From IMG/VR virus record IMGVR_UViG_3300024496_000012: a stretch of DNA of 64,000 nucleotides, one strand, 5' to 3'. A program made the translations under genes and the position numbers. This DNA is from a virus. The notes beneath the pieces are model-generated. The model saw nothing but the letters and a program-made list of their open reading frames with translations. It did no database searches and was not told where the DNA came from. Each line of letters opens with the position of its first letter. The stretch's first letter is position 1. Positions 1 through 64,000 of this stretch are shown here, in pieces.

Positions 1-6964: not shown

Positions 6965-9790
6965 ATGGCAGCATCCGTCCTAATAGACATACCCGGAGTT
7001 GGAACAGTAGAAGCCAAAAATGCGGCCTCTGAAGCCACGCTACAGGAAATATTAAAAGTAGTTAGAAAAGCCGATAAAGAAACCGGGGGATTTAAAAAGA
7101 ATCCTGGGGACAAAGGCGGTGGTGGCGGTGGCGACACCGGAGGTGGTGGCGGCGGATCTAAAGCTGGTAGCGGCCTGGAATCTCTAGGAAAGCTAGCCTA
7201 CGCAACAGGTTTTGCATTTGCTAAAGTTGAAAAAGCAGTAAAATGGACTACTGGTGCTATCGTAGGGCTTGGTGAAGGTAGCACAAAACTCATAGAACAG
7301 TTTTCTAAAGTAGGAGATGATGTTAACAGTGCGGCCGCAGTATTCAGTAAGGTTCCTATTGTTGGAACGATGTTTAGTGCGGTAGCAGCCGCAGCTTCTG
7401 GAGTAGTTAAATCATATCAAGATGCCGCAGCCAGTGGAGCTACATTCACAGGTAGTGTTAATCAGTTTGCTGCCGCAGCCAGTGGAGCAGGTATGACAAT
7501 GGCCGATTTTGGTGCATTAATAAGAAACAACGGCGCTGGCATGCTTGGGTTTGGAACAACGGTTGAAGATGGTGCAAAGAGATTTGCACAGGTGTCAAAA
7601 GCCTTAAGAACCTCTAGTGGTGAACTATATGCACTTGGGTATTCTACTCAAGATATTAATGAAGGCCTCGCTAAGTACGGTTCATTGTTAAGACAACAAG
7701 GTCTACAAGGTAATCAAACAAACGCACAGTTAGCCAGCGGTGCTAAAAATTATCTAAAAGAAATGGATGCGTTAGCCAAGATAACTGGTGAAGAGCGCAA
7801 AGCAAAAGAAGCACAAGCAGAAGCACTAGCAAAAGATGCTCAGTTCCAAGCAGCATTGGCCGGAGCCAGTGAAGAAGTAAGAAATAGTTTTCGAGATACA
7901 GTTCTACAGTTTAAAAATCCCGCACTACAAAACTTTGCCAAAGACGTTATGGCAAACGGTGTTGCTACCACTGAAGAAAATCAAAAGATTATGGCCATGA
8001 TGCCTAAATCAGCAGCCATGCTCGCAGAGTTTAATGCTAAAATAGCACGTGGCGAAACAATCAGTGTTGAAGAAAGAAACAGATTAAACAATCTAATGAA
8101 AGTAGAAGGCGGAGCAGCACTAAAAAATATTAAAACAGCAGGTGCCGCTAGTCAAGAGCTATCAGGGACTGTTAATGCTCTAGCAGGTACGCAAGAAATT
8201 AATACAGACGCTGTTAAAAAAGCAGGAGAACAACAAGCAGAAGCTGCTAAGAAAACTGACGGTATGAATGCACAGATGGAAGCTACTAAACAAAGGTTAG
8301 CAGAATTTAGTAACGCTTTTCAAATGGCTCTGGCTAATAGCGGTCTATTAGATTTGTTGTTAAAAGCCTTTGAGTTTGTAGCAAATATAATAATGACTTT
8401 TGTTGTGCCTATTTTTCAAATGTTTGCTCAGGTAATAAACTCAGCAGGTTCAACATTTATTGATCTTTTAATGCCCGCAGTTACAGCTCTAGCAGATTTT
8501 TTTGTAACAAACGTTCTTCCTATTTTAAATCGACTAACAGGAATAATAATAGGCGAAGTCATTCCTGCATTTGTTGAAGCTATACAAACTACCTTGGAAG
8601 ATCTCAAACCTGCATTCGAATGGATTTCTAATGTTATCAAAGATTATGTTATTCCAATCTTTAAGAATGTAGCATTGTTTATCGCAGATAACCTAACTCC
8701 AATATTGATAGGAGTTGTTGGAGCATTTGTAACAATGAAAGCTATACAGCTCGCTTCTATGATTCCCTCGATGATAGCTACTGCTGCACAGGCATTTGCA
8801 ACTGCGGCAGCATTTATTCCTTTGATTGCAGGAGTTGTGGCAGCCACGTGGCCGTTTTTAGCCATAGCTGCTGCCATCGCCGCTGCTATCTATGTGTTTA
8901 AAAAACTAGGTGGTGATACACAGGTTGTGTCTGATGCATTTAGCTGGTTAGGTAAACAGTTCAAGTCTATGTTCCTTATGCTCAAGGAAGGTATATTAGT
9001 TTTCCTAAATGCTATTCCTGGTATGCGTGGAGACTACGATAAAGATATTAAAGACATACAGGAAGAACGAAAAAAGAATAGCGAGGAAGCAACTCAGCTT
9101 GAAAAAGACATGGCTGAGCGTATGAGGAAAAACAGAGAAGCTCAAGAAGCTGAAGCAAAAGCCGAGGCCGCAAAAGAAGAAGCTGATAACAAGAAAAAAG
9201 AAGCTCGTCGTCAGAATGCTAAAGATATCGAAGAGAATCTTGCTAAGAAAGAAGAAACACTGTTCAAGAATGGTTTATCAATTAAAGGAGCTAGTTTGGC
9301 TGCTGACAAAAAACATGCAGACAAAAAAGAAGAGATTGCTGATAAAGCAGAAGAAGCAGAAAAGAAACTAGCAAATGTTGATTATAACACTACTGATTCT
9401 ATTTCATTATTGAAACAGGTAGCAACACAACAAGGAAGTGATTTAGTTCCACAGGCAGCTAAAACTGTAGGAAGAGAACCAGCCCCTGCTTCGGCTTCTG
9501 CAGGTGCAGATACTACTAGAAGAGAAATTGCAGCGGTCAGCGAAGAAGAAAGAGCTAAAAAAGCCAAAGAAGCAGCCGAGCGTCAAGCCAGAGAAAGTGG
9601 AGGTGGTTCAACTACTAATCCAGCAGCTCCAAAGTCTCCGACCCAAGCTCAAGAATCCGCCGAGTCATTGCTTGCACAGTTAAATACTAAGATGGATCAA
9701 CTTCTAAGAGTAAATCGAGAATCGTTTAATGTTGCCGAGCGCCAACTAAGCGTTACTAGAGGTCTAAGCAAAGACATGTTTAACATTTAA
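6965..9790 (+). CDS. Tail tape measure protein
   Basis: 941 aa, Ala-rich helical, central hydrophobic membrane-like segments, charged coiled-coil C-terminus; adjacent to the chaperone pair. Confidence 0.8.
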   Translation: MAASVLIDIPGVGTVEAKNAASEATLQEILKVVRKADKETGGFKKNPGDKGGGGGGDTGGGGGGSKAGSGLESLGKLAYATGFAFAKVEKAVKWTTGAIVGLGEGSTKLIEQFSKVGDDVNSAAAVFSKVPIVGTMFSAVAAAASGVVKSYQDAAASGATFTGSVNQFAAAASGAGMTMADFGALIRNNGAGMLGFGTTVEDGAKRFAQVSKALRTSSGELYALGYSTQDINEGLAKYGSLLRQQGLQGNQTNAQLASGAKNYLKEMDALAKITGEERKAKEAQAEALAKDAQFQAALAGASEEVRNSFRDTVLQFKNPALQNFAKDVMANGVATTEENQKIMAMMPKSAAMLAEFNAKIARGETISVEERNRLNNLMKVEGGAALKNIKTAGAASQELSGTVNALAGTQEINTDAVKKAGEQQAEAAKKTDGMNAQMEATKQRLAEFSNAFQMALANSGLLDLLLKAFEFVANIIMTFVVPIFQMFAQVINSAGSTFIDLLMPAVTALADFFVTNVLPILNRLTGIIIGEVIPAFVEAIQTTLEDLKPAFEWISNVIKDYVIPIFKNVALFIADNLTPILIGVVGAFVTMKAIQLASMIPSMIATAAQAFATAAAFIPLIAGVVAATWPFLAIAAAIAAAIYVFKKLGGDTQVVSDAFSWLGKQFKSMFLMLKEGILVFLNAIPGMRGDYDKDIKDIQEERKKNSEEATQLEKDMAERMRKNREAQEAEAKAEAAKEEADNKKKEARRQNAKDIEENLAKKEETLFKNGLSIKGASLAADKKHADKKEEIADKAEEAEKKLANVDYNTTDSISLLKQVATQQGSDLVPQAAKTVGREPAPASASAGADTTRREIAAVSEEERAKKAKEAAERQARESGGGSTTNPAAPKSPTQAQESAESLLAQLNTKMDQLLRVNRESFNVAERQLSVTRGLSKDMFNI

Positions 9791-9799
9791 GGTACTGCA

Positions 9800-11518
9800 A
9801 TGAGTTGGAAAAAATATTTTACGCCGGTTAACACTAATGTCCAAAAGGCAGGGTTTAGTCCTATTTCAGGAGCCACACGCCCTGGACCAGCACGATCAAA
9901 CTACAGCAGTTACCTACCGGATGTCTATGCAGGCTCGCCAAACCGTATCGAACGATATATCCAATATGACACAATGGATATGGACTCAGAAGTTAATGCA
10001 GCACTGGATATCCTTAGTGAGTTTTGCACACAATCAGATAAAGAAAACGATACAGCTTTCCAGGTAAAATACAAAGGAAAACCGACTGCCGTAGAAGTTA
10101 GATTGATCAAAGACAGTCTACAAAAATGGTACAAGGAAAATGATTTTGAAACAAGAATCTTCCGTATCGTGCGTAACACATTTAAGTATGGAGATTGTTT
10201 CTTCATACGTGATCCAGAAAACAAAAAATGGTTGTATGTAGACCCTACCAAGGTTACAAAAATCATCGTCAATGAAAGCGAAGGTAAGATTCCTGAGCAG
10301 TACACGCTCAAAGATATTAACTTTAATTTCAAGAACTTAATAGCAGTAACACCGCATCAAACCACAAACACACAGCCTAGTGGTACATCTTATTACACCA
10401 CAGCAGGTGGATTTGGTCGAGGCTTTACAGGTGATGCTGCCCGCCCACCTGGCACACGTTTCAGTAACCAAGTTAATGAAGTAACTGTTGATGCCAAACA
10501 CATGATACATATCAGTCTTTCAGAAGGACTTGATCAAAACTATCCATTTGGTAACAGCCTACTAGAATCAGTATTCAAAGTCTACAAGCAGAAAGAACTG
10601 CTCGAAGATGCTATCATTATCTATCGTATACAACGTGCTCCAGAACGTAGAATCTTCTACGTGGACGTTGGAAATATGCCAGCACACATGGCTATGGGAT
10701 TCGTTGAACGTGTTAAAAACGAAATACAACAACGACGTATTCCAAGTGCTACAGGTGGTGGACAGAACGTCATAGACGCTAGTTATAATCCTCTAAGTGT
10801 AAACGAAGATTACTTCTTTCCGCAGACTGCAGAAGGTCGTGGATCAAAAGTTGAAACACTTCCAGGCGGTACTAATCTAGGTGAAATCACAGATCTACGC
10901 TATTTTACCAACAAGCTATTCCGTGCTCTGCGTATTCCAAGTAGCTATCTGCCTACACAGATTGACGAACAACCAAACAATATCGCAGACGGTAAGGTAG
11001 GAACAGCCTACATACAAGAACTGCGTTTTAACAAATACTGCGAACGTCTACAGAGTCTTATCATTGAAGCTTTTGACACAGAGTTTAAACTTTGGTTAAT
11101 GGATCAAGGGGTCAATATCGACAACACTTTATTCAAACTCAAGTTCAACACTCCTCAAAACTTTGCCGCTTATCGTCAAAGTGAACTTGATACTGCTCGC
11201 GTAGCAACATTCGCACAAGTACAACAGATTCCGCATCTGAGCAAACGTTTTGCTATGAAGAGATTCTTGGGCATGACCGAAGAAGAAATCAAAGAAAATG
11301 AACAGATGTGGAGAGAAGAAAACGGCAGCAAACTAGCACCGCCTACTGATGCACAGGGAGAAATGCGTGGAGCAGGAATCACTCCTGGAGGTATCGCAGG
11401 CGATGTAGCAGGGCAAGAAGCTGAAGCAAGTCCAGATATGGCCGCAGCAGCCGAGGGCGAAGCAGCTACAGGAGCTGAACCAGGAGCTGGAGCTGCACCT
11501 CCGCCTCCCGCAGCATAA
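9800..11518 (+). CDS. gp20: Portal protein (T4 gp20 family)
   Basis: MDxDSEVNAALD, QKELLEDAIIIYRIQRAPERRIFYVDVGNMP, EDYFFP, TLPGG motifs. Confidence 0.97.
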   Translation: MSWKKYFTPVNTNVQKAGFSPISGATRPGPARSNYSSYLPDVYAGSPNRIERYIQYDTMDMDSEVNAALDILSEFCTQSDKENDTAFQVKYKGKPTAVEVRLIKDSLQKWYKENDFETRIFRIVRNTFKYGDCFFIRDPENKKWLYVDPTKVTKIIVNESEGKIPEQYTLKDINFNFKNLIAVTPHQTTNTQPSGTSYYTTAGGFGRGFTGDAARPPGTRFSNQVNEVTVDAKHMIHISLSEGLDQNYPFGNSLLESVFKVYKQKELLEDAIIIYRIQRAPERRIFYVDVGNMPAHMAMGFVERVKNEIQQRRIPSATGGGQNVIDASYNPLSVNEDYFFPQTAEGRGSKVETLPGGTNLGEITDLRYFTNKLFRALRIPSSYLPTQIDEQPNNIADGKVGTAYIQELRFNKYCERLQSLIIEAFDTEFKLWLMDQGVNIDNTLFKLKFNTPQNFAAYRQSELDTARVATFAQVQQIPHLSKRFAMKRFLGMTEEEIKENEQMWREENGSKLAPPTDAQGEMRGAGITPGGIAGDVAGQEAEASPDMAAAAEGEAATGAEPGAGAAPPPPAA

Positions 11519-11519
11519 T

Positions 11520-11527
11520 AATAAATA
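11520..11527 (+). promoter_or_regulatory. Late promoter box AATAAATA
   Basis: 4 nt upstream of ATG 11532. Confidence 0.6.
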
Positions 11528-11531
11528 CAAT

Positions 11532-11774
11532 ATGCTTCTACGAGAGTTCATCTATTTTAACGACAATATTAATGACTTTGCTGTTGATCGCCGATACGAT
11601 AACAGCAAGGACAGTTCTGTTTTGGAAAAAGGTGATACACGTAAAGTGCGTCTTACACTAAGACAAATCAATCAACTAAGGCTGCAAGCCGAAGCTCACA
11701 AAGCTGAAGTAGAGAGCGAATCTGCTTTTATACAACAAATGTATGCAACCCCAGTTGAGCAACCAGCACAATAA
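11532..11774 (+). CDS. Small head-module protein
   Basis: 80 aa between portal and scaffold; RKVRLTLRQINQLR helix. Confidence 0.7.
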   Translation: MLLREFIYFNDNINDFAVDRRYDNSKDSSVLEKGDTRKVRLTLRQINQLRLQAEAHKAEVESESAFIQQMYATPVEQPAQ

Positions 11775-12390
11775 CATAGCTTTTGTATTAGGAAACGGTA
11801 AAACTCGGTTAGCAGCAAACGCAAACGAGCTACTGAATCTTGGTATCGTCTATGGCTGTAACGCCATATATCGCGAACTTAATCCACATTTTTTAATAGC
11901 CGTTGACGTAAAAATGGTCAACGAAATCATCGGTACGGGCTATCACAGATGCAACCAAGTGTGGACTAATCACAACAAAGGCATCGTAGATCACAAAGAT
12001 ATTAACTTTTTCCATCCGCATAAAGGTTGGAGCAGTGGTCCTACAGCATTACATATGGCTGCTAGCAGAGGACACACTGAGATCTACATACTAGGGTTTG
12101 ATTATCAAGGCGAAAAAGGACTAGTAAACAACATATACGCAGACACAAACAACTATAAAAAAAGCTCTGAACCTGCGACTTATTATGGAAACTGGATGGC
12201 TCAGACCGTTAAAACTATCAAGGAATTTCCAAAAACAAAGTTCATTAGAGTTATAGAACCCAGCGATTTTAAGCCGGTAGAACTGACTACAGACCTCGGA
12301 AACCTTTCACATATGACTTATCGTTATTTCTTTGAAAAATTTCCAACGGCTATATATTCTGATCAAAACGATCAAAAAACTACCATTTAA
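11743..12390 (+). CDS. Glycosyltransferase-like protein (CstII/GT42- or Maf/DUF115-type Rossmann fold); start uncertain
   Basis: AFVLGNG-x-T, YGCNAIYR, WSSGPTAL and IYILGFDY motifs characteristic of that fold. Confidence 0.65.
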   Translation: MQPQLSNQHNNIAFVLGNGKTRLAANANELLNLGIVYGCNAIYRELNPHFLIAVDVKMVNEIIGTGYHRCNQVWTNHNKGIVDHKDINFFHPHKGWSSGPTALHMAASRGHTEIYILGFDYQGEKGLVNNIYADTNNYKKSSEPATYYGNWMAQTVKTIKEFPKTKFIRVIEPSDFKPVELTTDLGNLSHMTYRYFFEKFPTAIYSDQNDQKTTI

Positions 12391-12410
12391 ACCCGATTTA
12401 AAATATATGT

Positions 12411-12418
12411 ATTAAATA
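12411..12418 (+). promoter_or_regulatory. Possible late promoter ATTAAATA
   Basis: One mismatch variant upstream of the scaffold/protease/capsid operon. Confidence 0.45.
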
Positions 12419-12453
12419 AAACACAGCCTAACCACATCTTGAAGGAGAATACT

Positions 12454-13404
12454 ATGGCAGATAAGAACCTATTGACTCAGATGCTTGAGCATCTAGTTAA
12501 CGATGATTCAGCTAAAGCTGAAGAACTATTCCACGAATACGTGGTACAAAAATCCCGCGAAATTTATGAAGATTTGATCGAATCAGAGATCAAAGACGAA
12601 GAAGACGAAGAAGTTGAAGAAGCAACTGAAGAAGATGATGAAGAATCAATGGAAGAATCTTCTGAATCAGATGACGAAGAAATGGACGAAAACTTCGAAG
12701 ATATCGCTATCGAAGGCGACGACGAAGAAGACGATATGGGCGGCGACGATATGACAGGTGATCTAGAAGGTGATCTAGACATGGGCCCAGAAGAAGGCGA
12801 AGAAGAAGAAAAGTCCGAAGAAGAATTGTTCCAAGACCTAGACGCTATCGTTGATGAACTACAAGCTAAGTTCGACGAGCTAAAGGGCATGGAAGCTGGT
12901 GAGCACGAAATGGACGGTGACACTGGTGAAGAAGAAATGGAAACATTTGGTGACCCACAACTAGCAACAGTTCGTGAGTACGTAGAAAAAGTTCCAGCAG
13001 GTCACGGTGTTGAAAAGAAAGGTGGCGCAGAAGGTCAACTAAGCGGCACAGGTTCACAAAGTGACAAGCCAAGCGTTAATACAAAATCTATCGTAGCAGG
13101 TAAGAATGACATGGGCGGTACAGCTAGCAATCTTAACCAAGCCTACGAAGATGGCAGCGTTACACACGCAGGCGCAGAAGGCGGTGCTCTAAAAGGCAAC
13201 GGCCTAAGCGATACTAAAGCAAAGGATATGAATACAGGTAACATCAATGTTCCCGGCGGCAAAGCAGGCGATGCTTTCAAGAAAAACTCCGCTGGACATG
13301 GTGCAGAGAAAAAGGGCGGTGGCGAAGGCGTTCTAAGTGGTACAGGTAATCACAGCGATAAGCCAAGTGTCAACACCCAAAGCCTTTTCCGTGGTCGTAG
13401 ATAA
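12454..13404 (+). CDS. Acidic prohead core/scaffolding protein
   Basis: Start reassigned to ATG 12454 (AAGGAG SD at 12442-47). Very Glu/Asp-rich N-terminal half; lies just before the protease. Confidence 0.75.
   Translation: MADKNLLTQMLEHLVNDDSAKAEELFHEYVVQKSREIYEDLIESEIKDEEDEEVEEATEEDDEESMEESSESDDEEMDENFEDIAIEGDDEEDDMGGDDMTGDLEGDLDMGPEEGEEEEKSEEELFQDLDAIVDELQAKFDELKGMEAGEHEMDGDTGEEEMETFGDPQLATVREYVEKVPAGHGVEKKGGAEGQLSGTGSQSDKPSVNTKSIVAGKNDMGGTASNLNQAYEDGSVTHAGAEGGALKGNGLSDTKAKDMNTGNINVPGGKAGDAFKKNSAGHGAEKKGGGEGVLSGTGNHSDKPSVNTQSLFRGRR
12997..13377 (+). repeat. Internal 29-codon direct repeat in the scaffold gene (12997-13083 and 13291-13377)
   Basis: AGHGVEKKGGAEGQLSGTGSQSDKPSVNT vs AGHGAEKKGGGEGVLSGTGNHSDKPSVNT. 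Confidence 0.9.
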
Positions 13405-13419
13405 TAGGATCGTAAACCG

Positions 13420-14049
13420 GTGAAAACTACTCTAGCAGAACATTTGAGTTACGACCAGGCTAAGATTGTCCTTGAGAGAGACGAAGGCAGCGACGGTAAA
13501 AAGTCGCTGTATCTCAACGGGATTTGCATTCAGGGCGACATTAGGAATGCAAATCAACGTGTTTATTCTTCTCAAGAGATTGGCAAGGCTGTCAAGACTC
13601 TCAACGAACAGATCGCTGGTGGTTACTCCGTGCTAGGAGAAGTTGATCATCCTCAAGATTTACGCATCAATCTAGATCGTGTTTCGCACATGATCACGAA
13701 GATGTGGATGGACGGTCCTAACGGCTACGGAAAACTTAAAATACTCCCTACTCCAATGGGTCAACTAGTACAGACAATGTTGGAGTCGGGAGTTAAACTT
13801 GGCGTTTCCAGTCGAGGCTCAGGCGAAGTCGACAATAGCGGAAATGTACAAGGATTTGAAATAATCACAGTGGATGTAGTCGCACAACCAAGCGCCCCAG
13901 GCGCTTATCCCACTCCAGTATATGAACATCTGATGAACAACACAGGTGGTTATCAGGCATTTAAAATAGCACAAGAAGTCCAAGGCGATCCAAAGGCACA
14001 AAAATACATAGCAGAAAGCTTGGTGAGAATCATCAAGAAACTGAGATAA
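13420..14049 (+). CDS. gp21: Prohead protease (T4 gp21 family)
   Basis: NANQRVY, GEVDHP, RVSHMI, GVSSRGSG, DVVAQPSAPGAY motifs. Confidence 0.96.
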   Translation: MKTTLAEHLSYDQAKIVLERDEGSDGKKSLYLNGICIQGDIRNANQRVYSSQEIGKAVKTLNEQIAGGYSVLGEVDHPQDLRINLDRVSHMITKMWMDGPNGYGKLKILPTPMGQLVQTMLESGVKLGVSSRGSGEVDNSGNVQGFEIITVDVVAQPSAPGAYPTPVYEHLMNNTGGYQAFKIAQEVQGDPKAQKYIAESLVRIIKKLR

Positions 14050-14062
14050 CAAGGAGAATCAC

Positions 14063-15163
14063 ATGTTAGATATCGTAAAACAGTTGTTTGAAAACAATGT
14101 GATTTCCGAAGAAATCAAATCGGAAATTGAATCCGCTTGGGAAGCAAGGATTCAAGAAAACCGTGAACAAGTCACTGCTACGCTACGTGAAGAATTTGCA
14201 CAGAAATACGAATATGACAAGCAGGCTATGACAGAAGCTGTCGAAGCCATGCTTACAGATCGTCTACAAGCAGAACTAGGTGAGTTTGCAGAAGACCGCA
14301 ACAGCCTAATCGAAGCTCGTGCTAAGTATGCCAAAAAGATGACCGAAGATGCGAAAGTGTTGGAGTCATTTGTATTGCGTAACTTAAACAAAGAACTGTC
14401 AGAACTACACGCAGATCGTAAAGCAGTTGCAGAGAATATCGCAAGATATGAATCCTTTATCGTGGACGCACTGGCGAAAGAAATCGCAGAATTCCACGCT
14501 GACAAGAAAGACCTAGCTGAAACTAAAGTACGTTTAATCCGTGACAGCAAAGCTAAGTTTGAAGCTATCAAGAAAGATTTCATCAACAAGTCAGCAAGTA
14601 TCATTGAAGAAACAGTCGCAAAAGGACTGCGTTCTGAAATGTCACAGCTTAAGGAAGATATCGACGCAGCTCGCAAGAATGACTTTGGTCGCAGGATCTT
14701 TGAATCGTTTGCCAGCGAATACGCTGCAAGTCATCTAAATGAAAAATCCGAAACTGCAAAACTATTAAAAGTAGTAGCGCAGAAGGAAATTGAGTTGGAA
14801 GAAGCAGCTAAAATTGTTGCAGAAACACAAACCCAAGTAGCTGAAAAAGATCGTGAACTACGAATCATCAAGGAATCGGCACAGCGCAAAGACATCATGT
14901 CTGAGTTGCTAAACCCGCTAGCTGGTGACAAGCGTACAGTAATGAAAGAGTTACTTGAATCAGTACAAACTGAAAAGCTACGTGCAGCTTTCGACAAGTA
15001 CTTGCCAGCCGTTATGAACGGAGCAAGTGCGCCAGCGAAGAAAGCACTAACAGAGGCGAAAGAAATCACAGGCAATAAAGAACAGGCACAAACTTTCGGC
15101 GGCACAGAAACCAAGACTGCCGAAATCTTTGACATCCGCAGGCTTGCGGGACTAAAAGTTTAA
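14063..15163 (+). CDS. gp22: Prohead scaffolding protein (T4 gp22-like)
   Basis: Coiled-coil, Glu/Lys/Ala-rich, between protease and capsid genes; AAGGAG SD. Confidence 0.85.
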   Translation: MLDIVKQLFENNVISEEIKSEIESAWEARIQENREQVTATLREEFAQKYEYDKQAMTEAVEAMLTDRLQAELGEFAEDRNSLIEARAKYAKKMTEDAKVLESFVLRNLNKELSELHADRKAVAENIARYESFIVDALAKEIAEFHADKKDLAETKVRLIRDSKAKFEAIKKDFINKSASIIEETVAKGLRSEMSQLKEDIDAARKNDFGRRIFESFASEYAASHLNEKSETAKLLKVVAQKEIELEEAAKIVAETQTQVAEKDRELRIIKESAQRKDIMSELLNPLAGDKRTVMKELLESVQTEKLRAAFDKYLPAVMNGASAPAKKALTEAKEITGNKEQAQTFGGTETKTAEIFDIRRLAGLKV

Positions 15164-15174
15164 GGAGAACTATA

Positions 15175-16344
15175 ATGTCACAACTACTCGAGTCACGCTG
15201 GTCGGAAACCAAAGAGGCACTACTTGAAGGCCTACAAGGTAACAAGCGTTCAGTAATGGCAACAACTCTAGAGAATACCCGCAAGTATCTCGCAGAAGCT
15301 GCTACTGCTGGTGCTACTTCCGCTGGCAATATTGCAACACTAAATCGTGTGATCCTTCCAGTGATCAGACGTGTAATGCCAACCGTTATTGCTAACGAGT
15401 TGGTAGGCGTACAGCCACTAACTGGCCCAGTTGGTCAGATCCACACTCTACGTGTTCGTTACAGCGACAGCTTTAACAGCACAAGTGGTACTGATATCAC
15501 AGCTGGTGATGAGGCACTAAGCCCATTCAAGATTGCTGAAGGCTATTCTGGCAGCAAGTCTGACAAAGCAGCTACTACAGCAGCAATGGAAGGCGTAGCT
15601 GGTAACAGACTAAGCATTCAAATCTTGAAACAAACTGTCGAAGCGAAGACACGTAAGTTGTCAGCTCGCTGGACATTTGAAGCAGCTCAAGATGCACAAG
15701 CCCAACAAGGCATTGACATCGAAGCTGAAATCATGGCAGCTTTGGCTCAAGAAATCACTGCTGAAATCGACCAGGAAGTTATTGGTAGCCTAAATAACTT
15801 AGCAGGTACAGTGCTAACATACGACCAGAACGCAGTTTCAGGTACAGCTACATTCGTTGGTGACGAGCATGCCGCATTGGCAGTTCAAATCAACCGTGTT
15901 GCTAACTTGATCGCTCAGCGTACACGTCGCGGCGCAGGTAACTGGGCTGTTGTTTCCCCAACAACCTTGACACTGCTACAGAGTGCAACTACTTCAGCAT
16001 TTGCACGTACAACAGAAGGAACTTTCGAAGCTCCAACAAACACCAAGTTCGTTGGTACATTGAACAGCGCAATGCGTGTTTATGTAAACGGCTATGCAAC
16101 ATCTGACGATGTTCTAGTTGGTTACAAGGGTTCAAGCGAAAGCGATGCAGCAGCATTCTACTGCCCATACATCCCATTGATGTCAAGCGGTGTTGTGCTA
16201 GATCCATCAACCTTCGAACCAGTCGTAAGCTTCATGACACGTTATGGTTATGTTGAACTTACAAATACTGCTTCGTCTCTAGGTAACGCAGCTGACTACC
16301 TAGGCAAGGTTGCTGTAACATCTGCAAATCTACGTTTTGCTTAA
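15175..16344 (+). CDS. gp23: Major capsid protein (T4 gp23 family, compact 389 aa)
   Basis: VGVQPLTGPVGQI, TRKLSARWTFEAAQD, EITAEIDQE, FYCPYIPL and TRYG motifs; likely protease site YLAE. Confidence 0.97.
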   Translation: MSQLLESRWSETKEALLEGLQGNKRSVMATTLENTRKYLAEAATAGATSAGNIATLNRVILPVIRRVMPTVIANELVGVQPLTGPVGQIHTLRVRYSDSFNSTSGTDITAGDEALSPFKIAEGYSGSKSDKAATTAAMEGVAGNRLSIQILKQTVEAKTRKLSARWTFEAAQDAQAQQGIDIEAEIMAALAQEITAEIDQEVIGSLNNLAGTVLTYDQNAVSGTATFVGDEHAALAVQINRVANLIAQRTRRGAGNWAVVSPTTLTLLQSATTSAFARTTEGTFEAPTNTKFVGTLNSAMRVYVNGYATSDDVLVGYKGSSESDAAAFYCPYIPLMSSGVVLDPSTFEPVVSFMTRYGYVELTNTASSLGNAADYLGKVAVTSANLRFA

Positions 16345-16369
16345 TCGATAACACGATTAATAAACGATC

Positions 16370-16397
16370 AGAAAGCCCCGCAAGGGGCTTTCTTTTT
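16370..16397 (+). terminator. Rho-independent terminator after the capsid gene
   Basis: AGAAAGCCCC-GCAA-GGGGCTTTCT followed by TTTT. Confidence 0.92.
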
Positions 16398-16399
16398 GA

Positions 16400-16407
16400 C
16401 TTAAATA
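16400..16407 (+). promoter_or_regulatory. Late promoter variant CTTAAATA
   Basis: 5 nt upstream of GTG 16413. Confidence 0.5.
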
Positions 16408-16412
16408 TCTGC

Positions 16413-16682
16413 GTGGAAATACATTCTGAAGACGATTTTAACAAAGCTAGGAGTTTAATGGACTCTTGGCGCAGACAGTTTCCTATGTTTAAACACGATG
16501 TTGATAAGATAGAAAATATCATCGAAACCCATATACAAAACTACAGCATAGCACTAGTACATTATAGACAGACCAAGCAACGTAGATTTTTAGAACGTGC
16601 CCAAGACGAAATAAATGAAATAAATCGTGTGATCCTGCAGGCTGAAAAAGCCCAAGTTATGGCTTTACTCAGCCAAAGATAA
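16413..16682 (+). CDS. Hypothetical helical protein
   Basis: 89-aa ORF with GTG start. Confidence 0.65.
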   Translation: MEIHSEDDFNKARSLMDSWRRQFPMFKHDVDKIENIIETHIQNYSIALVHYRQTKQRRFLERAQDEINEINRVILQAEKAQVMALLSQR

Positions 16683-16768
16683 ATACTTTGTCTAATATAA
16701 GAGCCGGCACAGTTCGGACTTATGCGGAACCAACCGCGTAGACCTAGAACGTCACAAGGAGAAAACAA
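16678..16768 (+). promoter_or_regulatory. Late promoter GATAAATA plus structured 5' leader
   Basis: Box at 16678-85; stem TATGCGG/CCGCGTA 16721-40; AAGGAG SD at 16756-61. Confidence 0.55.
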
Positions 16769-17263
16769 ATGGCACGCCCATTAAAGAAAGATATTAACGG
16801 TACAGAAGTACTAGGCACATATGTTAACAGCGGAGCTGGTATCAAGTGCGAGTTTTATGATGGTTCAACAAACCAAACTGATGGTGTTATCATCAAGCAA
16901 AGAGGTGCAAGAACTTTCGTAGTTTGCCGCGTAGGGGACATTGGAACTACAGCTAACTATAAGACATGTTCTTTAGTTGACACAACACCAAATGCCGCAG
17001 GAGAAATGCGTATTCGTGGTTATGATGTTAGCGCAGGCGGACAAGGTGCACAGGTTACAGCCAACCTAGTTCCAATCGCCAAAATCACAAGAACAACTGC
17101 TGTAGGATTTCCAAGCAGTCCAGTATTAAACAGTAACGGATTCTGGGACAGCGAAGATAGCACCAGTTCTACTAACCACGATGAAAAGCGTTATACATGG
17201 TATCTATCCAACGACTCTTCAGCAGATTATATCGTATTGACACCAATCACTGCTAAGAGCTAA
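16769..17263 (+). CDS. Virion structural protein (hypothetical)
   Basis: Beta-rich 164 aa, strong SD, at the head of the structural operon. Confidence 0.6.
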   Translation: MARPLKKDINGTEVLGTYVNSGAGIKCEFYDGSTNQTDGVIIKQRGARTFVVCRVGDIGTTANYKTCSLVDTTPNAAGEMRIRGYDVSAGGQGAQVTANLVPIAKITRTTAVGFPSSPVLNSNGFWDSEDSTSSTNHDEKRYTWYLSNDSSADYIVLTPITAKS

Positions 17264-17275
17264 TAAGGAATCATA

Positions 17276-18250
17276 ATGGGACAAGTAGTTCAAACCAACG
17301 GCGATTATAAGATTAAGACAGGTGATGGTCACATCATCACTCTAGATACCGGTCCTCAAGTAGGAACGGTATTAGTCACTGGTAATCTTATCGTCAAAGG
17401 AACGAATCTAACTGTTTCGTCTGATAACTTAAACGTTAAAGATAACATCATTACTGTTAACTATGGTGAAACCGGAGCGGGTGTAACTCTACGCTATTCT
17501 GGAGTACAGGTAGATCGAGGAACACTCGCACCCGCAGGAATTATTTTTGATGAAGTAACACAGACTTGGTTATTTCCTCAAGGTGTTGTTGGCGGCGCTT
17601 TTAACTACAGCAACAGTAAAATAAAAGTAAAAAATATTCTAACAAACTCAGATACCGACGGTGGAGATCTTACTCTAATCGGAACAGGTAATGGTGTTGT
17701 TAAAGTAACTGGTACATCTAACTATACCGGACAGGTACTGGCTAGAAATGATGACACCATTCTAACTAACAAAGGCTATGTTGACTATGCTATTCAAAAT
17801 AGTCCGTCCTTCCAGATTACTAGTTCAAATACGAGAGTAATCGCAACAGACAAAGATGTTAGCGGTTCTCTAAACTATATTATAGCTAATACAGGGTATT
17901 CGACTTTCGGTGAAAGTGCGGTATCTGTGTTAATAGATGGCGTTCTTACATCACAGTTTTACAGCAACAGAGCTGTAATCCAAGGACTTGAGTTTAACGC
18001 TAACGAAATAACAAATAATCTAACCAACGGTGATATTAGTTTAAGAACACAGGGCACAGGTAAAATTAAAACAAACTATGCTCTACAACTAGAAACTATT
18101 AATGTTACCCCAGCTACAATCTCTAGCTCAACATTATTTTATAGTTCTCCTGTAGGACTTGGTTCTACAGGACTTTCATTTGTGAATACATCATACAGTG
18201 GAGAATTAATAAGTAAGAATAGAGCATTGGTTCTAAGCATGATATTTTAA
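17276..18250 (+). CDS. Virion structural / fibre-like protein
   Basis: Thr/Gly/Asn-rich, with V-x-G-N-L-x-V-x-G beta-spike motif and DNIITVNYG. Confidence 0.7.
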   Translation: MGQVVQTNGDYKIKTGDGHIITLDTGPQVGTVLVTGNLIVKGTNLTVSSDNLNVKDNIITVNYGETGAGVTLRYSGVQVDRGTLAPAGIIFDEVTQTWLFPQGVVGGAFNYSNSKIKVKNILTNSDTDGGDLTLIGTGNGVVKVTGTSNYTGQVLARNDDTILTNKGYVDYAIQNSPSFQITSSNTRVIATDKDVSGSLNYIIANTGYSTFGESAVSVLIDGVLTSQFYSNRAVIQGLEFNANEITNNLTNGDISLRTQGTGKIKTNYALQLETINVTPATISSSTLFYSSPVGLGSTGLSFVNTSYSGELISKNRALVLSMIF

Positions 18251-18259
18251 GAGATAGAC

Positions 18260-18628
18260 ATGATAACAAGTACATTAAGCACATCGACATCAATAACAGT
18301 TCCAGTAAGGGTTTTTAAAAGTACCACTACCGGCGCTGTGGGAGGAACTGCACAAGTTTCAGCGGTAACTACTATCATGCTCTGTAACACCGCAGCAGTA
18401 ACAATCACTGATGAAACTGTAAACTCTGTAACAGTCAACATTTATTTGGTCAAATCGGGCAGCAGTTATAGCACTTCTAACCAAGTAGTAAACAGTCTTA
18501 TCGTGCCTGCAGGCGAAACGGTATTCTTTAGCGAAGAACGTATCGTTCTAGATGGTAACGATGAAATCTGGGTAGGTACATCGGCAGCTAACGTTCTAGC
18601 CGTAACAGTGAGCTCGTTGCCAGTATGA
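18260..18628 (+). CDS. Small beta-sandwich virion protein (paralogue family with 23041 and 42319)
   Basis: Shared pattern ...CNT..V.V.I....VPAGE..ERIVL. Confidence 0.65.
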   Translation: MITSTLSTSTSITVPVRVFKSTTTGAVGGTAQVSAVTTIMLCNTAAVTITDETVNSVTVNIYLVKSGSSYSTSNQVVNSLIVPAGETVFFSEERIVLDGNDEIWVGTSAANVLAVTVSSLPV

Positions 18629-19128
18629 AGTTTCTTAAGCAAAAAAATATCAGCCGTTTTGGCCTTACTGATCAAACTTTGTTTACCAACGAGTTTGGTC
18701 GTCAAGTGACCAATGCCACAGGCGGTCTGATGCTGCCAAAAGGAACTACAGGTCAACGACCCAAGGTCAGCGGAGTAAAAGTTCCTAACGGTGATAGCAA
18801 CGGTTACATACGCTACAACACAACAACCAACGCTATCGAAGCATATGTTTTGGGTGTTTGGCAGGTTGTATCAGCACCGGCTTCAAACGCTATCCAAAAA
18901 CAAACACTTGGACCTGGTGATGCCAGCACCACAGAGTTTGGACCATTATTATCGAGCCCTCCACAGGACGATGCGATTATTGTTCTTGTAGGAAATGTAT
19001 GGCAGATTTCTGTCTCAAACTTCAATATTCTCTATAACTACCAGGGCACAGGCAACGCCTGGCTACAGTTTACAAGCCCCCCACCAATCGGCGCCGATAT
19101 TACCGTCTATCTTGGATTCTCTAGATAA
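18625..19128 (+). CDS. Virion structural protein
   Basis: LPKGTTGQRP...GYIRYNTTTNAIEAY-x3-W motif typical of phage fibre/neck connector domains. Confidence 0.7.
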   Translation: MKFLKQKNISRFGLTDQTLFTNEFGRQVTNATGGLMLPKGTTGQRPKVSGVKVPNGDSNGYIRYNTTTNAIEAYVLGVWQVVSAPASNAIQKQTLGPGDASTTEFGPLLSSPPQDDAIIVLVGNVWQISVSNFNILYNYQGTGNAWLQFTSPPPIGADITVYLGFSR

Positions 19129-19138
19129 TCCAAATAGC

Positions 19139-19170
19139 AATAAATATACGTATCGGGTTGGAGATACGTA
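19139..19170 (+). promoter_or_regulatory. Late promoter AATAAATA overlapping an RBS-occluding hairpin
   Basis: Box 19139-46; stem TACGTATC 19147-54 / GATACGTA 19163-70 encloses the GGAG SD and ends at the ATG. Confidence 0.65.
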
Positions 19171-20622
19171 ATGGCATTAGTCATCAAAGATAGAGTAAAA
19201 GCAAGGACTCGTACAGTTGGTACGGGCTCTTTAACATTAGAAAATACAGTTCCAGGATTCCAGAGCTTTGAAGCAGTGGGCAATGGAAATGAAACCTACT
19301 ACGGTATCACTGATACTGTGGGTAACTGGGAAATCGGACGCGGTACATATAGTTCTGTAGGCCCGACCTTATCTAGAGATTCAGTACTTTCTTCAAGCAA
19401 CAACAATCAACTAGTACCCTTTGACATAGGATCAAAGACAGTTTTCTGCACATTTCCAGCCAGCCTAGCGCAGACAAACTTCTCTAATGCAGGATCGGGT
19501 TTTGGTAGTTTTACTCTAAACGGGCATACTATCGATACCACTGATGCTGGAGCGATTACCTTACAGCGAGCTACTACTGTTAACGGAAATCTAACAGTAA
19601 ATGGAAACGTTATTTCCACAGGAAGTTTTGCTGGAAATGCTGCTACAGCTACAAAACTTTTAACATCAAGAACAATCAACGGTGTAGCATTTGACGGTTC
19701 AGCTAACATAACTGTTACAGCCGATGCTAACACTTTATCTGGCACAACACTAAAACCAGCAGTGATCAACTCTAGTCTAGTCAGCGTAGGAACTATCACT
19801 ACTGGAACATGGTCAGCAAACTTTGGTGCTGTCAGCGGAGCAAATTTAACTAACCTAACAGCAGGAAACTTAACTGGAACCATACCATACGGTGTCTTAG
19901 GTAACAGCAATCTCTATGTAGGTACTACACAGATAGCACTTAATAGAGGACCAGCATCACAGACCTTAACAGGAATCAGCGTTGATGGAAATGCCTACAG
20001 TGCTACAAAGTTACAGACTTCAAGGAATATTAACGGAGTTGCTTTTGACGGACAGATTGACATAACAGTTCCTGCAGCATCTAATACATTAACTGGCACA
20101 ACACTAGCATCTAATGTCGTTAACAGCAGTCTTACCAGCGTTGGTACATTAACTGCACTAACTGTTAATAATACCGTCCATAGAACCGTAGCTACATTTA
20201 CAAGAAAACATTCTACTACACAGCTAGTATCAAATGCCACAGCAGGTAAGATAGAATTTGACACAGTGGTTGATTCAGTATCAACTACAGGTATAACATA
20301 TCAAGGAGCACTTGATGCATTTCCAGGACGTTTTGTAAACACCAGCGGCGAAACTAGATCTGTGCATGTGAGTTTTAGTATACCTTTTGATGTAAACAAT
20401 GCAGGTTTTAGAGCTGCATGGATAGAAAAAGTCGGAGTTATCAAACTTAAATCTACCACAGTACCCATAGCAGGTGACTACCCACAGATTAGTATTTCGA
20501 CTACATTTACTCTAGCTCCTACAGAATATTTTGAAATATATGCTTATCAAACATCAGGCGTTAACCTTGCCACTGGCACTGGACCGTTTGGTGGAAACTA
20601 TGTTGAAGTAACTTGGATATAA
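19171..20622 (+). CDS. Tail fibre protein
   Basis: N-terminal KDRVK...WEIGRGTY attachment domain; two ~51-aa ATKL.TSR.INGVAFDG repeats (about 19648-19800 and 20002-20154); C-terminal C1q-like beta domain. Confidence 0.75.
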   Translation: MALVIKDRVKARTRTVGTGSLTLENTVPGFQSFEAVGNGNETYYGITDTVGNWEIGRGTYSSVGPTLSRDSVLSSSNNNQLVPFDIGSKTVFCTFPASLAQTNFSNAGSGFGSFTLNGHTIDTTDAGAITLQRATTVNGNLTVNGNVISTGSFAGNAATATKLLTSRTINGVAFDGSANITVTADANTLSGTTLKPAVINSSLVSVGTITTGTWSANFGAVSGANLTNLTAGNLTGTIPYGVLGNSNLYVGTTQIALNRGPASQTLTGISVDGNAYSATKLQTSRNINGVAFDGQIDITVPAASNTLTGTTLASNVVNSSLTSVGTLTALTVNNTVHRTVATFTRKHSTTQLVSNATAGKIEFDTVVDSVSTTGITYQGALDAFPGRFVNTSGETRSVHVSFSIPFDVNNAGFRAAWIEKVGVIKLKSTTVPIAGDYPQISISTTFTLAPTEYFEIYAYQTSGVNLATGTGPFGGNYVEVTWI

Positions 20623-20623
20623 T

Positions 20624-21832
20624 ATGGCACCAGTCGGCGGTGGAGGCGGACCTCCAATATTTTTAAACGATGAGGAACCAGTAGTATTAGATGATATTAC
20701 TTCTGGCGAAGGCGCTCTAGGCGAAAGTTATAACGCCTATAATCCCGCAGCGGCATTAGGTCGTATCGGTGGCAAGTTATTAAAAGACAACCTTCTAAGG
20801 AATGGTGTTGATTTAACCTTCAGGAATCTCGCCAGCGACCCTGATCTATTATACCTAGACGTTACTAATAAACGAATCGGTATAAACATCAGCAGCCCAA
20901 CTGTAGCATTAGATCTTACCGGTCAGAATATTGTAACCAAAGGGCTAGAAGCTACCGGACAAGCACAGATCGGCAATGTTTTAATACAAGCACCTAATAC
21001 TTTCAGTACAGTAACTGGCCCTTTAGCTATCAGTCCTGCAGATATTGGAACTCCCTTCCAGCATAAGATATTACAGACCAGTGGATTAGAAATACGTGCA
21101 AACTACATTGGTAGTCTTAGCAATGGAAATATCGTGCTTGATCCTAATGGTTCGGGTACCGTAGAGTTTACAACTACTACTAATACTGTTGGCGATGTAG
21201 ATGTTACTGGAAACATATTTGTACAGGGCAATGTTAAAGCCAATGGCGGAAATATTACCATCGGCGACCAAGCCACTGATACAGTAACCATATCTCCAAA
21301 TATATCACAAGATCTATTACCTAGCACAACAAACACCGTAGACATTGGTAGTGCCAGTAAGAAGTGGCAAAACATATACACTGAAGAATGGCGTCGATTT
21401 ACTAATCTTAATGTTAACGCATTAACGATTAATAACAATACAAAAATTGACGGTGTTAACAATACTCTTTTTGACATCGCTACTAACGATACACTTACGC
21501 TTTCTCCAGGAACAGGTGTCGTTAACATAGAAAATATAAGTATCAAAGACAGTGATATCACTAATCTATCAGCTTCTACTCCTTTACAGCTAGCTAGTAC
21601 AGGTAACGGTTATTGGAAGTTTGCTGACAGCAATGGCTTTGTACTCCCATCGGGAACAGACGCAGAAGCACCTGTAAACCCAGAACCTGGATTTACCCGT
21701 TGGAATACTGACAAGGGCTACGTAGAGTGCTATGATGGCAGCGTTTATATTATTGCCACTGGCCCGGGCGATGTAGTCAACCGTGATAAAATGGAAGAGT
21801 ATGTCAATCTTTGGACCTTCGTACTGGGTTAA
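20624..21832 (+). CDS. Virion structural/fibre protein, paralogue of 21984..23033
   Basis: GRIGGKLLKDNL.R.GVDL.F motif, ITIGDQATD and RWNTDK..VECYDG motifs shared with the next gene. Confidence 0.75.
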   Translation: MAPVGGGGGPPIFLNDEEPVVLDDITSGEGALGESYNAYNPAAALGRIGGKLLKDNLLRNGVDLTFRNLASDPDLLYLDVTNKRIGINISSPTVALDLTGQNIVTKGLEATGQAQIGNVLIQAPNTFSTVTGPLAISPADIGTPFQHKILQTSGLEIRANYIGSLSNGNIVLDPNGSGTVEFTTTTNTVGDVDVTGNIFVQGNVKANGGNITIGDQATDTVTISPNISQDLLPSTTNTVDIGSASKKWQNIYTEEWRRFTNLNVNALTINNNTKIDGVNNTLFDIATNDTLTLSPGTGVVNIENISIKDSDITNLSASTPLQLASTGNGYWKFADSNGFVLPSGTDAEAPVNPEPGFTRWNTDKGYVECYDGSVYIIATGPGDVVNRDKMEEYVNLWTFVLG

Positions 21833-21843
21833 TTCCTATTCGG

Positions 21844-21851
21844 CATAAATA
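21844..21851 (+). promoter_or_regulatory. Late promoter box CATAAATA
   Basis: At the 5' edge of a 150-nt intergenic region. Confidence 0.65.
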
Positions 21852-21856
21852 CTATT

Positions 21857-21983
21857 ACTGTAAGGACCCGACCAAGGTCTTTACGATACTCAACTGTGGT
21901 AAACCAGCAAAGAGCCGTTAAAGCGGATGCGGAGAAATCCAAAATAGGTTAACCGTGAAACACGGGGTCGTATAGGAGAGCGC
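21857..21983 (+). ncRNA. Candidate pseudoknotted cis-regulatory leader RNA
   Basis: P1 GTAAGGACC 21860-68/GGTCTTTAC 21876-84. Its loop CGACC complements GGTCG 21966-70. Hairpins CCG/CGG, GGA-GAAA-TCC and CCGTG/CACGG lie between; SD at 21974-78. Confidence 0.55.
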
Positions 21984-23033
21984 ATGGCTATTGGTCGTAT
22001 CAGTGGGCCGCTGCTCAAGGCTAACCTGAACCGTGACGGTGTGGACCTAGCCTTTGAGACGGACTTACTCTATCTAAGTGTTAATAACTCGCGCATCGGC
22101 GTTAATAACGTATCTCCTACGGCCGCTCTAGATGTTAACGGTACAACAAAATCAACAAACATAACAGTAGCAAATCAAGTTACTGTTGGAAACCTAGTTA
22201 TTTCTGGCAACACACTTGCCAGCACATCAGGAACTATTTCTTTTGTTCCTTCGGGTAATCAAGCTACTGTATATCATTCAAAACTACAAGTTGATGAGAT
22301 ACAGATCAGCGGAAATACTATTTCCACATTCAACTCAAATGCAAATCTAGAACTAGTTCCAAACGGTTCTGGCAAGCTAATGATTACCGGTAACACAAAC
22401 ATCACCGGTGATTTGAATGTCACTGGAAACATTTCCGCTACAGGAAATATCACTATCGGTGGTAATGTAACCATCGGTGATCAATCAACAGATAATGTAG
22501 TATTCAATGCAGGCATTAACAGCAACGTTCTGCCTGTAACCGACAACGCATACAGTCTAGGAAGTCCTTCAAAGAGATGGCGCAGCGTGTATGCCACAAA
22601 CTTGTTCACTGATAACTTTAATACTCCAACATTCAATGTCGGCAATATTAACTTTACTGGTAACACAATCAGTACACCAACAGGACAAGATCTCTTTATC
22701 AACGGTAATGGTACCGGTGGTATAAGATTAGGTAACTTCAAGGTAGTTGACAACACTATCACTAACGTATTATCTGGTGCTATCAGCCAGATAGTACAAA
22801 CAGGAACAGGTTACGTCAAGTTTGCCGGCACTAACGGTTTTGTTCCACCGGTTGGAACCAACGCTCAACGTCCAAACAATCAAGTTCTAGGTATGACAAG
22901 ATATAACACTCAGTCAAAAGCACTTGAAGTATGGGATGGATTAACATGGGCTAGCCCTGCAGGTGCTGCAGGTGCTGTCAGTCAAGCACAAGCACAAGAC
23001 ATCGCGCTGTCTTTAGTGATCATATTAGGATAA
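21984..23033 (+). CDS. Virion structural/fibre protein
   Basis: MAIGRISGPLLKANL..DGVDLAF, beta-spike repeats, PVGTNAQRP...RYNT...EVWDG..W. Confidence 0.75.
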   Translation: MAIGRISGPLLKANLNRDGVDLAFETDLLYLSVNNSRIGVNNVSPTAALDVNGTTKSTNITVANQVTVGNLVISGNTLASTSGTISFVPSGNQATVYHSKLQVDEIQISGNTISTFNSNANLELVPNGSGKLMITGNTNITGDLNVTGNISATGNITIGGNVTIGDQSTDNVVFNAGINSNVLPVTDNAYSLGSPSKRWRSVYATNLFTDNFNTPTFNVGNINFTGNTISTPTGQDLFINGNGTGGIRLGNFKVVDNTITNVLSGAISQIVQTGTGYVKFAGTNGFVPPVGTNAQRPNNQVLGMTRYNTQSKALEVWDGLTWASPAGAAGAVSQAQAQDIALSLVIILG

Positions 23034-23040
23034 GAGAACT

Positions 23041-23373
23041 ATGCCAACAGCATTTAAAAACGTTTTACAATCGAACTTAGGAACAGCGCCAACTACAGTA
23101 TTGACTACAGACGCTGGTGTTAAAACTACGATAGTAGGAATCAGCCTTACAAATGTTACTAGCAGTATCGTATTAGCTAGCATACACCTAGAAGATAGCG
23201 TATCGGCTACTTCTGCGTATTACATACAGAATGCTGTAATACCGCCCAACCAGAGTTTGCGAGTAGTCAATGGCGGCGAACGTCTAGTGTTAGGTGAGCA
23301 AACAGCAATAGTTATAACTACAAATACCGATGATAGTGTTGATCTAGTATTAAGTTACGTAGAGATCAGCTAA
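23041..23373 (+). CDS. Small beta-sandwich virion protein
   Basis: Paralogue of 18260 and 42319 (ERLVL motif). Confidence 0.65.
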   Translation: MPTAFKNVLQSNLGTAPTTVLTTDAGVKTTIVGISLTNVTSSIVLASIHLEDSVSATSAYYIQNAVIPPNQSLRVVNGGERLVLGEQTAIVITTNTDDSVDLVLSYVEIS

Positions 23374-23383
23374 GGAGATATAA

Positions 23384-23761
23384 ATGAGTTACGTTGGACA
23401 GATTACAACCGCAGACATACTTGGTACAGGTAACCCGAGATATTTCCTTGCACTTCGTAGAGATGAAGCAGGCAATCTTTATTTTGCTAAGATTGATCAG
23501 ATCAACTCTACAGAAAAGATCATTATTAATGTTCCCGGACCTAATGCCCAGAACTACGAAGATTTTGAATACGGTGTTGATTTTTTTGATGGAAGAACAG
23601 CCCAAGACCATAGCAGACCATATGAAAATCTGTTCTACGATCAATATCGTTGGGATGACAAGAATATTTTTTATTATATCACAGCCAAAGGAGAGTTGGC
23701 AGTAAGAGTTAACCAGGCCTATGAGTATGATCCAAGTCAGATCATGCCACCGGTAGTCTAA
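23384..23761 (+). CDS. Conserved-looking structural-module protein
   Basis: YFLALRRDEAGNLYF...YDQYRWDD...YYIT..GELAVRVN; SD AAGGAG. Confidence 0.65.
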   Translation: MSYVGQITTADILGTGNPRYFLALRRDEAGNLYFAKIDQINSTEKIIINVPGPNAQNYEDFEYGVDFFDGRTAQDHSRPYENLFYDQYRWDDKNIFYYITAKGELAVRVNQAYEYDPSQIMPPVV

Positions 23762-23782
23762 AATATTTAGGAAAACACAAAA

Positions 23783-26700
23783 ATGGCAGCAGAGTTTAAG
23801 ATAGCGAGATTAAGATATAACTGGGCAGGACAGTGGGTTACTGGTGAGTTTTATAACAGAGACGCCGTAGTTCAGTATAATGGTAAGACATACATATGTC
23901 TTATTCCACATAATGCTAGCGATTTTTATAATGACCTAGCACACGTAACACCTTCGGGTGCTATTACTCCATATTGGGAACTATCGGTAGATGGTAAGAC
24001 CTGGAAACAAGAGTGGACCTCCAATACCTATTACAGTCTAGGTAATATTGTCACCTACGGCGGTGTAGTTTATGTCTGTTCAGAGAGTCATACCAGCTCA
24101 AACAATCCACAGCCTCAGATCGATCTTAGCAAATGGGTAACGCTATCTACCTTTACTAAGTGGGACAACGCATGGACTCCTAATACAGTATACGGCAAAG
24201 GTGACACCGTCAAGTATGGCGGAATCGTCTACGAATGTAATACAAATCATATTTCTGCTGTTGATGTTGCCACAGGACTTGAATCAGATCAATCTAAATG
24301 GTCATTAGTTAACAATGGAATAGAGTACAAAGGCACATGGATGTCTAATGTACGATATAAGTTAAACGATATCGTTTATCGTAGTCCAGATCTTTATATT
24401 TGTACAGCTGGTCACACATCAGGAACATATGATTCTTCGATAACATTTGATCCTACAAAATGGCAGATATGGATGCCTGGACTTGAACTCCAAACAACAT
24501 GGAGTCAGTTTGCTATCTACAATCCAGGTGACGTAGTTATCTATGGTGGATACACATACGTTTGTACAGAAGAAAACAATCAAAATAACATTCCTTCAAT
24601 GTCATCGTTGTCTTGGTCTATCTTGACTCAAGGTTTCAACATGAAGGCCGAATGGGATGGAATGCAATCTTATAAGATTGGCGATGTAGTAAGAAAAGGT
24701 GGAATACTTTTTGAAGCAGCACAAGATGTTCCTGCTACAACTCAACAGCTCGATACAGATCCTACTTCATATGTTGTTTCAACATCAGTTACTTCAGCTA
24801 CAGGAACTACATTGGTAGTGACTAGTACTGCTGCTATCCGTCCTGGAATGATCATTACTGGACCTGGTTTTACGATTGGTCAAAGAGTTTCACAGGTAAC
24901 TGACGGAACTACCCTAGTGATGGATAGAGGACCAGACGGTGTTAGTACCAACGGTGATACGGTTACATTTACAGGTGTTAACTATGTCTATTGGACTCCG
25001 TTGGTTATGGGTCTAAACTATCTAGCTCGTTGGCAGTACAGCACCAATTCTAGTCCTATAGTTTATTCAGTCGGTGATGTTGTCTACTGGCAAAACTTTA
25101 CCTATCGTTGCATAAGAAATCATAGTGCTAGTACAAAGATTGATATCATAATGAATAGACCTGACCTAGATACAGCTAATATGTATTGGGTCAAACTAGT
25201 AGCACATGCTCCTAAGAATGCTATGAATCAACTTGGTGACCTAGAAACATATGTTTCTGGTTATACAAACACAGCTATCGCGATAGGTGAAAAAGATAAG
25301 GTTCTAAAAGCCAGTTCTAAACTTCCTACATGGAGCACGATTAACGAGATTACTAACGTATTCTATGTATCAACTACACAAGGTGTAGATGACACACAAC
25401 ACGGAACATCATGGGACAAGCCTTTTGCCACAATCAAATATGCCTGCGATAAAATCCTAGAAGGAACTTTCTTCCATAATGCTAGGTATCTAGCTGAAGC
25501 GAATAGAGATTGGATCATCGAAGAGATGTGGCAATATATGTTATATGCCAAAGCTAACTCGCTCGACGGATTCACTCCAAGCTCGGTATTTGACGAAACA
25601 AAAACAAGAAGAGATGCTGGATTTATTCTAGAAGCTGTCTTATATGATCTAGGACGTGGCGGCAACGGTCAGACAGTTATGCAGACTCTAGCATATTTTG
25701 TTGACGGATCAAAAACACAGTTTTACAATGCAGGAACTGAAGCGGTCATGCCGTACATCATTGCTGCTATTAACAAGATACAAAGTTTAGTGATACAAAA
25801 TGCGATCACTAGCACACCATTATTACCGATTAACGACTATCAGGTCTTGAATAACATACCTGTGGATCTCCGAGTACCGCAGATTACTGATGCGGCAAAT
25901 CATCCGTTGGAAACCGGTGCTATCGATGCGATAAATGCTCTATTTGCTTTACCTATTTCAGCGTTCACCAGTCATTCTACTACTGGATTGCCTCCAGCTA
26001 ACCAAGGTATTACATCGACTATCTTTGTTAAGACAGGTACATATAAAGAAACATTGCCAATCACAGTTCCAGAGATGACTGCAATCGTTGGTGATGAACT
26101 TAGAGGTACAGTCGTACAACCTAATATTGTTATCAACACAGTAGTTAAAAGTTCATCTTCTGCCGATAACTCATTTACAGTTATAACTACAGAAGGTCTA
26201 AATCATGGAACTCCGGTACAGTTTTCTGGAGCTATCGATATTGGTGCTCCAACAAAAACTATCGGCGGAACTACTACCGGAACAACTTTCTATGTGAATG
26301 ACACAAACGCTGCTAACGTTGGTGTGCCAGAAGTAAATGAAATCGAATACCTTAACGGTAGCTTAACACATCCAGATGGACACAGTAAGATCCTTGGATT
26401 TGCACTTGACGGTTATCCTGTTTATGGTCCTTATGGCTATTCTCAAGCTACTAATGCTAACTCTGCTACAAAACGTATGCAGAGTGGTTATACTCTTAAT
26501 AGTCCTTCGACTAGAGTAGCACCAGCTACAAACGTTAGCCAGTATCCTATGGGCATGTTTAACGAAGATTGGAGCTTTACTAACCCTCAAGGCACCGATC
26601 TCGATCTTTATAATGGACGTTATTGTGTAACTCCTGATTATCCTAACGGCACATATGCTTATTTCTGCACTATTGATGCAAACGGCGACCCAGCATATCC

Positions 26701-29700
26701 ATATGTCCTAGGTAAAAAGTTCTATGGCGATCCAAATCCTTTTATCAGCGACTACTACAGTGGCGGAGGATCAGCACCTGCAGGATATGAAATCGCATAT
26801 ACAAGTCAAAAATCAAACTTTGACGGACGCCAGCACAGCTGGACTATTACCAATGGCGGTGGTAACATCAAGATTAAATCTACTGGTGTCCCTTATCACA
26901 GTTTTGGAAACCCAGCAGGCGCAAACAATCCTAACGTAAAAGATTGGAACCTAACATTTAAGCTTCGTGCAGGAACTAACGTAGCATCGTTGACACATCC
27001 TGATGTAGGATATGGTCCTATTGGATTCTGGTTAAATGGTGTCGCTATGTTCTCACCTAGCGCAGCACAAGGTTCACCTAACGGATTTACTTCTATACCT
27101 GGATATACCTACAATGCATCATATGCAGCTGGCGAGGCACTAGGTTATTCATTTGGTGAAGATCTTGCAGGTGGTCATGCTACGCCTGATAGTACATATC
27201 ACTATCATGATTTTAGTTTTGCAGAAGCATGGACTACCGGTCTAGGTTCAACTATCGTTGGCACAGCGATTACTAGTACTAAGTTCAGCCTTAGTACATT
27301 CCCAGGCGGACCTATATTCCCTGTTCAAACACAAACAGCAGGTAATGTAGCTATTTTCTTGTTCGGCGGTGATGCAATCAAAGATATGTTCCATTTAAGA
27401 AACGGAACAGGTCTAAGAAATATGACGTTTACTGGACTGTTAGGTTCATTGAGCGGTATTAACGCTAATCAAACTCAGCGTCCCACAGGCGGTTCTTATT
27501 CAAGCCTTGACCCAGGACGTGGACCAAATGACTCACGTAGTTGGATTTACCAACGTTCTCCATACACACAGAACTGTTCTGTGTTCGGATATGGATGTAC
27601 TGGTATCAAGATTGACGGAGACCTACACAACGGTGGAAACAAATCAATCGTTGCCAACGACTACACAACTATTCTTTCAGGCGGTGTAGGCGTATGGTGT
27701 ACCGGACATAACGCACTAACAGAACTTGTTTCTGTGTTCGCATATTATTCTTATGCCGGTTACATCGCTGAAGGTGGAGGAAAGATTCGTGCAACTAACG
27801 GTAATACATCATATGGTACATATGGTGTTATCGCAGAAGGTTACGATCTTGCCGAAGTTCCTATCTCTGGAAATGTATACAACAAATCATCACAGATACA
27901 AGCATCAGTACAGAGCTCATTGAGCGGTAATGCCCAGCTAGTTGGTCTAAACTATAAGAATGCTGGTAATAACTATTTGACCAGTACACTAAACTTCTTA
28001 GACTACAGTAACGTCTATAACAACGTGGCGTGGAGCACTGATGGTAATGTTAGCATACAGAAAAACCAGATAGCACCTACAGGAAACTCCGAAGCATGGA
28101 CTCTTACAGGTACTACTGGCGGTACAGATAGTGCTTACATCTATCAATCAGTAGCGATACCAGCGGCAGGTAAAACTTATTCAGGCCTTTCAGCTACTAA
28201 CTTAACAGGTAGTGGTATCGGTGCATTATTTGACATAACTGTTACAAGTACCGGTTATGTAGTTTCGGTCAATCAAGGCGGTAGCGGCTATGTTACTGGA
28301 AACCAGATGTTCGTACCTGGCGATCAGCTAGGTGGTCTAGTAACTACTAATGATTGTACAATCACTGTAACTTCACTAAGCGGCTCGGCTATATTAACAG
28401 TTAGTGTAACTGGAACAGTTCCGCAGAACAGTGCTAGAAACTATACTCTTAGTGCTTATGTAAAATATGGAAATGTTCCATCGGTTGATCTTTACGGAAC
28501 ATTTAGCGGTAATACCACAGTTAGAAGTTCAGTAAACTATAACTTCCTCACAGGTGTAACCACAGCCAGCAGCGACGGAACTGGATTTGTTCCTTCACAA
28601 TACGGCGTTGTGGTGTTGCCAAACGGATGGTATAGACTATGGATGGCCGTAAATGATGTAACCGGTCTTAATACCAATCTAGAATATAGATTATATGCAC
28701 GTGGTAGAAATAACGGTGCAGGATATACTTATTTCTATGGTTCTCAACTAGAGCTTTCAACAAACACTGGTAAACCTAGTTTCTATTTTGAAACTGATAA
28801 TAACAACTACACTTCATATGCCAACTTCAACATACAAGGTGCTGGTACTGGAGCTCTTGTAGTCGGCGATGAAAATAGAACACAGTCAGTATTCCAGACA
28901 CGTATCACTGATCTTTCCGGAAGCGGAACTCCTGGTGGAGCTGGTTATCTAACAGCTAGTAATAACGCCCAAGGCGGTACTGATACCTATGTATTATTAG
29001 CAGGATCAGACACTAAGTCAGATACCAACTATGTAGGTATGAATGTCTTTATTAATAGTGGAACAGGTGCTGGTCAATATGGTACTATCAGTTATTTTGA
29101 CAGTGGCAATAGTAAACGTGCCAACGTATTGAAGCCTTCCTTTAAACAGTTGAACATCACAGCAACAACAAGCAGTACTAATAACTTTACTCTTGGTTCA
29201 GGATCTAACGTGTCTCAGCTGTATGTTGGAATGCCATGTGAGTTTACGCCAACCTATTATACAACATCGACCACAAATACAAGTACAGGAACTGTGCTAG
29301 TCACAGCAGTATCTGGCGGTATTTACAATCTTGTAACTGTGGCTACAACAGCTCAGTTGAGAGTAAACCAGCCTATTAAGTTTTTTGCATCAGACAATAC
29401 ACAAGCTATGTTTGGTGGTATTACTCCTGATTATTTCTACTATATTTCGTCGATCATTGATAGTACAACCATACAGATTACTGCTACTATCTATGGACCT
29501 GTTGCACAGTTAGTGACAGCCACTGGTCAGATGACTATGAGTTTCCCTGCAGGAAATAGTTTTATCACTGTAGGCAGCACAGCAAATATGCTACCAAACT
29601 TAGTTGCACAGTTTACCGGTGGAACCGCACTCGGAGGACTCACACTAGGAAATACCTACTACATACAAGATATCATAGATGGATATAACTTTACTATTTC

Positions 29701-32473
29701 TAATAGTCTAGTAACTGTAGCTCCAACAGCCGTGGCATCGACTGGTAACTTGATTACAGTGTCATCGACCTCTACGTTGATTCCATTGAATCCGATCGTA
29801 TTTGCAGGAACTACAACTGGAACCAATATCGTAGAAGGAACAAAATATTATATCAGCAAGATAGTCAGTGCAAATACTTTCCAGATTTCTAGCAGCATTT
29901 TGTCAACACAGGCAACAGCTACTCAGATAACAACTAACCTAATCACTGTAGGATCGACAGCTGGTTTCCAAGCTAATAACCCAGTGGTATTCATAGGAAA
30001 TACATTTGGAAACGTACAGGCAGAAGTAGTATATTATATCCTAGCGGTTAACAATGCCACTTCATTTACGATCAGCCAGACTCCTGGCGGATCAGCAGTT
30101 GGATTGATTAACGCTACTGGTAATGTGCTAGTAAGGACATCACCAGCAGCATTTAACCCAGGTACTAACGCCAGCGTTTCTAATCTAACAGGAACCTCAA
30201 CAAGTACAAAGACTAATGTGACAACTTCTACAGGTACTATGAATGTACAGTTCAGAACATCATTATTTGGTGGTCCAGTATCTGGAACAACATATTATGT
30301 CAATACTATTGACTCGAATAACAACACATTCACAGTAACAGCTTCTCAAGGTAGTGGCATATCATTTAATCTAGCAACCAAAACTGGTGCTATGAAACTT
30401 GGTGCTAGTGGTTGGGATCATATTATTCCAGGAACACCGGCGATATCTCCATTAGATAGTTCTACTGTTTACTTTATAGAACCGAAACTAGAGTTTACAG
30501 ACCCAACATTCTCTCAGACAGCTGGTACTATGAGCATACTACCCCCAACTAATAACTGGGTTGATGTAGCTTATGGCGATGGCGATGGTTATTGGATCGC
30601 GATCGCCAATGGTGGTTCGACAGCATCTAGGACATCAGACGGCCTTAACTGGTCTAATGTTCCGTTGCCAACCAGTGGAAACTGGACTGGAATCGCCTAC
30701 GGTCAAGGTGCATGGGTTATCATTAGCTCAGGTGGAGCGACTAACTCTACAGTGCTAGTATCATTTAACAATGGTAATGGATGGAGACCATTTACCCTTC
30801 CGTCATCAACAACATGGACCAGTGTCGCATATGGAAATGGTAAATTCGTAGCGATAGCTTCAAACTCTACTACAGCAGCATATTCAACAAACTCTGGACA
30901 GACATGGGCCAGTGGTTCTGGATTGCCAAATCAAGCATGGGTCAAAGTGGTATATGGCAAGGGAGTCTTTGTCGCTATCGCTGCATCAGGCACCGTAGCA
31001 GCAAAATCTACAGATGGAATAAACTGGACTTCAGTGACATTACCGATCAGTGCTACTTGGAGCGATATTGCATACGGTAACAATAGATTCTTGATAGTAT
31101 CAAGTGCAAGTTCTAAGACCATTTATAGCTTTGATCTAACTACATGGTATCAATCTAACTTGGCCATCACAGGAACTAGCGTAGCATATGGTCAGGGAGT
31201 GTTCCTCGCAGTCAACGCCAGTGCTAACCAAGCATGGACTACTGATGATTGCGTACAATGGATTTCAAGATCAGTATCTTCAGATGCCTATGGAAATCTC
31301 CAATGGGGCGTTAACATGACAACCGGCATTGGTTACTTTGTCACTGTTGCTGCTCAAACAGCAGGTTCAAGGATTATTGCTGGTGTGAAAACTAAAGCTA
31401 GACCAACAGTGGTTAGCAATATCATCACATCGATTAGTTTATTTGAACCTGGATCAGGTTATAGTTCTTCACCAACAGTTACCATCACAGATCCAAACGT
31501 ACAAACTCCAGCTACATTGCAGCCAAGAGTAGGTAATGGATCATTGGCAAACCCAACTTTTATTAATAAAGGATCGGGCTACAATACTACAACTACAACT
31601 ATCGCTATCAGTGGTAACGGTTATGCCGACGACTATCAGACTGGCCTATCATTGATTATCAAGAATCTTACCAAGCTACCAAGACCAGGCGATAACTTGA
31701 GTATCGCTGGTAATGATAAGATCTACAAGGTCACAAATGCAACAATTATGTTTGGTACGACAGCTCCAAATATTGAAGCTAACGTACAGATATCTCCAGA
31801 TATGACTGTGGCATTGAGTCCTGAAGATAATACAGCAATATTGATACGTCAGCAGTACAGCCAAGCAAGACTAACTGGACACGATTTCTTGAACATCGGT
31901 ACTGGTGATGTTGTAGCTACTAACTATCCTATTGTTGATGTTAACGAAACACAACCACAGAATCAAACTGTTGAAGTTGACTATGGTCGTGTATTCTACA
32001 CTAGCACCGACCAAGATGGTAACTTTAAAGTTGGTACATTGTTTGGTGTTGAACAGGCAACAGGTATTATTACATTAAGTGCTTCGCAGTTTGGATTGTC
32101 TGGACTTGAAACACTTTCTCTAGGTGGTATTGCAGTCGGCGGAGCCAGCGTGGTGATCAAACAGTTTAGTACAGATCAGACGTTTGTGGCCAACTCTAAC
32201 AATATTGTACCTACACAAAAAGCTATCAAAGCATATTTGACCAGTCGTTTGAGCCAAGGTGGTTCTAACACGTTTACTGGACAGTTGATAGCAGGTGTCG
32301 TACTAGTTGGTGGTCCTAACAAGATCGCAAGCACGATACCAGAAGGCACACAGGGTTCGGGATTAAAAGTGCTTAACGTAGCACTATTTGGTAAAAACGG
32401 CGGATACGGACAGTGGGACGGAGACGGAATGGCTCTTGAGTTTTACATGAAGGGAGCATTCTTCCGAGGCTAA
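23783..32473 (+). CDS. Giant multidomain virion/fibre protein A (2896 aa)
   Basis: N-terminal W...Y..GD.V.YGG..Y.C carbohydrate-binding-like repeats, permuted YHYH domain, beta-helix region, CBM-like domain, W..(I/V)AYG.G propeller repeats, C-terminal RLTGHDFL...STDQDGNF.VG domain. Confidence 0.85.
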   Translation: MAAEFKIARLRYNWAGQWVTGEFYNRDAVVQYNGKTYICLIPHNASDFYNDLAHVTPSGAITPYWELSVDGKTWKQEWTSNTYYSLGNIVTYGGVVYVCSESHTSSNNPQPQIDLSKWVTLSTFTKWDNAWTPNTVYGKGDTVKYGGIVYECNTNHISAVDVATGLESDQSKWSLVNNGIEYKGTWMSNVRYKLNDIVYRSPDLYICTAGHTSGTYDSSITFDPTKWQIWMPGLELQTTWSQFAIYNPGDVVIYGGYTYVCTEENNQNNIPSMSSLSWSILTQGFNMKAEWDGMQSYKIGDVVRKGGILFEAAQDVPATTQQLDTDPTSYVVSTSVTSATGTTLVVTSTAAIRPGMIITGPGFTIGQRVSQVTDGTTLVMDRGPDGVSTNGDTVTFTGVNYVYWTPLVMGLNYLARWQYSTNSSPIVYSVGDVVYWQNFTYRCIRNHSASTKIDIIMNRPDLDTANMYWVKLVAHAPKNAMNQLGDLETYVSGYTNTAIAIGEKDKVLKASSKLPTWSTINEITNVFYVSTTQGVDDTQHGTSWDKPFATIKYACDKILEGTFFHNARYLAEANRDWIIEEMWQYMLYAKANSLDGFTPSSVFDETKTRRDAGFILEAVLYDLGRGGNGQTVMQTLAYFVDGSKTQFYNAGTEAVMPYIIAAINKIQSLVIQNAITSTPLLPINDYQVLNNIPVDLRVPQITDAANHPLETGAIDAINALFALPISAFTSHSTTGLPPANQGITSTIFVKTGTYKETLPITVPEMTAIVGDELRGTVVQPNIVINTVVKSSSSADNSFTVITTEGLNHGTPVQFSGAIDIGAPTKTIGGTTTGTTFYVNDTNAANVGVPEVNEIEYLNGSLTHPDGHSKILGFALDGYPVYGPYGYSQATNANSATKRMQSGYTLNSPSTRVAPATNVSQYPMGMFNEDWSFTNPQGTDLDLYNGRYCVTPDYPNGTYAYFCTIDANGDPAYPYVLGKKFYGDPNPFISDYYSGGGSAPAGYEIAYTSQKSNFDGRQHSWTITNGGGNIKIKSTGVPYHSFGNPAGANNPNVKDWNLTFKLRAGTNVASLTHPDVGYGPIGFWLNGVAMFSPSAAQGSPNGFTSIPGYTYNASYAAGEALGYSFGEDLAGGHATPDSTYHYHDFSFAEAWTTGLGSTIVGTAITSTKFSLSTFPGGPIFPVQTQTAGNVAIFLFGGDAIKDMFHLRNGTGLRNMTFTGLLGSLSGINANQTQRPTGGSYSSLDPGRGPNDSRSWIYQRSPYTQNCSVFGYGCTGIKIDGDLHNGGNKSIVANDYTTILSGGVGVWCTGHNALTELVSVFAYYSYAGYIAEGGGKIRATNGNTSYGTYGVIAEGYDLAEVPISGNVYNKSSQIQASVQSSLSGNAQLVGLNYKNAGNNYLTSTLNFLDYSNVYNNVAWSTDGNVSIQKNQIAPTGNSEAWTLTGTTGGTDSAYIYQSVAIPAAGKTYSGLSATNLTGSGIGALFDITVTSTGYVVSVNQGGSGYVTGNQMFVPGDQLGGLVTTNDCTITVTSLSGSAILTVSVTGTVPQNSARNYTLSAYVKYGNVPSVDLYGTFSGNTTVRSSVNYNFLTGVTTASSDGTGFVPSQYGVVVLPNGWYRLWMAVNDVTGLNTNLEYRLYARGRNNGAGYTYFYGSQLELSTNTGKPSFYFETDNNNYTSYANFNIQGAGTGALVVGDENRTQSVFQTRITDLSGSGTPGGAGYLTASNNAQGGTDTYVLLAGSDTKSDTNYVGMNVFINSGTGAGQYGTISYFDSGNSKRANVLKPSFKQLNITATTSSTNNFTLGSGSNVSQLYVGMPCEFTPTYYTTSTTNTSTGTVLVTAVSGGIYNLVTVATTAQLRVNQPIKFFASDNTQAMFGGITPDYFYYISSIIDSTTIQITATIYGPVAQLVTATGQMTMSFPAGNSFITVGSTANMLPNLVAQFTGGTALGGLTLGNTYYIQDIIDGYNFTISNSLVTVAPTAVASTGNLITVSSTSTLIPLNPIVFAGTTTGTNIVEGTKYYISKIVSANTFQISSSILSTQATATQITTNLITVGSTAGFQANNPVVFIGNTFGNVQAEVVYYILAVNNATSFTISQTPGGSAVGLINATGNVLVRTSPAAFNPGTNASVSNLTGTSTSTKTNVTTSTGTMNVQFRTSLFGGPVSGTTYYVNTIDSNNNTFTVTASQGSGISFNLATKTGAMKLGASGWDHIIPGTPAISPLDSSTVYFIEPKLEFTDPTFSQTAGTMSILPPTNNWVDVAYGDGDGYWIAIANGGSTASRTSDGLNWSNVPLPTSGNWTGIAYGQGAWVIISSGGATNSTVLVSFNNGNGWRPFTLPSSTTWTSVAYGNGKFVAIASNSTTAAYSTNSGQTWASGSGLPNQAWVKVVYGKGVFVAIAASGTVAAKSTDGINWTSVTLPISATWSDIAYGNNRFLIVSSASSKTIYSFDLTTWYQSNLAITGTSVAYGQGVFLAVNASANQAWTTDDCVQWISRSVSSDAYGNLQWGVNMTTGIGYFVTVAAQTAGSRIIAGVKTKARPTVVSNIITSISLFEPGSGYSSSPTVTITDPNVQTPATLQPRVGNGSLANPTFINKGSGYNTTTTTIAISGNGYADDYQTGLSLIIKNLTKLPRPGDNLSIAGNDKIYKVTNATIMFGTTAPNIEANVQISPDMTVALSPEDNTAILIRQQYSQARLTGHDFLNIGTGDVVATNYPIVDVNETQPQNQTVEVDYGRVFYTSTDQDGNFKVGTLFGVEQATGIITLSASQFGLSGLETLSLGGIAVGGASVVIKQFSTDQTFVANSNNIVPTQKAIKAYLTSRLSQGGSNTFTGQLIAGVVLVGGPNKIASTIPEGTQGSGLKVLNVALFGKNGGYGQWDGDGMALEFYMKGAFFRG

Positions 32474-32494
32474 AAAGCGTGTATTTAAAGTTTA

Positions 32495-32502
32495 GATAAA
32501 TA
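32495..32502 (+). promoter_or_regulatory. Late promoter box GATAAATA
   Basis: In the 50-nt gap between the two giant genes; GAGG SD follows. Confidence 0.65.
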
Positions 32503-32522
32503 CTTTCGAGGATTGAAACAAA

Positions 32523-35500
32523 ATGGCAGAATTTAAACTAGGTAGGATCAAATTTGTTTATCAAGGAACTTGGCAGACTGGCCAGTCCTATGTCGTTGAC
32601 GACGTTGTAACCGTCAGCGGTAAGACTTATATCTGTGTGATAAGTCATAATTCAAGCGCAGCATTCACAACTGATTTATCAGCGAATCCTAGCAAATGGA
32701 ACTTAATGGCAGATGGTCTTGCATGGAGAGGAACTTGGACCGCTACCACATACTATAATAAAGGCGATCTCGTCAAATACGGCGGAATCGTTTATCAGTG
32801 TAATACGGCTCACACTTCGGCGACATTCACAGGTCCAACCTACCTAGGACTAGAAAATGATCAGTCTAAGTGGGACGTATTTTCAACGGCTTTTAACTGG
32901 ACTGGCGCATGGGCCACAGGTACACGCTATAAGAAAAACGACTTTGTCACATATGGTGGCTATACCTACATATGTAACACGGCTCACATCAGTGATGCTA
33001 GCTCGTCAAACGGACTCGAAGTAGACCAAGCAAAATGGGATACTTTCAATGCTGGTGTTATCTACCAAGGTGCATGGGCAGGAACAACTCGTTATAAATT
33101 AAATGATGTTGTAAAATATGGCGCAGACCTATGGATTTGCACCACACAACATACTTCAAGCGGAACATTTGATAACACTAAGTTCTCAATGTTTGTTAAC
33201 GGACTACAGTTTGAGAATAGCTGGGTTGGCGGAACAACTTATCAAATTGGTGATGTAGTAACCTATGGTGGTTACAGCTACATCTGCAAACAGAATCATT
33301 CAACTAGTCAAACACCTAGCGCAGTTAGTTCAGCATACTGGGATGTTTATACAACTGGTTTCAGTTTCCAAGGCGACTGGAACTCAGGTACTAGCTACAA
33401 GGTAGGACATGTTGTACGCCTAGGCGGCTACACCTATGTAGCTACAGTAGATAGTCTAAATCAAACACCACCTAATACTAGCTATTGGGCAAGACTAAAC
33501 AGTGGACTACGTTGGGCAGCAACTTCGGGATCATACACTGGACTTTCAGCTACTAACATCAGCAGCTCTGGAAGTAGCGCAGTATTCACAGTTACACGAG
33601 CAGGAACAGTTTATTCAGCTACAGCAACAACGCCAGGCAGTGGTTATGCGATCAATGATACATTAAAAATCCTTGGTACTAGTCTGGGTGGTCTAAGTCC
33701 AGTTAACGATGTTATCTTAACAGTTACTGGAGTCACTTCTGGCGGGATTACTGCGGTATCATGTACTGGTATTTCTACAACTTGGACATCGGGAACAACT
33801 TATGTACTAGGTGATGTAACTTTCTGGGGATCGAGCTCATACATTTGCGTAAGCGCACACGTAGCAGCCACCGGAAATAGACCAGACAACGACACGACAG
33901 CAACTTATTGGAACCTATTAGCTAACGGTACAGAAACAGCCGTACTAACAACCAAAGGTGATATGTTCTATTATGGACCAAACGGCGCAACCAGATTGCC
34001 TGTTGGTACAGATGGACAGGTTTTACGTGTAAACTCAAATAGCTACCCAGCATGGGCCTACTATGGTCAAATCAATAACTTGGTATGGGTAGCACCTAGC
34101 GGTGTAGATACACTAGACGATGGCACAGGCACAACCATTGATAAACCTTGGAAGAGTGTTCGCTATGCAGCACAAAAGATTGAAGAAGGTTATCTAAATC
34201 GCCAAGCAGGACTATTGCTAGCAAAGAATAAACAGTTCGTACTTAAAGAAATCGACAACTTTGTTCAATATACCTACAAGGCAACTATTACTAGCACAAA
34301 TGCTTCTAATCAGTTTGTTGCAGCAGATACCGGAGGATTACGTGTCAACATGCCTGTGGTGTTTACAACAACCATCGGCGGTGTAACTGTTGGAACACAG
34401 TACTATATCAAGACGATCGATAGTTCAACATTGTTTACTATCAGCAACACACGTGGCGGTTCGACAAGAACACTAACACAACAGACTGGTGCTCAAACTG
34501 TATCATATAATAACGTTTCTGCAAAGACACAACGTGATACTGGTTATGTGTTAGATGGTATCATCTTTGATATCACACATAGCGGAACTAGCAAGACGAT
34601 TGCAAATGCATCAGCTTACTACACTAGTGCAGGAACAGCTTATGCTACCAACGTTGATGCAGGTGAAATAACTGTGTTTACTGAAACACACGAATACCTA
34701 AAAACATTGGTTGCCAACATCCTAGGAAATGTTCCACCAGCTAATAACTATCAGACTCTAAATGGAATCTCTGTAGGTTCTCAGGCTCTTCAGATCATTG
34801 ATAACACATTGACTGCAGAAACAGGAACTACTCAGAGTGCTCAAGACTTGATACAAGTTATTAAGGCAGGAGTAAGTGCCGGCACAGCAACTGGTATTCC
34901 AACACCGATACAACCAACTACTACAATACGTATCACAACTGGTACATTTAACGAAGTAACACCTATTAATATTCCAAGCTATACAGCTATCGTAGGTGAC
35001 GAACTTAGAACCAGTGTTGTACAACCAGCATCAGCTAATAAATTTTTAGTCAATGACGAAACAAGATCTACAGCAGCTATTCAACGACTAAGAGCTATAG
35101 TACCTAACCTAATGTCAAATACACCTGTTACCCCTACTACAGGTAACACTGTATCTCAGGTTACATCATTACCAGCAGGTAGTGTAGGTAGTACATTGGC
35201 TACAAGCAGAATAACAAAACTAGCAGATACCGTTTATGATGTGTTTACTAATGGTATTAACAGCTTACCTGATTTCCAGATTCCAGATCCAACAAACTAT
35301 GGAACTTCATTAACTGACACTGCCTACGCAGCTACAGGTTATGCAAGTGGAGCAACTACTGGATTTGACCTAGGTCGCGCACAGATCATCCAGAACTATG
35401 CGTTCTTGAAAGCAGACGTAAGTCAATATCTAATCAATAACTATAACTCAGTATGGACTGCTCTAGGTGCAACAGGCCAAGCAAAATGTCAACGTGACGT

Positions 35501-38500
35501 CGGCTATATCCTAGATGCTATCGTCTATGATATAACCTATGGCGGTAATACACAGAGCTTGATCGCGGGTAGTTCGTACTATTCTTACTACCAGCTAACT
35601 ATCGCTAACTCGGAACTAACTGCTACCAAGGCAGCATATGCATATCTAAAAGCTCAAGTATCGGCTATCGTTACTAAGACTGCTGTAGCCGCAGCCGGTA
35701 ACGTTACTCCTATTGTGACTACTGGTACTGCTGGTTCTGCTGCCGCAGCAGCATTTGCCGGCGATCGTGTACAGAACGTATATGATTGGCTCAACAACGG
35801 AACCGCTCCAGCAACAGTGCAACCAGCGACATCGTGGGTATCTGCAAGTCTAGTAGCTGCTCGTGCAGCATTACAGGCTCGCAGAAGCGAAATCGCTGCA
35901 GATGCTAGTGCATGGGTCAAGAAGTTCTTCCAAAATGTCAACTTTGTTGAAGCAACATGTCAACGTGACGTTGGTCTAATGGTCGATGCATTTGGATACG
36001 ATCTAATGTTCAACTCAAACTATGCCAGCATCGTAGCAGGCATGAGTTACTCTCGTTCATTGACATCTACTGCTAAAGTAACTGGAAGCCAGTTCCAAGC
36101 TCAACAAGGATTTATTGAGTTCTTAAAGAGCAAGTGCAGAATCATAGCAGCCAGCGGAAGTGCAGCTCAAGTAGATGCATGCCTATATGATCTAATCAGC
36201 ACTATCAACAATGGTGGTGTTCCAAGATTCCAATGGCCAGATCCAAGCACTATCAACAGTGGTTATGCAGCAGCTAAGATGGCTCTGTATGACAACGTCG
36301 AGTTCTTACAAGCAGAAGTTATCGCATATATTGCGGCTAACTATCCAGCTGTGTCATATGACAGCAACATCTGCAAGAGAGATGTAAGATATGTCATCGA
36401 TGCTCTACGTTATGATTTAACCTATGGCGGAAACTTTGCTAGCACACAAGCAGGTAAGAAATATTACTCTGCGTTGACCAGCACATTGCAGATAGCCAGT
36501 GGCGAGAAAGCAGCCACATTGGCTGCATATGGTTACCTAAGCACATTGGCTCAAAGTGTGGCACAAAATACACTAGTGGCCAGTCCACTGCAAGGTTCAG
36601 TTACACAGGTAAGGACCAAAGGTACACAGACTGTAGGTTCAGCAGGCGCTGCCACACAGATTGGTACATTGATGACTACTATTACAAACATCATCAATAA
36701 CGGTCTAACAACAGGTGTTCCAACACTGACTATCACAGCTATCGCTAGCGGTAATACATTTACATCAAATGGTCACGGTCTAGCAGTAGGTGACATGATC
36801 ACAGCACAAACTACTACAAATGGTTTGATTGCTGGTACTATCTATTATGTACAGAGCTTTGCTACAAACACATTTACACTAAGTTCAAGCTATCTAGGTG
36901 CAGCTCTATCAGGATTCACTAACGGTACTGGTTTAACTATTACAGTAGAAAAGACCAACATGCCGTCGATCACAGGTGTAAGCACAGAACTACAAACTGC
37001 TTATCAAACATTGAGCGGAGCAAAGGCCGCAATACAAGCAGCAGTGTTATCTTTTATTAACACTAACTACTCAACATTGACCTACAATCAGGCAACATGT
37101 TCAAGAGACGTTGGTTTTATTATTGATTCTATTGCCTACGACTTTATGTTTAATAGTAACTTCCGATCAGTTGTATCAGGAAGAACATATTATACATCAC
37201 AGGCTTCGCTAGTGATCGCAGGACAAAAAGAAGCTACTATCTCTGCAATGAACTATCTAAAAACACAGATAGCAGCATCAGTATATTCTAGCACAACCGC
37301 ACAGACCAGAGCTAATAACTTGATGGATATCATCATCAAGATTCTAACAACTGGTATTGGTACTGCTGCAACTGCTGAACTAAGTCCAGAAATCAACGGA
37401 ACAGTGACCTATGAAAACACATTGGCCACAATCCAGGGTGCAGAAATATTACGTGCAAACTCTGATTTTATCGCAGCAGAACTAGCTGCCTTTACTACAG
37501 TTAACAACTCTGCTACAGTGACTAACACCACAGTTAGCACCAATGTTATCACTACTAGCACAGCACATAATCTAGTAGTTGGTGATCCTGTACAGTTCTC
37601 AGCAGTAACGATTAATGCAACGGCTACACAGACATTTGCCAGCACCGATGGTGTAAGACCTAATCAAATATTAGTAACATCAACCGCTGGTATGGTCGTG
37701 AATATGCCAATCATATTCACTGGTACAGTATTTGGTGGCATCACACAAAACAGTACCTATTATATCAAATCGCTGCCAGGTGGTAACTACATCACTATTA
37801 GTTCTGTAAGCGGCGGAACCACAACTAACCTAACAGCAGGAACTGGTTCTACAGCATTTACAGCAGGTGGTCTATTTGGAAATCTAGTAGCCAACACAGT
37901 ATATTGGGTCTTGACAACTCCAAGTACTACAACATTTACAGTTACCGCTACAAACGGAAGTTCGCAACCATTCTCGTTGACAACAGCTAGCGGTGTTGCT
38001 ACAAGCTTCTACTATTTTGATCAAGCAAAGTGCAAGAGAGATACCGCAGAGTATGTCAAGGCGCTGGTATATGATCTACAATACACAGGTAACTACAAGA
38101 CACTACAAGCAGCTATGTGGTACAATAACTCTGTGACAGGTTCTACTGCACAGGATATGTTCCGTGTAAGAAATGCGACAGGTCTACGTAACTGCACATT
38201 GAATGGTCTATATGGACCATACGGTGGTCTAACAAATGCTAACAGCTATGGAACCAAGCGTCCTACAGCTGGCGCATTCGTAGCTCTTGATCCAGGATTT
38301 GGTCCAAACGACACTAACGTTTGGGTAACGAATCGTTCACACTATAGTCAGAACGTGACCATGTTTGGTACTGGTTGTACTGGTGCCAAGATTGATGCAG
38401 CCCTACACAATGGCGGCAACAAGTCTATGGTTAAGAATGACTTTACAACAATCCTAAGTGATGGTATTGGTGTATGGTGTACAGGTAGCGGCTCGTTAAC

Positions 38501-41500
38501 AGAACTTGTTTCTGTGTTCAACTACTACGGTTACGCAGGTTATCTAGCAGAATACGGTGGACGTATACGTGCTACTAACGGTAACTCATCATATGGTACA
38601 TATGGTGTTATCGCAGAAGGTGTTGATACCTACGAAACACCTCTATATGGTACCGTTAATAACTCGTACTTCCAAGCGCAGATGACTAACGTAGTCACTG
38701 ACCTAAACAACAAAGTTCTACGTATCGAATACGGTAATGCAGGTCAGAACTACACTAACTCTGTAACAACAATCAGCGGCAGCGGATTTAACGCAGCAGC
38801 TATGCATGATGAGTTCCGTGACGGTGCATTATTTGAATCAAGAATCATTGATTTAAATGATGGTAATGGTTACGGTGGTACTAGCTATGTAACTTTTGCT
38901 AACGCAGCACAAACCGGTGACAGATACAGCATCACAATCGCTGCTACTGACACTAGCCTAAGTTCTGCGTACATTGGAATGAGAATCCAAGTTACTGCAG
39001 GTACTGGCGTCGGACAATACGGAAATATCCTAACATACAACAACGGTTCTAAGATTGCTCAGGTCTATAAAGATTCGTTTAATAACGTAACAATCACTGC
39101 CACAACACAAGGTACTCCAAGTACAGTGACAGTCAGTGATACAAGCCAGATGTATGCTACAATGCCGTTCTACGTAGCTTCTACAGTAGGTGGATTGAGC
39201 TCAGGACAGGTTTACTTTGTACAGAGCGTTGTAAACTCTACAACAATCAACGTTAGTGCAACTAGCGGTGGCGGTGCTCTTACATCAGCGATCACAACTA
39301 CAACAGGTCAAAGCGTGACATTGTATGCAGCTGGTTGGGATCATACTGTTTCAGGAACACCAATCGTAGCAGCACTTGACCTAACAACAACATACATTAT
39401 TGAACCTCGCATTAGCTACACAGCACCTGGATATGCTGCTACAGCAAGAACATTGCCTGCAACAGCTACATGGTCTAATATGGCCTATGGTTCGGGCAAC
39501 TATGTCGCTATCGCATCAGGTGGTACATCAACAGCTTACTCAACAGATGGAGTAACATGGTCCGCAGGCGGCGCACTACCAAGTTCACAGACATGGGGAC
39601 AGGTAGTTTATGCTGGTGGTGAAGGTGCAACAGCAACAGCAACACTAGGCGGTTTTGGCGGTTCTGGAGCAGTTTTAAGTGTACAACTAGGAACAGCCGG
39701 CAACGTCATCGCTGGTGCAGACCAAGTTCTAAGCGTAACAGTGGTCCAAGGCGGTACTGGATATACAAGTCCTCCAACAATCTTGTTTAGCGGCGGCAGC
39801 GGAAGTGGTACACAAGCCACAGCAGTCTTGCTCAATGGCACTATTGTTTCTGTGACTGTAACAGTTCCAGGTTCTGGATACACATCAGCTCCAACAGCAA
39901 CAGCCTACACTGGCACAGTGACTGGTTACACCATGGTGTCTTATGGTAAGAACTACTTCTCAACACCAACAGTAACAGTTAGCGATCCATTCAACGGAAG
40001 TGCATGGACATCAGGTGGTTCTGCTGTGTTGAATACTATCTATTATTTCAACAACAGTGGTATCAAGAACTTCTATACATGTACAGGTGCTGGAACATTT
40101 ACTACATCAGGACCGATACATCAAAGCGGTGCTGCATCAAACGGTACAGCAACTCTAACATATATTGGTACAACAGCTACAGCAGCGGCAGTCACAAATA
40201 GCGGAACAAATCCAAACTTGCCAGGTGTGACATCTATCACATTTGGTACAAATGGTACTGGCGGTTATGGTTACACTTCAGTACCTACAGTGACTATCAC
40301 AGATGCTACTGCAAGATTTGTCGCGATATCAACTGCTAGCACAAACAGTGCATATGCAGTACCAAGCAACCTAGGTGCTGCTTGGGCAGGCGGCGGAGCT
40401 CTTCCATCGACTAGCACAGCAGGTCTAACCTATGGCGGTGGTATCTTAGTAACCTGTGGTGGAACAGCTCTAGCATCAACATCAAGCGATGGTGGTGCAA
40501 CATGGGTATCACGTACACTACCAACACTAGGTGCAGGAACTTATGTTTCTGTACACTACGGTAATGCTATATTCTTAGCACTAGGATCACAAGGTCAGAC
40601 AGCTACATCGAGCAATGGTGTAAGCTGGACAGCACAGGGAACTATTCCAGGTTCTATTACAAACTGGGCTTCAATGGCCTATGGTAATGGTAGATTTGTT
40701 GCTATCGCAGGCGGCCAAGGTGGCTCAGCAAACAGAAACGTTGCCTACACAATCGATAACGGTGTTACATGGTATCTAAGTCCAAACGGAATGCCAGCAA
40801 GCGCAGTATGGACAAGGATCCGTTATGGTGCAGGTCTATTCTTTGCCACAGCAGAAGGCACAAATCAGTGTGCTACAAGCCCAGACGGTATTACATGGAC
40901 ACTACGCACACTACCTAGCTCAAGCAACTGGGTATCTTGTGCATTTGGTAACACTAACAAGCGTCCATTATGGGCAGCTATTTCACGCACCAGCGGTACA
41001 GTAGCAGCCAGCATCCGTACAGGAGCTCAAGCAACTGGTCGTGTAAAAGTAGTATCAGGCGTAGTAACAGAAGTCCGTATGCTAGAACCAGGCTCTGGTT
41101 ATCCATATGGAACTATCAGTGCTACCGCAGCAACTACTAATGTTATTACAGCAGACAACGTTGCTCTACTAGTTGACAGTCAACCAATCGAGTTTACTGG
41201 TGTAAGCACAGGCGGATTGACTGAAAACGTCACATACTATGTGATTGGTTCAACTATCTCTGGTAATACATTCAAGGTCAGTGCAACACAAGGTTCAGCA
41301 ACACCTGTTACATTAACTGCTGCAACAGGATTAACAGGAACTTATCGTGCAGGCCCGATCTACACACTAACTGATCCTAACAAGGTCAAGACTGCGGCAC
41401 TACGTATGCGTATGGCTGATGGATCTTTAGGCAATCCAAGCTTCACTAACAGAGGTACCAATAACACTACAGCTACAGCAGTGGCACTTGGTGATGGTTT

Positions 41501-42302
41501 CTCAGATCTATATCAACCAAGCACATTTATCAATGTCGCTGGCCTATATCAGATTCCAAAAGCCGGTGCAAACGTAGAGTTTGCAAATATTCCAAATACT
41601 TGGTACAAACTAGTTTCTGTAACCAACGTGCTAGGAATCGCAGGAAACTATACAGCTCAGTTACAGATCAACCCAAGTCTAACTGTGTACAATGCTCCTT
41701 CACAGGGAACATTGATTACTACAAGACTATTGTACTCACAGGTTCGTCTAACTGGTCATGACTTCCTGTACATTGGTACCGGTAACAAACAGAGAACAAA
41801 CTACCCATATGTTGATACTACTTTAGCGGTACAGGCTAACCAAAGTAACAGCTCAGGTGGCGGTCGTGTGTTCTTCACAAGTACTGACCAAGACGGTAAC
41901 TTTAACGTTGGTAACCTATTCGGAGTCCAACAGGCAACTGGTACTGCTACATTGAATGCTTCAGCGTTCAACCTAAGCGGTCTACAGAGCTTGCAGTTAG
42001 GTGCTGTTTCGATCGGTGTTGGTTCTGCAGTTATTACTCAGTTCTCAACAGACCCATACTTCACTGCTAATAGCGATAGTATTGTACCGACTCAACGTGC
42101 TATTAAGGCATATATCACTGCACAGATTGGTGGTGGTGCTAGCTCGTTGAACGTAAATACATTGACAGCAGGTGTTGTATACTTGGCTAACAATACGATA
42201 AGTACAACTACAGGAGTACAAATCAACGTTACAGCTAAGTTGAATTTCACAGGTGGCATTGACGGGGCACCCGTTGCACTTGGATTCTTTATGCAAAGAT
42301 AA
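32523..42302 (+). CDS. Giant multidomain virion/fibre protein B (3259 aa), paralogue of A
   Basis: Same N-terminal repeats, beta-helix, propeller and C-terminal domains as A; six (C)xRD(V/T)G.(I/V).D....D....N helical repeats. Confidence 0.85.
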   Translation: MAEFKLGRIKFVYQGTWQTGQSYVVDDVVTVSGKTYICVISHNSSAAFTTDLSANPSKWNLMADGLAWRGTWTATTYYNKGDLVKYGGIVYQCNTAHTSATFTGPTYLGLENDQSKWDVFSTAFNWTGAWATGTRYKKNDFVTYGGYTYICNTAHISDASSSNGLEVDQAKWDTFNAGVIYQGAWAGTTRYKLNDVVKYGADLWICTTQHTSSGTFDNTKFSMFVNGLQFENSWVGGTTYQIGDVVTYGGYSYICKQNHSTSQTPSAVSSAYWDVYTTGFSFQGDWNSGTSYKVGHVVRLGGYTYVATVDSLNQTPPNTSYWARLNSGLRWAATSGSYTGLSATNISSSGSSAVFTVTRAGTVYSATATTPGSGYAINDTLKILGTSLGGLSPVNDVILTVTGVTSGGITAVSCTGISTTWTSGTTYVLGDVTFWGSSSYICVSAHVAATGNRPDNDTTATYWNLLANGTETAVLTTKGDMFYYGPNGATRLPVGTDGQVLRVNSNSYPAWAYYGQINNLVWVAPSGVDTLDDGTGTTIDKPWKSVRYAAQKIEEGYLNRQAGLLLAKNKQFVLKEIDNFVQYTYKATITSTNASNQFVAADTGGLRVNMPVVFTTTIGGVTVGTQYYIKTIDSSTLFTISNTRGGSTRTLTQQTGAQTVSYNNVSAKTQRDTGYVLDGIIFDITHSGTSKTIANASAYYTSAGTAYATNVDAGEITVFTETHEYLKTLVANILGNVPPANNYQTLNGISVGSQALQIIDNTLTAETGTTQSAQDLIQVIKAGVSAGTATGIPTPIQPTTTIRITTGTFNEVTPINIPSYTAIVGDELRTSVVQPASANKFLVNDETRSTAAIQRLRAIVPNLMSNTPVTPTTGNTVSQVTSLPAGSVGSTLATSRITKLADTVYDVFTNGINSLPDFQIPDPTNYGTSLTDTAYAATGYASGATTGFDLGRAQIIQNYAFLKADVSQYLINNYNSVWTALGATGQAKCQRDVGYILDAIVYDITYGGNTQSLIAGSSYYSYYQLTIANSELTATKAAYAYLKAQVSAIVTKTAVAAAGNVTPIVTTGTAGSAAAAAFAGDRVQNVYDWLNNGTAPATVQPATSWVSASLVAARAALQARRSEIAADASAWVKKFFQNVNFVEATCQRDVGLMVDAFGYDLMFNSNYASIVAGMSYSRSLTSTAKVTGSQFQAQQGFIEFLKSKCRIIAASGSAAQVDACLYDLISTINNGGVPRFQWPDPSTINSGYAAAKMALYDNVEFLQAEVIAYIAANYPAVSYDSNICKRDVRYVIDALRYDLTYGGNFASTQAGKKYYSALTSTLQIASGEKAATLAAYGYLSTLAQSVAQNTLVASPLQGSVTQVRTKGTQTVGSAGAATQIGTLMTTITNIINNGLTTGVPTLTITAIASGNTFTSNGHGLAVGDMITAQTTTNGLIAGTIYYVQSFATNTFTLSSSYLGAALSGFTNGTGLTITVEKTNMPSITGVSTELQTAYQTLSGAKAAIQAAVLSFINTNYSTLTYNQATCSRDVGFIIDSIAYDFMFNSNFRSVVSGRTYYTSQASLVIAGQKEATISAMNYLKTQIAASVYSSTTAQTRANNLMDIIIKILTTGIGTAATAELSPEINGTVTYENTLATIQGAEILRANSDFIAAELAAFTTVNNSATVTNTTVSTNVITTSTAHNLVVGDPVQFSAVTINATATQTFASTDGVRPNQILVTSTAGMVVNMPIIFTGTVFGGITQNSTYYIKSLPGGNYITISSVSGGTTTNLTAGTGSTAFTAGGLFGNLVANTVYWVLTTPSTTTFTVTATNGSSQPFSLTTASGVATSFYYFDQAKCKRDTAEYVKALVYDLQYTGNYKTLQAAMWYNNSVTGSTAQDMFRVRNATGLRNCTLNGLYGPYGGLTNANSYGTKRPTAGAFVALDPGFGPNDTNVWVTNRSHYSQNVTMFGTGCTGAKIDAALHNGGNKSMVKNDFTTILSDGIGVWCTGSGSLTELVSVFNYYGYAGYLAEYGGRIRATNGNSSYGTYGVIAEGVDTYETPLYGTVNNSYFQAQMTNVVTDLNNKVLRIEYGNAGQNYTNSVTTISGSGFNAAAMHDEFRDGALFESRIIDLNDGNGYGGTSYVTFANAAQTGDRYSITIAATDTSLSSAYIGMRIQVTAGTGVGQYGNILTYNNGSKIAQVYKDSFNNVTITATTQGTPSTVTVSDTSQMYATMPFYVASTVGGLSSGQVYFVQSVVNSTTINVSATSGGGALTSAITTTTGQSVTLYAAGWDHTVSGTPIVAALDLTTTYIIEPRISYTAPGYAATARTLPATATWSNMAYGSGNYVAIASGGTSTAYSTDGVTWSAGGALPSSQTWGQVVYAGGEGATATATLGGFGGSGAVLSVQLGTAGNVIAGADQVLSVTVVQGGTGYTSPPTILFSGGSGSGTQATAVLLNGTIVSVTVTVPGSGYTSAPTATAYTGTVTGYTMVSYGKNYFSTPTVTVSDPFNGSAWTSGGSAVLNTIYYFNNSGIKNFYTCTGAGTFTTSGPIHQSGAASNGTATLTYIGTTATAAAVTNSGTNPNLPGVTSITFGTNGTGGYGYTSVPTVTITDATARFVAISTASTNSAYAVPSNLGAAWAGGGALPSTSTAGLTYGGGILVTCGGTALASTSSDGGATWVSRTLPTLGAGTYVSVHYGNAIFLALGSQGQTATSSNGVSWTAQGTIPGSITNWASMAYGNGRFVAIAGGQGGSANRNVAYTIDNGVTWYLSPNGMPASAVWTRIRYGAGLFFATAEGTNQCATSPDGITWTLRTLPSSSNWVSCAFGNTNKRPLWAAISRTSGTVAASIRTGAQATGRVKVVSGVVTEVRMLEPGSGYPYGTISATAATTNVITADNVALLVDSQPIEFTGVSTGGLTENVTYYVIGSTISGNTFKVSATQGSATPVTLTAATGLTGTYRAGPIYTLTDPNKVKTAALRMRMADGSLGNPSFTNRGTNNTTATAVALGDGFSDLYQPSTFINVAGLYQIPKAGANVEFANIPNTWYKLVSVTNVLGIAGNYTAQLQINPSLTVYNAPSQGTLITTRLLYSQVRLTGHDFLYIGTGNKQRTNYPYVDTTLAVQANQSNSSGGGRVFFTSTDQDGNFNVGNLFGVQQATGTATLNASAFNLSGLQSLQLGAVSIGVGSAVITQFSTDPYFTANSDSIVPTQRAIKAYITAQIGGGASSLNVNTLTAGVVYLANNTISTTTGVQINVTAKLNFTGGIDGAPVALGFFMQR

Positions 42303-42318
42303 TATTGGAGAAAATTAA

Positions 42319-42639
42319 ATGGCAACAGGAAGATTAGGAAATACATCCCCAGGGGCTTCGACAAATACCACATTGTACACGGTTCCGACAGGATATTACA
42401 CAGTAGCAAACGTTTCGTTTACTAACACGAATGCTACATCAGTTACAGTACGTCTAGCTATGGCTAGTACAACTAGCCCTACCAGCTCAGAATGGATCGA
42501 ATGGGGAACCACAATCGTTCCAAACGGTGTTCTAGAACGTACTGGTCTAGTTCTACAACCAGGGTTAAACCTAGTAGGATGGTGTAGCAGCACTGGTGTA
42601 AACGTTACAGTCTACGGTATTGAAACATCTACAACTTAA
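42319..42639 (+). CDS. Small beta-sandwich virion protein
   Basis: MATGRLG...N.NA..VTVRLA...LERTGLVL; paralogue of 18260 and 23041. Confidence 0.65.
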   Translation: MATGRLGNTSPGASTNTTLYTVPTGYYTVANVSFTNTNATSVTVRLAMASTTSPTSSEWIEWGTTIVPNGVLERTGLVLQPGLNLVGWCSSTGVNVTVYGIETSTT

Positions 42640-42653
42640 TGTGAGATAGAAAA

Positions 42654-43409
42654 ATGGCAAGATATAATACAGTTTATAATACTACATCAGTATCGGGATC
42701 AACATCAATTTCGTCTCCCGTACAAGGTCTGACCACGACGATTACAGGAGCAGGTGGTGTTACCATTACTGTACCAAGTCCTGTATTATTTGCCGGCTAT
42801 ACTCAGACTTACTATAATGCTACTAGCGGTAGCATCACATTAAGCTCACCAAGCGGAATATTTACAGGTCCAGCATCTAGCGGTACAGCTAACCAAACAG
42901 TGCCAAGTCAAACTACGATGACGATCACAGCAGATGGTACTAACTATGTGTTGGCTAACATCGAAGGTGGTGTATTGGTTGCTACAACTGGTACTTTCAG
43001 CGATAACGTTAATATGAACGGTTCTTTTGTAAGAGCCAGCTCAGCGTTTTCTACAGTTGGTTCTAACCAGTACGACCTAACAACCGCAGGTTATGTAAAA
43101 GCTAGATACGGTAACGATTGGCAGGTTATTACAACAGGTTATACCGCTGTTGCAGGTGATCGTATCATGTGCAATACTTCCGGTGGTGGTTTTACTGTTA
43201 CACTTCCATCAGCACCTAACAGAGGTGATTCTGTACATTTTATCGATTATTCAAGAACATTTAACACACAAAACTTAACTGTAAATAATAACGGTAACAG
43301 AATCATGGGTATTTTAGATACCATGACAGTTTCCACAGCAGGTGCAGCATTCCAGTTAGTTTATTCAGGAGCAAGTAACCCAGGATGGTTAATGGCTCAG
43401 GGTATTTAA
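42654..43409 (+). CDS. Short tail-fibre-associated structural protein
   Basis: YTAVAGDRIMCNTSGGGFTVTLPSAP..GD.V.FID...W motif of phage fibre connector domains. Confidence 0.7.
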   Translation: MARYNTVYNTTSVSGSTSISSPVQGLTTTITGAGGVTITVPSPVLFAGYTQTYYNATSGSITLSSPSGIFTGPASSGTANQTVPSQTTMTITADGTNYVLANIEGGVLVATTGTFSDNVNMNGSFVRASSAFSTVGSNQYDLTTAGYVKARYGNDWQVITTGYTAVAGDRIMCNTSGGGFTVTLPSAPNRGDSVHFIDYSRTFNTQNLTVNNNGNRIMGILDTMTVSTAGAAFQLVYSGASNPGWLMAQGI

Positions 43410-43421
43410 TAGAGGTCCGAA

Positions 43422-44273
43422 ATGCCGTTTGATTATCAAACACTTAAAAACATTAGTTCCGCAGCAATCATTGACGGCAGTGTCGCGACCGCAGATATCG
43501 GTGATACGCAGATCACTGCTGATCGTATACAAACAGGTGCAGTTTCATCTAGTAAGTTTGCTGCCAACGCAGTCAACACAACGACTGGTGTAGTCACAGG
43601 AACTTTACCTGTGAACAGAGGCGGTCGTGGAAGAACTGACCTAGGTAGCGCATACCAGGCTGTCTATTCAGACGGCAGTCAGCAAGTCAACTCCGACCAC
43701 GGTATCTATGGTATACAGGTTTTTACAGGTTCAGGAACATGGAACCGACCAACTAACGTCCGTTATATTCGAGTACAGTGCCAAGGCGGAGCAGGCGGTG
43801 GCTCGGGCCACGGAGAAGGTGGCGGCGCCGGAGGATACACAGAGCGTTTCTTAGATGTAACTGGCATTCCATCAGTATCTGTATATGTTGGTGGCGGTGG
43901 CGGTGGTACTTATTATTCTGGCGCAGGCGGAAATGGCGACTACGCAGGTTTTGGGCCATACTGCTCGGCAGGTGGCGGTCACGGAGCCAATAGACAGAAT
44001 CAGCACAGTGGCGGCGTTAGTGGCACAGGATCGGGTGGAAGTTTAAACATTTACCAAGGTGGTGGCCTAAGCCATCACGCTTACTCGGCACAAAGTTGTG
44101 CTGATACTTATTTTGGAGGCGGTGCCCCAAGTAGTCACCCACAGGGCGGCCACTTTGCGCATGTCCACCAAGGTCACTCAGCACCAGGCACAGGCGGCGC
44201 AGGCGCACACTTCCACGGACATAGAGGTTCAGACGGAAGACCGGGATTGGTTTTAGTCACAATGTATTATTAA
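43422..44273 (+). CDS. Gly/His-rich fibre-tip/adhesin-like protein 1
   Basis: MPFDYQTLK start, FTGSGTW, GGxGG repeats, HPQGGHFAHVHQGH, GSDGRPG. Confidence 0.75.
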   Translation: MPFDYQTLKNISSAAIIDGSVATADIGDTQITADRIQTGAVSSSKFAANAVNTTTGVVTGTLPVNRGGRGRTDLGSAYQAVYSDGSQQVNSDHGIYGIQVFTGSGTWNRPTNVRYIRVQCQGGAGGGSGHGEGGGAGGYTERFLDVTGIPSVSVYVGGGGGGTYYSGAGGNGDYAGFGPYCSAGGGHGANRQNQHSGGVSGTGSGGSLNIYQGGGLSHHAYSAQSCADTYFGGGAPSSHPQGGHFAHVHQGHSAPGTGGAGAHFHGHRGSDGRPGLVLVTMYY

Positions 44274-44287
44274 TAAGAGAGTAGAAA

Positions 44288-45145
44288 ATGCCATTTGATT
44301 ATCAGACACTGAAAAATATTAGTAATGCAGCGTTTCAAAGCGGAGCTATTACTGGTAGCGATATCGGTGCTTCACAGATTACAACTTCAAAATATCAAAC
44401 AGGATCATTAACAGCTAACGAACTAGGAACAAGCTCAGTAGATCTCGCCAGCGGCACAGTTACAGGTGTTACTCCCTATACTAGGGGCGGTACAGGTTTG
44501 AGTGGTGTCGGTGGCGCATATCAAATTCTTACAACCAACAGCAGCACAAACGCATTGACATGGGCAAACCATGGTATCTATAGAATGGTTGTATTCACTG
44601 GATCAGGAACATATACTCCAGCAGCTGGCGTAAGATATGTTTGGGTACAGGTTCAAGGAGCCGGCGGCGGCGCTGGTGGTCACGGTGAATCCGGTGCAGC
44701 AGGAGGATATGCTGAAAGAATTGTCAGCATGGTTGGAGTCCCTTCTGTCTCAGTTTATGTTGGCGGTGGTGGCGGTGGTACATATTACAACAATGCAGGC
44801 GGTAATGGAGACTACGCAGGTTTTGGTCCTTATGTATCGGCGAGCGGCGGCCACGGAGCATGCCGCCAAAATAACCATAATGGCGGTGTAAGCGGAGTAG
44901 GATCTGGCGGTAATTTTAACATCCATACAGGATCTGGTGGCGGCCACGAACAGCGTTCGTCGGGCATGGGAGGTTCAAGTTTCTGGGGAGGCCCAGCACC
45001 TGCAGGACACCCGCAAGGAGGACACTTTAGCCATATCCATCAAGGTCACGCAGCACCGGGCACAGGTGGCACAGCAGGATACTTTAGTGGACACAGAGGT
45101 TCAGATGGACGTCCCGGACTTGTAGTTATAACAGAGTTTTATTAA
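44288..45145 (+). CDS. Gly/His-rich fibre-tip/adhesin-like protein 2
   Basis: Paralogue with HPQGGHFSHIHQGH. Confidence 0.75.
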   Translation: MPFDYQTLKNISNAAFQSGAITGSDIGASQITTSKYQTGSLTANELGTSSVDLASGTVTGVTPYTRGGTGLSGVGGAYQILTTNSSTNALTWANHGIYRMVVFTGSGTYTPAAGVRYVWVQVQGAGGGAGGHGESGAAGGYAERIVSMVGVPSVSVYVGGGGGGTYYNNAGGNGDYAGFGPYVSASGGHGACRQNNHNGGVSGVGSGGNFNIHTGSGGGHEQRSSGMGGSSFWGGPAPAGHPQGGHFSHIHQGHAAPGTGGTAGYFSGHRGSDGRPGLVVITEFY

Positions 45146-45157
45146 TGGGAAGAGAAA

Positions 45158-46018
45158 ATGCCATTTGATTATCAAACACTCAAACAGATTAACAGTTCTG
45201 CGATCATAGACGGAACGATCCAGACAGCTAGTATTGCGTCTAGGACCATTCCTACATCAGATCTTGCAGACTCAAATATCACTGCTTCTCAGCTAGCTAA
45301 TAGCTCAGTAGACTTAGGCAGTGGTATAGTCACAGGAACAATGCCTGTGGGTAAAGGCGGTACAGCAATAACCAGCGTCGGCAGCGCAAATACAGTTTTA
45401 AGAACAAACTCAGCAGCAAACGGCTATGAATATGCTACAGTTGGCCCAAACAGTATTTCGGTATTTACATCAGGTGGTACATGGAACAGACCTGCTGGCG
45501 TAAGATACATTCGTATTAAATGCCAAGGCGCAGGTGGTGGCGGTGGCGGACATGGTGAGTCGGGTGCTGCGGGCGGTTATGCCGAACGTGTACTTGAAGT
45601 AGCAGTCAACAATATTAACTCCGTGTCAGTTTATGTCGGCGGCGGCGGCGGTGGCACATACTACAACAATGCAGGTGGTAATGGAGATTATGCTGGTTTT
45701 GGTCCTTATGTGTCGGCAGGCGGCGGGCACGGTGCTTGTCGTCAAAACAACCACAGCGGTGGTGTTAGTGGCAACGGATCAGGTGGAGACTTAAACATAC
45801 ACCAAGGTGGCGGTGGCGCACACCATCATAGTTTTGGTCCAGGCGGAACAAGTCACTTCGGTGGCCCTGCTCCTAGTGGACACCCACAAGGTGGGCATTT
45901 TAGTCACAATCACCAAACTCATGCAGCCCCAGGAACAGGCGGAACTGGTGGTTATTTCCACGGACACCGCGGTAGTGACGGTCGTCCAGGTATTGTTGTA
46001 GTTGAAGAATATAGATAA
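45158..46018 (+). CDS. Gly/His-rich fibre-tip/adhesin-like protein 3
   Basis: Paralogue with HPQGGHFSHNHQTH. Confidence 0.75.
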   Translation: MPFDYQTLKQINSSAIIDGTIQTASIASRTIPTSDLADSNITASQLANSSVDLGSGIVTGTMPVGKGGTAITSVGSANTVLRTNSAANGYEYATVGPNSISVFTSGGTWNRPAGVRYIRIKCQGAGGGGGGHGESGAAGGYAERVLEVAVNNINSVSVYVGGGGGGTYYNNAGGNGDYAGFGPYVSAGGGHGACRQNNHSGGVSGNGSGGDLNIHQGGGGAHHHSFGPGGTSHFGGPAPSGHPQGGHFSHNHQTHAAPGTGGTGGYFHGHRGSDGRPGIVVVEEYR

Positions 46019-46025
46019 TCAGGAG

Positions 46026-46033
46026 TATAAATA
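46026..46033 (+). promoter_or_regulatory. Perfect T4 late box TATAAATA
   Basis: 5 nt before ATG 46039. Confidence 0.7.
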
Positions 46034-46038
46034 ACACT

Positions 46039-46701
46039 ATGAAGAAAGCACTTGTATCATATCAAGGATATGTCAGCAAAATCGTTGATCCGGGCGAGGA
46101 AGGTCCTTTATACGAAGGCCCAGACGCAACGATCATGTGGGTAGATGCTCCGGACAATATCCAAATGGACTGGACACTAGAATGGAGTCCTAGTCAACAA
46201 ATCATGGTTTGGGTTGAAAGAGATGGCCCTCATACAGACAACGGCGTTGCACGTAGAGTAGCCTACGGCGAGATCGGCGCCCAGCTAGGTCTAATCTTTG
46301 ATGCTATCAAAGAACACGGAGTTTTAGATACTAACAGCGATTGGTATAAACATCAGCTATTAGTTAAATCGTTGATTCCTAAGCCAGTGCCACAGCCAAG
46401 TTACGGAAGTCTTGAAGAAATGGCTGCTGCTATGCAAAACCAAGAACCATCACCAGATCTTCCTAGCACTGCTTGTACACCAGATATACAATCATGGAAG
46501 CGTTATCCCGGTTGGAAGGGCTATGAAGGCGAAAAAATGCCTATTCCAGCAGGCGCAAAAATGAATGACAATGGGTGGTTATATTCTGCAACTGGTGAGA
46601 AGCTGCACATTGCCAGTTATTATGGCATCGTCAGCGAAACCGCAGCTAACGGCACCATTACATGGTACGGACCAGACGAGAATCCACTACCAAAAGTCTA
46701 A
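46039..46701 (+). CDS. Hypothetical protein, possible fibre assembly chaperone
   Basis: 220 aa directly after the Gly-rich trio; function inferred from position only. Confidence 0.55.
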   Translation: MKKALVSYQGYVSKIVDPGEEGPLYEGPDATIMWVDAPDNIQMDWTLEWSPSQQIMVWVERDGPHTDNGVARRVAYGEIGAQLGLIFDAIKEHGVLDTNSDWYKHQLLVKSLIPKPVPQPSYGSLEEMAAAMQNQEPSPDLPSTACTPDIQSWKRYPGWKGYEGEKMPIPAGAKMNDNGWLYSATGEKLHIASYYGIVSETAANGTITWYGPDENPLPKV

Positions 46702-46715
46702 TATTAGACACGATT

Positions 46716-46745
46716 AAAAAGGGCGAATCGTACTCGCCCTTTTTC
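46716..46745 (+). terminator. Rho-independent (possibly bidirectional) terminator
   Basis: AAAAAGGGCGA-ATCGTAC-TCGCCCTTTTT. Confidence 0.88.
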
Positions 46746-46767
46746 TATGATCACTTAAAACAATGAC

Positions 46768-46775
46768 CATAAATA
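46768..46775 (+). promoter_or_regulatory. Late promoter box CATAAATA heading the halogenase/oxygenase operon
   Basis: Between the terminator and ATG 46802. Confidence 0.6.
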
Positions 46776-46801
46776 GTTGACGTTAAACAAAGGGTTTTCT
46801 C

Positions 46802-48418
46802 ATGAATATTAAAAAAGTCGTTATAGTTGGTGGAGGTTCATCTGGGTGGATGACCGCTGCGGCATTATCTAAACTATGTCCACACCTAGATATCACATTA
46901 ATAGAATCTGAAAAAGTAGGAACAGTCGGTGTAGGAGAAAGCACTTTAGGCCATATTAATAGATTTTTAAATATTCTAGAACTAAAAGACGAAGATTGGA
47001 TGGCAGCTTGTAATGCTACCTATAAGAACTCTATTCGTTTTACTAACTTTAGAGAAAAAGATGGTTCGTATTTTGAATATCCCTTTAGTGCAGGACTAGA
47101 TTTCACCGATAAACCTAGTGGGTCAAATGCATGGTCAGAACTAGCAACACTATATCCAGATGAATATGGTCCCGAACAGTTTGCTCAAATGTATGCGACT
47201 GGCAATACTTTCCTCGCCAAGTACAATCGTCAAACTAGAGACGAAGCTAGAGTTTTACGAAACTATGAGTTCAAGTGGGATACTGCTTATCATCTTGATG
47301 CACAGTTATTTGGTCAGTATCTAAAAGAAAAAATAGCATTGCCTAACGGTGTGAAGCATATGATCGGCGATGTACACTCCCACCAAAAAGATCATCTTGG
47401 CAATATCACACAGATCTTGTTGGCTGATTACACGACTACACTAACAGCTGACCTTTGGATTGATTGTACTGGTTTTAGAAGCATACTTCTAGAAAACTGG
47501 ATGGGTTCTCAGTTTATTAGTTTTGAAAAATATCTAGCTAACGACAGAGCATGGGCATGTCGCATTCCTTATGAAGATAGAGAGCGAGAAATGCACAATG
47601 TCACAGACTGTCATGCTCTTGATAACGGATGGGTATGGAATATTCCGTTATGGAATCGTATAGGTACTGGATATGTTTTTAGTTCGAGATTTATTTCGGA
47701 CGAAGATGCTAAAAGAGAGTTTCGCAGACACTTAGCTACTACAGGTTCTAAAGAACGTGCTGATCGAGCCGACATGTTCCTAGTTAATATTAAGCATGGA
47801 TATAGACGCCGAGCATGGGTAGGTAATGTTGTGGGCGTTGGTCTTAGCTATGGATTTGTTGAACCATTAGAGTCAACAGGACTTTTGACTACACATGAAA
47901 ACATCATTAAACTAATCGAAGCACTAAATCGAAGAGAAGGATATGTAACTAGATCCGAACGTGAAGGATTTAACTTTGCTGTACAACATGATGTTTTAAG
48001 ATTCCGTGACTTTGTTTCACAACATTATGCTCTATCTAAGAGAACAGACACCCCATATTGGAGATGGTGTACACAGATAAACGAATATTGCCCAGAAGGA
48101 ATGGGAGAGTTTATGTTACAGCAAGCCCAGTATCCAAATCTAATGGGCAATATTGCCATGGGCAATGCATATCCTAGCGACTATGTTGGTAATATGTTTA
48201 TTGCTGCTGGCATGGGAGTCAAATCAACATCAACTAAAGAACTTGTTTATGTAACCGGCAGAGTAAACCAAGTATCTAAGATGGAAGAAATCGGATATAC
48301 CAAGAGAAGGTACGAAGAATATAGAGATTTTGTCATTGATTATGTCAAGAAATGTCCAACGCACTATCAGTTCTTGTTACATGAAATCTATGGCGGAAAA
48401 GATGACTACGCTCTGTAA
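46802..48418 (+). CDS. Flavin-dependent halogenase family protein (PrnA/RebH-like) 1
   Basis: GGGSSG FAD motif, GVGESTL, catalytic-Lys motif NATYKNSIRF, GWVWNIP, GFVEPLESTG. Confidence 0.9.
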   Translation: MNIKKVVIVGGGSSGWMTAAALSKLCPHLDITLIESEKVGTVGVGESTLGHINRFLNILELKDEDWMAACNATYKNSIRFTNFREKDGSYFEYPFSAGLDFTDKPSGSNAWSELATLYPDEYGPEQFAQMYATGNTFLAKYNRQTRDEARVLRNYEFKWDTAYHLDAQLFGQYLKEKIALPNGVKHMIGDVHSHQKDHLGNITQILLADYTTTLTADLWIDCTGFRSILLENWMGSQFISFEKYLANDRAWACRIPYEDREREMHNVTDCHALDNGWVWNIPLWNRIGTGYVFSSRFISDEDAKREFRRHLATTGSKERADRADMFLVNIKHGYRRRAWVGNVVGVGLSYGFVEPLESTGLLTTHENIIKLIEALNRREGYVTRSEREGFNFAVQHDVLRFRDFVSQHYALSKRTDTPYWRWCTQINEYCPEGMGEFMLQQAQYPNLMGNIAMGNAYPSDYVGNMFIAAGMGVKSTSTKELVYVTGRVNQVSKMEEIGYTKRRYEEYRDFVIDYVKKCPTHYQFLLHEIYGGKDDYAL

Positions 48419-49196
48419 GAAACTGTTTGGCTGGTTAGGAAAAAATAAAAAAACAAAACCATACATAAGGTTTTATTCTTTAACTCCGGGTGTGGTAGAT
48501 TTATTTCCTATAGTTAGATCATCTACAGTAGAAAGACCGTATAGAAGTTCTCAGACCTACGAAGGTGTTCCTCCTAGCAAAAACTGTCCTGCTATCAATA
48601 AAATAGTGGGTTCTGGATGGATCGTGCCTGCGCCTGCTGATTTTATCATAGATACTAATGGTGACGGAACAACGATCCAGTGGCTGGAACCTTATCGTTT
48701 TAAAAGATCTTCTGATATCAATGAATCTTCTTATGTAGTATTACACAGTTGGCATCAAACTGATCCGTTAGTCGATGATCCTGAAAAAACTGTCAGGACC
48801 GTAGTAAAGCTCGAAACACCTTGGCGTGTTGATATGAGCGATGATTATGTACTACTCCAACTTCCTGTTACCTATAACAAAGAAAGCCGTTTCACAGCAG
48901 CTATTGGTGTGCTAGATCCAGAGTACGGATACACAGTAAATGTGCAACTATTTTGGAATGTCAAAGAAGGACGCACACTAGTCAAGGCAGGAACACCGTT
49001 ATGCCAACTAGTTCCAGTTCTTAAAGATGCGTTAAGTCCTGGTTTTTATGATGTCATTATAGATAATGCCACAGAACAAGACCAGCTCAAAGATAGAGAG
49101 TTTAACTATGCTGCTAGTTGTGTGATCTTAAATCACGATTCTCTAGGATCAAGATTGAGCAGATCGAAAAAAATACTTAATAAGTACAAAAAGTGA
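48402..49196 (+). CDS. Hypothetical beta-clip/dUTPase-like-fold protein, paralogue of 63029..63859
   Basis: Start reassigned to ATG 48402. RFYSL, CPAI, APADF, VK.ETPWRV, VQLFW and AGTPL.Q motifs shared with the paralogue. Confidence 0.65.
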   Translation: MTTLCKKLFGWLGKNKKTKPYIRFYSLTPGVVDLFPIVRSSTVERPYRSSQTYEGVPPSKNCPAINKIVGSGWIVPAPADFIIDTNGDGTTIQWLEPYRFKRSSDINESSYVVLHSWHQTDPLVDDPEKTVRTVVKLETPWRVDMSDDYVLLQLPVTYNKESRFTAAIGVLDPEYGYTVNVQLFWNVKEGRTLVKAGTPLCQLVPVLKDALSPGFYDVIIDNATEQDQLKDREFNYAASCVILNHDSLGSRLSRSKKILNKYKK

Positions 49197-49206
49197 GGAT
49201 ACAAAC

Positions 49207-49458
49207 ATGGACTATAAAACGTCATTACAAGCAACACTAACCAATGTTCAAAAACAAATCGAGGACGGTAAAGCTGAACTCAAAAGATTAGAAGAAGAGT
49301 TTGCCAATGTCAAACTAAATCCCTATGGAATCACTTCTATCGATTTCGCAAAACGTCAAGAACTCAGCACAGATGTTCTAAAGATGGAAGGTGTAGTCAT
49401 GGGACTTCGACTAGCTCTTGAAACCTATGACGGAGTAGAAGCAGGTGCAACTATCTAA
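49207..49458 (+). CDS. Small coiled-coil hypothetical protein
   Basis: 83 aa, GAGG SD. Confidence 0.65.
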   Translation: MDYKTSLQATLTNVQKQIEDGKAELKRLEEEFANVKLNPYGITSIDFAKRQELSTDVLKMEGVVMGLRLALETYDGVEAGATI

Positions 49459-50029
49459 TAATGGGGCGATACATCTATTTCCACCCCTAATATACAAGTT
49501 TGAATACGAGTTCGATCAATCATATCTTAAACCTAAGATTGATGATTTATTTTCATTGGTGGAAATAAATTCTGATCTAGAAAAAGGCGCTGCGATATCA
49601 ACAGTAAGTTTGGATCAGCGCCTTCAACCTCATACATGGCCTGAACTAGAACACTTCCAACACTGGTTGGGAGAAAAAATCGCTAACATCAGAGAAGAGC
49701 ATCAGTTTTATAACGGCTATTCTGAAGTACAACGTAGCTGGTGCAATCGACATCTACGATCCGGATACACTCTAGAACACAATCATACGTTCGCCACTTG
49801 GGTAGCCAGTTGTTATTTTATGGCACCTGCTGGCTCAGGCAATATAGAATTTTTAGATCCTCTTGAATATCACAAGAGTAACTTTCCTGTTGTCCCTGAA
49901 GTATCATTCTACAAAGAAGTCCAAGTAGCTACAAATAATGTTTTAATCTTTCCAGGTTGGATTAAACATAGAGTTCAGCCGAATAACACCGATCAGGAGC
50001 GTGTAGTAATCACGTTTAACATAAAATGA
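49445..50029 (+). CDS. 2OG-Fe(II) oxygenase (HxH...H type)
   Basis: EHNHTFATWVASCYF...FPGWIKHRV...RVVITFN. Confidence 0.85.
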   Translation: MQLSNNGAIHLFPPLIYKFEYEFDQSYLKPKIDDLFSLVEINSDLEKGAAISTVSLDQRLQPHTWPELEHFQHWLGEKIANIREEHQFYNGYSEVQRSWCNRHLRSGYTLEHNHTFATWVASCYFMAPAGSGNIEFLDPLEYHKSNFPVVPEVSFYKEVQVATNNVLIFPGWIKHRVQPNNTDQERVVITFNIK

Positions 50030-50829
50030 AAGATTTTAAAATCTGTTATCCTGATGCCAACACATTTAAAGACATCATCAAACTTAAAAAAATAGATGAC
50101 TGGAATGTGGAATACCATCATCTTTCTGATGATATTGGCTATTGGACGGCAGATCATCCTTTTGAAACTGACGAACAGTTTTATCTTTTTAGAGATCTCA
50201 TAGGAATGTTTCCTATACAGAAAGATAATAATCATCCAAAAAACTTTGATCCAAATCCTTTTGATACCATACATCTACCTGAATGGGTGTATTTAGATCT
50301 TTGTTTCTTAATAAGAGATTTTTATAAAATACACGGAACAGACGAGTGGCAAGATCCTCAGATACACGAATGGGGCAATATATTTCTAAGAGAACGCACC
50401 AGACCAATAAGCTGCTGGAGACTACCTCACATTGATTATGTGTTTGGGATGGTCTCTAACTTATGGTTCACTGATCACAAAATAGAAGATAGCTGTACAC
50501 GACTGTATAAGTATCATGGTAAGATCTACAACGATGTCTATGACTTTCAGTTAGACTTAGAGCATCCTATGAGAAAAGAATGGGAAGCACTATCACTTGA
50601 ACCAAAACGTCTCGATAGTTGGATGAACGTTCCTGAAGAAGAGCTGAAGAGATGGGGGTTTGAACTAGTAGGAATGGCCCCAACAAGAGAAAAAACTATG
50701 ACTTTGTACAAAGCTAATATATGTCACAGTGCTTGGGTGGGAGAAAATGTAGATTTTAGATGGAGTCATGCTTTTGCTTTTAGTCACGAACTACTACAAC
50801 ATAAGACGCTTAAGGATCTGTTTTCATGA
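50026..50829 (+). CDS. 2OG-Fe(II) oxygenase-like protein (HxD...H)
   Basis: WRLPHIDY...ICHSAW...RWSHAF. Confidence 0.65.
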   Translation: MKDFKICYPDANTFKDIIKLKKIDDWNVEYHHLSDDIGYWTADHPFETDEQFYLFRDLIGMFPIQKDNNHPKNFDPNPFDTIHLPEWVYLDLCFLIRDFYKIHGTDEWQDPQIHEWGNIFLRERTRPISCWRLPHIDYVFGMVSNLWFTDHKIEDSCTRLYKYHGKIYNDVYDFQLDLEHPMRKEWEALSLEPKRLDSWMNVPEEELKRWGFELVGMAPTREKTMTLYKANICHSAWVGENVDFRWSHAFAFSHELLQHKTLKDLFS

Positions 50830-51452
50830 ATCTAGAACTTTACTTTCCTACGCCCGTTTGGTGGGAGGACACCACCATCGATCCTGCACCAATGCTAGAG
50901 CTGTTAACAGAACTCAAAGAAAAAGATCCATACGGTCGCAGACTCAGCAACGAAGGAGGCTGGCAGAGTATGGATTTTAGACCCGGACTTTACCCTCAAA
51001 TGAAGGCACTTGAAGATAGATTAATGGAACAGGCTAGACAATGTGTCAGAGATTATGGATATAAAGAGAGCTTATGTTTTCCTTTAATCGAAAACTTCTG
51101 GTTTAATGTCAACGGAAAGCACCATACTAACATGGTACACACACATGATAATACGTTTATAGCAGGAGTATTTTACCTCAAGGCATATCCAGGACAAGGA
51201 AAAATAACTCTGTTTAAAGAGTATTCTCAGGATTATGTAATCGCTTCACAGGCGCCCATCGAACAATATAAACATATTAGTGCTAGTGCTATTAGTTTTG
51301 ATCCAGTAACTAGCAGACTTATTTTATTTCCTGGTGCATTGCCACACGGTGTAGGAGCAAACACTACCGACGAAGACAGGATATCTGTTTCGTTCAACAT
51401 AAAGATGATAAGAAATGACGATGAAAGAATTAGGATTCAGGTTATTGAATGA
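50826..51452 (+). CDS. 2OG-Fe(II) oxygenase (TIGR02466-like)
   Basis: VHTHDNTFIAGVFY...FPGALPHGV...DRISVSFN. Confidence 0.88.
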   Translation: MNLELYFPTPVWWEDTTIDPAPMLELLTELKEKDPYGRRLSNEGGWQSMDFRPGLYPQMKALEDRLMEQARQCVRDYGYKESLCFPLIENFWFNVNGKHHTNMVHTHDNTFIAGVFYLKAYPGQGKITLFKEYSQDYVIASQAPIEQYKHISASAISFDPVTSRLILFPGALPHGVGANTTDEDRISVSFNIKMIRNDDERIRIQVIE

Positions 51453-52158
51453 GACTAATCTTCTTTATGAAGATAAGCCTCATTATTTTAAAAATCTACT
51501 TCCAGAAGCTTCAGAAATGGTCACATGGAACGATGTGGAACATTGTTTTAATAGACCAGAGCTGTATAACTTTGAGATGATAGGCCCTGACAATCTTAAA
51601 ATCGAAATACCTATGAATAAAAAAGCATGGGTATTTTCTAAACCTGTACAAGACAAAGCCTTTATGTTTGAAAATATCAATAAAGGCAACGGATTTGTTA
51701 TCATGGACTACGCATTCTACAGTGAAAAAACTATAGAACTCATGCGTACATTAGAAAATATATACATGGTAAACTCTTGCATACACGTCTATGGCGGCTT
51801 AGAAGGTTCAAAAAGTTTTTGGATACACGAAGACTATCCTTCAAACTTCATATTCCAAGCATGGGGTAAAACTCGTTGGAAGGTGTTTAACAACAGGATT
51901 TCTACCATGTATCGAACAGGTACTATGAATCATCAGTTAACTGAAGATATGTTGGACCTAGCATTTGATGTGGTGCTAGAACCCGGAGATGCAATCTACA
52001 TTCCTTCTAGGATGTATCATATAGCGTACCCGATGGGTCCTAGATTAAGCATGAGCGTTCCTTGTTGGACAAAGTTACCTACTGACGAACCTAAAGAATC
52101 AAGTGATAGAAACTGGTATAAGATAAATCATGAAAGTATTCAAACCAATAACGATTGA
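51415..52158 (+). CDS. JmjC/cupin oxygenase (ycfD/ROX-like)
   Basis: SFWIHEDY...FQAWGKTRWKV...LEPGDAIYIPSRMYHIA. Confidence 0.85.
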   Translation: MTMKELGFRLLNETNLLYEDKPHYFKNLLPEASEMVTWNDVEHCFNRPELYNFEMIGPDNLKIEIPMNKKAWVFSKPVQDKAFMFENINKGNGFVIMDYAFYSEKTIELMRTLENIYMVNSCIHVYGGLEGSKSFWIHEDYPSNFIFQAWGKTRWKVFNNRISTMYRTGTMNHQLTEDMLDLAFDVVLEPGDAIYIPSRMYHIAYPMGPRLSMSVPCWTKLPTDEPKESSDRNWYKINHESIQTNND

Positions 52159-52720
52159 TAATCTTGTTGAAAAGCAATATCAAGATGAGATTTATAGACA
52201 TCTAACTGATGTAAAGTTCCCTTGGGCGTTTATGGCCGATGCCACAGATGAGTTTGGGCATAATAACTCTGCGTTAAACGGACCCACGCCGTCTTTTGGT
52301 CACTTGGCGTATTGGAATCAACGAGATGAAAATCCATCTATTGATTTTTACAATCCACTGTTAACTGCTATACAGGAAAAATTCAATATACAGATGACCG
52401 GTCTGTTAAGGATACGGGTGGGTTTTCTATTAAACACATCATATTCTTTACCTAGTATGCCGTATCGTCATAATAAACCCCACCAAGATTATGATCAAGA
52501 TCATTTTACCTTAGTCTACTACGTCAATGATACAGACGGTGACACTGTTATTTTCCATGAAACTAGACCTTCTGAAAAATATTATTCACTAGAAAAATGC
52601 AGTCCAAAGAAAGGACGGGCAATATTATTTGACGGCAGACATTTCCATGCCAGCACATGTCCTAAGATGTTTACTACTAGGATAGCTATAACTATTAACT
52701 TTCAAGGCTTGCCGCAATGA
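52130..52720 (+). CDS. 2OG-Fe(II) oxygenase
   Basis: KPHQDY...LVYYVNDTDGDT...FDGRHFHAS...RIAITINF. Confidence 0.85.
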   Translation: MKVFKPITIDNLVEKQYQDEIYRHLTDVKFPWAFMADATDEFGHNNSALNGPTPSFGHLAYWNQRDENPSIDFYNPLLTAIQEKFNIQMTGLLRIRVGFLLNTSYSLPSMPYRHNKPHQDYDQDHFTLVYYVNDTDGDTVIFHETRPSEKYYSLEKCSPKKGRAILFDGRHFHASTCPKMFTTRIAITINFQGLPQ

Positions 52721-53424
52721 GTAAAGATCATGTCGATTATCTAATGCGTATGCAGAAAAAAAGTGCTGCAGATATAAGAGAAGGTGACCTAAAAAATAGA
52801 TTCCTTTATCCTTTCTTTCCTACTATAGTTATAGATAACTTCTACGAAGACCCAGATTTGATTCGAGAGTTTGCTCTTGATCAAGAGTTCTTTAAAGGCA
52901 ATAGAGGTAGTTGGCCAGGGCTGCGTACAAAACTGTTACACGAACTAGATACTAATATGTTTAAGTTTGTCTCTAGAAAACTAATGTTCACTCTACGTGA
53001 ATATGGAATAAGAGATTACGAAGAAATACAGATAGGATTCCAGTTAATCGACGAAAGCTACGGCAGGGGTTGGGTGCATGACGATGATCCTAAGCTACAC
53101 GTAGCAGGTGTAGTTTATCTTAATAAGGATGCAGGCGAAAACTGCGGAACTACTATCTTTGAAGATGCTCCTGACTTTAATGGTGAAGAATACAGTGAAA
53201 TGTTTATGAAAGATGTATTATTATCTACACCAGAAGAACGTGCCGCTATGTCTAAGTATAGAGAGGAACAAATAAATTATTTTAATCCTACAATAAAAAT
53301 AGAAAGTATTTATAACAGGATGGTTATGTTTGACAGTCGATGCTGGCATGCCGCAGATTACTTTTTTGGAACCGATAAAGAAAGTTCTAGATTAAATCAA
53401 ATACATTTTTTGAGATTGAGATGA
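52717..53424 (+). CDS. 2OG-Fe(II) oxygenase-like protein
   Basis: DNFYEDPD.IR, WPGLRT, GWVHDDD...AGVVYL...CWHAAD...RLNQ. Confidence 0.8.
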   Translation: MSKDHVDYLMRMQKKSAADIREGDLKNRFLYPFFPTIVIDNFYEDPDLIREFALDQEFFKGNRGSWPGLRTKLLHELDTNMFKFVSRKLMFTLREYGIRDYEEIQIGFQLIDESYGRGWVHDDDPKLHVAGVVYLNKDAGENCGTTIFEDAPDFNGEEYSEMFMKDVLLSTPEERAAMSKYREEQINYFNPTIKIESIYNRMVMFDSRCWHAADYFFGTDKESSRLNQIHFLRLR

Positions 53425-54035
53425 TTAGAACAGTGAGACAACCCTTTAAGATAGTTGATGATTTTTTTGAATGTCCTGATCTGTGGAGATACCATGCTCT
53501 TAAGCAAGAATATACTACAGATGAACAAGCAACATGGCCTGGCGTAAGATCTACGGTTCTCGATCAGATCAATGAAACTCTTTTTCATTCGCTGGCATCA
53601 AAAATAATCGTGCATTGTCCAGGAAAAAGGTACTTCCATTATCTTAAAATCAACTATGCCCTAGTTGATGAAAGTTACAATCTAGGTTGGTGTCATGTCG
53701 ATGAACCAAAATATAATGTAGCTGGAGTTATATTTTTAAATCCCGATCCTCCCAAAAACAGTGGAACAATATTTTATAAAAAAACAAAAGAAATGATGAT
53801 TGATTTTAATCAATTATTTTTTAACGAGTTAAAGGCTGCTCCGGAAGATCGAAAAGATTTTTATAAACACAAGCTAGAACAACGAAGTCATTTTAAAAAA
53901 TCAATGACTGTAGAAAATGTCTATAATAGATGTGTCATATTTCCGCCAGACGAGTGGCATAGCGCAGACAGTTATTTTGGCAATGACAAAGACAGTGCTA
54001 GACTAACAATTAACTTTTTTGGATTTGCTGCATGA
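53421..54035 (+). CDS. 2OG-Fe(II) oxygenase-like protein, paralogue of 52717
   Basis: WPGVRS, GWCHVDE...AGVIFL...EWHSAD...RLTINFF. Confidence 0.8.
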   Translation: MIRTVRQPFKIVDDFFECPDLWRYHALKQEYTTDEQATWPGVRSTVLDQINETLFHSLASKIIVHCPGKRYFHYLKINYALVDESYNLGWCHVDEPKYNVAGVIFLNPDPPKNSGTIFYKKTKEMMIDFNQLFFNELKAAPEDRKDFYKHKLEQRSHFKKSMTVENVYNRCVIFPPDEWHSADSYFGNDKDSARLTINFFGFAA

Positions 54036-54649
54036 CAGCCATGTTTGGGTCATTTGCCAACTACGGATTTATCAAAGATACACTTCCGAGTCAGTTATTT
54101 GCTGATTTAAAAAGTGAAATAGATTCTATTGATTTTGAAAACAGTGAAAAATTTAATCAGCATCTTGCAGGAAATATAAAGTTCGAGTTCAAGCTAGATA
54201 AAAACAAAAAATCTCTAGAAGAATATGTGGTATCGCTCTGTAAGCAATACAAAGAAGCTTGGGATTTGAGACATACTAGAAAAGATCTTGGTAATGAAAA
54301 TCTAGAGCTACAGAGCTATTGGGTTAACTTTCAACGCAAAAACGAGTTTAATCCTATGCACACTCACGATGGCCTGTTTAGTTTCGCTATATGGGTCAAG
54401 GTTCCTTATAGATTCCAAGATGAACTACAAGAAAGCCATGTTAGAAATACCAACATGCCCAGGGCAGGAATGTTTTCTTTCATATATACAAACATATTCG
54501 GAGAAGTAAGAGAAGCAGAGTTTCCTGTAGACAGCACATTCGAAGGACAAATATTTTTATTTCCTAGCTGTTTACCACATACAGTTTACCCTTTCAGCAC
54601 TTCAGACGAATATAGAATATCAATATCAGGAAACATACATGCCAAGTGA
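54032..54649 (+). CDS. 2OG-Fe(II) oxygenase (HxH...H type)
   Basis: PMHTHDGLFSFAIW...LPHTVYPF...RISISGN. Confidence 0.85.
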   Translation: MTAMFGSFANYGFIKDTLPSQLFADLKSEIDSIDFENSEKFNQHLAGNIKFEFKLDKNKKSLEEYVVSLCKQYKEAWDLRHTRKDLGNENLELQSYWVNFQRKNEFNPMHTHDGLFSFAIWVKVPYRFQDELQESHVRNTNMPRAGMFSFIYTNIFGEVREAEFPVDSTFEGQIFLFPSCLPHTVYPFSTSDEYRISISGNIHAK

Positions 54650-55244
54650 CGATATTATCATAGTCGAAAATATTATTCCTAAAGACTACCAGGATTATCT
54701 AGAAACAGTTTTAACTGGATGGGAGTTTCCTTGGGTGTTGAATAAGAATATCGTATCTGGAGACGACCCATTTGTAGGATCTACAAAAAATCCTGCAGGT
54801 ATGAATCATTTTTTCTATGAAAAAAATGTACCCGTAAGTAACTATTTCCAACTTGTATATCCATTAGTGCTGAGTATTACTAGTCAAGCAGCAGTACCAT
54901 TTAACAGACTATTCAGGATGAGAGCTAATCTAACATTTTCAAACGGTGAAGGAGCATTATTGCCCCACATTGATAGCTTCCATCCGCACTGGAATGCAAT
55001 CTATTATGTCAATGACAGTGATGGCGACACCATTATATACAATGAAACTAATGATGATTTTGATGCCGGTAATAAAGACATAGAAAAAATCAAGACTGAT
55101 AACTTCACAGAAAAACTTAGAGTAACACCAAAGAAAGGCCAACTACTGGCATTTAACGGGCGTTATTATCATACTGCTTCTTTCTGCAAAGATTCCGCTT
55201 ATAGATGCTTGATCAATATTAATCTAGGAAATCTATTCATATGA
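54639..55244 (+). CDS. 2OG-Fe(II) oxygenase, paralogue of 52130
   Basis: LPHIDS...IYYVNDSDGDT...FNGRYYHTAS...RCLININL. Confidence 0.85.
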   Translation: MPSDDIIIVENIIPKDYQDYLETVLTGWEFPWVLNKNIVSGDDPFVGSTKNPAGMNHFFYEKNVPVSNYFQLVYPLVLSITSQAAVPFNRLFRMRANLTFSNGEGALLPHIDSFHPHWNAIYYVNDSDGDTIIYNETNDDFDAGNKDIEKIKTDNFTEKLRVTPKKGQLLAFNGRYYHTASFCKDSAYRCLININLGNLFI

Positions 55245-55810
55245 TAACACGATACCCTGGCCAAGAATATATTTTATATCAATCAGAGTTTATAGAAAAA
55301 CATATCTATGAACTAAAACTTGATTTAGAAATCGCTCATAGATTATTTGAAGAAGCATTTCCTGGAAAAGATTCTACCTGGAGCTTTGACAAGTATAATA
55401 TTTTTTCATTGACTGCACCAAGTTGGACATTTTATCAGGTATATAAAGAACTTAGAACTTTAGTTAGATCAGAGCTAGGAGACACCAGAGACTTATGGAT
55501 ACAGAGTTGGGTTAACTATCATACACAAGACCAGCTGTTACATAGGCATCATCATGAGTTTGAGTATCACGGATACATAGCTATAGAACCTAAGACAACT
55601 AAAACAGTGTTTGATGATTACGAAATATTGAATAAACCAGGACAGATATACTTTGGTCCCGGTAATAGGTATCATTATGTAGAAGCCACTGAACCATTTG
55701 ACGGAATAAGAACTACTATTGGTTTTGATATCATGACTACATATGAATCTAGCTTGGTCAAATATAAAGAAAAACCATTTTCTAACAACGGGTTGATTCC
55801 TTTACTATGA
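55241..55810 (+). CDS. 2OG-Fe(II) oxygenase-like protein
   Basis: WVNYH...LHRHHHE...HGYI...RYHYV...RTTIGFD. Confidence 0.72.
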   Translation: MITRYPGQEYILYQSEFIEKHIYELKLDLEIAHRLFEEAFPGKDSTWSFDKYNIFSLTAPSWTFYQVYKELRTLVRSELGDTRDLWIQSWVNYHTQDQLLHRHHHEFEYHGYIAIEPKTTKTVFDDYEILNKPGQIYFGPGNRYHYVEATEPFDGIRTTIGFDIMTTYESSLVKYKEKPFSNNGLIPLL

Positions 55811-56448
55811 TGGAAGATTATAAGATCATAAAAAATGCAGTTTCTAAAGAGCTCTGTGATTTTCTAGCACTAGAGTTTTCTATGATGGAAACTACCTGTA
55901 GGCAACTATATCCTAATGCCAACCTTGCTGATCTTTGCGAAGGTACATTTGCTAGATATAGTCCTTTGATGTTTGAAGCACTGAGTGTACATCTAACACC
56001 TTTATTGGAAAAAGAAGTAGGAAAAAAGCTATGGCCTACCTATAGTTATGCTCGCATTTACTATAAAGGAACAGAGCTACAGCGTCATTTTGATAGACCT
56101 AGTTCAGAAGTAACAGTATCAGTATGTATACAACCTGGCGAAGTTTCTTGGCCTATATACATCAAGAACGAGCAAGGCACTGTACACGAGATTCATCTAG
56201 ATCAAGGAGATCTAGTAATCTACAGCGGTAGGAGACATGAACACTGGAGAGAGCCATATACAGGCGAAAAGCAGATTCAGGCTTTTCTGCAATATGTGGA
56301 TGCTGAAGGGGAAAGTTCCTGGTTGAAATGGGATACAAGACCTTGTTTAGGGCTACCGTTCGAGTGGACCAACCAGGAAATCCAGAACGAACTAAGACGT
56401 ATTTCTGACGCTAAATCTTTTTTAGATAGGGTTATTCAACCCAAGTAG
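55807..56448 (+). CDS. 2OG-Fe(II) oxygenase (prolyl-hydroxylase-like)
   Basis: YARIYYKGTELQRHFDRPSSEVTVSV...GDLVIYSG...HWRE...FLQYVD. Confidence 0.85.
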   Translation: MMEDYKIIKNAVSKELCDFLALEFSMMETTCRQLYPNANLADLCEGTFARYSPLMFEALSVHLTPLLEKEVGKKLWPTYSYARIYYKGTELQRHFDRPSSEVTVSVCIQPGEVSWPIYIKNEQGTVHEIHLDQGDLVIYSGRRHEHWREPYTGEKQIQAFLQYVDAEGESSWLKWDTRPCLGLPFEWTNQEIQNELRRISDAKSFLDRVIQPK

Positions 56449-56641
56449 CATCTTTAGGTACGACTTTTTCTTCTAGCGGACCCATTGGACCTGCAACAAC
56501 GTGTCTCGTTCCTGCATTTTGCTCAAACTTTTGCGAAGCGGCAGTTCTAGTATCTGCCTTTGTGTAGACTTCAAAAACGTGTAGAGCATGAGTTTCCGGA
56601 TTTTCTTCATCTCGGTAAATCATTTTGTAAATTGCCATCAT
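56432..56641 (-). CDS. Small hypothetical protein (69 aa)
   Basis: AGGAG SD, and CATAAATA box at 56663-56656 overlapping the upstream stop. Confidence 0.7.
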   Translation of the reverse strand: MMAIYKMIYRDEENPETHALHVFEVYTKADTRTAASQKFEQNAGTRHVVAGPMGPLEEKVVPKDATWVE

Positions 56642-56658
56642 AATCTCCTATACAATAT

Positions 56659-58218
56659 TTATGCGGTATGTTGTATCCATTCCTCAATAGACCAGCACTG
56701 ATCTACGAGGTTTTTATATCTTTGCAGATTAATATTTAGTACTTTTTCACCCGATGAAAGCAAGTTTTCAGGTACTCTAGCAGAGTCTGCTACTCTAAAC
56801 TTATCTATTCCTTGGATCACCATCATCCAAGCTACAGGACTGTAAGCTCTAGGCCACGGTTCAGCGATCAAACCTTTATAAAACTGTTCCCATTCTTCCA
56901 GCTTAACTCTAAGGCTATCTCGTGTCCTATGTGGTTCTTCTCTAAATCTACGCCAGAACTCGGTATCGTTTCTATTACCATGATAATGAAGTGCGATAAA
57001 GTCGGCAAAATCTTCAGTCAAGAACCATATTTTATCATTCATGCGTTGTACTACTTCGGGGTTAGTATTCTTCCTTAAAGGATCCCAATAGTCTTGTACT
57101 GCATACAAGGTTTCGACTATAAGTGCTATTCCGTTGGCTTCTAATGGTTCAACAAACCCACTGCTAAGACCAATAGCGAATACATTGTTTTTCCATACAT
57201 TTCTCATCGCACCTGGTTGATATTTTAGATTTGCTATAACATCTATTTTTTTATTAAATCTTTTTTCAGCTTCTTGGTGAGCTTGTTCTTTGCTGATAAG
57301 ATCCGGATCAAAAATGTATCCGTTGCCAGATCGATGCTTGAGATTTATATTCCAAGACCAGCCATATTCCATAGCTGTAGCATTAGTGGTTACACAATAA
57401 CAGGGTTCGTCCCACCAACCAATCACTTCTCTTTGAGGAAAAGTATCAGTCATATCCACTAATGGTTCTTTTAAAACTTTTCCTAATAATAATCTTGCAA
57501 ATCCAGAACAATCGAAAAACCAATCACCAGTTACTTCTCTATCTCCGTCGAGTTTTAACGAAACGATATTTCCTCTTTCATCTTGTGAAGCTGAAAGAAA
57601 CTCTCCTTCTATGTGATTAACACCACGTGATAATGCTGTCTTTTTAAAATATGCAGCCGAATCTCGAGATTCAAAATGCCACATAGGTATGCAAGGCAAA
57701 GAAGTTAGATCACCGCCGAAAGGAACTTTCTGCTGTCTAATAAACTCTCCTGCAAAAAACGCTTTCCATAACGGTGTATTGTTTCCTAAAAGTGTTTTTA
57801 GGTACATGTTCTTGGCGCTTTCTTGCTTCATTATGTCTGACAGTTTGCGCATAGTAAGAGCGTCTAGCGGATTTGAGCCGATGTGATCAGTCCAACCGTC
57901 GAGCCAAGGTGCAAAATCAGTCTGCATAGCATGTATAAACTCTGTACCTACACCGTTCCAGTCAGTGAACTTACCGCCCATCTTGGGAGTAGCATTTACA
58001 TTTTTAATAAAATCATCGTCATCTATTTGCAAATGACGCAAGAATGTTCGATGTGTAGTGCTGCCACTTTCCCCTGCAATAATAGGAGGACGCTTAGGAT
58101 CTTCTATCAACGATACGTCGCAACGTGGCCAGTTTCGTTTTATAAAAAGAGCTGTGAGCCAACCTGCGCTACCACCGCCTAAGATGATTATCTTAGAACT
58201 TGTATTGTACATTATCAT
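56659..58218 (-). CDS. Flavin-dependent halogenase family protein 2
   Basis: GGGSAG, AGESGS, NATPKMGGKF, GWSWNINL, GFVEPLEANG. Confidence 0.88.
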   Translation of the reverse strand: MIMYNTSSKIIILGGGSAGWLTALFIKRNWPRCDVSLIEDPKRPPIIAGESGSTTHRTFLRHLQIDDDDFIKNVNATPKMGGKFTDWNGVGTEFIHAMQTDFAPWLDGWTDHIGSNPLDALTMRKLSDIMKQESAKNMYLKTLLGNNTPLWKAFFAGEFIRQQKVPFGGDLTSLPCIPMWHFESRDSAAYFKKTALSRGVNHIEGEFLSASQDERGNIVSLKLDGDREVTGDWFFDCSGFARLLLGKVLKEPLVDMTDTFPQREVIGWWDEPCYCVTTNATAMEYGWSWNINLKHRSGNGYIFDPDLISKEQAHQEAEKRFNKKIDVIANLKYQPGAMRNVWKNNVFAIGLSSGFVEPLEANGIALIVETLYAVQDYWDPLRKNTNPEVVQRMNDKIWFLTEDFADFIALHYHGNRNDTEFWRRFREEPHRTRDSLRVKLEEWEQFYKGLIAEPWPRAYSPVAWMMVIQGIDKFRVADSARVPENLLSSGEKVLNINLQRYKNLVDQCWSIEEWIQHTA

Positions 58219-59701
58219 TCCTTTGTTTTATCATTTCGATAGCTTCTCTATGAGTATAGAATGTAGCATTTTGATCGTGCCATTTATCACCTTCGAATAA
58301 TTCCTTTTGAATAACAGTATCATATCTATTTTTCATATGTTCAGACCATTTTTTATTCAAGGATTCAGTGTCAAACATACCAAGTCCGTGCATTACCTGC
58401 ATAAAGTTTAAATGTCTAAACAGGAGCATTTCACTTTGAAAATAGTGAGTATGTACACCATGCTTTTTAAAGAATGACATATTCTCCCGATTAAAATCAG
58501 TGTACTTGATATTGTTATTAACCCACTGCCAAAACTCACTGTCGTTTCTCTTTGTAAAATAATGTAGCTGTATGAAATCGACTATGTTTTCTGCTATTTC
58601 AGACATCTGCTTATTATAGATCTCTTCAGCATGTGTATCGCCTTTCACATAATAATATAAACTGGGCAAGAGTAGGAAAGTCTGTTGGATAGTGGTACCC
58701 ATACTAGATGCTTCTAGTGGTTCTACAAATATCCCACTAAGCCCAGTCATTACACAGTTTTTTATCCAAAACTTTTCGACATGACCTGCACCAAACTTTA
58801 TCTTTTTTCCTATTTCTATGTTGTCTGAGATTCCTAGTTGTTTATAGTGTTGGCTAACCTCATCATAGGCTTTAGTTTCGTCAATAAAACTATCACAGAA
58901 AACATAACCGTTGCCAAACCTATCCTGGGTAGGAATACGCCATACCCACCCACTGCTCAGTGCCGTAGATTCTGTATAAGAAGGAATATGTTCTTGGTAT
59001 GCTGTAGGAAATGCCAGCGCAGAATTTAATGGTAGCTGATCAGTCTTATCTAGCCATTTGGCATCTAACTTGCTACCAATAATTCTTCTAAATCCTGAGC
59101 AATCAATAAAAAAATCAGCAGAATGTCTTTGACCATCGTTGCCGACGAGTTCGCTGACATATCCTTGTTCGTCTAAAACTACATCGTCAATCTTAGTATC
59201 AACTAGTTCTATTCCGCGTTCAGCGCACAGATCATGGAAATATTTGTTTAGTTTAAATGTATCAAAATGATACTGAGCTAGACTGTCATGCAATGGTTCG
59301 GAATGCATACTGTTCATGCTTTTTTTATAAACAGTGTCTAAAGGATCAAAGTTTTCAGCGATTAGCTTTTCCAGAGTATACGGAATGCCATTGAATCTAC
59401 TGTGGGTTCCAAACTGCTCTGCCAGACTATGGAAATAATGCTTGCCATCTCCGTTCCAGTTTGTAAACTTGATACCTATTTTAAAAGTTGCACCGGTATT
59501 GCGCATCATATCAAACACAGATATGTCTGCCTGTTTCATGAATCTTTTCCAATGCTCGGTACTGCCTTCTCCAACGCCAATGATTCCTAGTGCAGATGAT
59601 TCAATCATAGTGATTTTTAAATCAGGCCAACCGCTCTTCAGCATCAGGGCACTAATAAGACCGCTGGTTCCACCGCCTAAAATTATTAAAGATTTTATCA
59701 T
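58193..59701 (-). CDS. Flavin-dependent halogenase family protein 3
   Basis: GGGTSG, GVGEGST, GATFKIGIKF, GWVWRIP, IFVEPLEASS. Confidence 0.9.
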   Translation of the reverse strand: MIKSLIILGGGTSGLISALMLKSGWPDLKITMIESSALGIIGVGEGSTEHWKRFMKQADISVFDMMRNTGATFKIGIKFTNWNGDGKHYFHSLAEQFGTHSRFNGIPYTLEKLIAENFDPLDTVYKKSMNSMHSEPLHDSLAQYHFDTFKLNKYFHDLCAERGIELVDTKIDDVVLDEQGYVSELVGNDGQRHSADFFIDCSGFRRIIGSKLDAKWLDKTDQLPLNSALAFPTAYQEHIPSYTESTALSSGWVWRIPTQDRFGNGYVFCDSFIDETKAYDEVSQHYKQLGISDNIEIGKKIKFGAGHVEKFWIKNCVMTGLSGIFVEPLEASSMGTTIQQTFLLLPSLYYYVKGDTHAEEIYNKQMSEIAENIVDFIQLHYFTKRNDSEFWQWVNNNIKYTDFNRENMSFFKKHGVHTHYFQSEMLLFRHLNFMQVMHGLGMFDTESLNKKWSEHMKNRYDTVIQKELFEGDKWHDQNATFYTHREAIEMIKQRNDNVQYKF

Positions 59702-61197
59702 AGTTTATATTCCACCGTATTGCTGACCATCGCTTTGACTTTATTTACAGCTTCTCTACAGGTCAGCCAACCTTCTGTAGGTGTATTCTCGAATCTAGAT
59801 AGATATTCTTCGTCGTCTTTTCTCAGGTATCCGTATCTTTTTTCGAATAGATTTTTTATACTAGCGGTGTCAAACATGCGTAGACCGTGCATGACCTGTA
59901 TCCAGTTTAGGCAATCATAGATCCTAAAGTTACTCATAAGACCGTCTTCAGGTAACAGTATTTGATTAACAAAGTTTTTCTTAAAGTTTTCTAGATTTTC
60001 TTTGTGAAAATCAGTCATGGTCATTTCATTTTTGCACCAGCGCCAGAACTCTGTGTCATTGCGTTCGGTGAAATAGTGCAGTTGTATAAAATCGAGTATG
60101 TTTGACATCATATCGTCGACTGTGTGATTATATTCTTTTATGCTAGACTGATCTTCTCGGGTCCAGTTCCATAGTGCGCCTGATAATAGTTGCAGTTGTT
60201 TTATGGTCGTAGATATACTAGAAGCTTCTAACGGCTCTACAAAGTTGCTGCTAAGACCTATGCTCACGCAGTTTTTAATCCATGCACGATTGACCTTACC
60301 TGATTTAAAGTTAATCTTGCGGCCTATCTTGATGGTATCCTTGAAGTGTTTTTGTATTTCAGACACTGCTTGGTCTTCAGTAATAAAATGATCGCTGAAA
60401 ACATAACCGTTACCAAAACGATCCTGCACAGGACTACGCCAATGCCAACCGCTGTTCATGGCTTTAGCGAGGGTGTAGGGGGGAATCTTTTCTTCATAGG
60501 ACGTCTGGAAAGCTATAGCAGAGTTCAATGGCAGGTATTTGCTCCAGTCGATCCATTCTGCTCCTAGGTCAGATGCTATAACTCTGTTGAATCCACTGCT
60601 GTCTATGAAAAAATCAGCAGCATATCTATTACCTTGATCGTCAATCACAGACTCAACAAAGCCTTGTTGATCTAATATCGGTCCTTTGATTTCTGCATCT
60701 ATGACTTTTATTCCCGAGATAGCACAACGATCTCGCAGATAGTTATTGAGTTTTTCACTGTCAAAGTGGAACTGATAATAATCTGTCAGAGGTTCTCTGA
60801 CATATCCTTGCATGGGAAGATCCCAATGCAAGTTTTCGCTGGAAACTCCGTCGCCTATGAGTCTCATCATAGAGTAAGCAGCACCTGAGTATCTATTCAT
60901 ATTGATTAAGTACTCAGGTAGACTATGATAATAGCTGGTACCGTCACCATGCCAGTTTTCAAACTTAATGCCTACTTTTATTGTAGCTCCGCAGTGTACC
61001 ATTAGATCGCCTATGGTGATTCCCACAGCCTGAGCGAATCTAGTCCAGTGTTCAGTACTGCCTTCGCCGACGCCGATAGTACCTATCTTTTTAGACTTGA
61101 TAACAGTGATATCCATCTCAGGAAATGAACTCTTGAGATATAATGCCGACATGTATCCGGCGTTTCCGCCTCCTAGTACAATAATATCATTGATCAT
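59698..61197 (-). CDS. Flavin-dependent halogenase family protein 4
   Basis: GGGNAG, GVGEGST, GATIKVGIKF, GWHWRSP, NFVEPLEASS. Confidence 0.9.
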   Translation of the reverse strand: MINDIIVLGGGNAGYMSALYLKSSFPEMDITVIKSKKIGTIGVGEGSTEHWTRFAQAVGITIGDLMVHCGATIKVGIKFENWHGDGTSYYHSLPEYLINMNRYSGAAYSMMRLIGDGVSSENLHWDLPMQGYVREPLTDYYQFHFDSEKLNNYLRDRCAISGIKVIDAEIKGPILDQQGFVESVIDDQGNRYAADFFIDSSGFNRVIASDLGAEWIDWSKYLPLNSAIAFQTSYEEKIPPYTLAKAMNSGWHWRSPVQDRFGNGYVFSDHFITEDQAVSEIQKHFKDTIKIGRKINFKSGKVNRAWIKNCVSIGLSSNFVEPLEASSISTTIKQLQLLSGALWNWTREDQSSIKEYNHTVDDMMSNILDFIQLHYFTERNDTEFWRWCKNEMTMTDFHKENLENFKKNFVNQILLPEDGLMSNFRIYDCLNWIQVMHGLRMFDTASIKNLFEKRYGYLRKDDEEYLSRFENTPTEGWLTCREAVNKVKAMVSNTVEYKL

Positions 61198-61802
61198 TAT
61201 TTTATGTCCAAGGTGATTTTCGAATCAGTAGCAAGATTATGATTGATCCGACCACTAGGAAATGTGTTAAAACTTATAATATATCGATCGTTGCTCAGTA
61301 TGTGAGGCTCGCTCATATGATACAGCCAGCTAGGAAAAACTATTAACTTTCCTGGAGTGGCCACAGACCTATACCAAGGACTAAAATCATGTCTTAGTAC
61401 TTCAAGTTCTGATTCAGTCCTATGCACTTCAGGATCTTCAAAGATAGTTGCGCTGCCTTCGGTCATGTAATAGACCGCACTGAACATGCTCATAGAATGT
61501 TTATGATAGTTTTGATACATGTTGTAACCGCTGAGTGCGACGTTGAACCAACTGTTTGTTATCACTATCTTGTCGCAGTCAAATTTCTGTGCCACACGTA
61601 TTTCTTCTAGGCATGCATCGAACCAATCAAACAGTTCTTTGAAATCTGCTTCTTTACGTAGATCGTATAGGATACTAATCGTGGTGGTTCTTTTTATTTC
61701 AGTGCCATTAAGCACTTTCATCTTTTCGATAAGGGCCTGATTATCGATAGATTTGTTTTCAAAAACGAAAACTTCTGTAGGAAAAAGCTGTAGTGTCTGC
61801 AT
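61197..61802 (-). CDS. 2OG-Fe(II) oxygenase (TIGR02466-like)
   Basis: YHKHSMSMFSAVYY...FPSWLYHMS...RYIISFN. Confidence 0.87.
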   Translation of the reverse strand: MQTLQLFPTEVFVFENKSIDNQALIEKMKVLNGTEIKRTTTISILYDLRKEADFKELFDWFDACLEEIRVAQKFDCDKIVITNSWFNVALSGYNMYQNYHKHSMSMFSAVYYMTEGSATIFEDPEVHRTESELEVLRHDFSPWYRSVATPGKLIVFPSWLYHMSEPHILSNDRYIISFNTFPSGRINHNLATDSKITLDIK

Positions 61803-62393
61803 TTATAGTTCAATCCAACCAGTGAGTAGATATTTTTCGCCGCTCAATGGTGGATTGCCTCTGTGTGTATGGGTGAAAGCCGCTGGCCATATGACTAGAT
61901 TTCCCTGTATGCTAGGTATCCTAATGCCTTGATACAGCCATTCTGTTTCGCCACCTTGATCTACAGTGTTTAGATAGCACCCCCAGGCAGCTATTCTGCC
62001 GGCACGATCCATGTTATCAGATTCAAAATGCCATTGATGATACCCTTCTCCGGGAAGAGTTTTTTGTAGCTTTATCATGCGTATGTGAAAATGTCCAACG
62101 TCATCTAAGATACTGTAATGTGATACGTACTCGCTCCAACAGGCCCATAGTCTATCAACAAAATACTTGATATAACCTGTATTTGCTGTTAGTCTTAGAC
62201 TGTTTTCCTCTAAAAGAAAACTAGCTTTATCTTTTTTCTTATGTGCTATTCCGTCTCGAAGATCTAACCTGCTGTAACTGAGATTAAGATCTGCCATTCG
62301 ATTATAATGATCGATGAGAGTTTGGCATTCTTCAGCTGTCAGAACGCCCTCGAATGTAGCTATATCTTTTTCCAGTTTCATAGGTATTGTCAT
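61803..62393 (-). CDS. 2OG-Fe(II) oxygenase (prolyl 4-hydroxylase-like)
   Basis: YHQWHFES...YLNTVDQGGETEW...WPAAFTHTHRGNPP...KYLLTGW. Confidence 0.9.
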   Translation of the reverse strand: MTIPMKLEKDIATFEGVLTAEECQTLIDHYNRMADLNLSYSRLDLRDGIAHKKKDKASFLLEENSLRLTANTGYIKYFVDRLWACWSEYVSHYSILDDVGHFHIRMIKLQKTLPGEGYHQWHFESDNMDRAGRIAAWGCYLNTVDQGGETEWLYQGIRIPSIQGNLVIWPAAFTHTHRGNPPLSGEKYLLTGWIEL

Positions 62394-62438
62394 CGTACAG
62401 TACTATATATCTAAGCAGATTATTACAAGAGACTTATA

Positions 62439-63032
62439 ATGAATGTAGAAAAATCAATATGGCCGCTGTTTTCAAAACCAGTTTTTAGGACCGGAGTAGA
62501 TGTATCGGGTGTGGATTTAACCAGCATAGAATGGTTGCCAAACTACAATAACTGGATCAGTAAAGATCAAAATGTACTAGAAAAACCCGAGTTTGAAAAA
62601 CTAGCTCAAGGAGTATACGACGGAATCTGCGAATACTTTTATGGTGTTATGCGAGCCAATCAACGTATAGAGATCGCTATCACTGAAAGTTGGTTTAATA
62701 AAACAGAAAAAGGTCAAATACATCACAGACATTATCATCCCAACAGTGTGTTTTCTACAGTGCTTTATCTGCAAACTGAAGGGGAATCGGGTCAGACTAA
62801 GTTTATAACCAGCGAATACCAGTTACTGGAGTATGACATTGACGAATCCAACATCTATAACTCAAAGAGTTGGAGCCTTACACCTAAAGTCGGAGAAATG
62901 TTGATATTTCCTAGCAGCATGGAACATATGGTCACTGAATATCAAGGAAACGTTCCTCGTATTAGTCTGGCTGTAAACACTTTTATCAAAGGGCAGATCA
63001 ACACCATGCCCTTGACCAAACTACATCTTTAA
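62439..63032 (+). CDS. 2OG-Fe(II) oxygenase (TIGR02466-like)
   Basis: HRHYHPNSVFSTVLY...FPSSMEHMV...RISLAVN. Confidence 0.88.
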   Translation: MNVEKSIWPLFSKPVFRTGVDVSGVDLTSIEWLPNYNNWISKDQNVLEKPEFEKLAQGVYDGICEYFYGVMRANQRIEIAITESWFNKTEKGQIHHRHYHPNSVFSTVLYLQTEGESGQTKFITSEYQLLEYDIDESNIYNSKSWSLTPKVGEMLIFPSSMEHMVTEYQGNVPRISLAVNTFIKGQINTMPLTKLHL

Positions 63033-63859
63033 ATCTTATTTTTAGGATATTTTTTACGGAAGAAACTAAACAGATCCGTAATCACACGCATCTTATTTCC
63101 TACACTGTCTGATCTAGGAAATCTACTGTGATTAGAAAAAGTATAGGCATCTTCTATTTCTTCCTCGACTGGTCCTGCAACATCAACAATAAAATCTACA
63201 CCGTTTTGTTCTACTAGTTTTCTGCTAATAGGGACATATTGTACCAATGGAGTTCCGGCGCGAATCAGTGTATCGCCTTCTAGCACATGCCAAAACAGTT
63301 GTACGCTTACGGCATGCATGTACCTAGGATCAACGATTCCTGTAGCTGCTGTAAATCTAGCTTCGTTGTCATAACTAACAGGAATCTGCAATAGTAAAAT
63401 GTCATCGCTGGCCTTTACACGCCATGGAGTTTCTACTTTTACAGCACTGTGTAGATGGGGGCGATCTGTGTTAGGTATTTCTTTAGGTATTAATGGTTCT
63501 GTCTGTGCAGGACTATGCCAGCTTACATAATAATCAGTGCCGCCGAATGTATATTTGTCACTGTGCCGCTTAAACAAGAAAGGAGTTTCCCAGCTTAGGT
63601 GTTCGATGCTAGGACCTGTTTTGATGACAAAATCTGCTGGAGCCCTAAGAACATACCCAGTTCTAGTTAGCTGCTTGATAGCCGGGCAGTTTAACACCGT
63701 TTGACGCCCTTGTTCTGGGCGGTTTCTTTCGGTATTTCCTAGCCCATTCCAATCTCTGTCTACTAGTTTAGACTGTGTGACTGGGTAGATCGCAGCAACA
63801 TTCTGATCTAGACTATAGAATCTTACCCAGCTTTTTTTCTTTTTAAACAGATTAAACAT
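63029..63859 (-). CDS. Hypothetical beta-clip/dUTPase-like-fold protein, paralogue of 48402..49196
   Basis: Start reassigned to ATG 63859 (MFNLFKKKKSWVRFYSL) by alignment with the paralogue and an upstream CGTAAATA box. Confidence 0.65.
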   Translation of the reverse strand: MFNLFKKKKSWVRFYSLDQNVAAIYPVTQSKLVDRDWNGLGNTERNRPEQGRQTVLNCPAIKQLTRTGYVLRAPADFVIKTGPSIEHLSWETPFLFKRHSDKYTFGGTDYYVSWHSPAQTEPLIPKEIPNTDRPHLHSAVKVETPWRVKASDDILLLQIPVSYDNEARFTAATGIVDPRYMHAVSVQLFWHVLEGDTLIRAGTPLVQYVPISRKLVEQNGVDFIVDVAGPVEEEIEDAYTFSNHSRFPRSDSVGNKMRVITDLFSFFRKKYPKNKI

Positions 63860-63864
63860 ATGGA

Positions 63865-63923
63865 TATTTACGCTTAAAAGGAGCTGATAACGCAGGTTCT
63901 GAAAAATTTCAAACTGATAAATA
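63865..63923. promoter_or_regulatory. Divergent late-type boxes
   Basis: CGTAAATA 63872-63865 on - (5 nt before ATG 63859) and GATAAATA 63916-63923 on +. Confidence 0.5.
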
Positions 63924-63947
63924 ATAGGACGAGGACCATGTATAGCT

Positions 63948-64000
63948 ATGTCTACCAACAACTTTAACAGCATCAGATTACTTCCTAACTATGATATAAC
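63948..64000 (+). CDS. Probable 5' end of the next gene (truncated)
   Basis: ATG 63948 is open to the window end (MSTNNFNSIRLLPNYDI), downstream of a late box and GAGGA. Confidence 0.4.
   Translation, partial: MSTNNFNSIRLLPNYDI

Follow-up and report, generated by a model that had tools for sequence, protein, structure and literature searches.

A dioxygenase-halogenase cluster has been described for Syn9 by Iyer et al. 2010 (PMC2938197), in a version that already included the dUTPase-fold gene, and halogenated peptide-derived metabolites were proposed as its products. Large sets of 2OG oxygenases have also been published, comprising 10 genes in S-CREM1 and 24 genes in S-SCSM1. The DNA analyzed in our study (the window, 64,000 nt; IMG/VR record IMGVR_UViG_3300024496_000012) belongs to a river-water T4-like cyanophage and contains at 46802-63859 an island of 22 genes, which encode four flavin-dependent halogenases, 14 oxygenase-type proteins, two dUTPase-fold paralogues and two small proteins. 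It is near certain that this island represents an enlarged form of the Syn9-type cluster, because of its Pfam families, the match to VirX1, the orthology to Syn9, S-CREM1, S-RIM44 and P-TIM40, the fold of g02 and the published Syn9 cluster. The plus-strand operon corresponds nearly gene for gene to Syn9 gp42-gp54 and likewise to S-CREM1, S-RIM44 and P-TIM40 (35-60% identity). The core of the cluster is formed by a VirX1-orthologous halogenase, a dUTPase-fold gene whose start overlaps the halogenase end, a small protein and a fixed set of oxygenases. Open reading frames agreed with the layout and Pfam with the four halogenases reported in the first-pass annotation, and its count of 14 oxygenases was also supported. 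Its statement that no NRPS, PKS, cyclase, transporter or flavin reductase is visible also held, as none of these families matched any island protein in the family search.

A late-type box of the T4/cyanophage kind precedes the plus-strand operon. This box, CATAAATA (46768-46775, + strand), lies 27 nt 5' of the g01 ATG and has the NATAAATA form, a late motif defined for cyanomyoviruses in PMC2984593. Upstream of it we found an intrinsic-terminator-like hairpin at 46716-46744, composed of an A-run, a GGGCGA stem, a 7-nt loop, TCGCCC and a T-run, with the stem at 46721-46739 and the T-run reaching 46744. Both elements were read directly at the places where they had been claimed. The island is present in RNA libraries: river metatranscriptome contigs span all of 44100-64000 in four runs, a coverage that may include DNA carry-over and carries no timing. 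In two runs contigs end at 46687 and 46721, which is only a weak hint of termination. The ATAAATA motif was not enriched in number (13 observed versus 18 expected) but in position, since 10 of the 13 copies precede a gene start in the correct orientation, mostly at a distance of up to 100 nt; the copy at 63917 is an eleventh such case, with a gene start at 63948. Within the island the exact late box was found only for the plus-strand operon and for g15 (56432-56641, - strand; 69 aa), a small gene without a family match that has its own ATAAATA box at 56662-56656 on the minus strand, and none heads the g20-g16 minus-strand operon, g21 or g22. In Syn9 and S-CREM1 the late-type box is located 5' of the gp40-like gene and the halogenase gene follows next without an intervening gap or box.

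Three tandem Gly-rich, fibre-tip-like paralogues (43422-46018, + strand; Pfam Gly_rich_2), annotated as 'tail fiber assembly' in relatives, precede the island. They contain 23-24% Gly, 4-5% His and 4-6% Tyr; collagen-like repeats were absent from the fibre proteins. The next gene (46039-46701, + strand; phrog_1787), with an ATAAATA copy at 46027-46033, encodes a gp40-like protein of 220 aa with a conserved Trp and a W-x-RYPGW-GY motif. Of 50,697 phage records, 20 hold the gp40-like protein; these are exactly those with the best VirX1-clade hits, and the protein is always encoded directly upstream of the halogenase. Homologues of the Gly-rich proteins were also found in 20 records, 19 of which carry a VirX1-clade halogenase, again always just downstream. 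The three thus show a near co-distribution (20, 20 and 19 records) with constant adjacency. The order fibre, Gly-rich, gp40-like, halogenase, oxygenases is identical in the annotated regions examined, those of Syn9, S-CREM1, S-RIM44, P-TIM40 and S-WAM1, and the post-fibre placement is conserved in the six genus-level lineages examined, by annotated regions for the five phages just named and by coordinates for others. The linkage to the fibre module claimed earlier is thus kept in these lineages but is not universal, as a related halogenase of S-B64 sits amid replication genes with neither a gp40-like nor a Gly-rich neighbour. Moreover, accessory genes are known to cluster 3' of the fibre genes in T4-like cyanophages, so position alone is weak evidence. 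Co-distribution and adjacency may reflect nothing more than a single block passed on vertically within related genera.

Based on the co-distribution with fibre-tip genes, the late-type boxes and the coverage in RNA libraries, we consider it plausible, at a probability of roughly one third (about 0.35), that the island tailors the virion proteins with which it is inherited. The enzymes would be made late, alongside the virion proteins, and hydroxylases and halogenases would work in series on a protein or peptide instead of a free metabolite. The main candidate targets would be the proteins encoded immediately upstream, namely the Gly/His/Tyr-rich fibre-tip paralogues and the Trp-bearing gp40-like protein. 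Here, the halogenases would use host-reduced flavin and halide to modify aromatic side chains, and each oxygenase would hydroxylate a residue or site of its own at the expense of 2OG and O2.

The 14 proteins with 2OG/Fe(II)-oxygenase signatures fall into five to six families including one JmjC member, in line with the at least five subfamilies proposed earlier. Eleven of them match a Pfam family, ten above the curated cut-off (2OG-FeII_Oxy_5, Oxy_3, JmjC_2 and DUF6445) and g12 below it. By inspection, all 14 possess an HxD, HxE or HxH ... H pattern and a distal Arg or Lys, in line with the intact metal ligands claimed earlier. The core enzymes are only distantly related and each represents its own orthologous group across genera. 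On the plus strand, 2OG-FeII_Oxy_5 enzymes are encoded by g04 (49445-50029; Syn9 gp45 orthologue), g06 (50826-51452; also TIGR02466, gp48 orthologue), g11 (54032-54649) and g21 (62439-63032). The closest solved structures of g06, 3bvc and 2rg4, are both without known function. An Oxy_3 enzyme is encoded by g08 (52130-52720; gp51 orthologue), an Oxy_3/Oxy_5-like one by g12 (54639-55244; gp53 orthologue) and an Oxy_5-like one by g13 (55241-55810; gp47 orthologue; phrog_2696, weakly phrog_81), which aligned with the Oxy_5 group that includes g06 at E 1e-6 (hhalign). The two DUF6445 enzymes g09 and g10 (52717-54035), both gp52 orthologues, share 36% identity. At the head of the minus-strand operon lie g19 (Oxy_5) and g20 (Oxy_3, with HxE) at 61197-62393. 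The gene g14 (55807-56448, + strand) probably encodes a 2OG oxygenase as well: H94-x-D96, H146 and R148 are conserved, profile links are weak, and its orthologue Syn9 gp54 was placed among the 2OG dioxygenases by Iyer et al. 2010 (PMC2938197). The database label 'ferrochelatase' for g14 is a mislabel. One member of the g14 family carries a fused PqqD peptide-recognition domain and others carry a second 2OG domain, the latter suggesting joint action.

Support for chemistry on proteins comes from the minimal JmjC oxygenase g07 (51415-52158, + strand; Syn9 gp49 orthologue, Pfam JmjC_2), which is of the ribosomal-oxygenase type and whose profile is nearest to the protein hydroxylases NO66 (E 1.5e-11), MINA53 (2e-7) and YcfD (7e-7) in the PDB. 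For g05 (50026-50829, + strand; Syn9 gp46 orthologue), with invariant H135-x-D137, H234 and R245, the model (pLDDT 94) matched nearly exclusively 2OG/Fe(II) oxygenases in Foldseek, and the top match was the prolyl hydroxylase OGFOD1; the database label 'minor coat protein' is a mislabel. OGFOD1 acts on a ribosomal protein, and the closest solved relatives of g07 also hydroxylate ribosomal proteins. Such enzymes could thus hydroxylate ribosomal, translation or other proteins of the host late in infection and retune the cell, with a separate role for the halogenases, and similar suggestions were made in the S-CREM1 and S-SCSM1 papers. We regard this as unlikely, given that g07 (247 aa versus 373-467 in ROX enzymes) lacks their C-terminal dimerisation and winged-helix domains, that a late promoter is an odd timing for retuning translation, and that the halogenases, the dUTPase-fold partner and the fibre linkage are left unexplained. 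An earlier proposal by Sullivan et al. 2010, citing Weigele et al. 2007, assigned such oxygenases, which are widespread among cyanomyoviruses, to the depletion or sensing of 2-oxoglutarate in nitrogen-stress signalling or to AlkB-like DNA repair. For our island this is highly improbable: 2OG consumption does not call for 14 distinct enzymes, each maintained across genera as an orthologous group of its own, none of the oxygenases in the window hit the AlkB family (one remote g14 homologue carries PF13532), and halogenases and fibre linkage are again not accounted for.

All four halogenases of the island belong to the Pfam family Trp_halogenase (E 1e-86 to 1e-106). The first, g01 (46802-48418, + strand; E 3e-106), is a VirX1 orthologue that matches the VirX1 structure (PDB 6qgm) with E 5e-200 over 2-532 and is 56-61% identical to Syn9 gp42 and S-CREM1 ORF69. 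The others, g16 (56659-58218), g17 (58193-59701) and g18 (59698-61197) on the minus strand, are paralogues of the P-SSM2/BrvH-like type with 28-46% identity; the canonical Lys is kept in all three and the WxWxIP motif is changed in g16 and g18. The active site of VirX1 is large and open and takes bulky substrates, and in vitro the enzyme accepts many small aromatic compounds for halogenation. The latter fits the reading of Iyer et al. 2010 (PMC2938197) for the Syn9 cluster, in which an amino-acid- or peptide-derived host molecule is successively halogenated and hydroxylated to a bioactive compound during infection, based on bacterial neighbourhoods of JmjC, 2OG dioxygenase and Trp halogenase genes with peptide synthetases and TonB receptors. 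The distinct orthologous group of each oxygenase resembles a multi-step pathway, and numerous enzymes of natural-product tailoring, such as SnoN/SnoK, AndA, EvdMO1 and HygX, appear among the structural hits of g05. Nevertheless, we consider it a possible but doubtful explanation, since a scaffold enzyme, carrier protein, hypervariable precursor-like peptide or exporter was not found in or beside the island, a metabolic pathway would not usually have late-type promoters or be set among virion genes, and it is left unexplained why the island is so tightly inherited with the gp40-like and Gly-rich fibre genes. Picocyanobacterial hosts are also not known to provide such a scaffold.

The two genes described as beta-clip-like proved to encode a dUTPase-fold protein and its paralogue. 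The true start of g02 (48390-49196, + strand; 268 aa) is 48390, which gives a 29-nt overlap with the end of g01. Its model (pLDDT 87) has a dUTPase/dCTP-deaminase fold (Foldseek E 3e-5) with a C-terminal helical hairpin, and in VIA-align (Z 9.9) the top 22 rows were dUTPases, dCTP deaminases or viral proteins of that fold. The invariant Cys66 corresponds to the cysteine that Iyer et al. 2010 described as conserved. A g02-type gene adjoins a halogenase gene in 14 of 14 phage records. The paralogue g22 (63029-63859, - strand; 276 aa, phrog_7084), a gene call upheld by public contigs, is 37% identical to g02 and has no halogenase neighbour. Downstream of g02, g03 (49207-49458, + strand) encodes a small protein of 83 aa without a family match, which is an orthologue of Syn9 gp44; it aligns with gp44 and S-CREM1 ORF71 over 60 aa at about 50% identity. 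The secure fold of g02, its motif-III-like G-I-L-D-P-x-Y-G with an invariant Asp and the constant overlap or abutment with a VirX1-type gene would suit a protein that binds a (deoxy)nucleotide-like ligand, which the halogenase and some oxygenases modify to a modified base or nucleoside-type compound. In addition, 6-azaindole, the substrate in the reported kinetics of VirX1, is a purine-like heterocycle. Even so, this reading is very unlikely: a sequence comparison with the g02-type profile retrieves no solved dUTPase, the hairpin replaces the motif-V P-loop-like C-terminus, viral dUTPase-fold proteins such as herpesvirus tegument proteins are often non-enzymatic, none of the oxygenases in the window matched a TET/JBP- or AlkB-type family in Pfam, and a late promoter is the wrong timing for a replication nucleotide pool.

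For tailoring of virion proteins, the match of g05 to OGFOD1, the PqqD fusion in the g14 family, and VirX1 with its open active site and its trimeric state, shared with dUTPases, further suggest protein or peptide chemistry, and purified virions of cyanophage S-SCSM2R contained a 2OG oxygenase. Most oxygenase families of the island (Oxy_5/TIGR02466, DUF6445, gp54-like) have no characterised member; the term protein hydroxylase therefore rests mainly on the JmjC enzyme. The nucleotide-binding fold of the halogenase's constant partner is an argument against virion decoration, as a protein-modification model does not explain it; the lack of collagen-like repeats in the fibre proteins and the restriction of exact late boxes to the plus-strand operon and g15 also speak against it. 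Hence, the decoration system postulated in the first-pass annotation agrees with gene content, late-type promoter, fibre placement and JmjC kinship, but it is one of several fitting readings; there is no report of a virion protein modified in this way, and the virion proteomes consulted here did not look for such modifications.

The island is not a new type of system but an enlarged version of the published cluster. The substrates are indeed undescribed, as had been noted, although the tailoring cluster itself is already known, and its inheritance together with tail-fibre-tip genes offers a testable guess on the enzyme targets. Compared to the Syn9-type core, this phage additionally carries a convergent operon, in which three P-SSM2-type halogenase genes are joined by two oxygenase genes, an extra oxygenase and a second dUTPase-fold paralogue.

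Between 46802 and 63859, 22 open reading frames (g01-g22) form an island of oxygenase and halogenase genes in the window, which is part of a T4-like, Kyanoviridae-like cyanomyovirus. Genes g01-g14 (46802-56448, plus strand) are tightly packed into an operon with overlaps of 4 to 38 nt between neighbours and a single gap, of 10 nt. The 3' end of g14 overlaps that of a convergent unit on the minus strand, g20-g15 (62393 down to 56432), after which g21 on the plus strand and g22 (63029-63859) on the minus strand follow. The gene content described in the first-pass annotation was borne out by the reading frames, Pfam, structure models and direct reading of the sequence. No near-identical DNA was found in the phage collection, and an exact-pattern scan did not detect the window end on viral contigs. 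Many public contigs, of up to 218 kb, carry the same DNA and stem from riverine samples according to the run records.

The surroundings of the island were inspected as well. Two giant genes of 2896 and 3259 amino acids (23783-42302), with about 11% Gly and 5.5% Tyr, lie ahead of the three Gly-rich fibre-tip-like paralogues (43422-46018), and both have a late-type box or a place in a late-type run. On the other side, a late-type box ATAAATA at 63917 closes the island past g22 (63917-64000, continued on locus L003:1-9912 in reverse orientation). Beyond this box there is a gene of 273 amino acids starting at 63948 and a giant gene of 2122 amino acids, both without Pfam match, and then T4 gp15. 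As giant genes are located on both flanks, the island sits between presumably structural genes.

Four genes, g01, g16, g17 and g18, encode predicted flavin enzymes of the tryptophan halogenase type (Pfam, E 1e-86 to 1e-106). The GxGxxG motif and an F-V-E-P-L-E stretch are present in all four, and WxWxIP is intact in g01 and g17 but reads W-S-W-N-I-N in g16 and W-H-W-R-S-P in g18. Over its full length g01 aligned with VirX1 of the phage Syn10 (PDB 6qgm, E 5e-200), and its identity with Syn9 gp42 and S-CREM1 ORF69 amounts to 56-61%. With about 56% identity to VirX1 it has to be regarded as an orthologue and not as the same enzyme. Both proteins have GxGxxG, WxWxIP and the Glu of FxxPxxSxG in common, as well as the stretch A-T-Y-K-N-S-I-R-F, which is identical in VirX1, Syn9 gp42 and S-CREM1. 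The Arg of this stretch occupies the place of the Lys in the G-I/G-K-F motif of g16-g18. In our alignment this column contained Lys in g16-g18 and Arg in g01, VirX1, Syn9 gp41/gp42 and S-CREM1, while a Lys four residues ahead of it was invariant in all seven aligned sequences. We take the column to be the position of Lys79 in PrnA/RebH, the alignment itself including neither of these two enzymes. The exchange of Lys for Arg was considered as a mark of a decayed halogenase in g01. This was rejected since the experimentally active VirX1 has the identical stretch, and the Arg is therefore a trait of the clade. VirX1 has been described as an active iodinase and brominase that forms a trimer, and its literature names a 'K79'. 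The other three halogenases, g16-g18, are of the P-SSM2 or BrvH-like type, with 37% identity to PrnA of P-SSM2 and 6frl as the best solved match. Among the island proteins no flavin-reductase family was detected with Pfam and NCBIfam.

In all 14 of 14 phage records a dUTPase-fold gene directly follows or overlaps the VirX1-type halogenase. In the island this partner is g02, which has its true start at 48390, encodes 268 amino acids, overlaps g01 by 29 nt and has hundreds of unannotated homologues. Its paralogue g22 is 37% identical and free-standing. The first-pass annotation had labelled g02 and g22 as beta-clip-like, correctly so, as two independent structure searches led to the dUTPase/dCTP-deaminase fold. 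The model of g02 (pLDDT 87) matched dUTPases and dCTP deaminases in Foldseek (E 3e-5). VIA-align yielded a Z score of 9.9 with an rmsd of 5.2 A over 135 residues, and its top 22 rows were dUTPases, dCTP deaminases or viral proteins of the same fold. Moreover, the family keeps a motif-III-like G-I-L-D-P-x-Y-G with its Asp and a motif-IV-like Gln (motifs assigned by eye), and Cys66 is invariant in 34 homologues. The trimeric dUTPases and dCTP deaminases have the core fold and the motif-III-like Asp in common with g02 and g22. In contrast to dUTPases, the g02 type shows no detectable sequence similarity, and its sequence profile did not find any solved dUTPase. Motif V is not apparent in g02, and its C-terminus forms a helical hairpin, which together with an extra N-terminal segment and the invariant Cys further distinguishes this type. 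By analogy to the herpesvirus dUTPase-related proteins, which were also found with VIA-align, the role of g02-type proteins may be non-enzymatic. VirX1 is trimeric like dUTPases, which makes a complex with the dUTPase-fold partner conceivable. The dUTPase-fold partner might suggest that the island enzymes tailor nucleotides, an explanation we consider very unlikely.

According to the first-pass annotation the island contains 14 oxygenases of at least five subfamilies. This count stands on the basis of Pfam, profiles, fold and metal-ligand patterns, with g14 as the least certain member. The families in the array are Oxy_5/TIGR02466, Oxy_3, DUF6445 (together with gp46-like proteins), JmjC and a gp54-like group. 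The Pfam cut-off was passed by ten proteins, comprising Oxy_5 (g04, g06, g11, g19, g21), Oxy_3 (g08, g20), JmjC_2 (g07) and DUF6445 (g09, g10), and g12 gave Oxy_5 and Oxy_3 matches below it. With NCBIfam the only hits in the island were g06, which matched TIGR02466, and g08, with an FlmC-type match below threshold. By inspection, all 14 proteins have a metal-ligand pattern, either HxD, HxE or, in the Oxy_5 group, HxH, and likewise a basic residue for the 2OG carboxylate. The metal triad and the basic residue are invariant in five family alignments (A3, A4, A5, A8, A9). Profile comparison with hhalign placed g13 in the Oxy_5 group (E 1e-6). [quoted passage not shown] H135-x-D137, H234 and R245 of g05 are invariant in 33 homologues, and hhalign of a deeper g05 alignment with the Oxy_5 and Oxy_3 groups gave a weak match (E about 0.03) with the distal His and the Arg in register. 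Sequence searches for solved structures gave nothing meaningful for g02, g05, g14, the Oxy_3 group and the gp40-like group.

Several lines of evidence suggest that g14 is a 2OG oxygenase, although this is the least certain assignment in the array. H-x-D, H and R are invariant in the family alignment, and the language-model neighbours of g14 bear 2OG dioxygenase names. Besides, Iyer et al. (PMC2938197) assigned gp54, the Syn9 orthologue of g14, to the 2OG dioxygenases. Links to other profiles were weak (hhalign, E 2e-3 to 1e-2), as was the match of a deeper g14 alignment with Oxy_5 and Oxy_3 (E about 0.03). The family comprises about 4100 representative clusters at E <= 0.001. Pfam matches in 31 diverse representatives were discarded as proof of its class, since all 2OG hits lay in an additional domain fused to it, which leaves the g14 domain itself unclassified by Pfam. 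Such natural fusions of the gp54/g14-type domain with a second 2OG domain, either Oxy_3 or Oxy_5, were seen among the representatives P0375, P0404, P0474, P0479 and P0504, one protein having a PqqD peptide-recognition domain as fusion partner. These fusions suggest that the domains act jointly, and they hint weakly at peptide substrates. Proteins whose family, fold or motif marks them as 2OG oxygenases carry RefSeq and PHROG labels such as 'minor coat protein' (g05), 'DNA endonuclease V' and 'ferrochelatase' (g14). In four comparison loci (L002, L007, L008 and L009) the labels of g05-, g09-, g08/g12- and g14-type genes look like propagated mis-annotations. The virion-associated oxygenase of S-SCSM2R was not found among the relatives of g05.

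The JmjC protein g07 matched JmjC_2 in Pfam and NO66 in a profile search of the PDB (E 1.5e-11), and it is 54% identical to Syn9 gp49. The g07 group matches the catalytic JmjC core of the ribosomal oxygenases NO66, MINA53 and YcfD/RoxA with HxD...H in place. Those enzymes also have dimerisation and winged-helix domains, whereas g07, with its 247 amino acids, consists of the catalytic domain only and contains neither. Hydroxylation of host proteins as the function of the island is, in our view, improbable. Among themselves the window oxygenases are only 23-36% identical or not detectably alike, but each has its own counterpart in relatives with 35-55% identity. They are therefore separately conserved components and no recent duplicates. 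That the array serves to draw down 2OG or to repair DNA has, in our estimate, hardly any probability.

The terminator and the box noted ahead of the plus operon can both be read in the sequence, as a hairpin with flanking A and T runs (46716-46744) and as CATAAATA (46768-46775). The box NATAAATA, found ahead of the plus operon at 46768-46775 and ahead of g15 at 56662-56656, corresponds to the published late-promoter motif of cyanomyoviruses (PMC2984593). In the window ATAAATA is not over-represented (13 found, 18 expected). Nevertheless, 10 of the 13 precede a gene start in the correct orientation, mostly within 100 nt, and an eleventh at 63917 does so for the gene that starts at 63948. In a window that consists almost entirely of coding sequence, such a placement is far from what chance would produce. 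The box stands in front of the giant fibre gene, the gp40-like gene, g01 and g15, among others. No exact late box was found ahead of g20-g16, g21 or g22, so that the late-promoter label of the first-pass annotation is supported for the plus operon and g15 only. The small gene g15 (minus strand, region 56432-56662) encodes 69 amino acids. An exact ATAAATA box of its own is located in the gap of 17 nt that follows the third halogenase, and at its 3' side the gene overlaps the end of g14 on the opposite strand. It is without family match and without detectable relative among the loci compared.

Contigs of four river metatranscriptome libraries span the whole island at about 100% identity, which shows that the island DNA or its transcripts are present in RNA libraries. 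These contigs break at the terminator/promoter site in two runs and bridge the same site in two others, a weak hint at use of these signals. Within the three Gly-rich paralogues (44100-45191), contigs of two runs contained joints that go back by 727 and 436 nt, which are probably assembly cross-joins of near-identical repeats and no true rearrangement. Some RNA-library contigs also diverge at 52132-52676 and at 53183 with unlike continuations. These loose ends suggest co-occurring strain variants that differ around g08/g09.

The genes directly upstream of the island are inherited together with the halogenase. The gp40-like protein (46039-46701) has conserved Trp residues and a W-x-RYPGW-GY motif. 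It is present in 20 phage records, exactly the 20 with the best hits to the VirX1 clade, and by coordinates its gene abuts the halogenase in 20 of 20. Gly/His-rich fibre-tip paralogues likewise occur in 20 records, 19 of which belong to that VirX1-clade set. This co-occurrence may reflect no more than the inheritance of one single block. Moreover, the gp40-like gene of Syn9 and S-CREM1 is preceded by a late-type box, whereas the following halogenases have no box of their own. The enzymes therefore appear to be co-transcribed with a gene of the fibre module. The phage S-B64 encodes a halogenase with 38% identity amid replication genes and without gp40-like or Gly-rich neighbours. In this phage (L010, 939-10524) the genes of the halogenase and of several 2OG oxygenases lie dispersed among the replication and recombination genes uvsY, helicase, gp46/gp47 and gp55, an arrangement which counts against a strict linkage to fibre genes. 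Collagen-like G-X-Y repeats as targets of prolyl hydroxylases were not found in the fibre proteins.

We propose that the island enzymes would act in series on a protein or peptide, for which the best candidates would be proteins co-inherited with them, either the Gly/His/Tyr-rich fibre-tip proteins or the gp40-like one. We assign this reading a probability of about 0.35. Tentatively, the fibre-tip proteins, the gp40-like protein, the halogenase with its dUTPase-fold partner and the dioxygenases could even form one late-expressed unit, which would halogenate and hydroxylate side chains of the receptor-binding fibre tip or of its chaperone. Iyer et al. interpreted the corresponding cluster of Syn9 in a different way and proposed that it makes halogenated, peptide-derived secondary metabolites (PMC2938197). 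For the island we regard tailoring of secondary metabolites as doubtful, because a scaffold enzyme, a carrier and an exporter are all absent and because the genes stand in a late, structural context. That the scaffold is missing had already been pointed out, and in agreement with this no NRPS, PKS, RiPP, carrier or precursor family was detected in the 22 island proteins or the flanking genes. The small genes g03 and g15 were considered as RiPP-like precursor peptides, which was not supported, as g03 encodes a conserved small protein without a hypervariable core and g15 has no detectable relatives among the compared loci.

Cyanomyoviruses are among the most abundant viruses of surface waters. 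Their 2OG oxygenases and PrnA/VirX1-type halogenases were first noticed between 2005 and 2010 and have had no known substrate since, and VirX1 is of biotechnological interest as an iodinating enzyme. If the suggested late-expressed unit for the fibre tip or its chaperone holds true, no earlier case of a structural protein of a virus being halogenated by an enzyme would exist, and the natural substrate of VirX1 would be found. The enlarged enzyme set would then parallel an unusually large fibre set, which comprises the three Gly-rich paralogues as well as giant proteins on either side of the island. The comparison with cultured relatives narrows the search for substrates by means of the separately conserved oxygenases, the dUTPase-fold partner gene and the co-inheritance with gp40-like and Gly/His-rich proteins. 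The named proteins can be tested in the culturable phages Syn9, Syn10 and S-CREM1. The substrate question can be posed without the window.

Similar gene clusters have been described before. For Syn9, Iyer, Abhiman, de Souza and Aravind reported in 2010 a tandem array of ten dioxygenases, which belong to at least five families and include the MINA/NO66-like gp49 (PMC2938197). Syn9 gp42-gp54 and S-CREM1 ORF69-80 match the plus operon nearly gene for gene, and the correspondence with S-RIM44 and P-TIM40 is looser. In BLAST searches from the relatives to the window, every gene of Syn9 gp42-gp54 had its best match in the island with 28-56% identity and in nearly the same order. The hallmarks of the Syn9 cluster are found in the island, namely an oxygenase array, a MINA/NO66-like JmjC protein, Trp-type halogenases, a dUTPase-fold Cys protein and orthology of the genes. 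In common with the Syn9/Syn10 cluster it has a VirX1-type halogenase, a dUTPase-fold protein with the conserved Cys, a small protein and tandem 2OG dioxygenases, and in Syn9 as in the window these come after fibre, Gly-rich and gp40-like genes. In contrast to Syn9 the window lacks a second halogenase of the gp41 type. It has in turn the extra copies g10 and g11 in the plus operon, one further oxygenase, a second, free-standing dUTPase-fold paralogue and a convergent operon on the minus strand that encodes two oxygenases and three halogenases of the P-SSM2 type. In total there are 4 halogenases and 14 oxygenases compared to 2 and 10 in Syn9. Furthermore, only the window has a terminator and a second late box between the gp40-like gene and the halogenase, and its phage comes from river water whereas Syn9 comes from the sea. 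Published sets of 2OG-Fe(II) oxygenases comprise 24 genes in S-SCSM1 and 10 in S-CREM1. As in the window, many divergent 2OG oxygenases of pfam13759 and pfam13640 occur there in one T4-like cyanophage, and the set of S-CREM1 is an operon orthologous to that of the window. However, the genes of S-SCSM1 are scattered over its genome and its paper reports no halogenase, whereas the window combines 14 oxygenases with 4 halogenases in one 17-kb island. The interpretation given in the first-pass annotation is partly supported: the late-type box and the place next to the fibre genes hold, while virion decoration is one reading of several. The cluster is no new kind of system; it is an enlarged member of the Syn9-type cluster, among the largest versions, in a freshwater phage.
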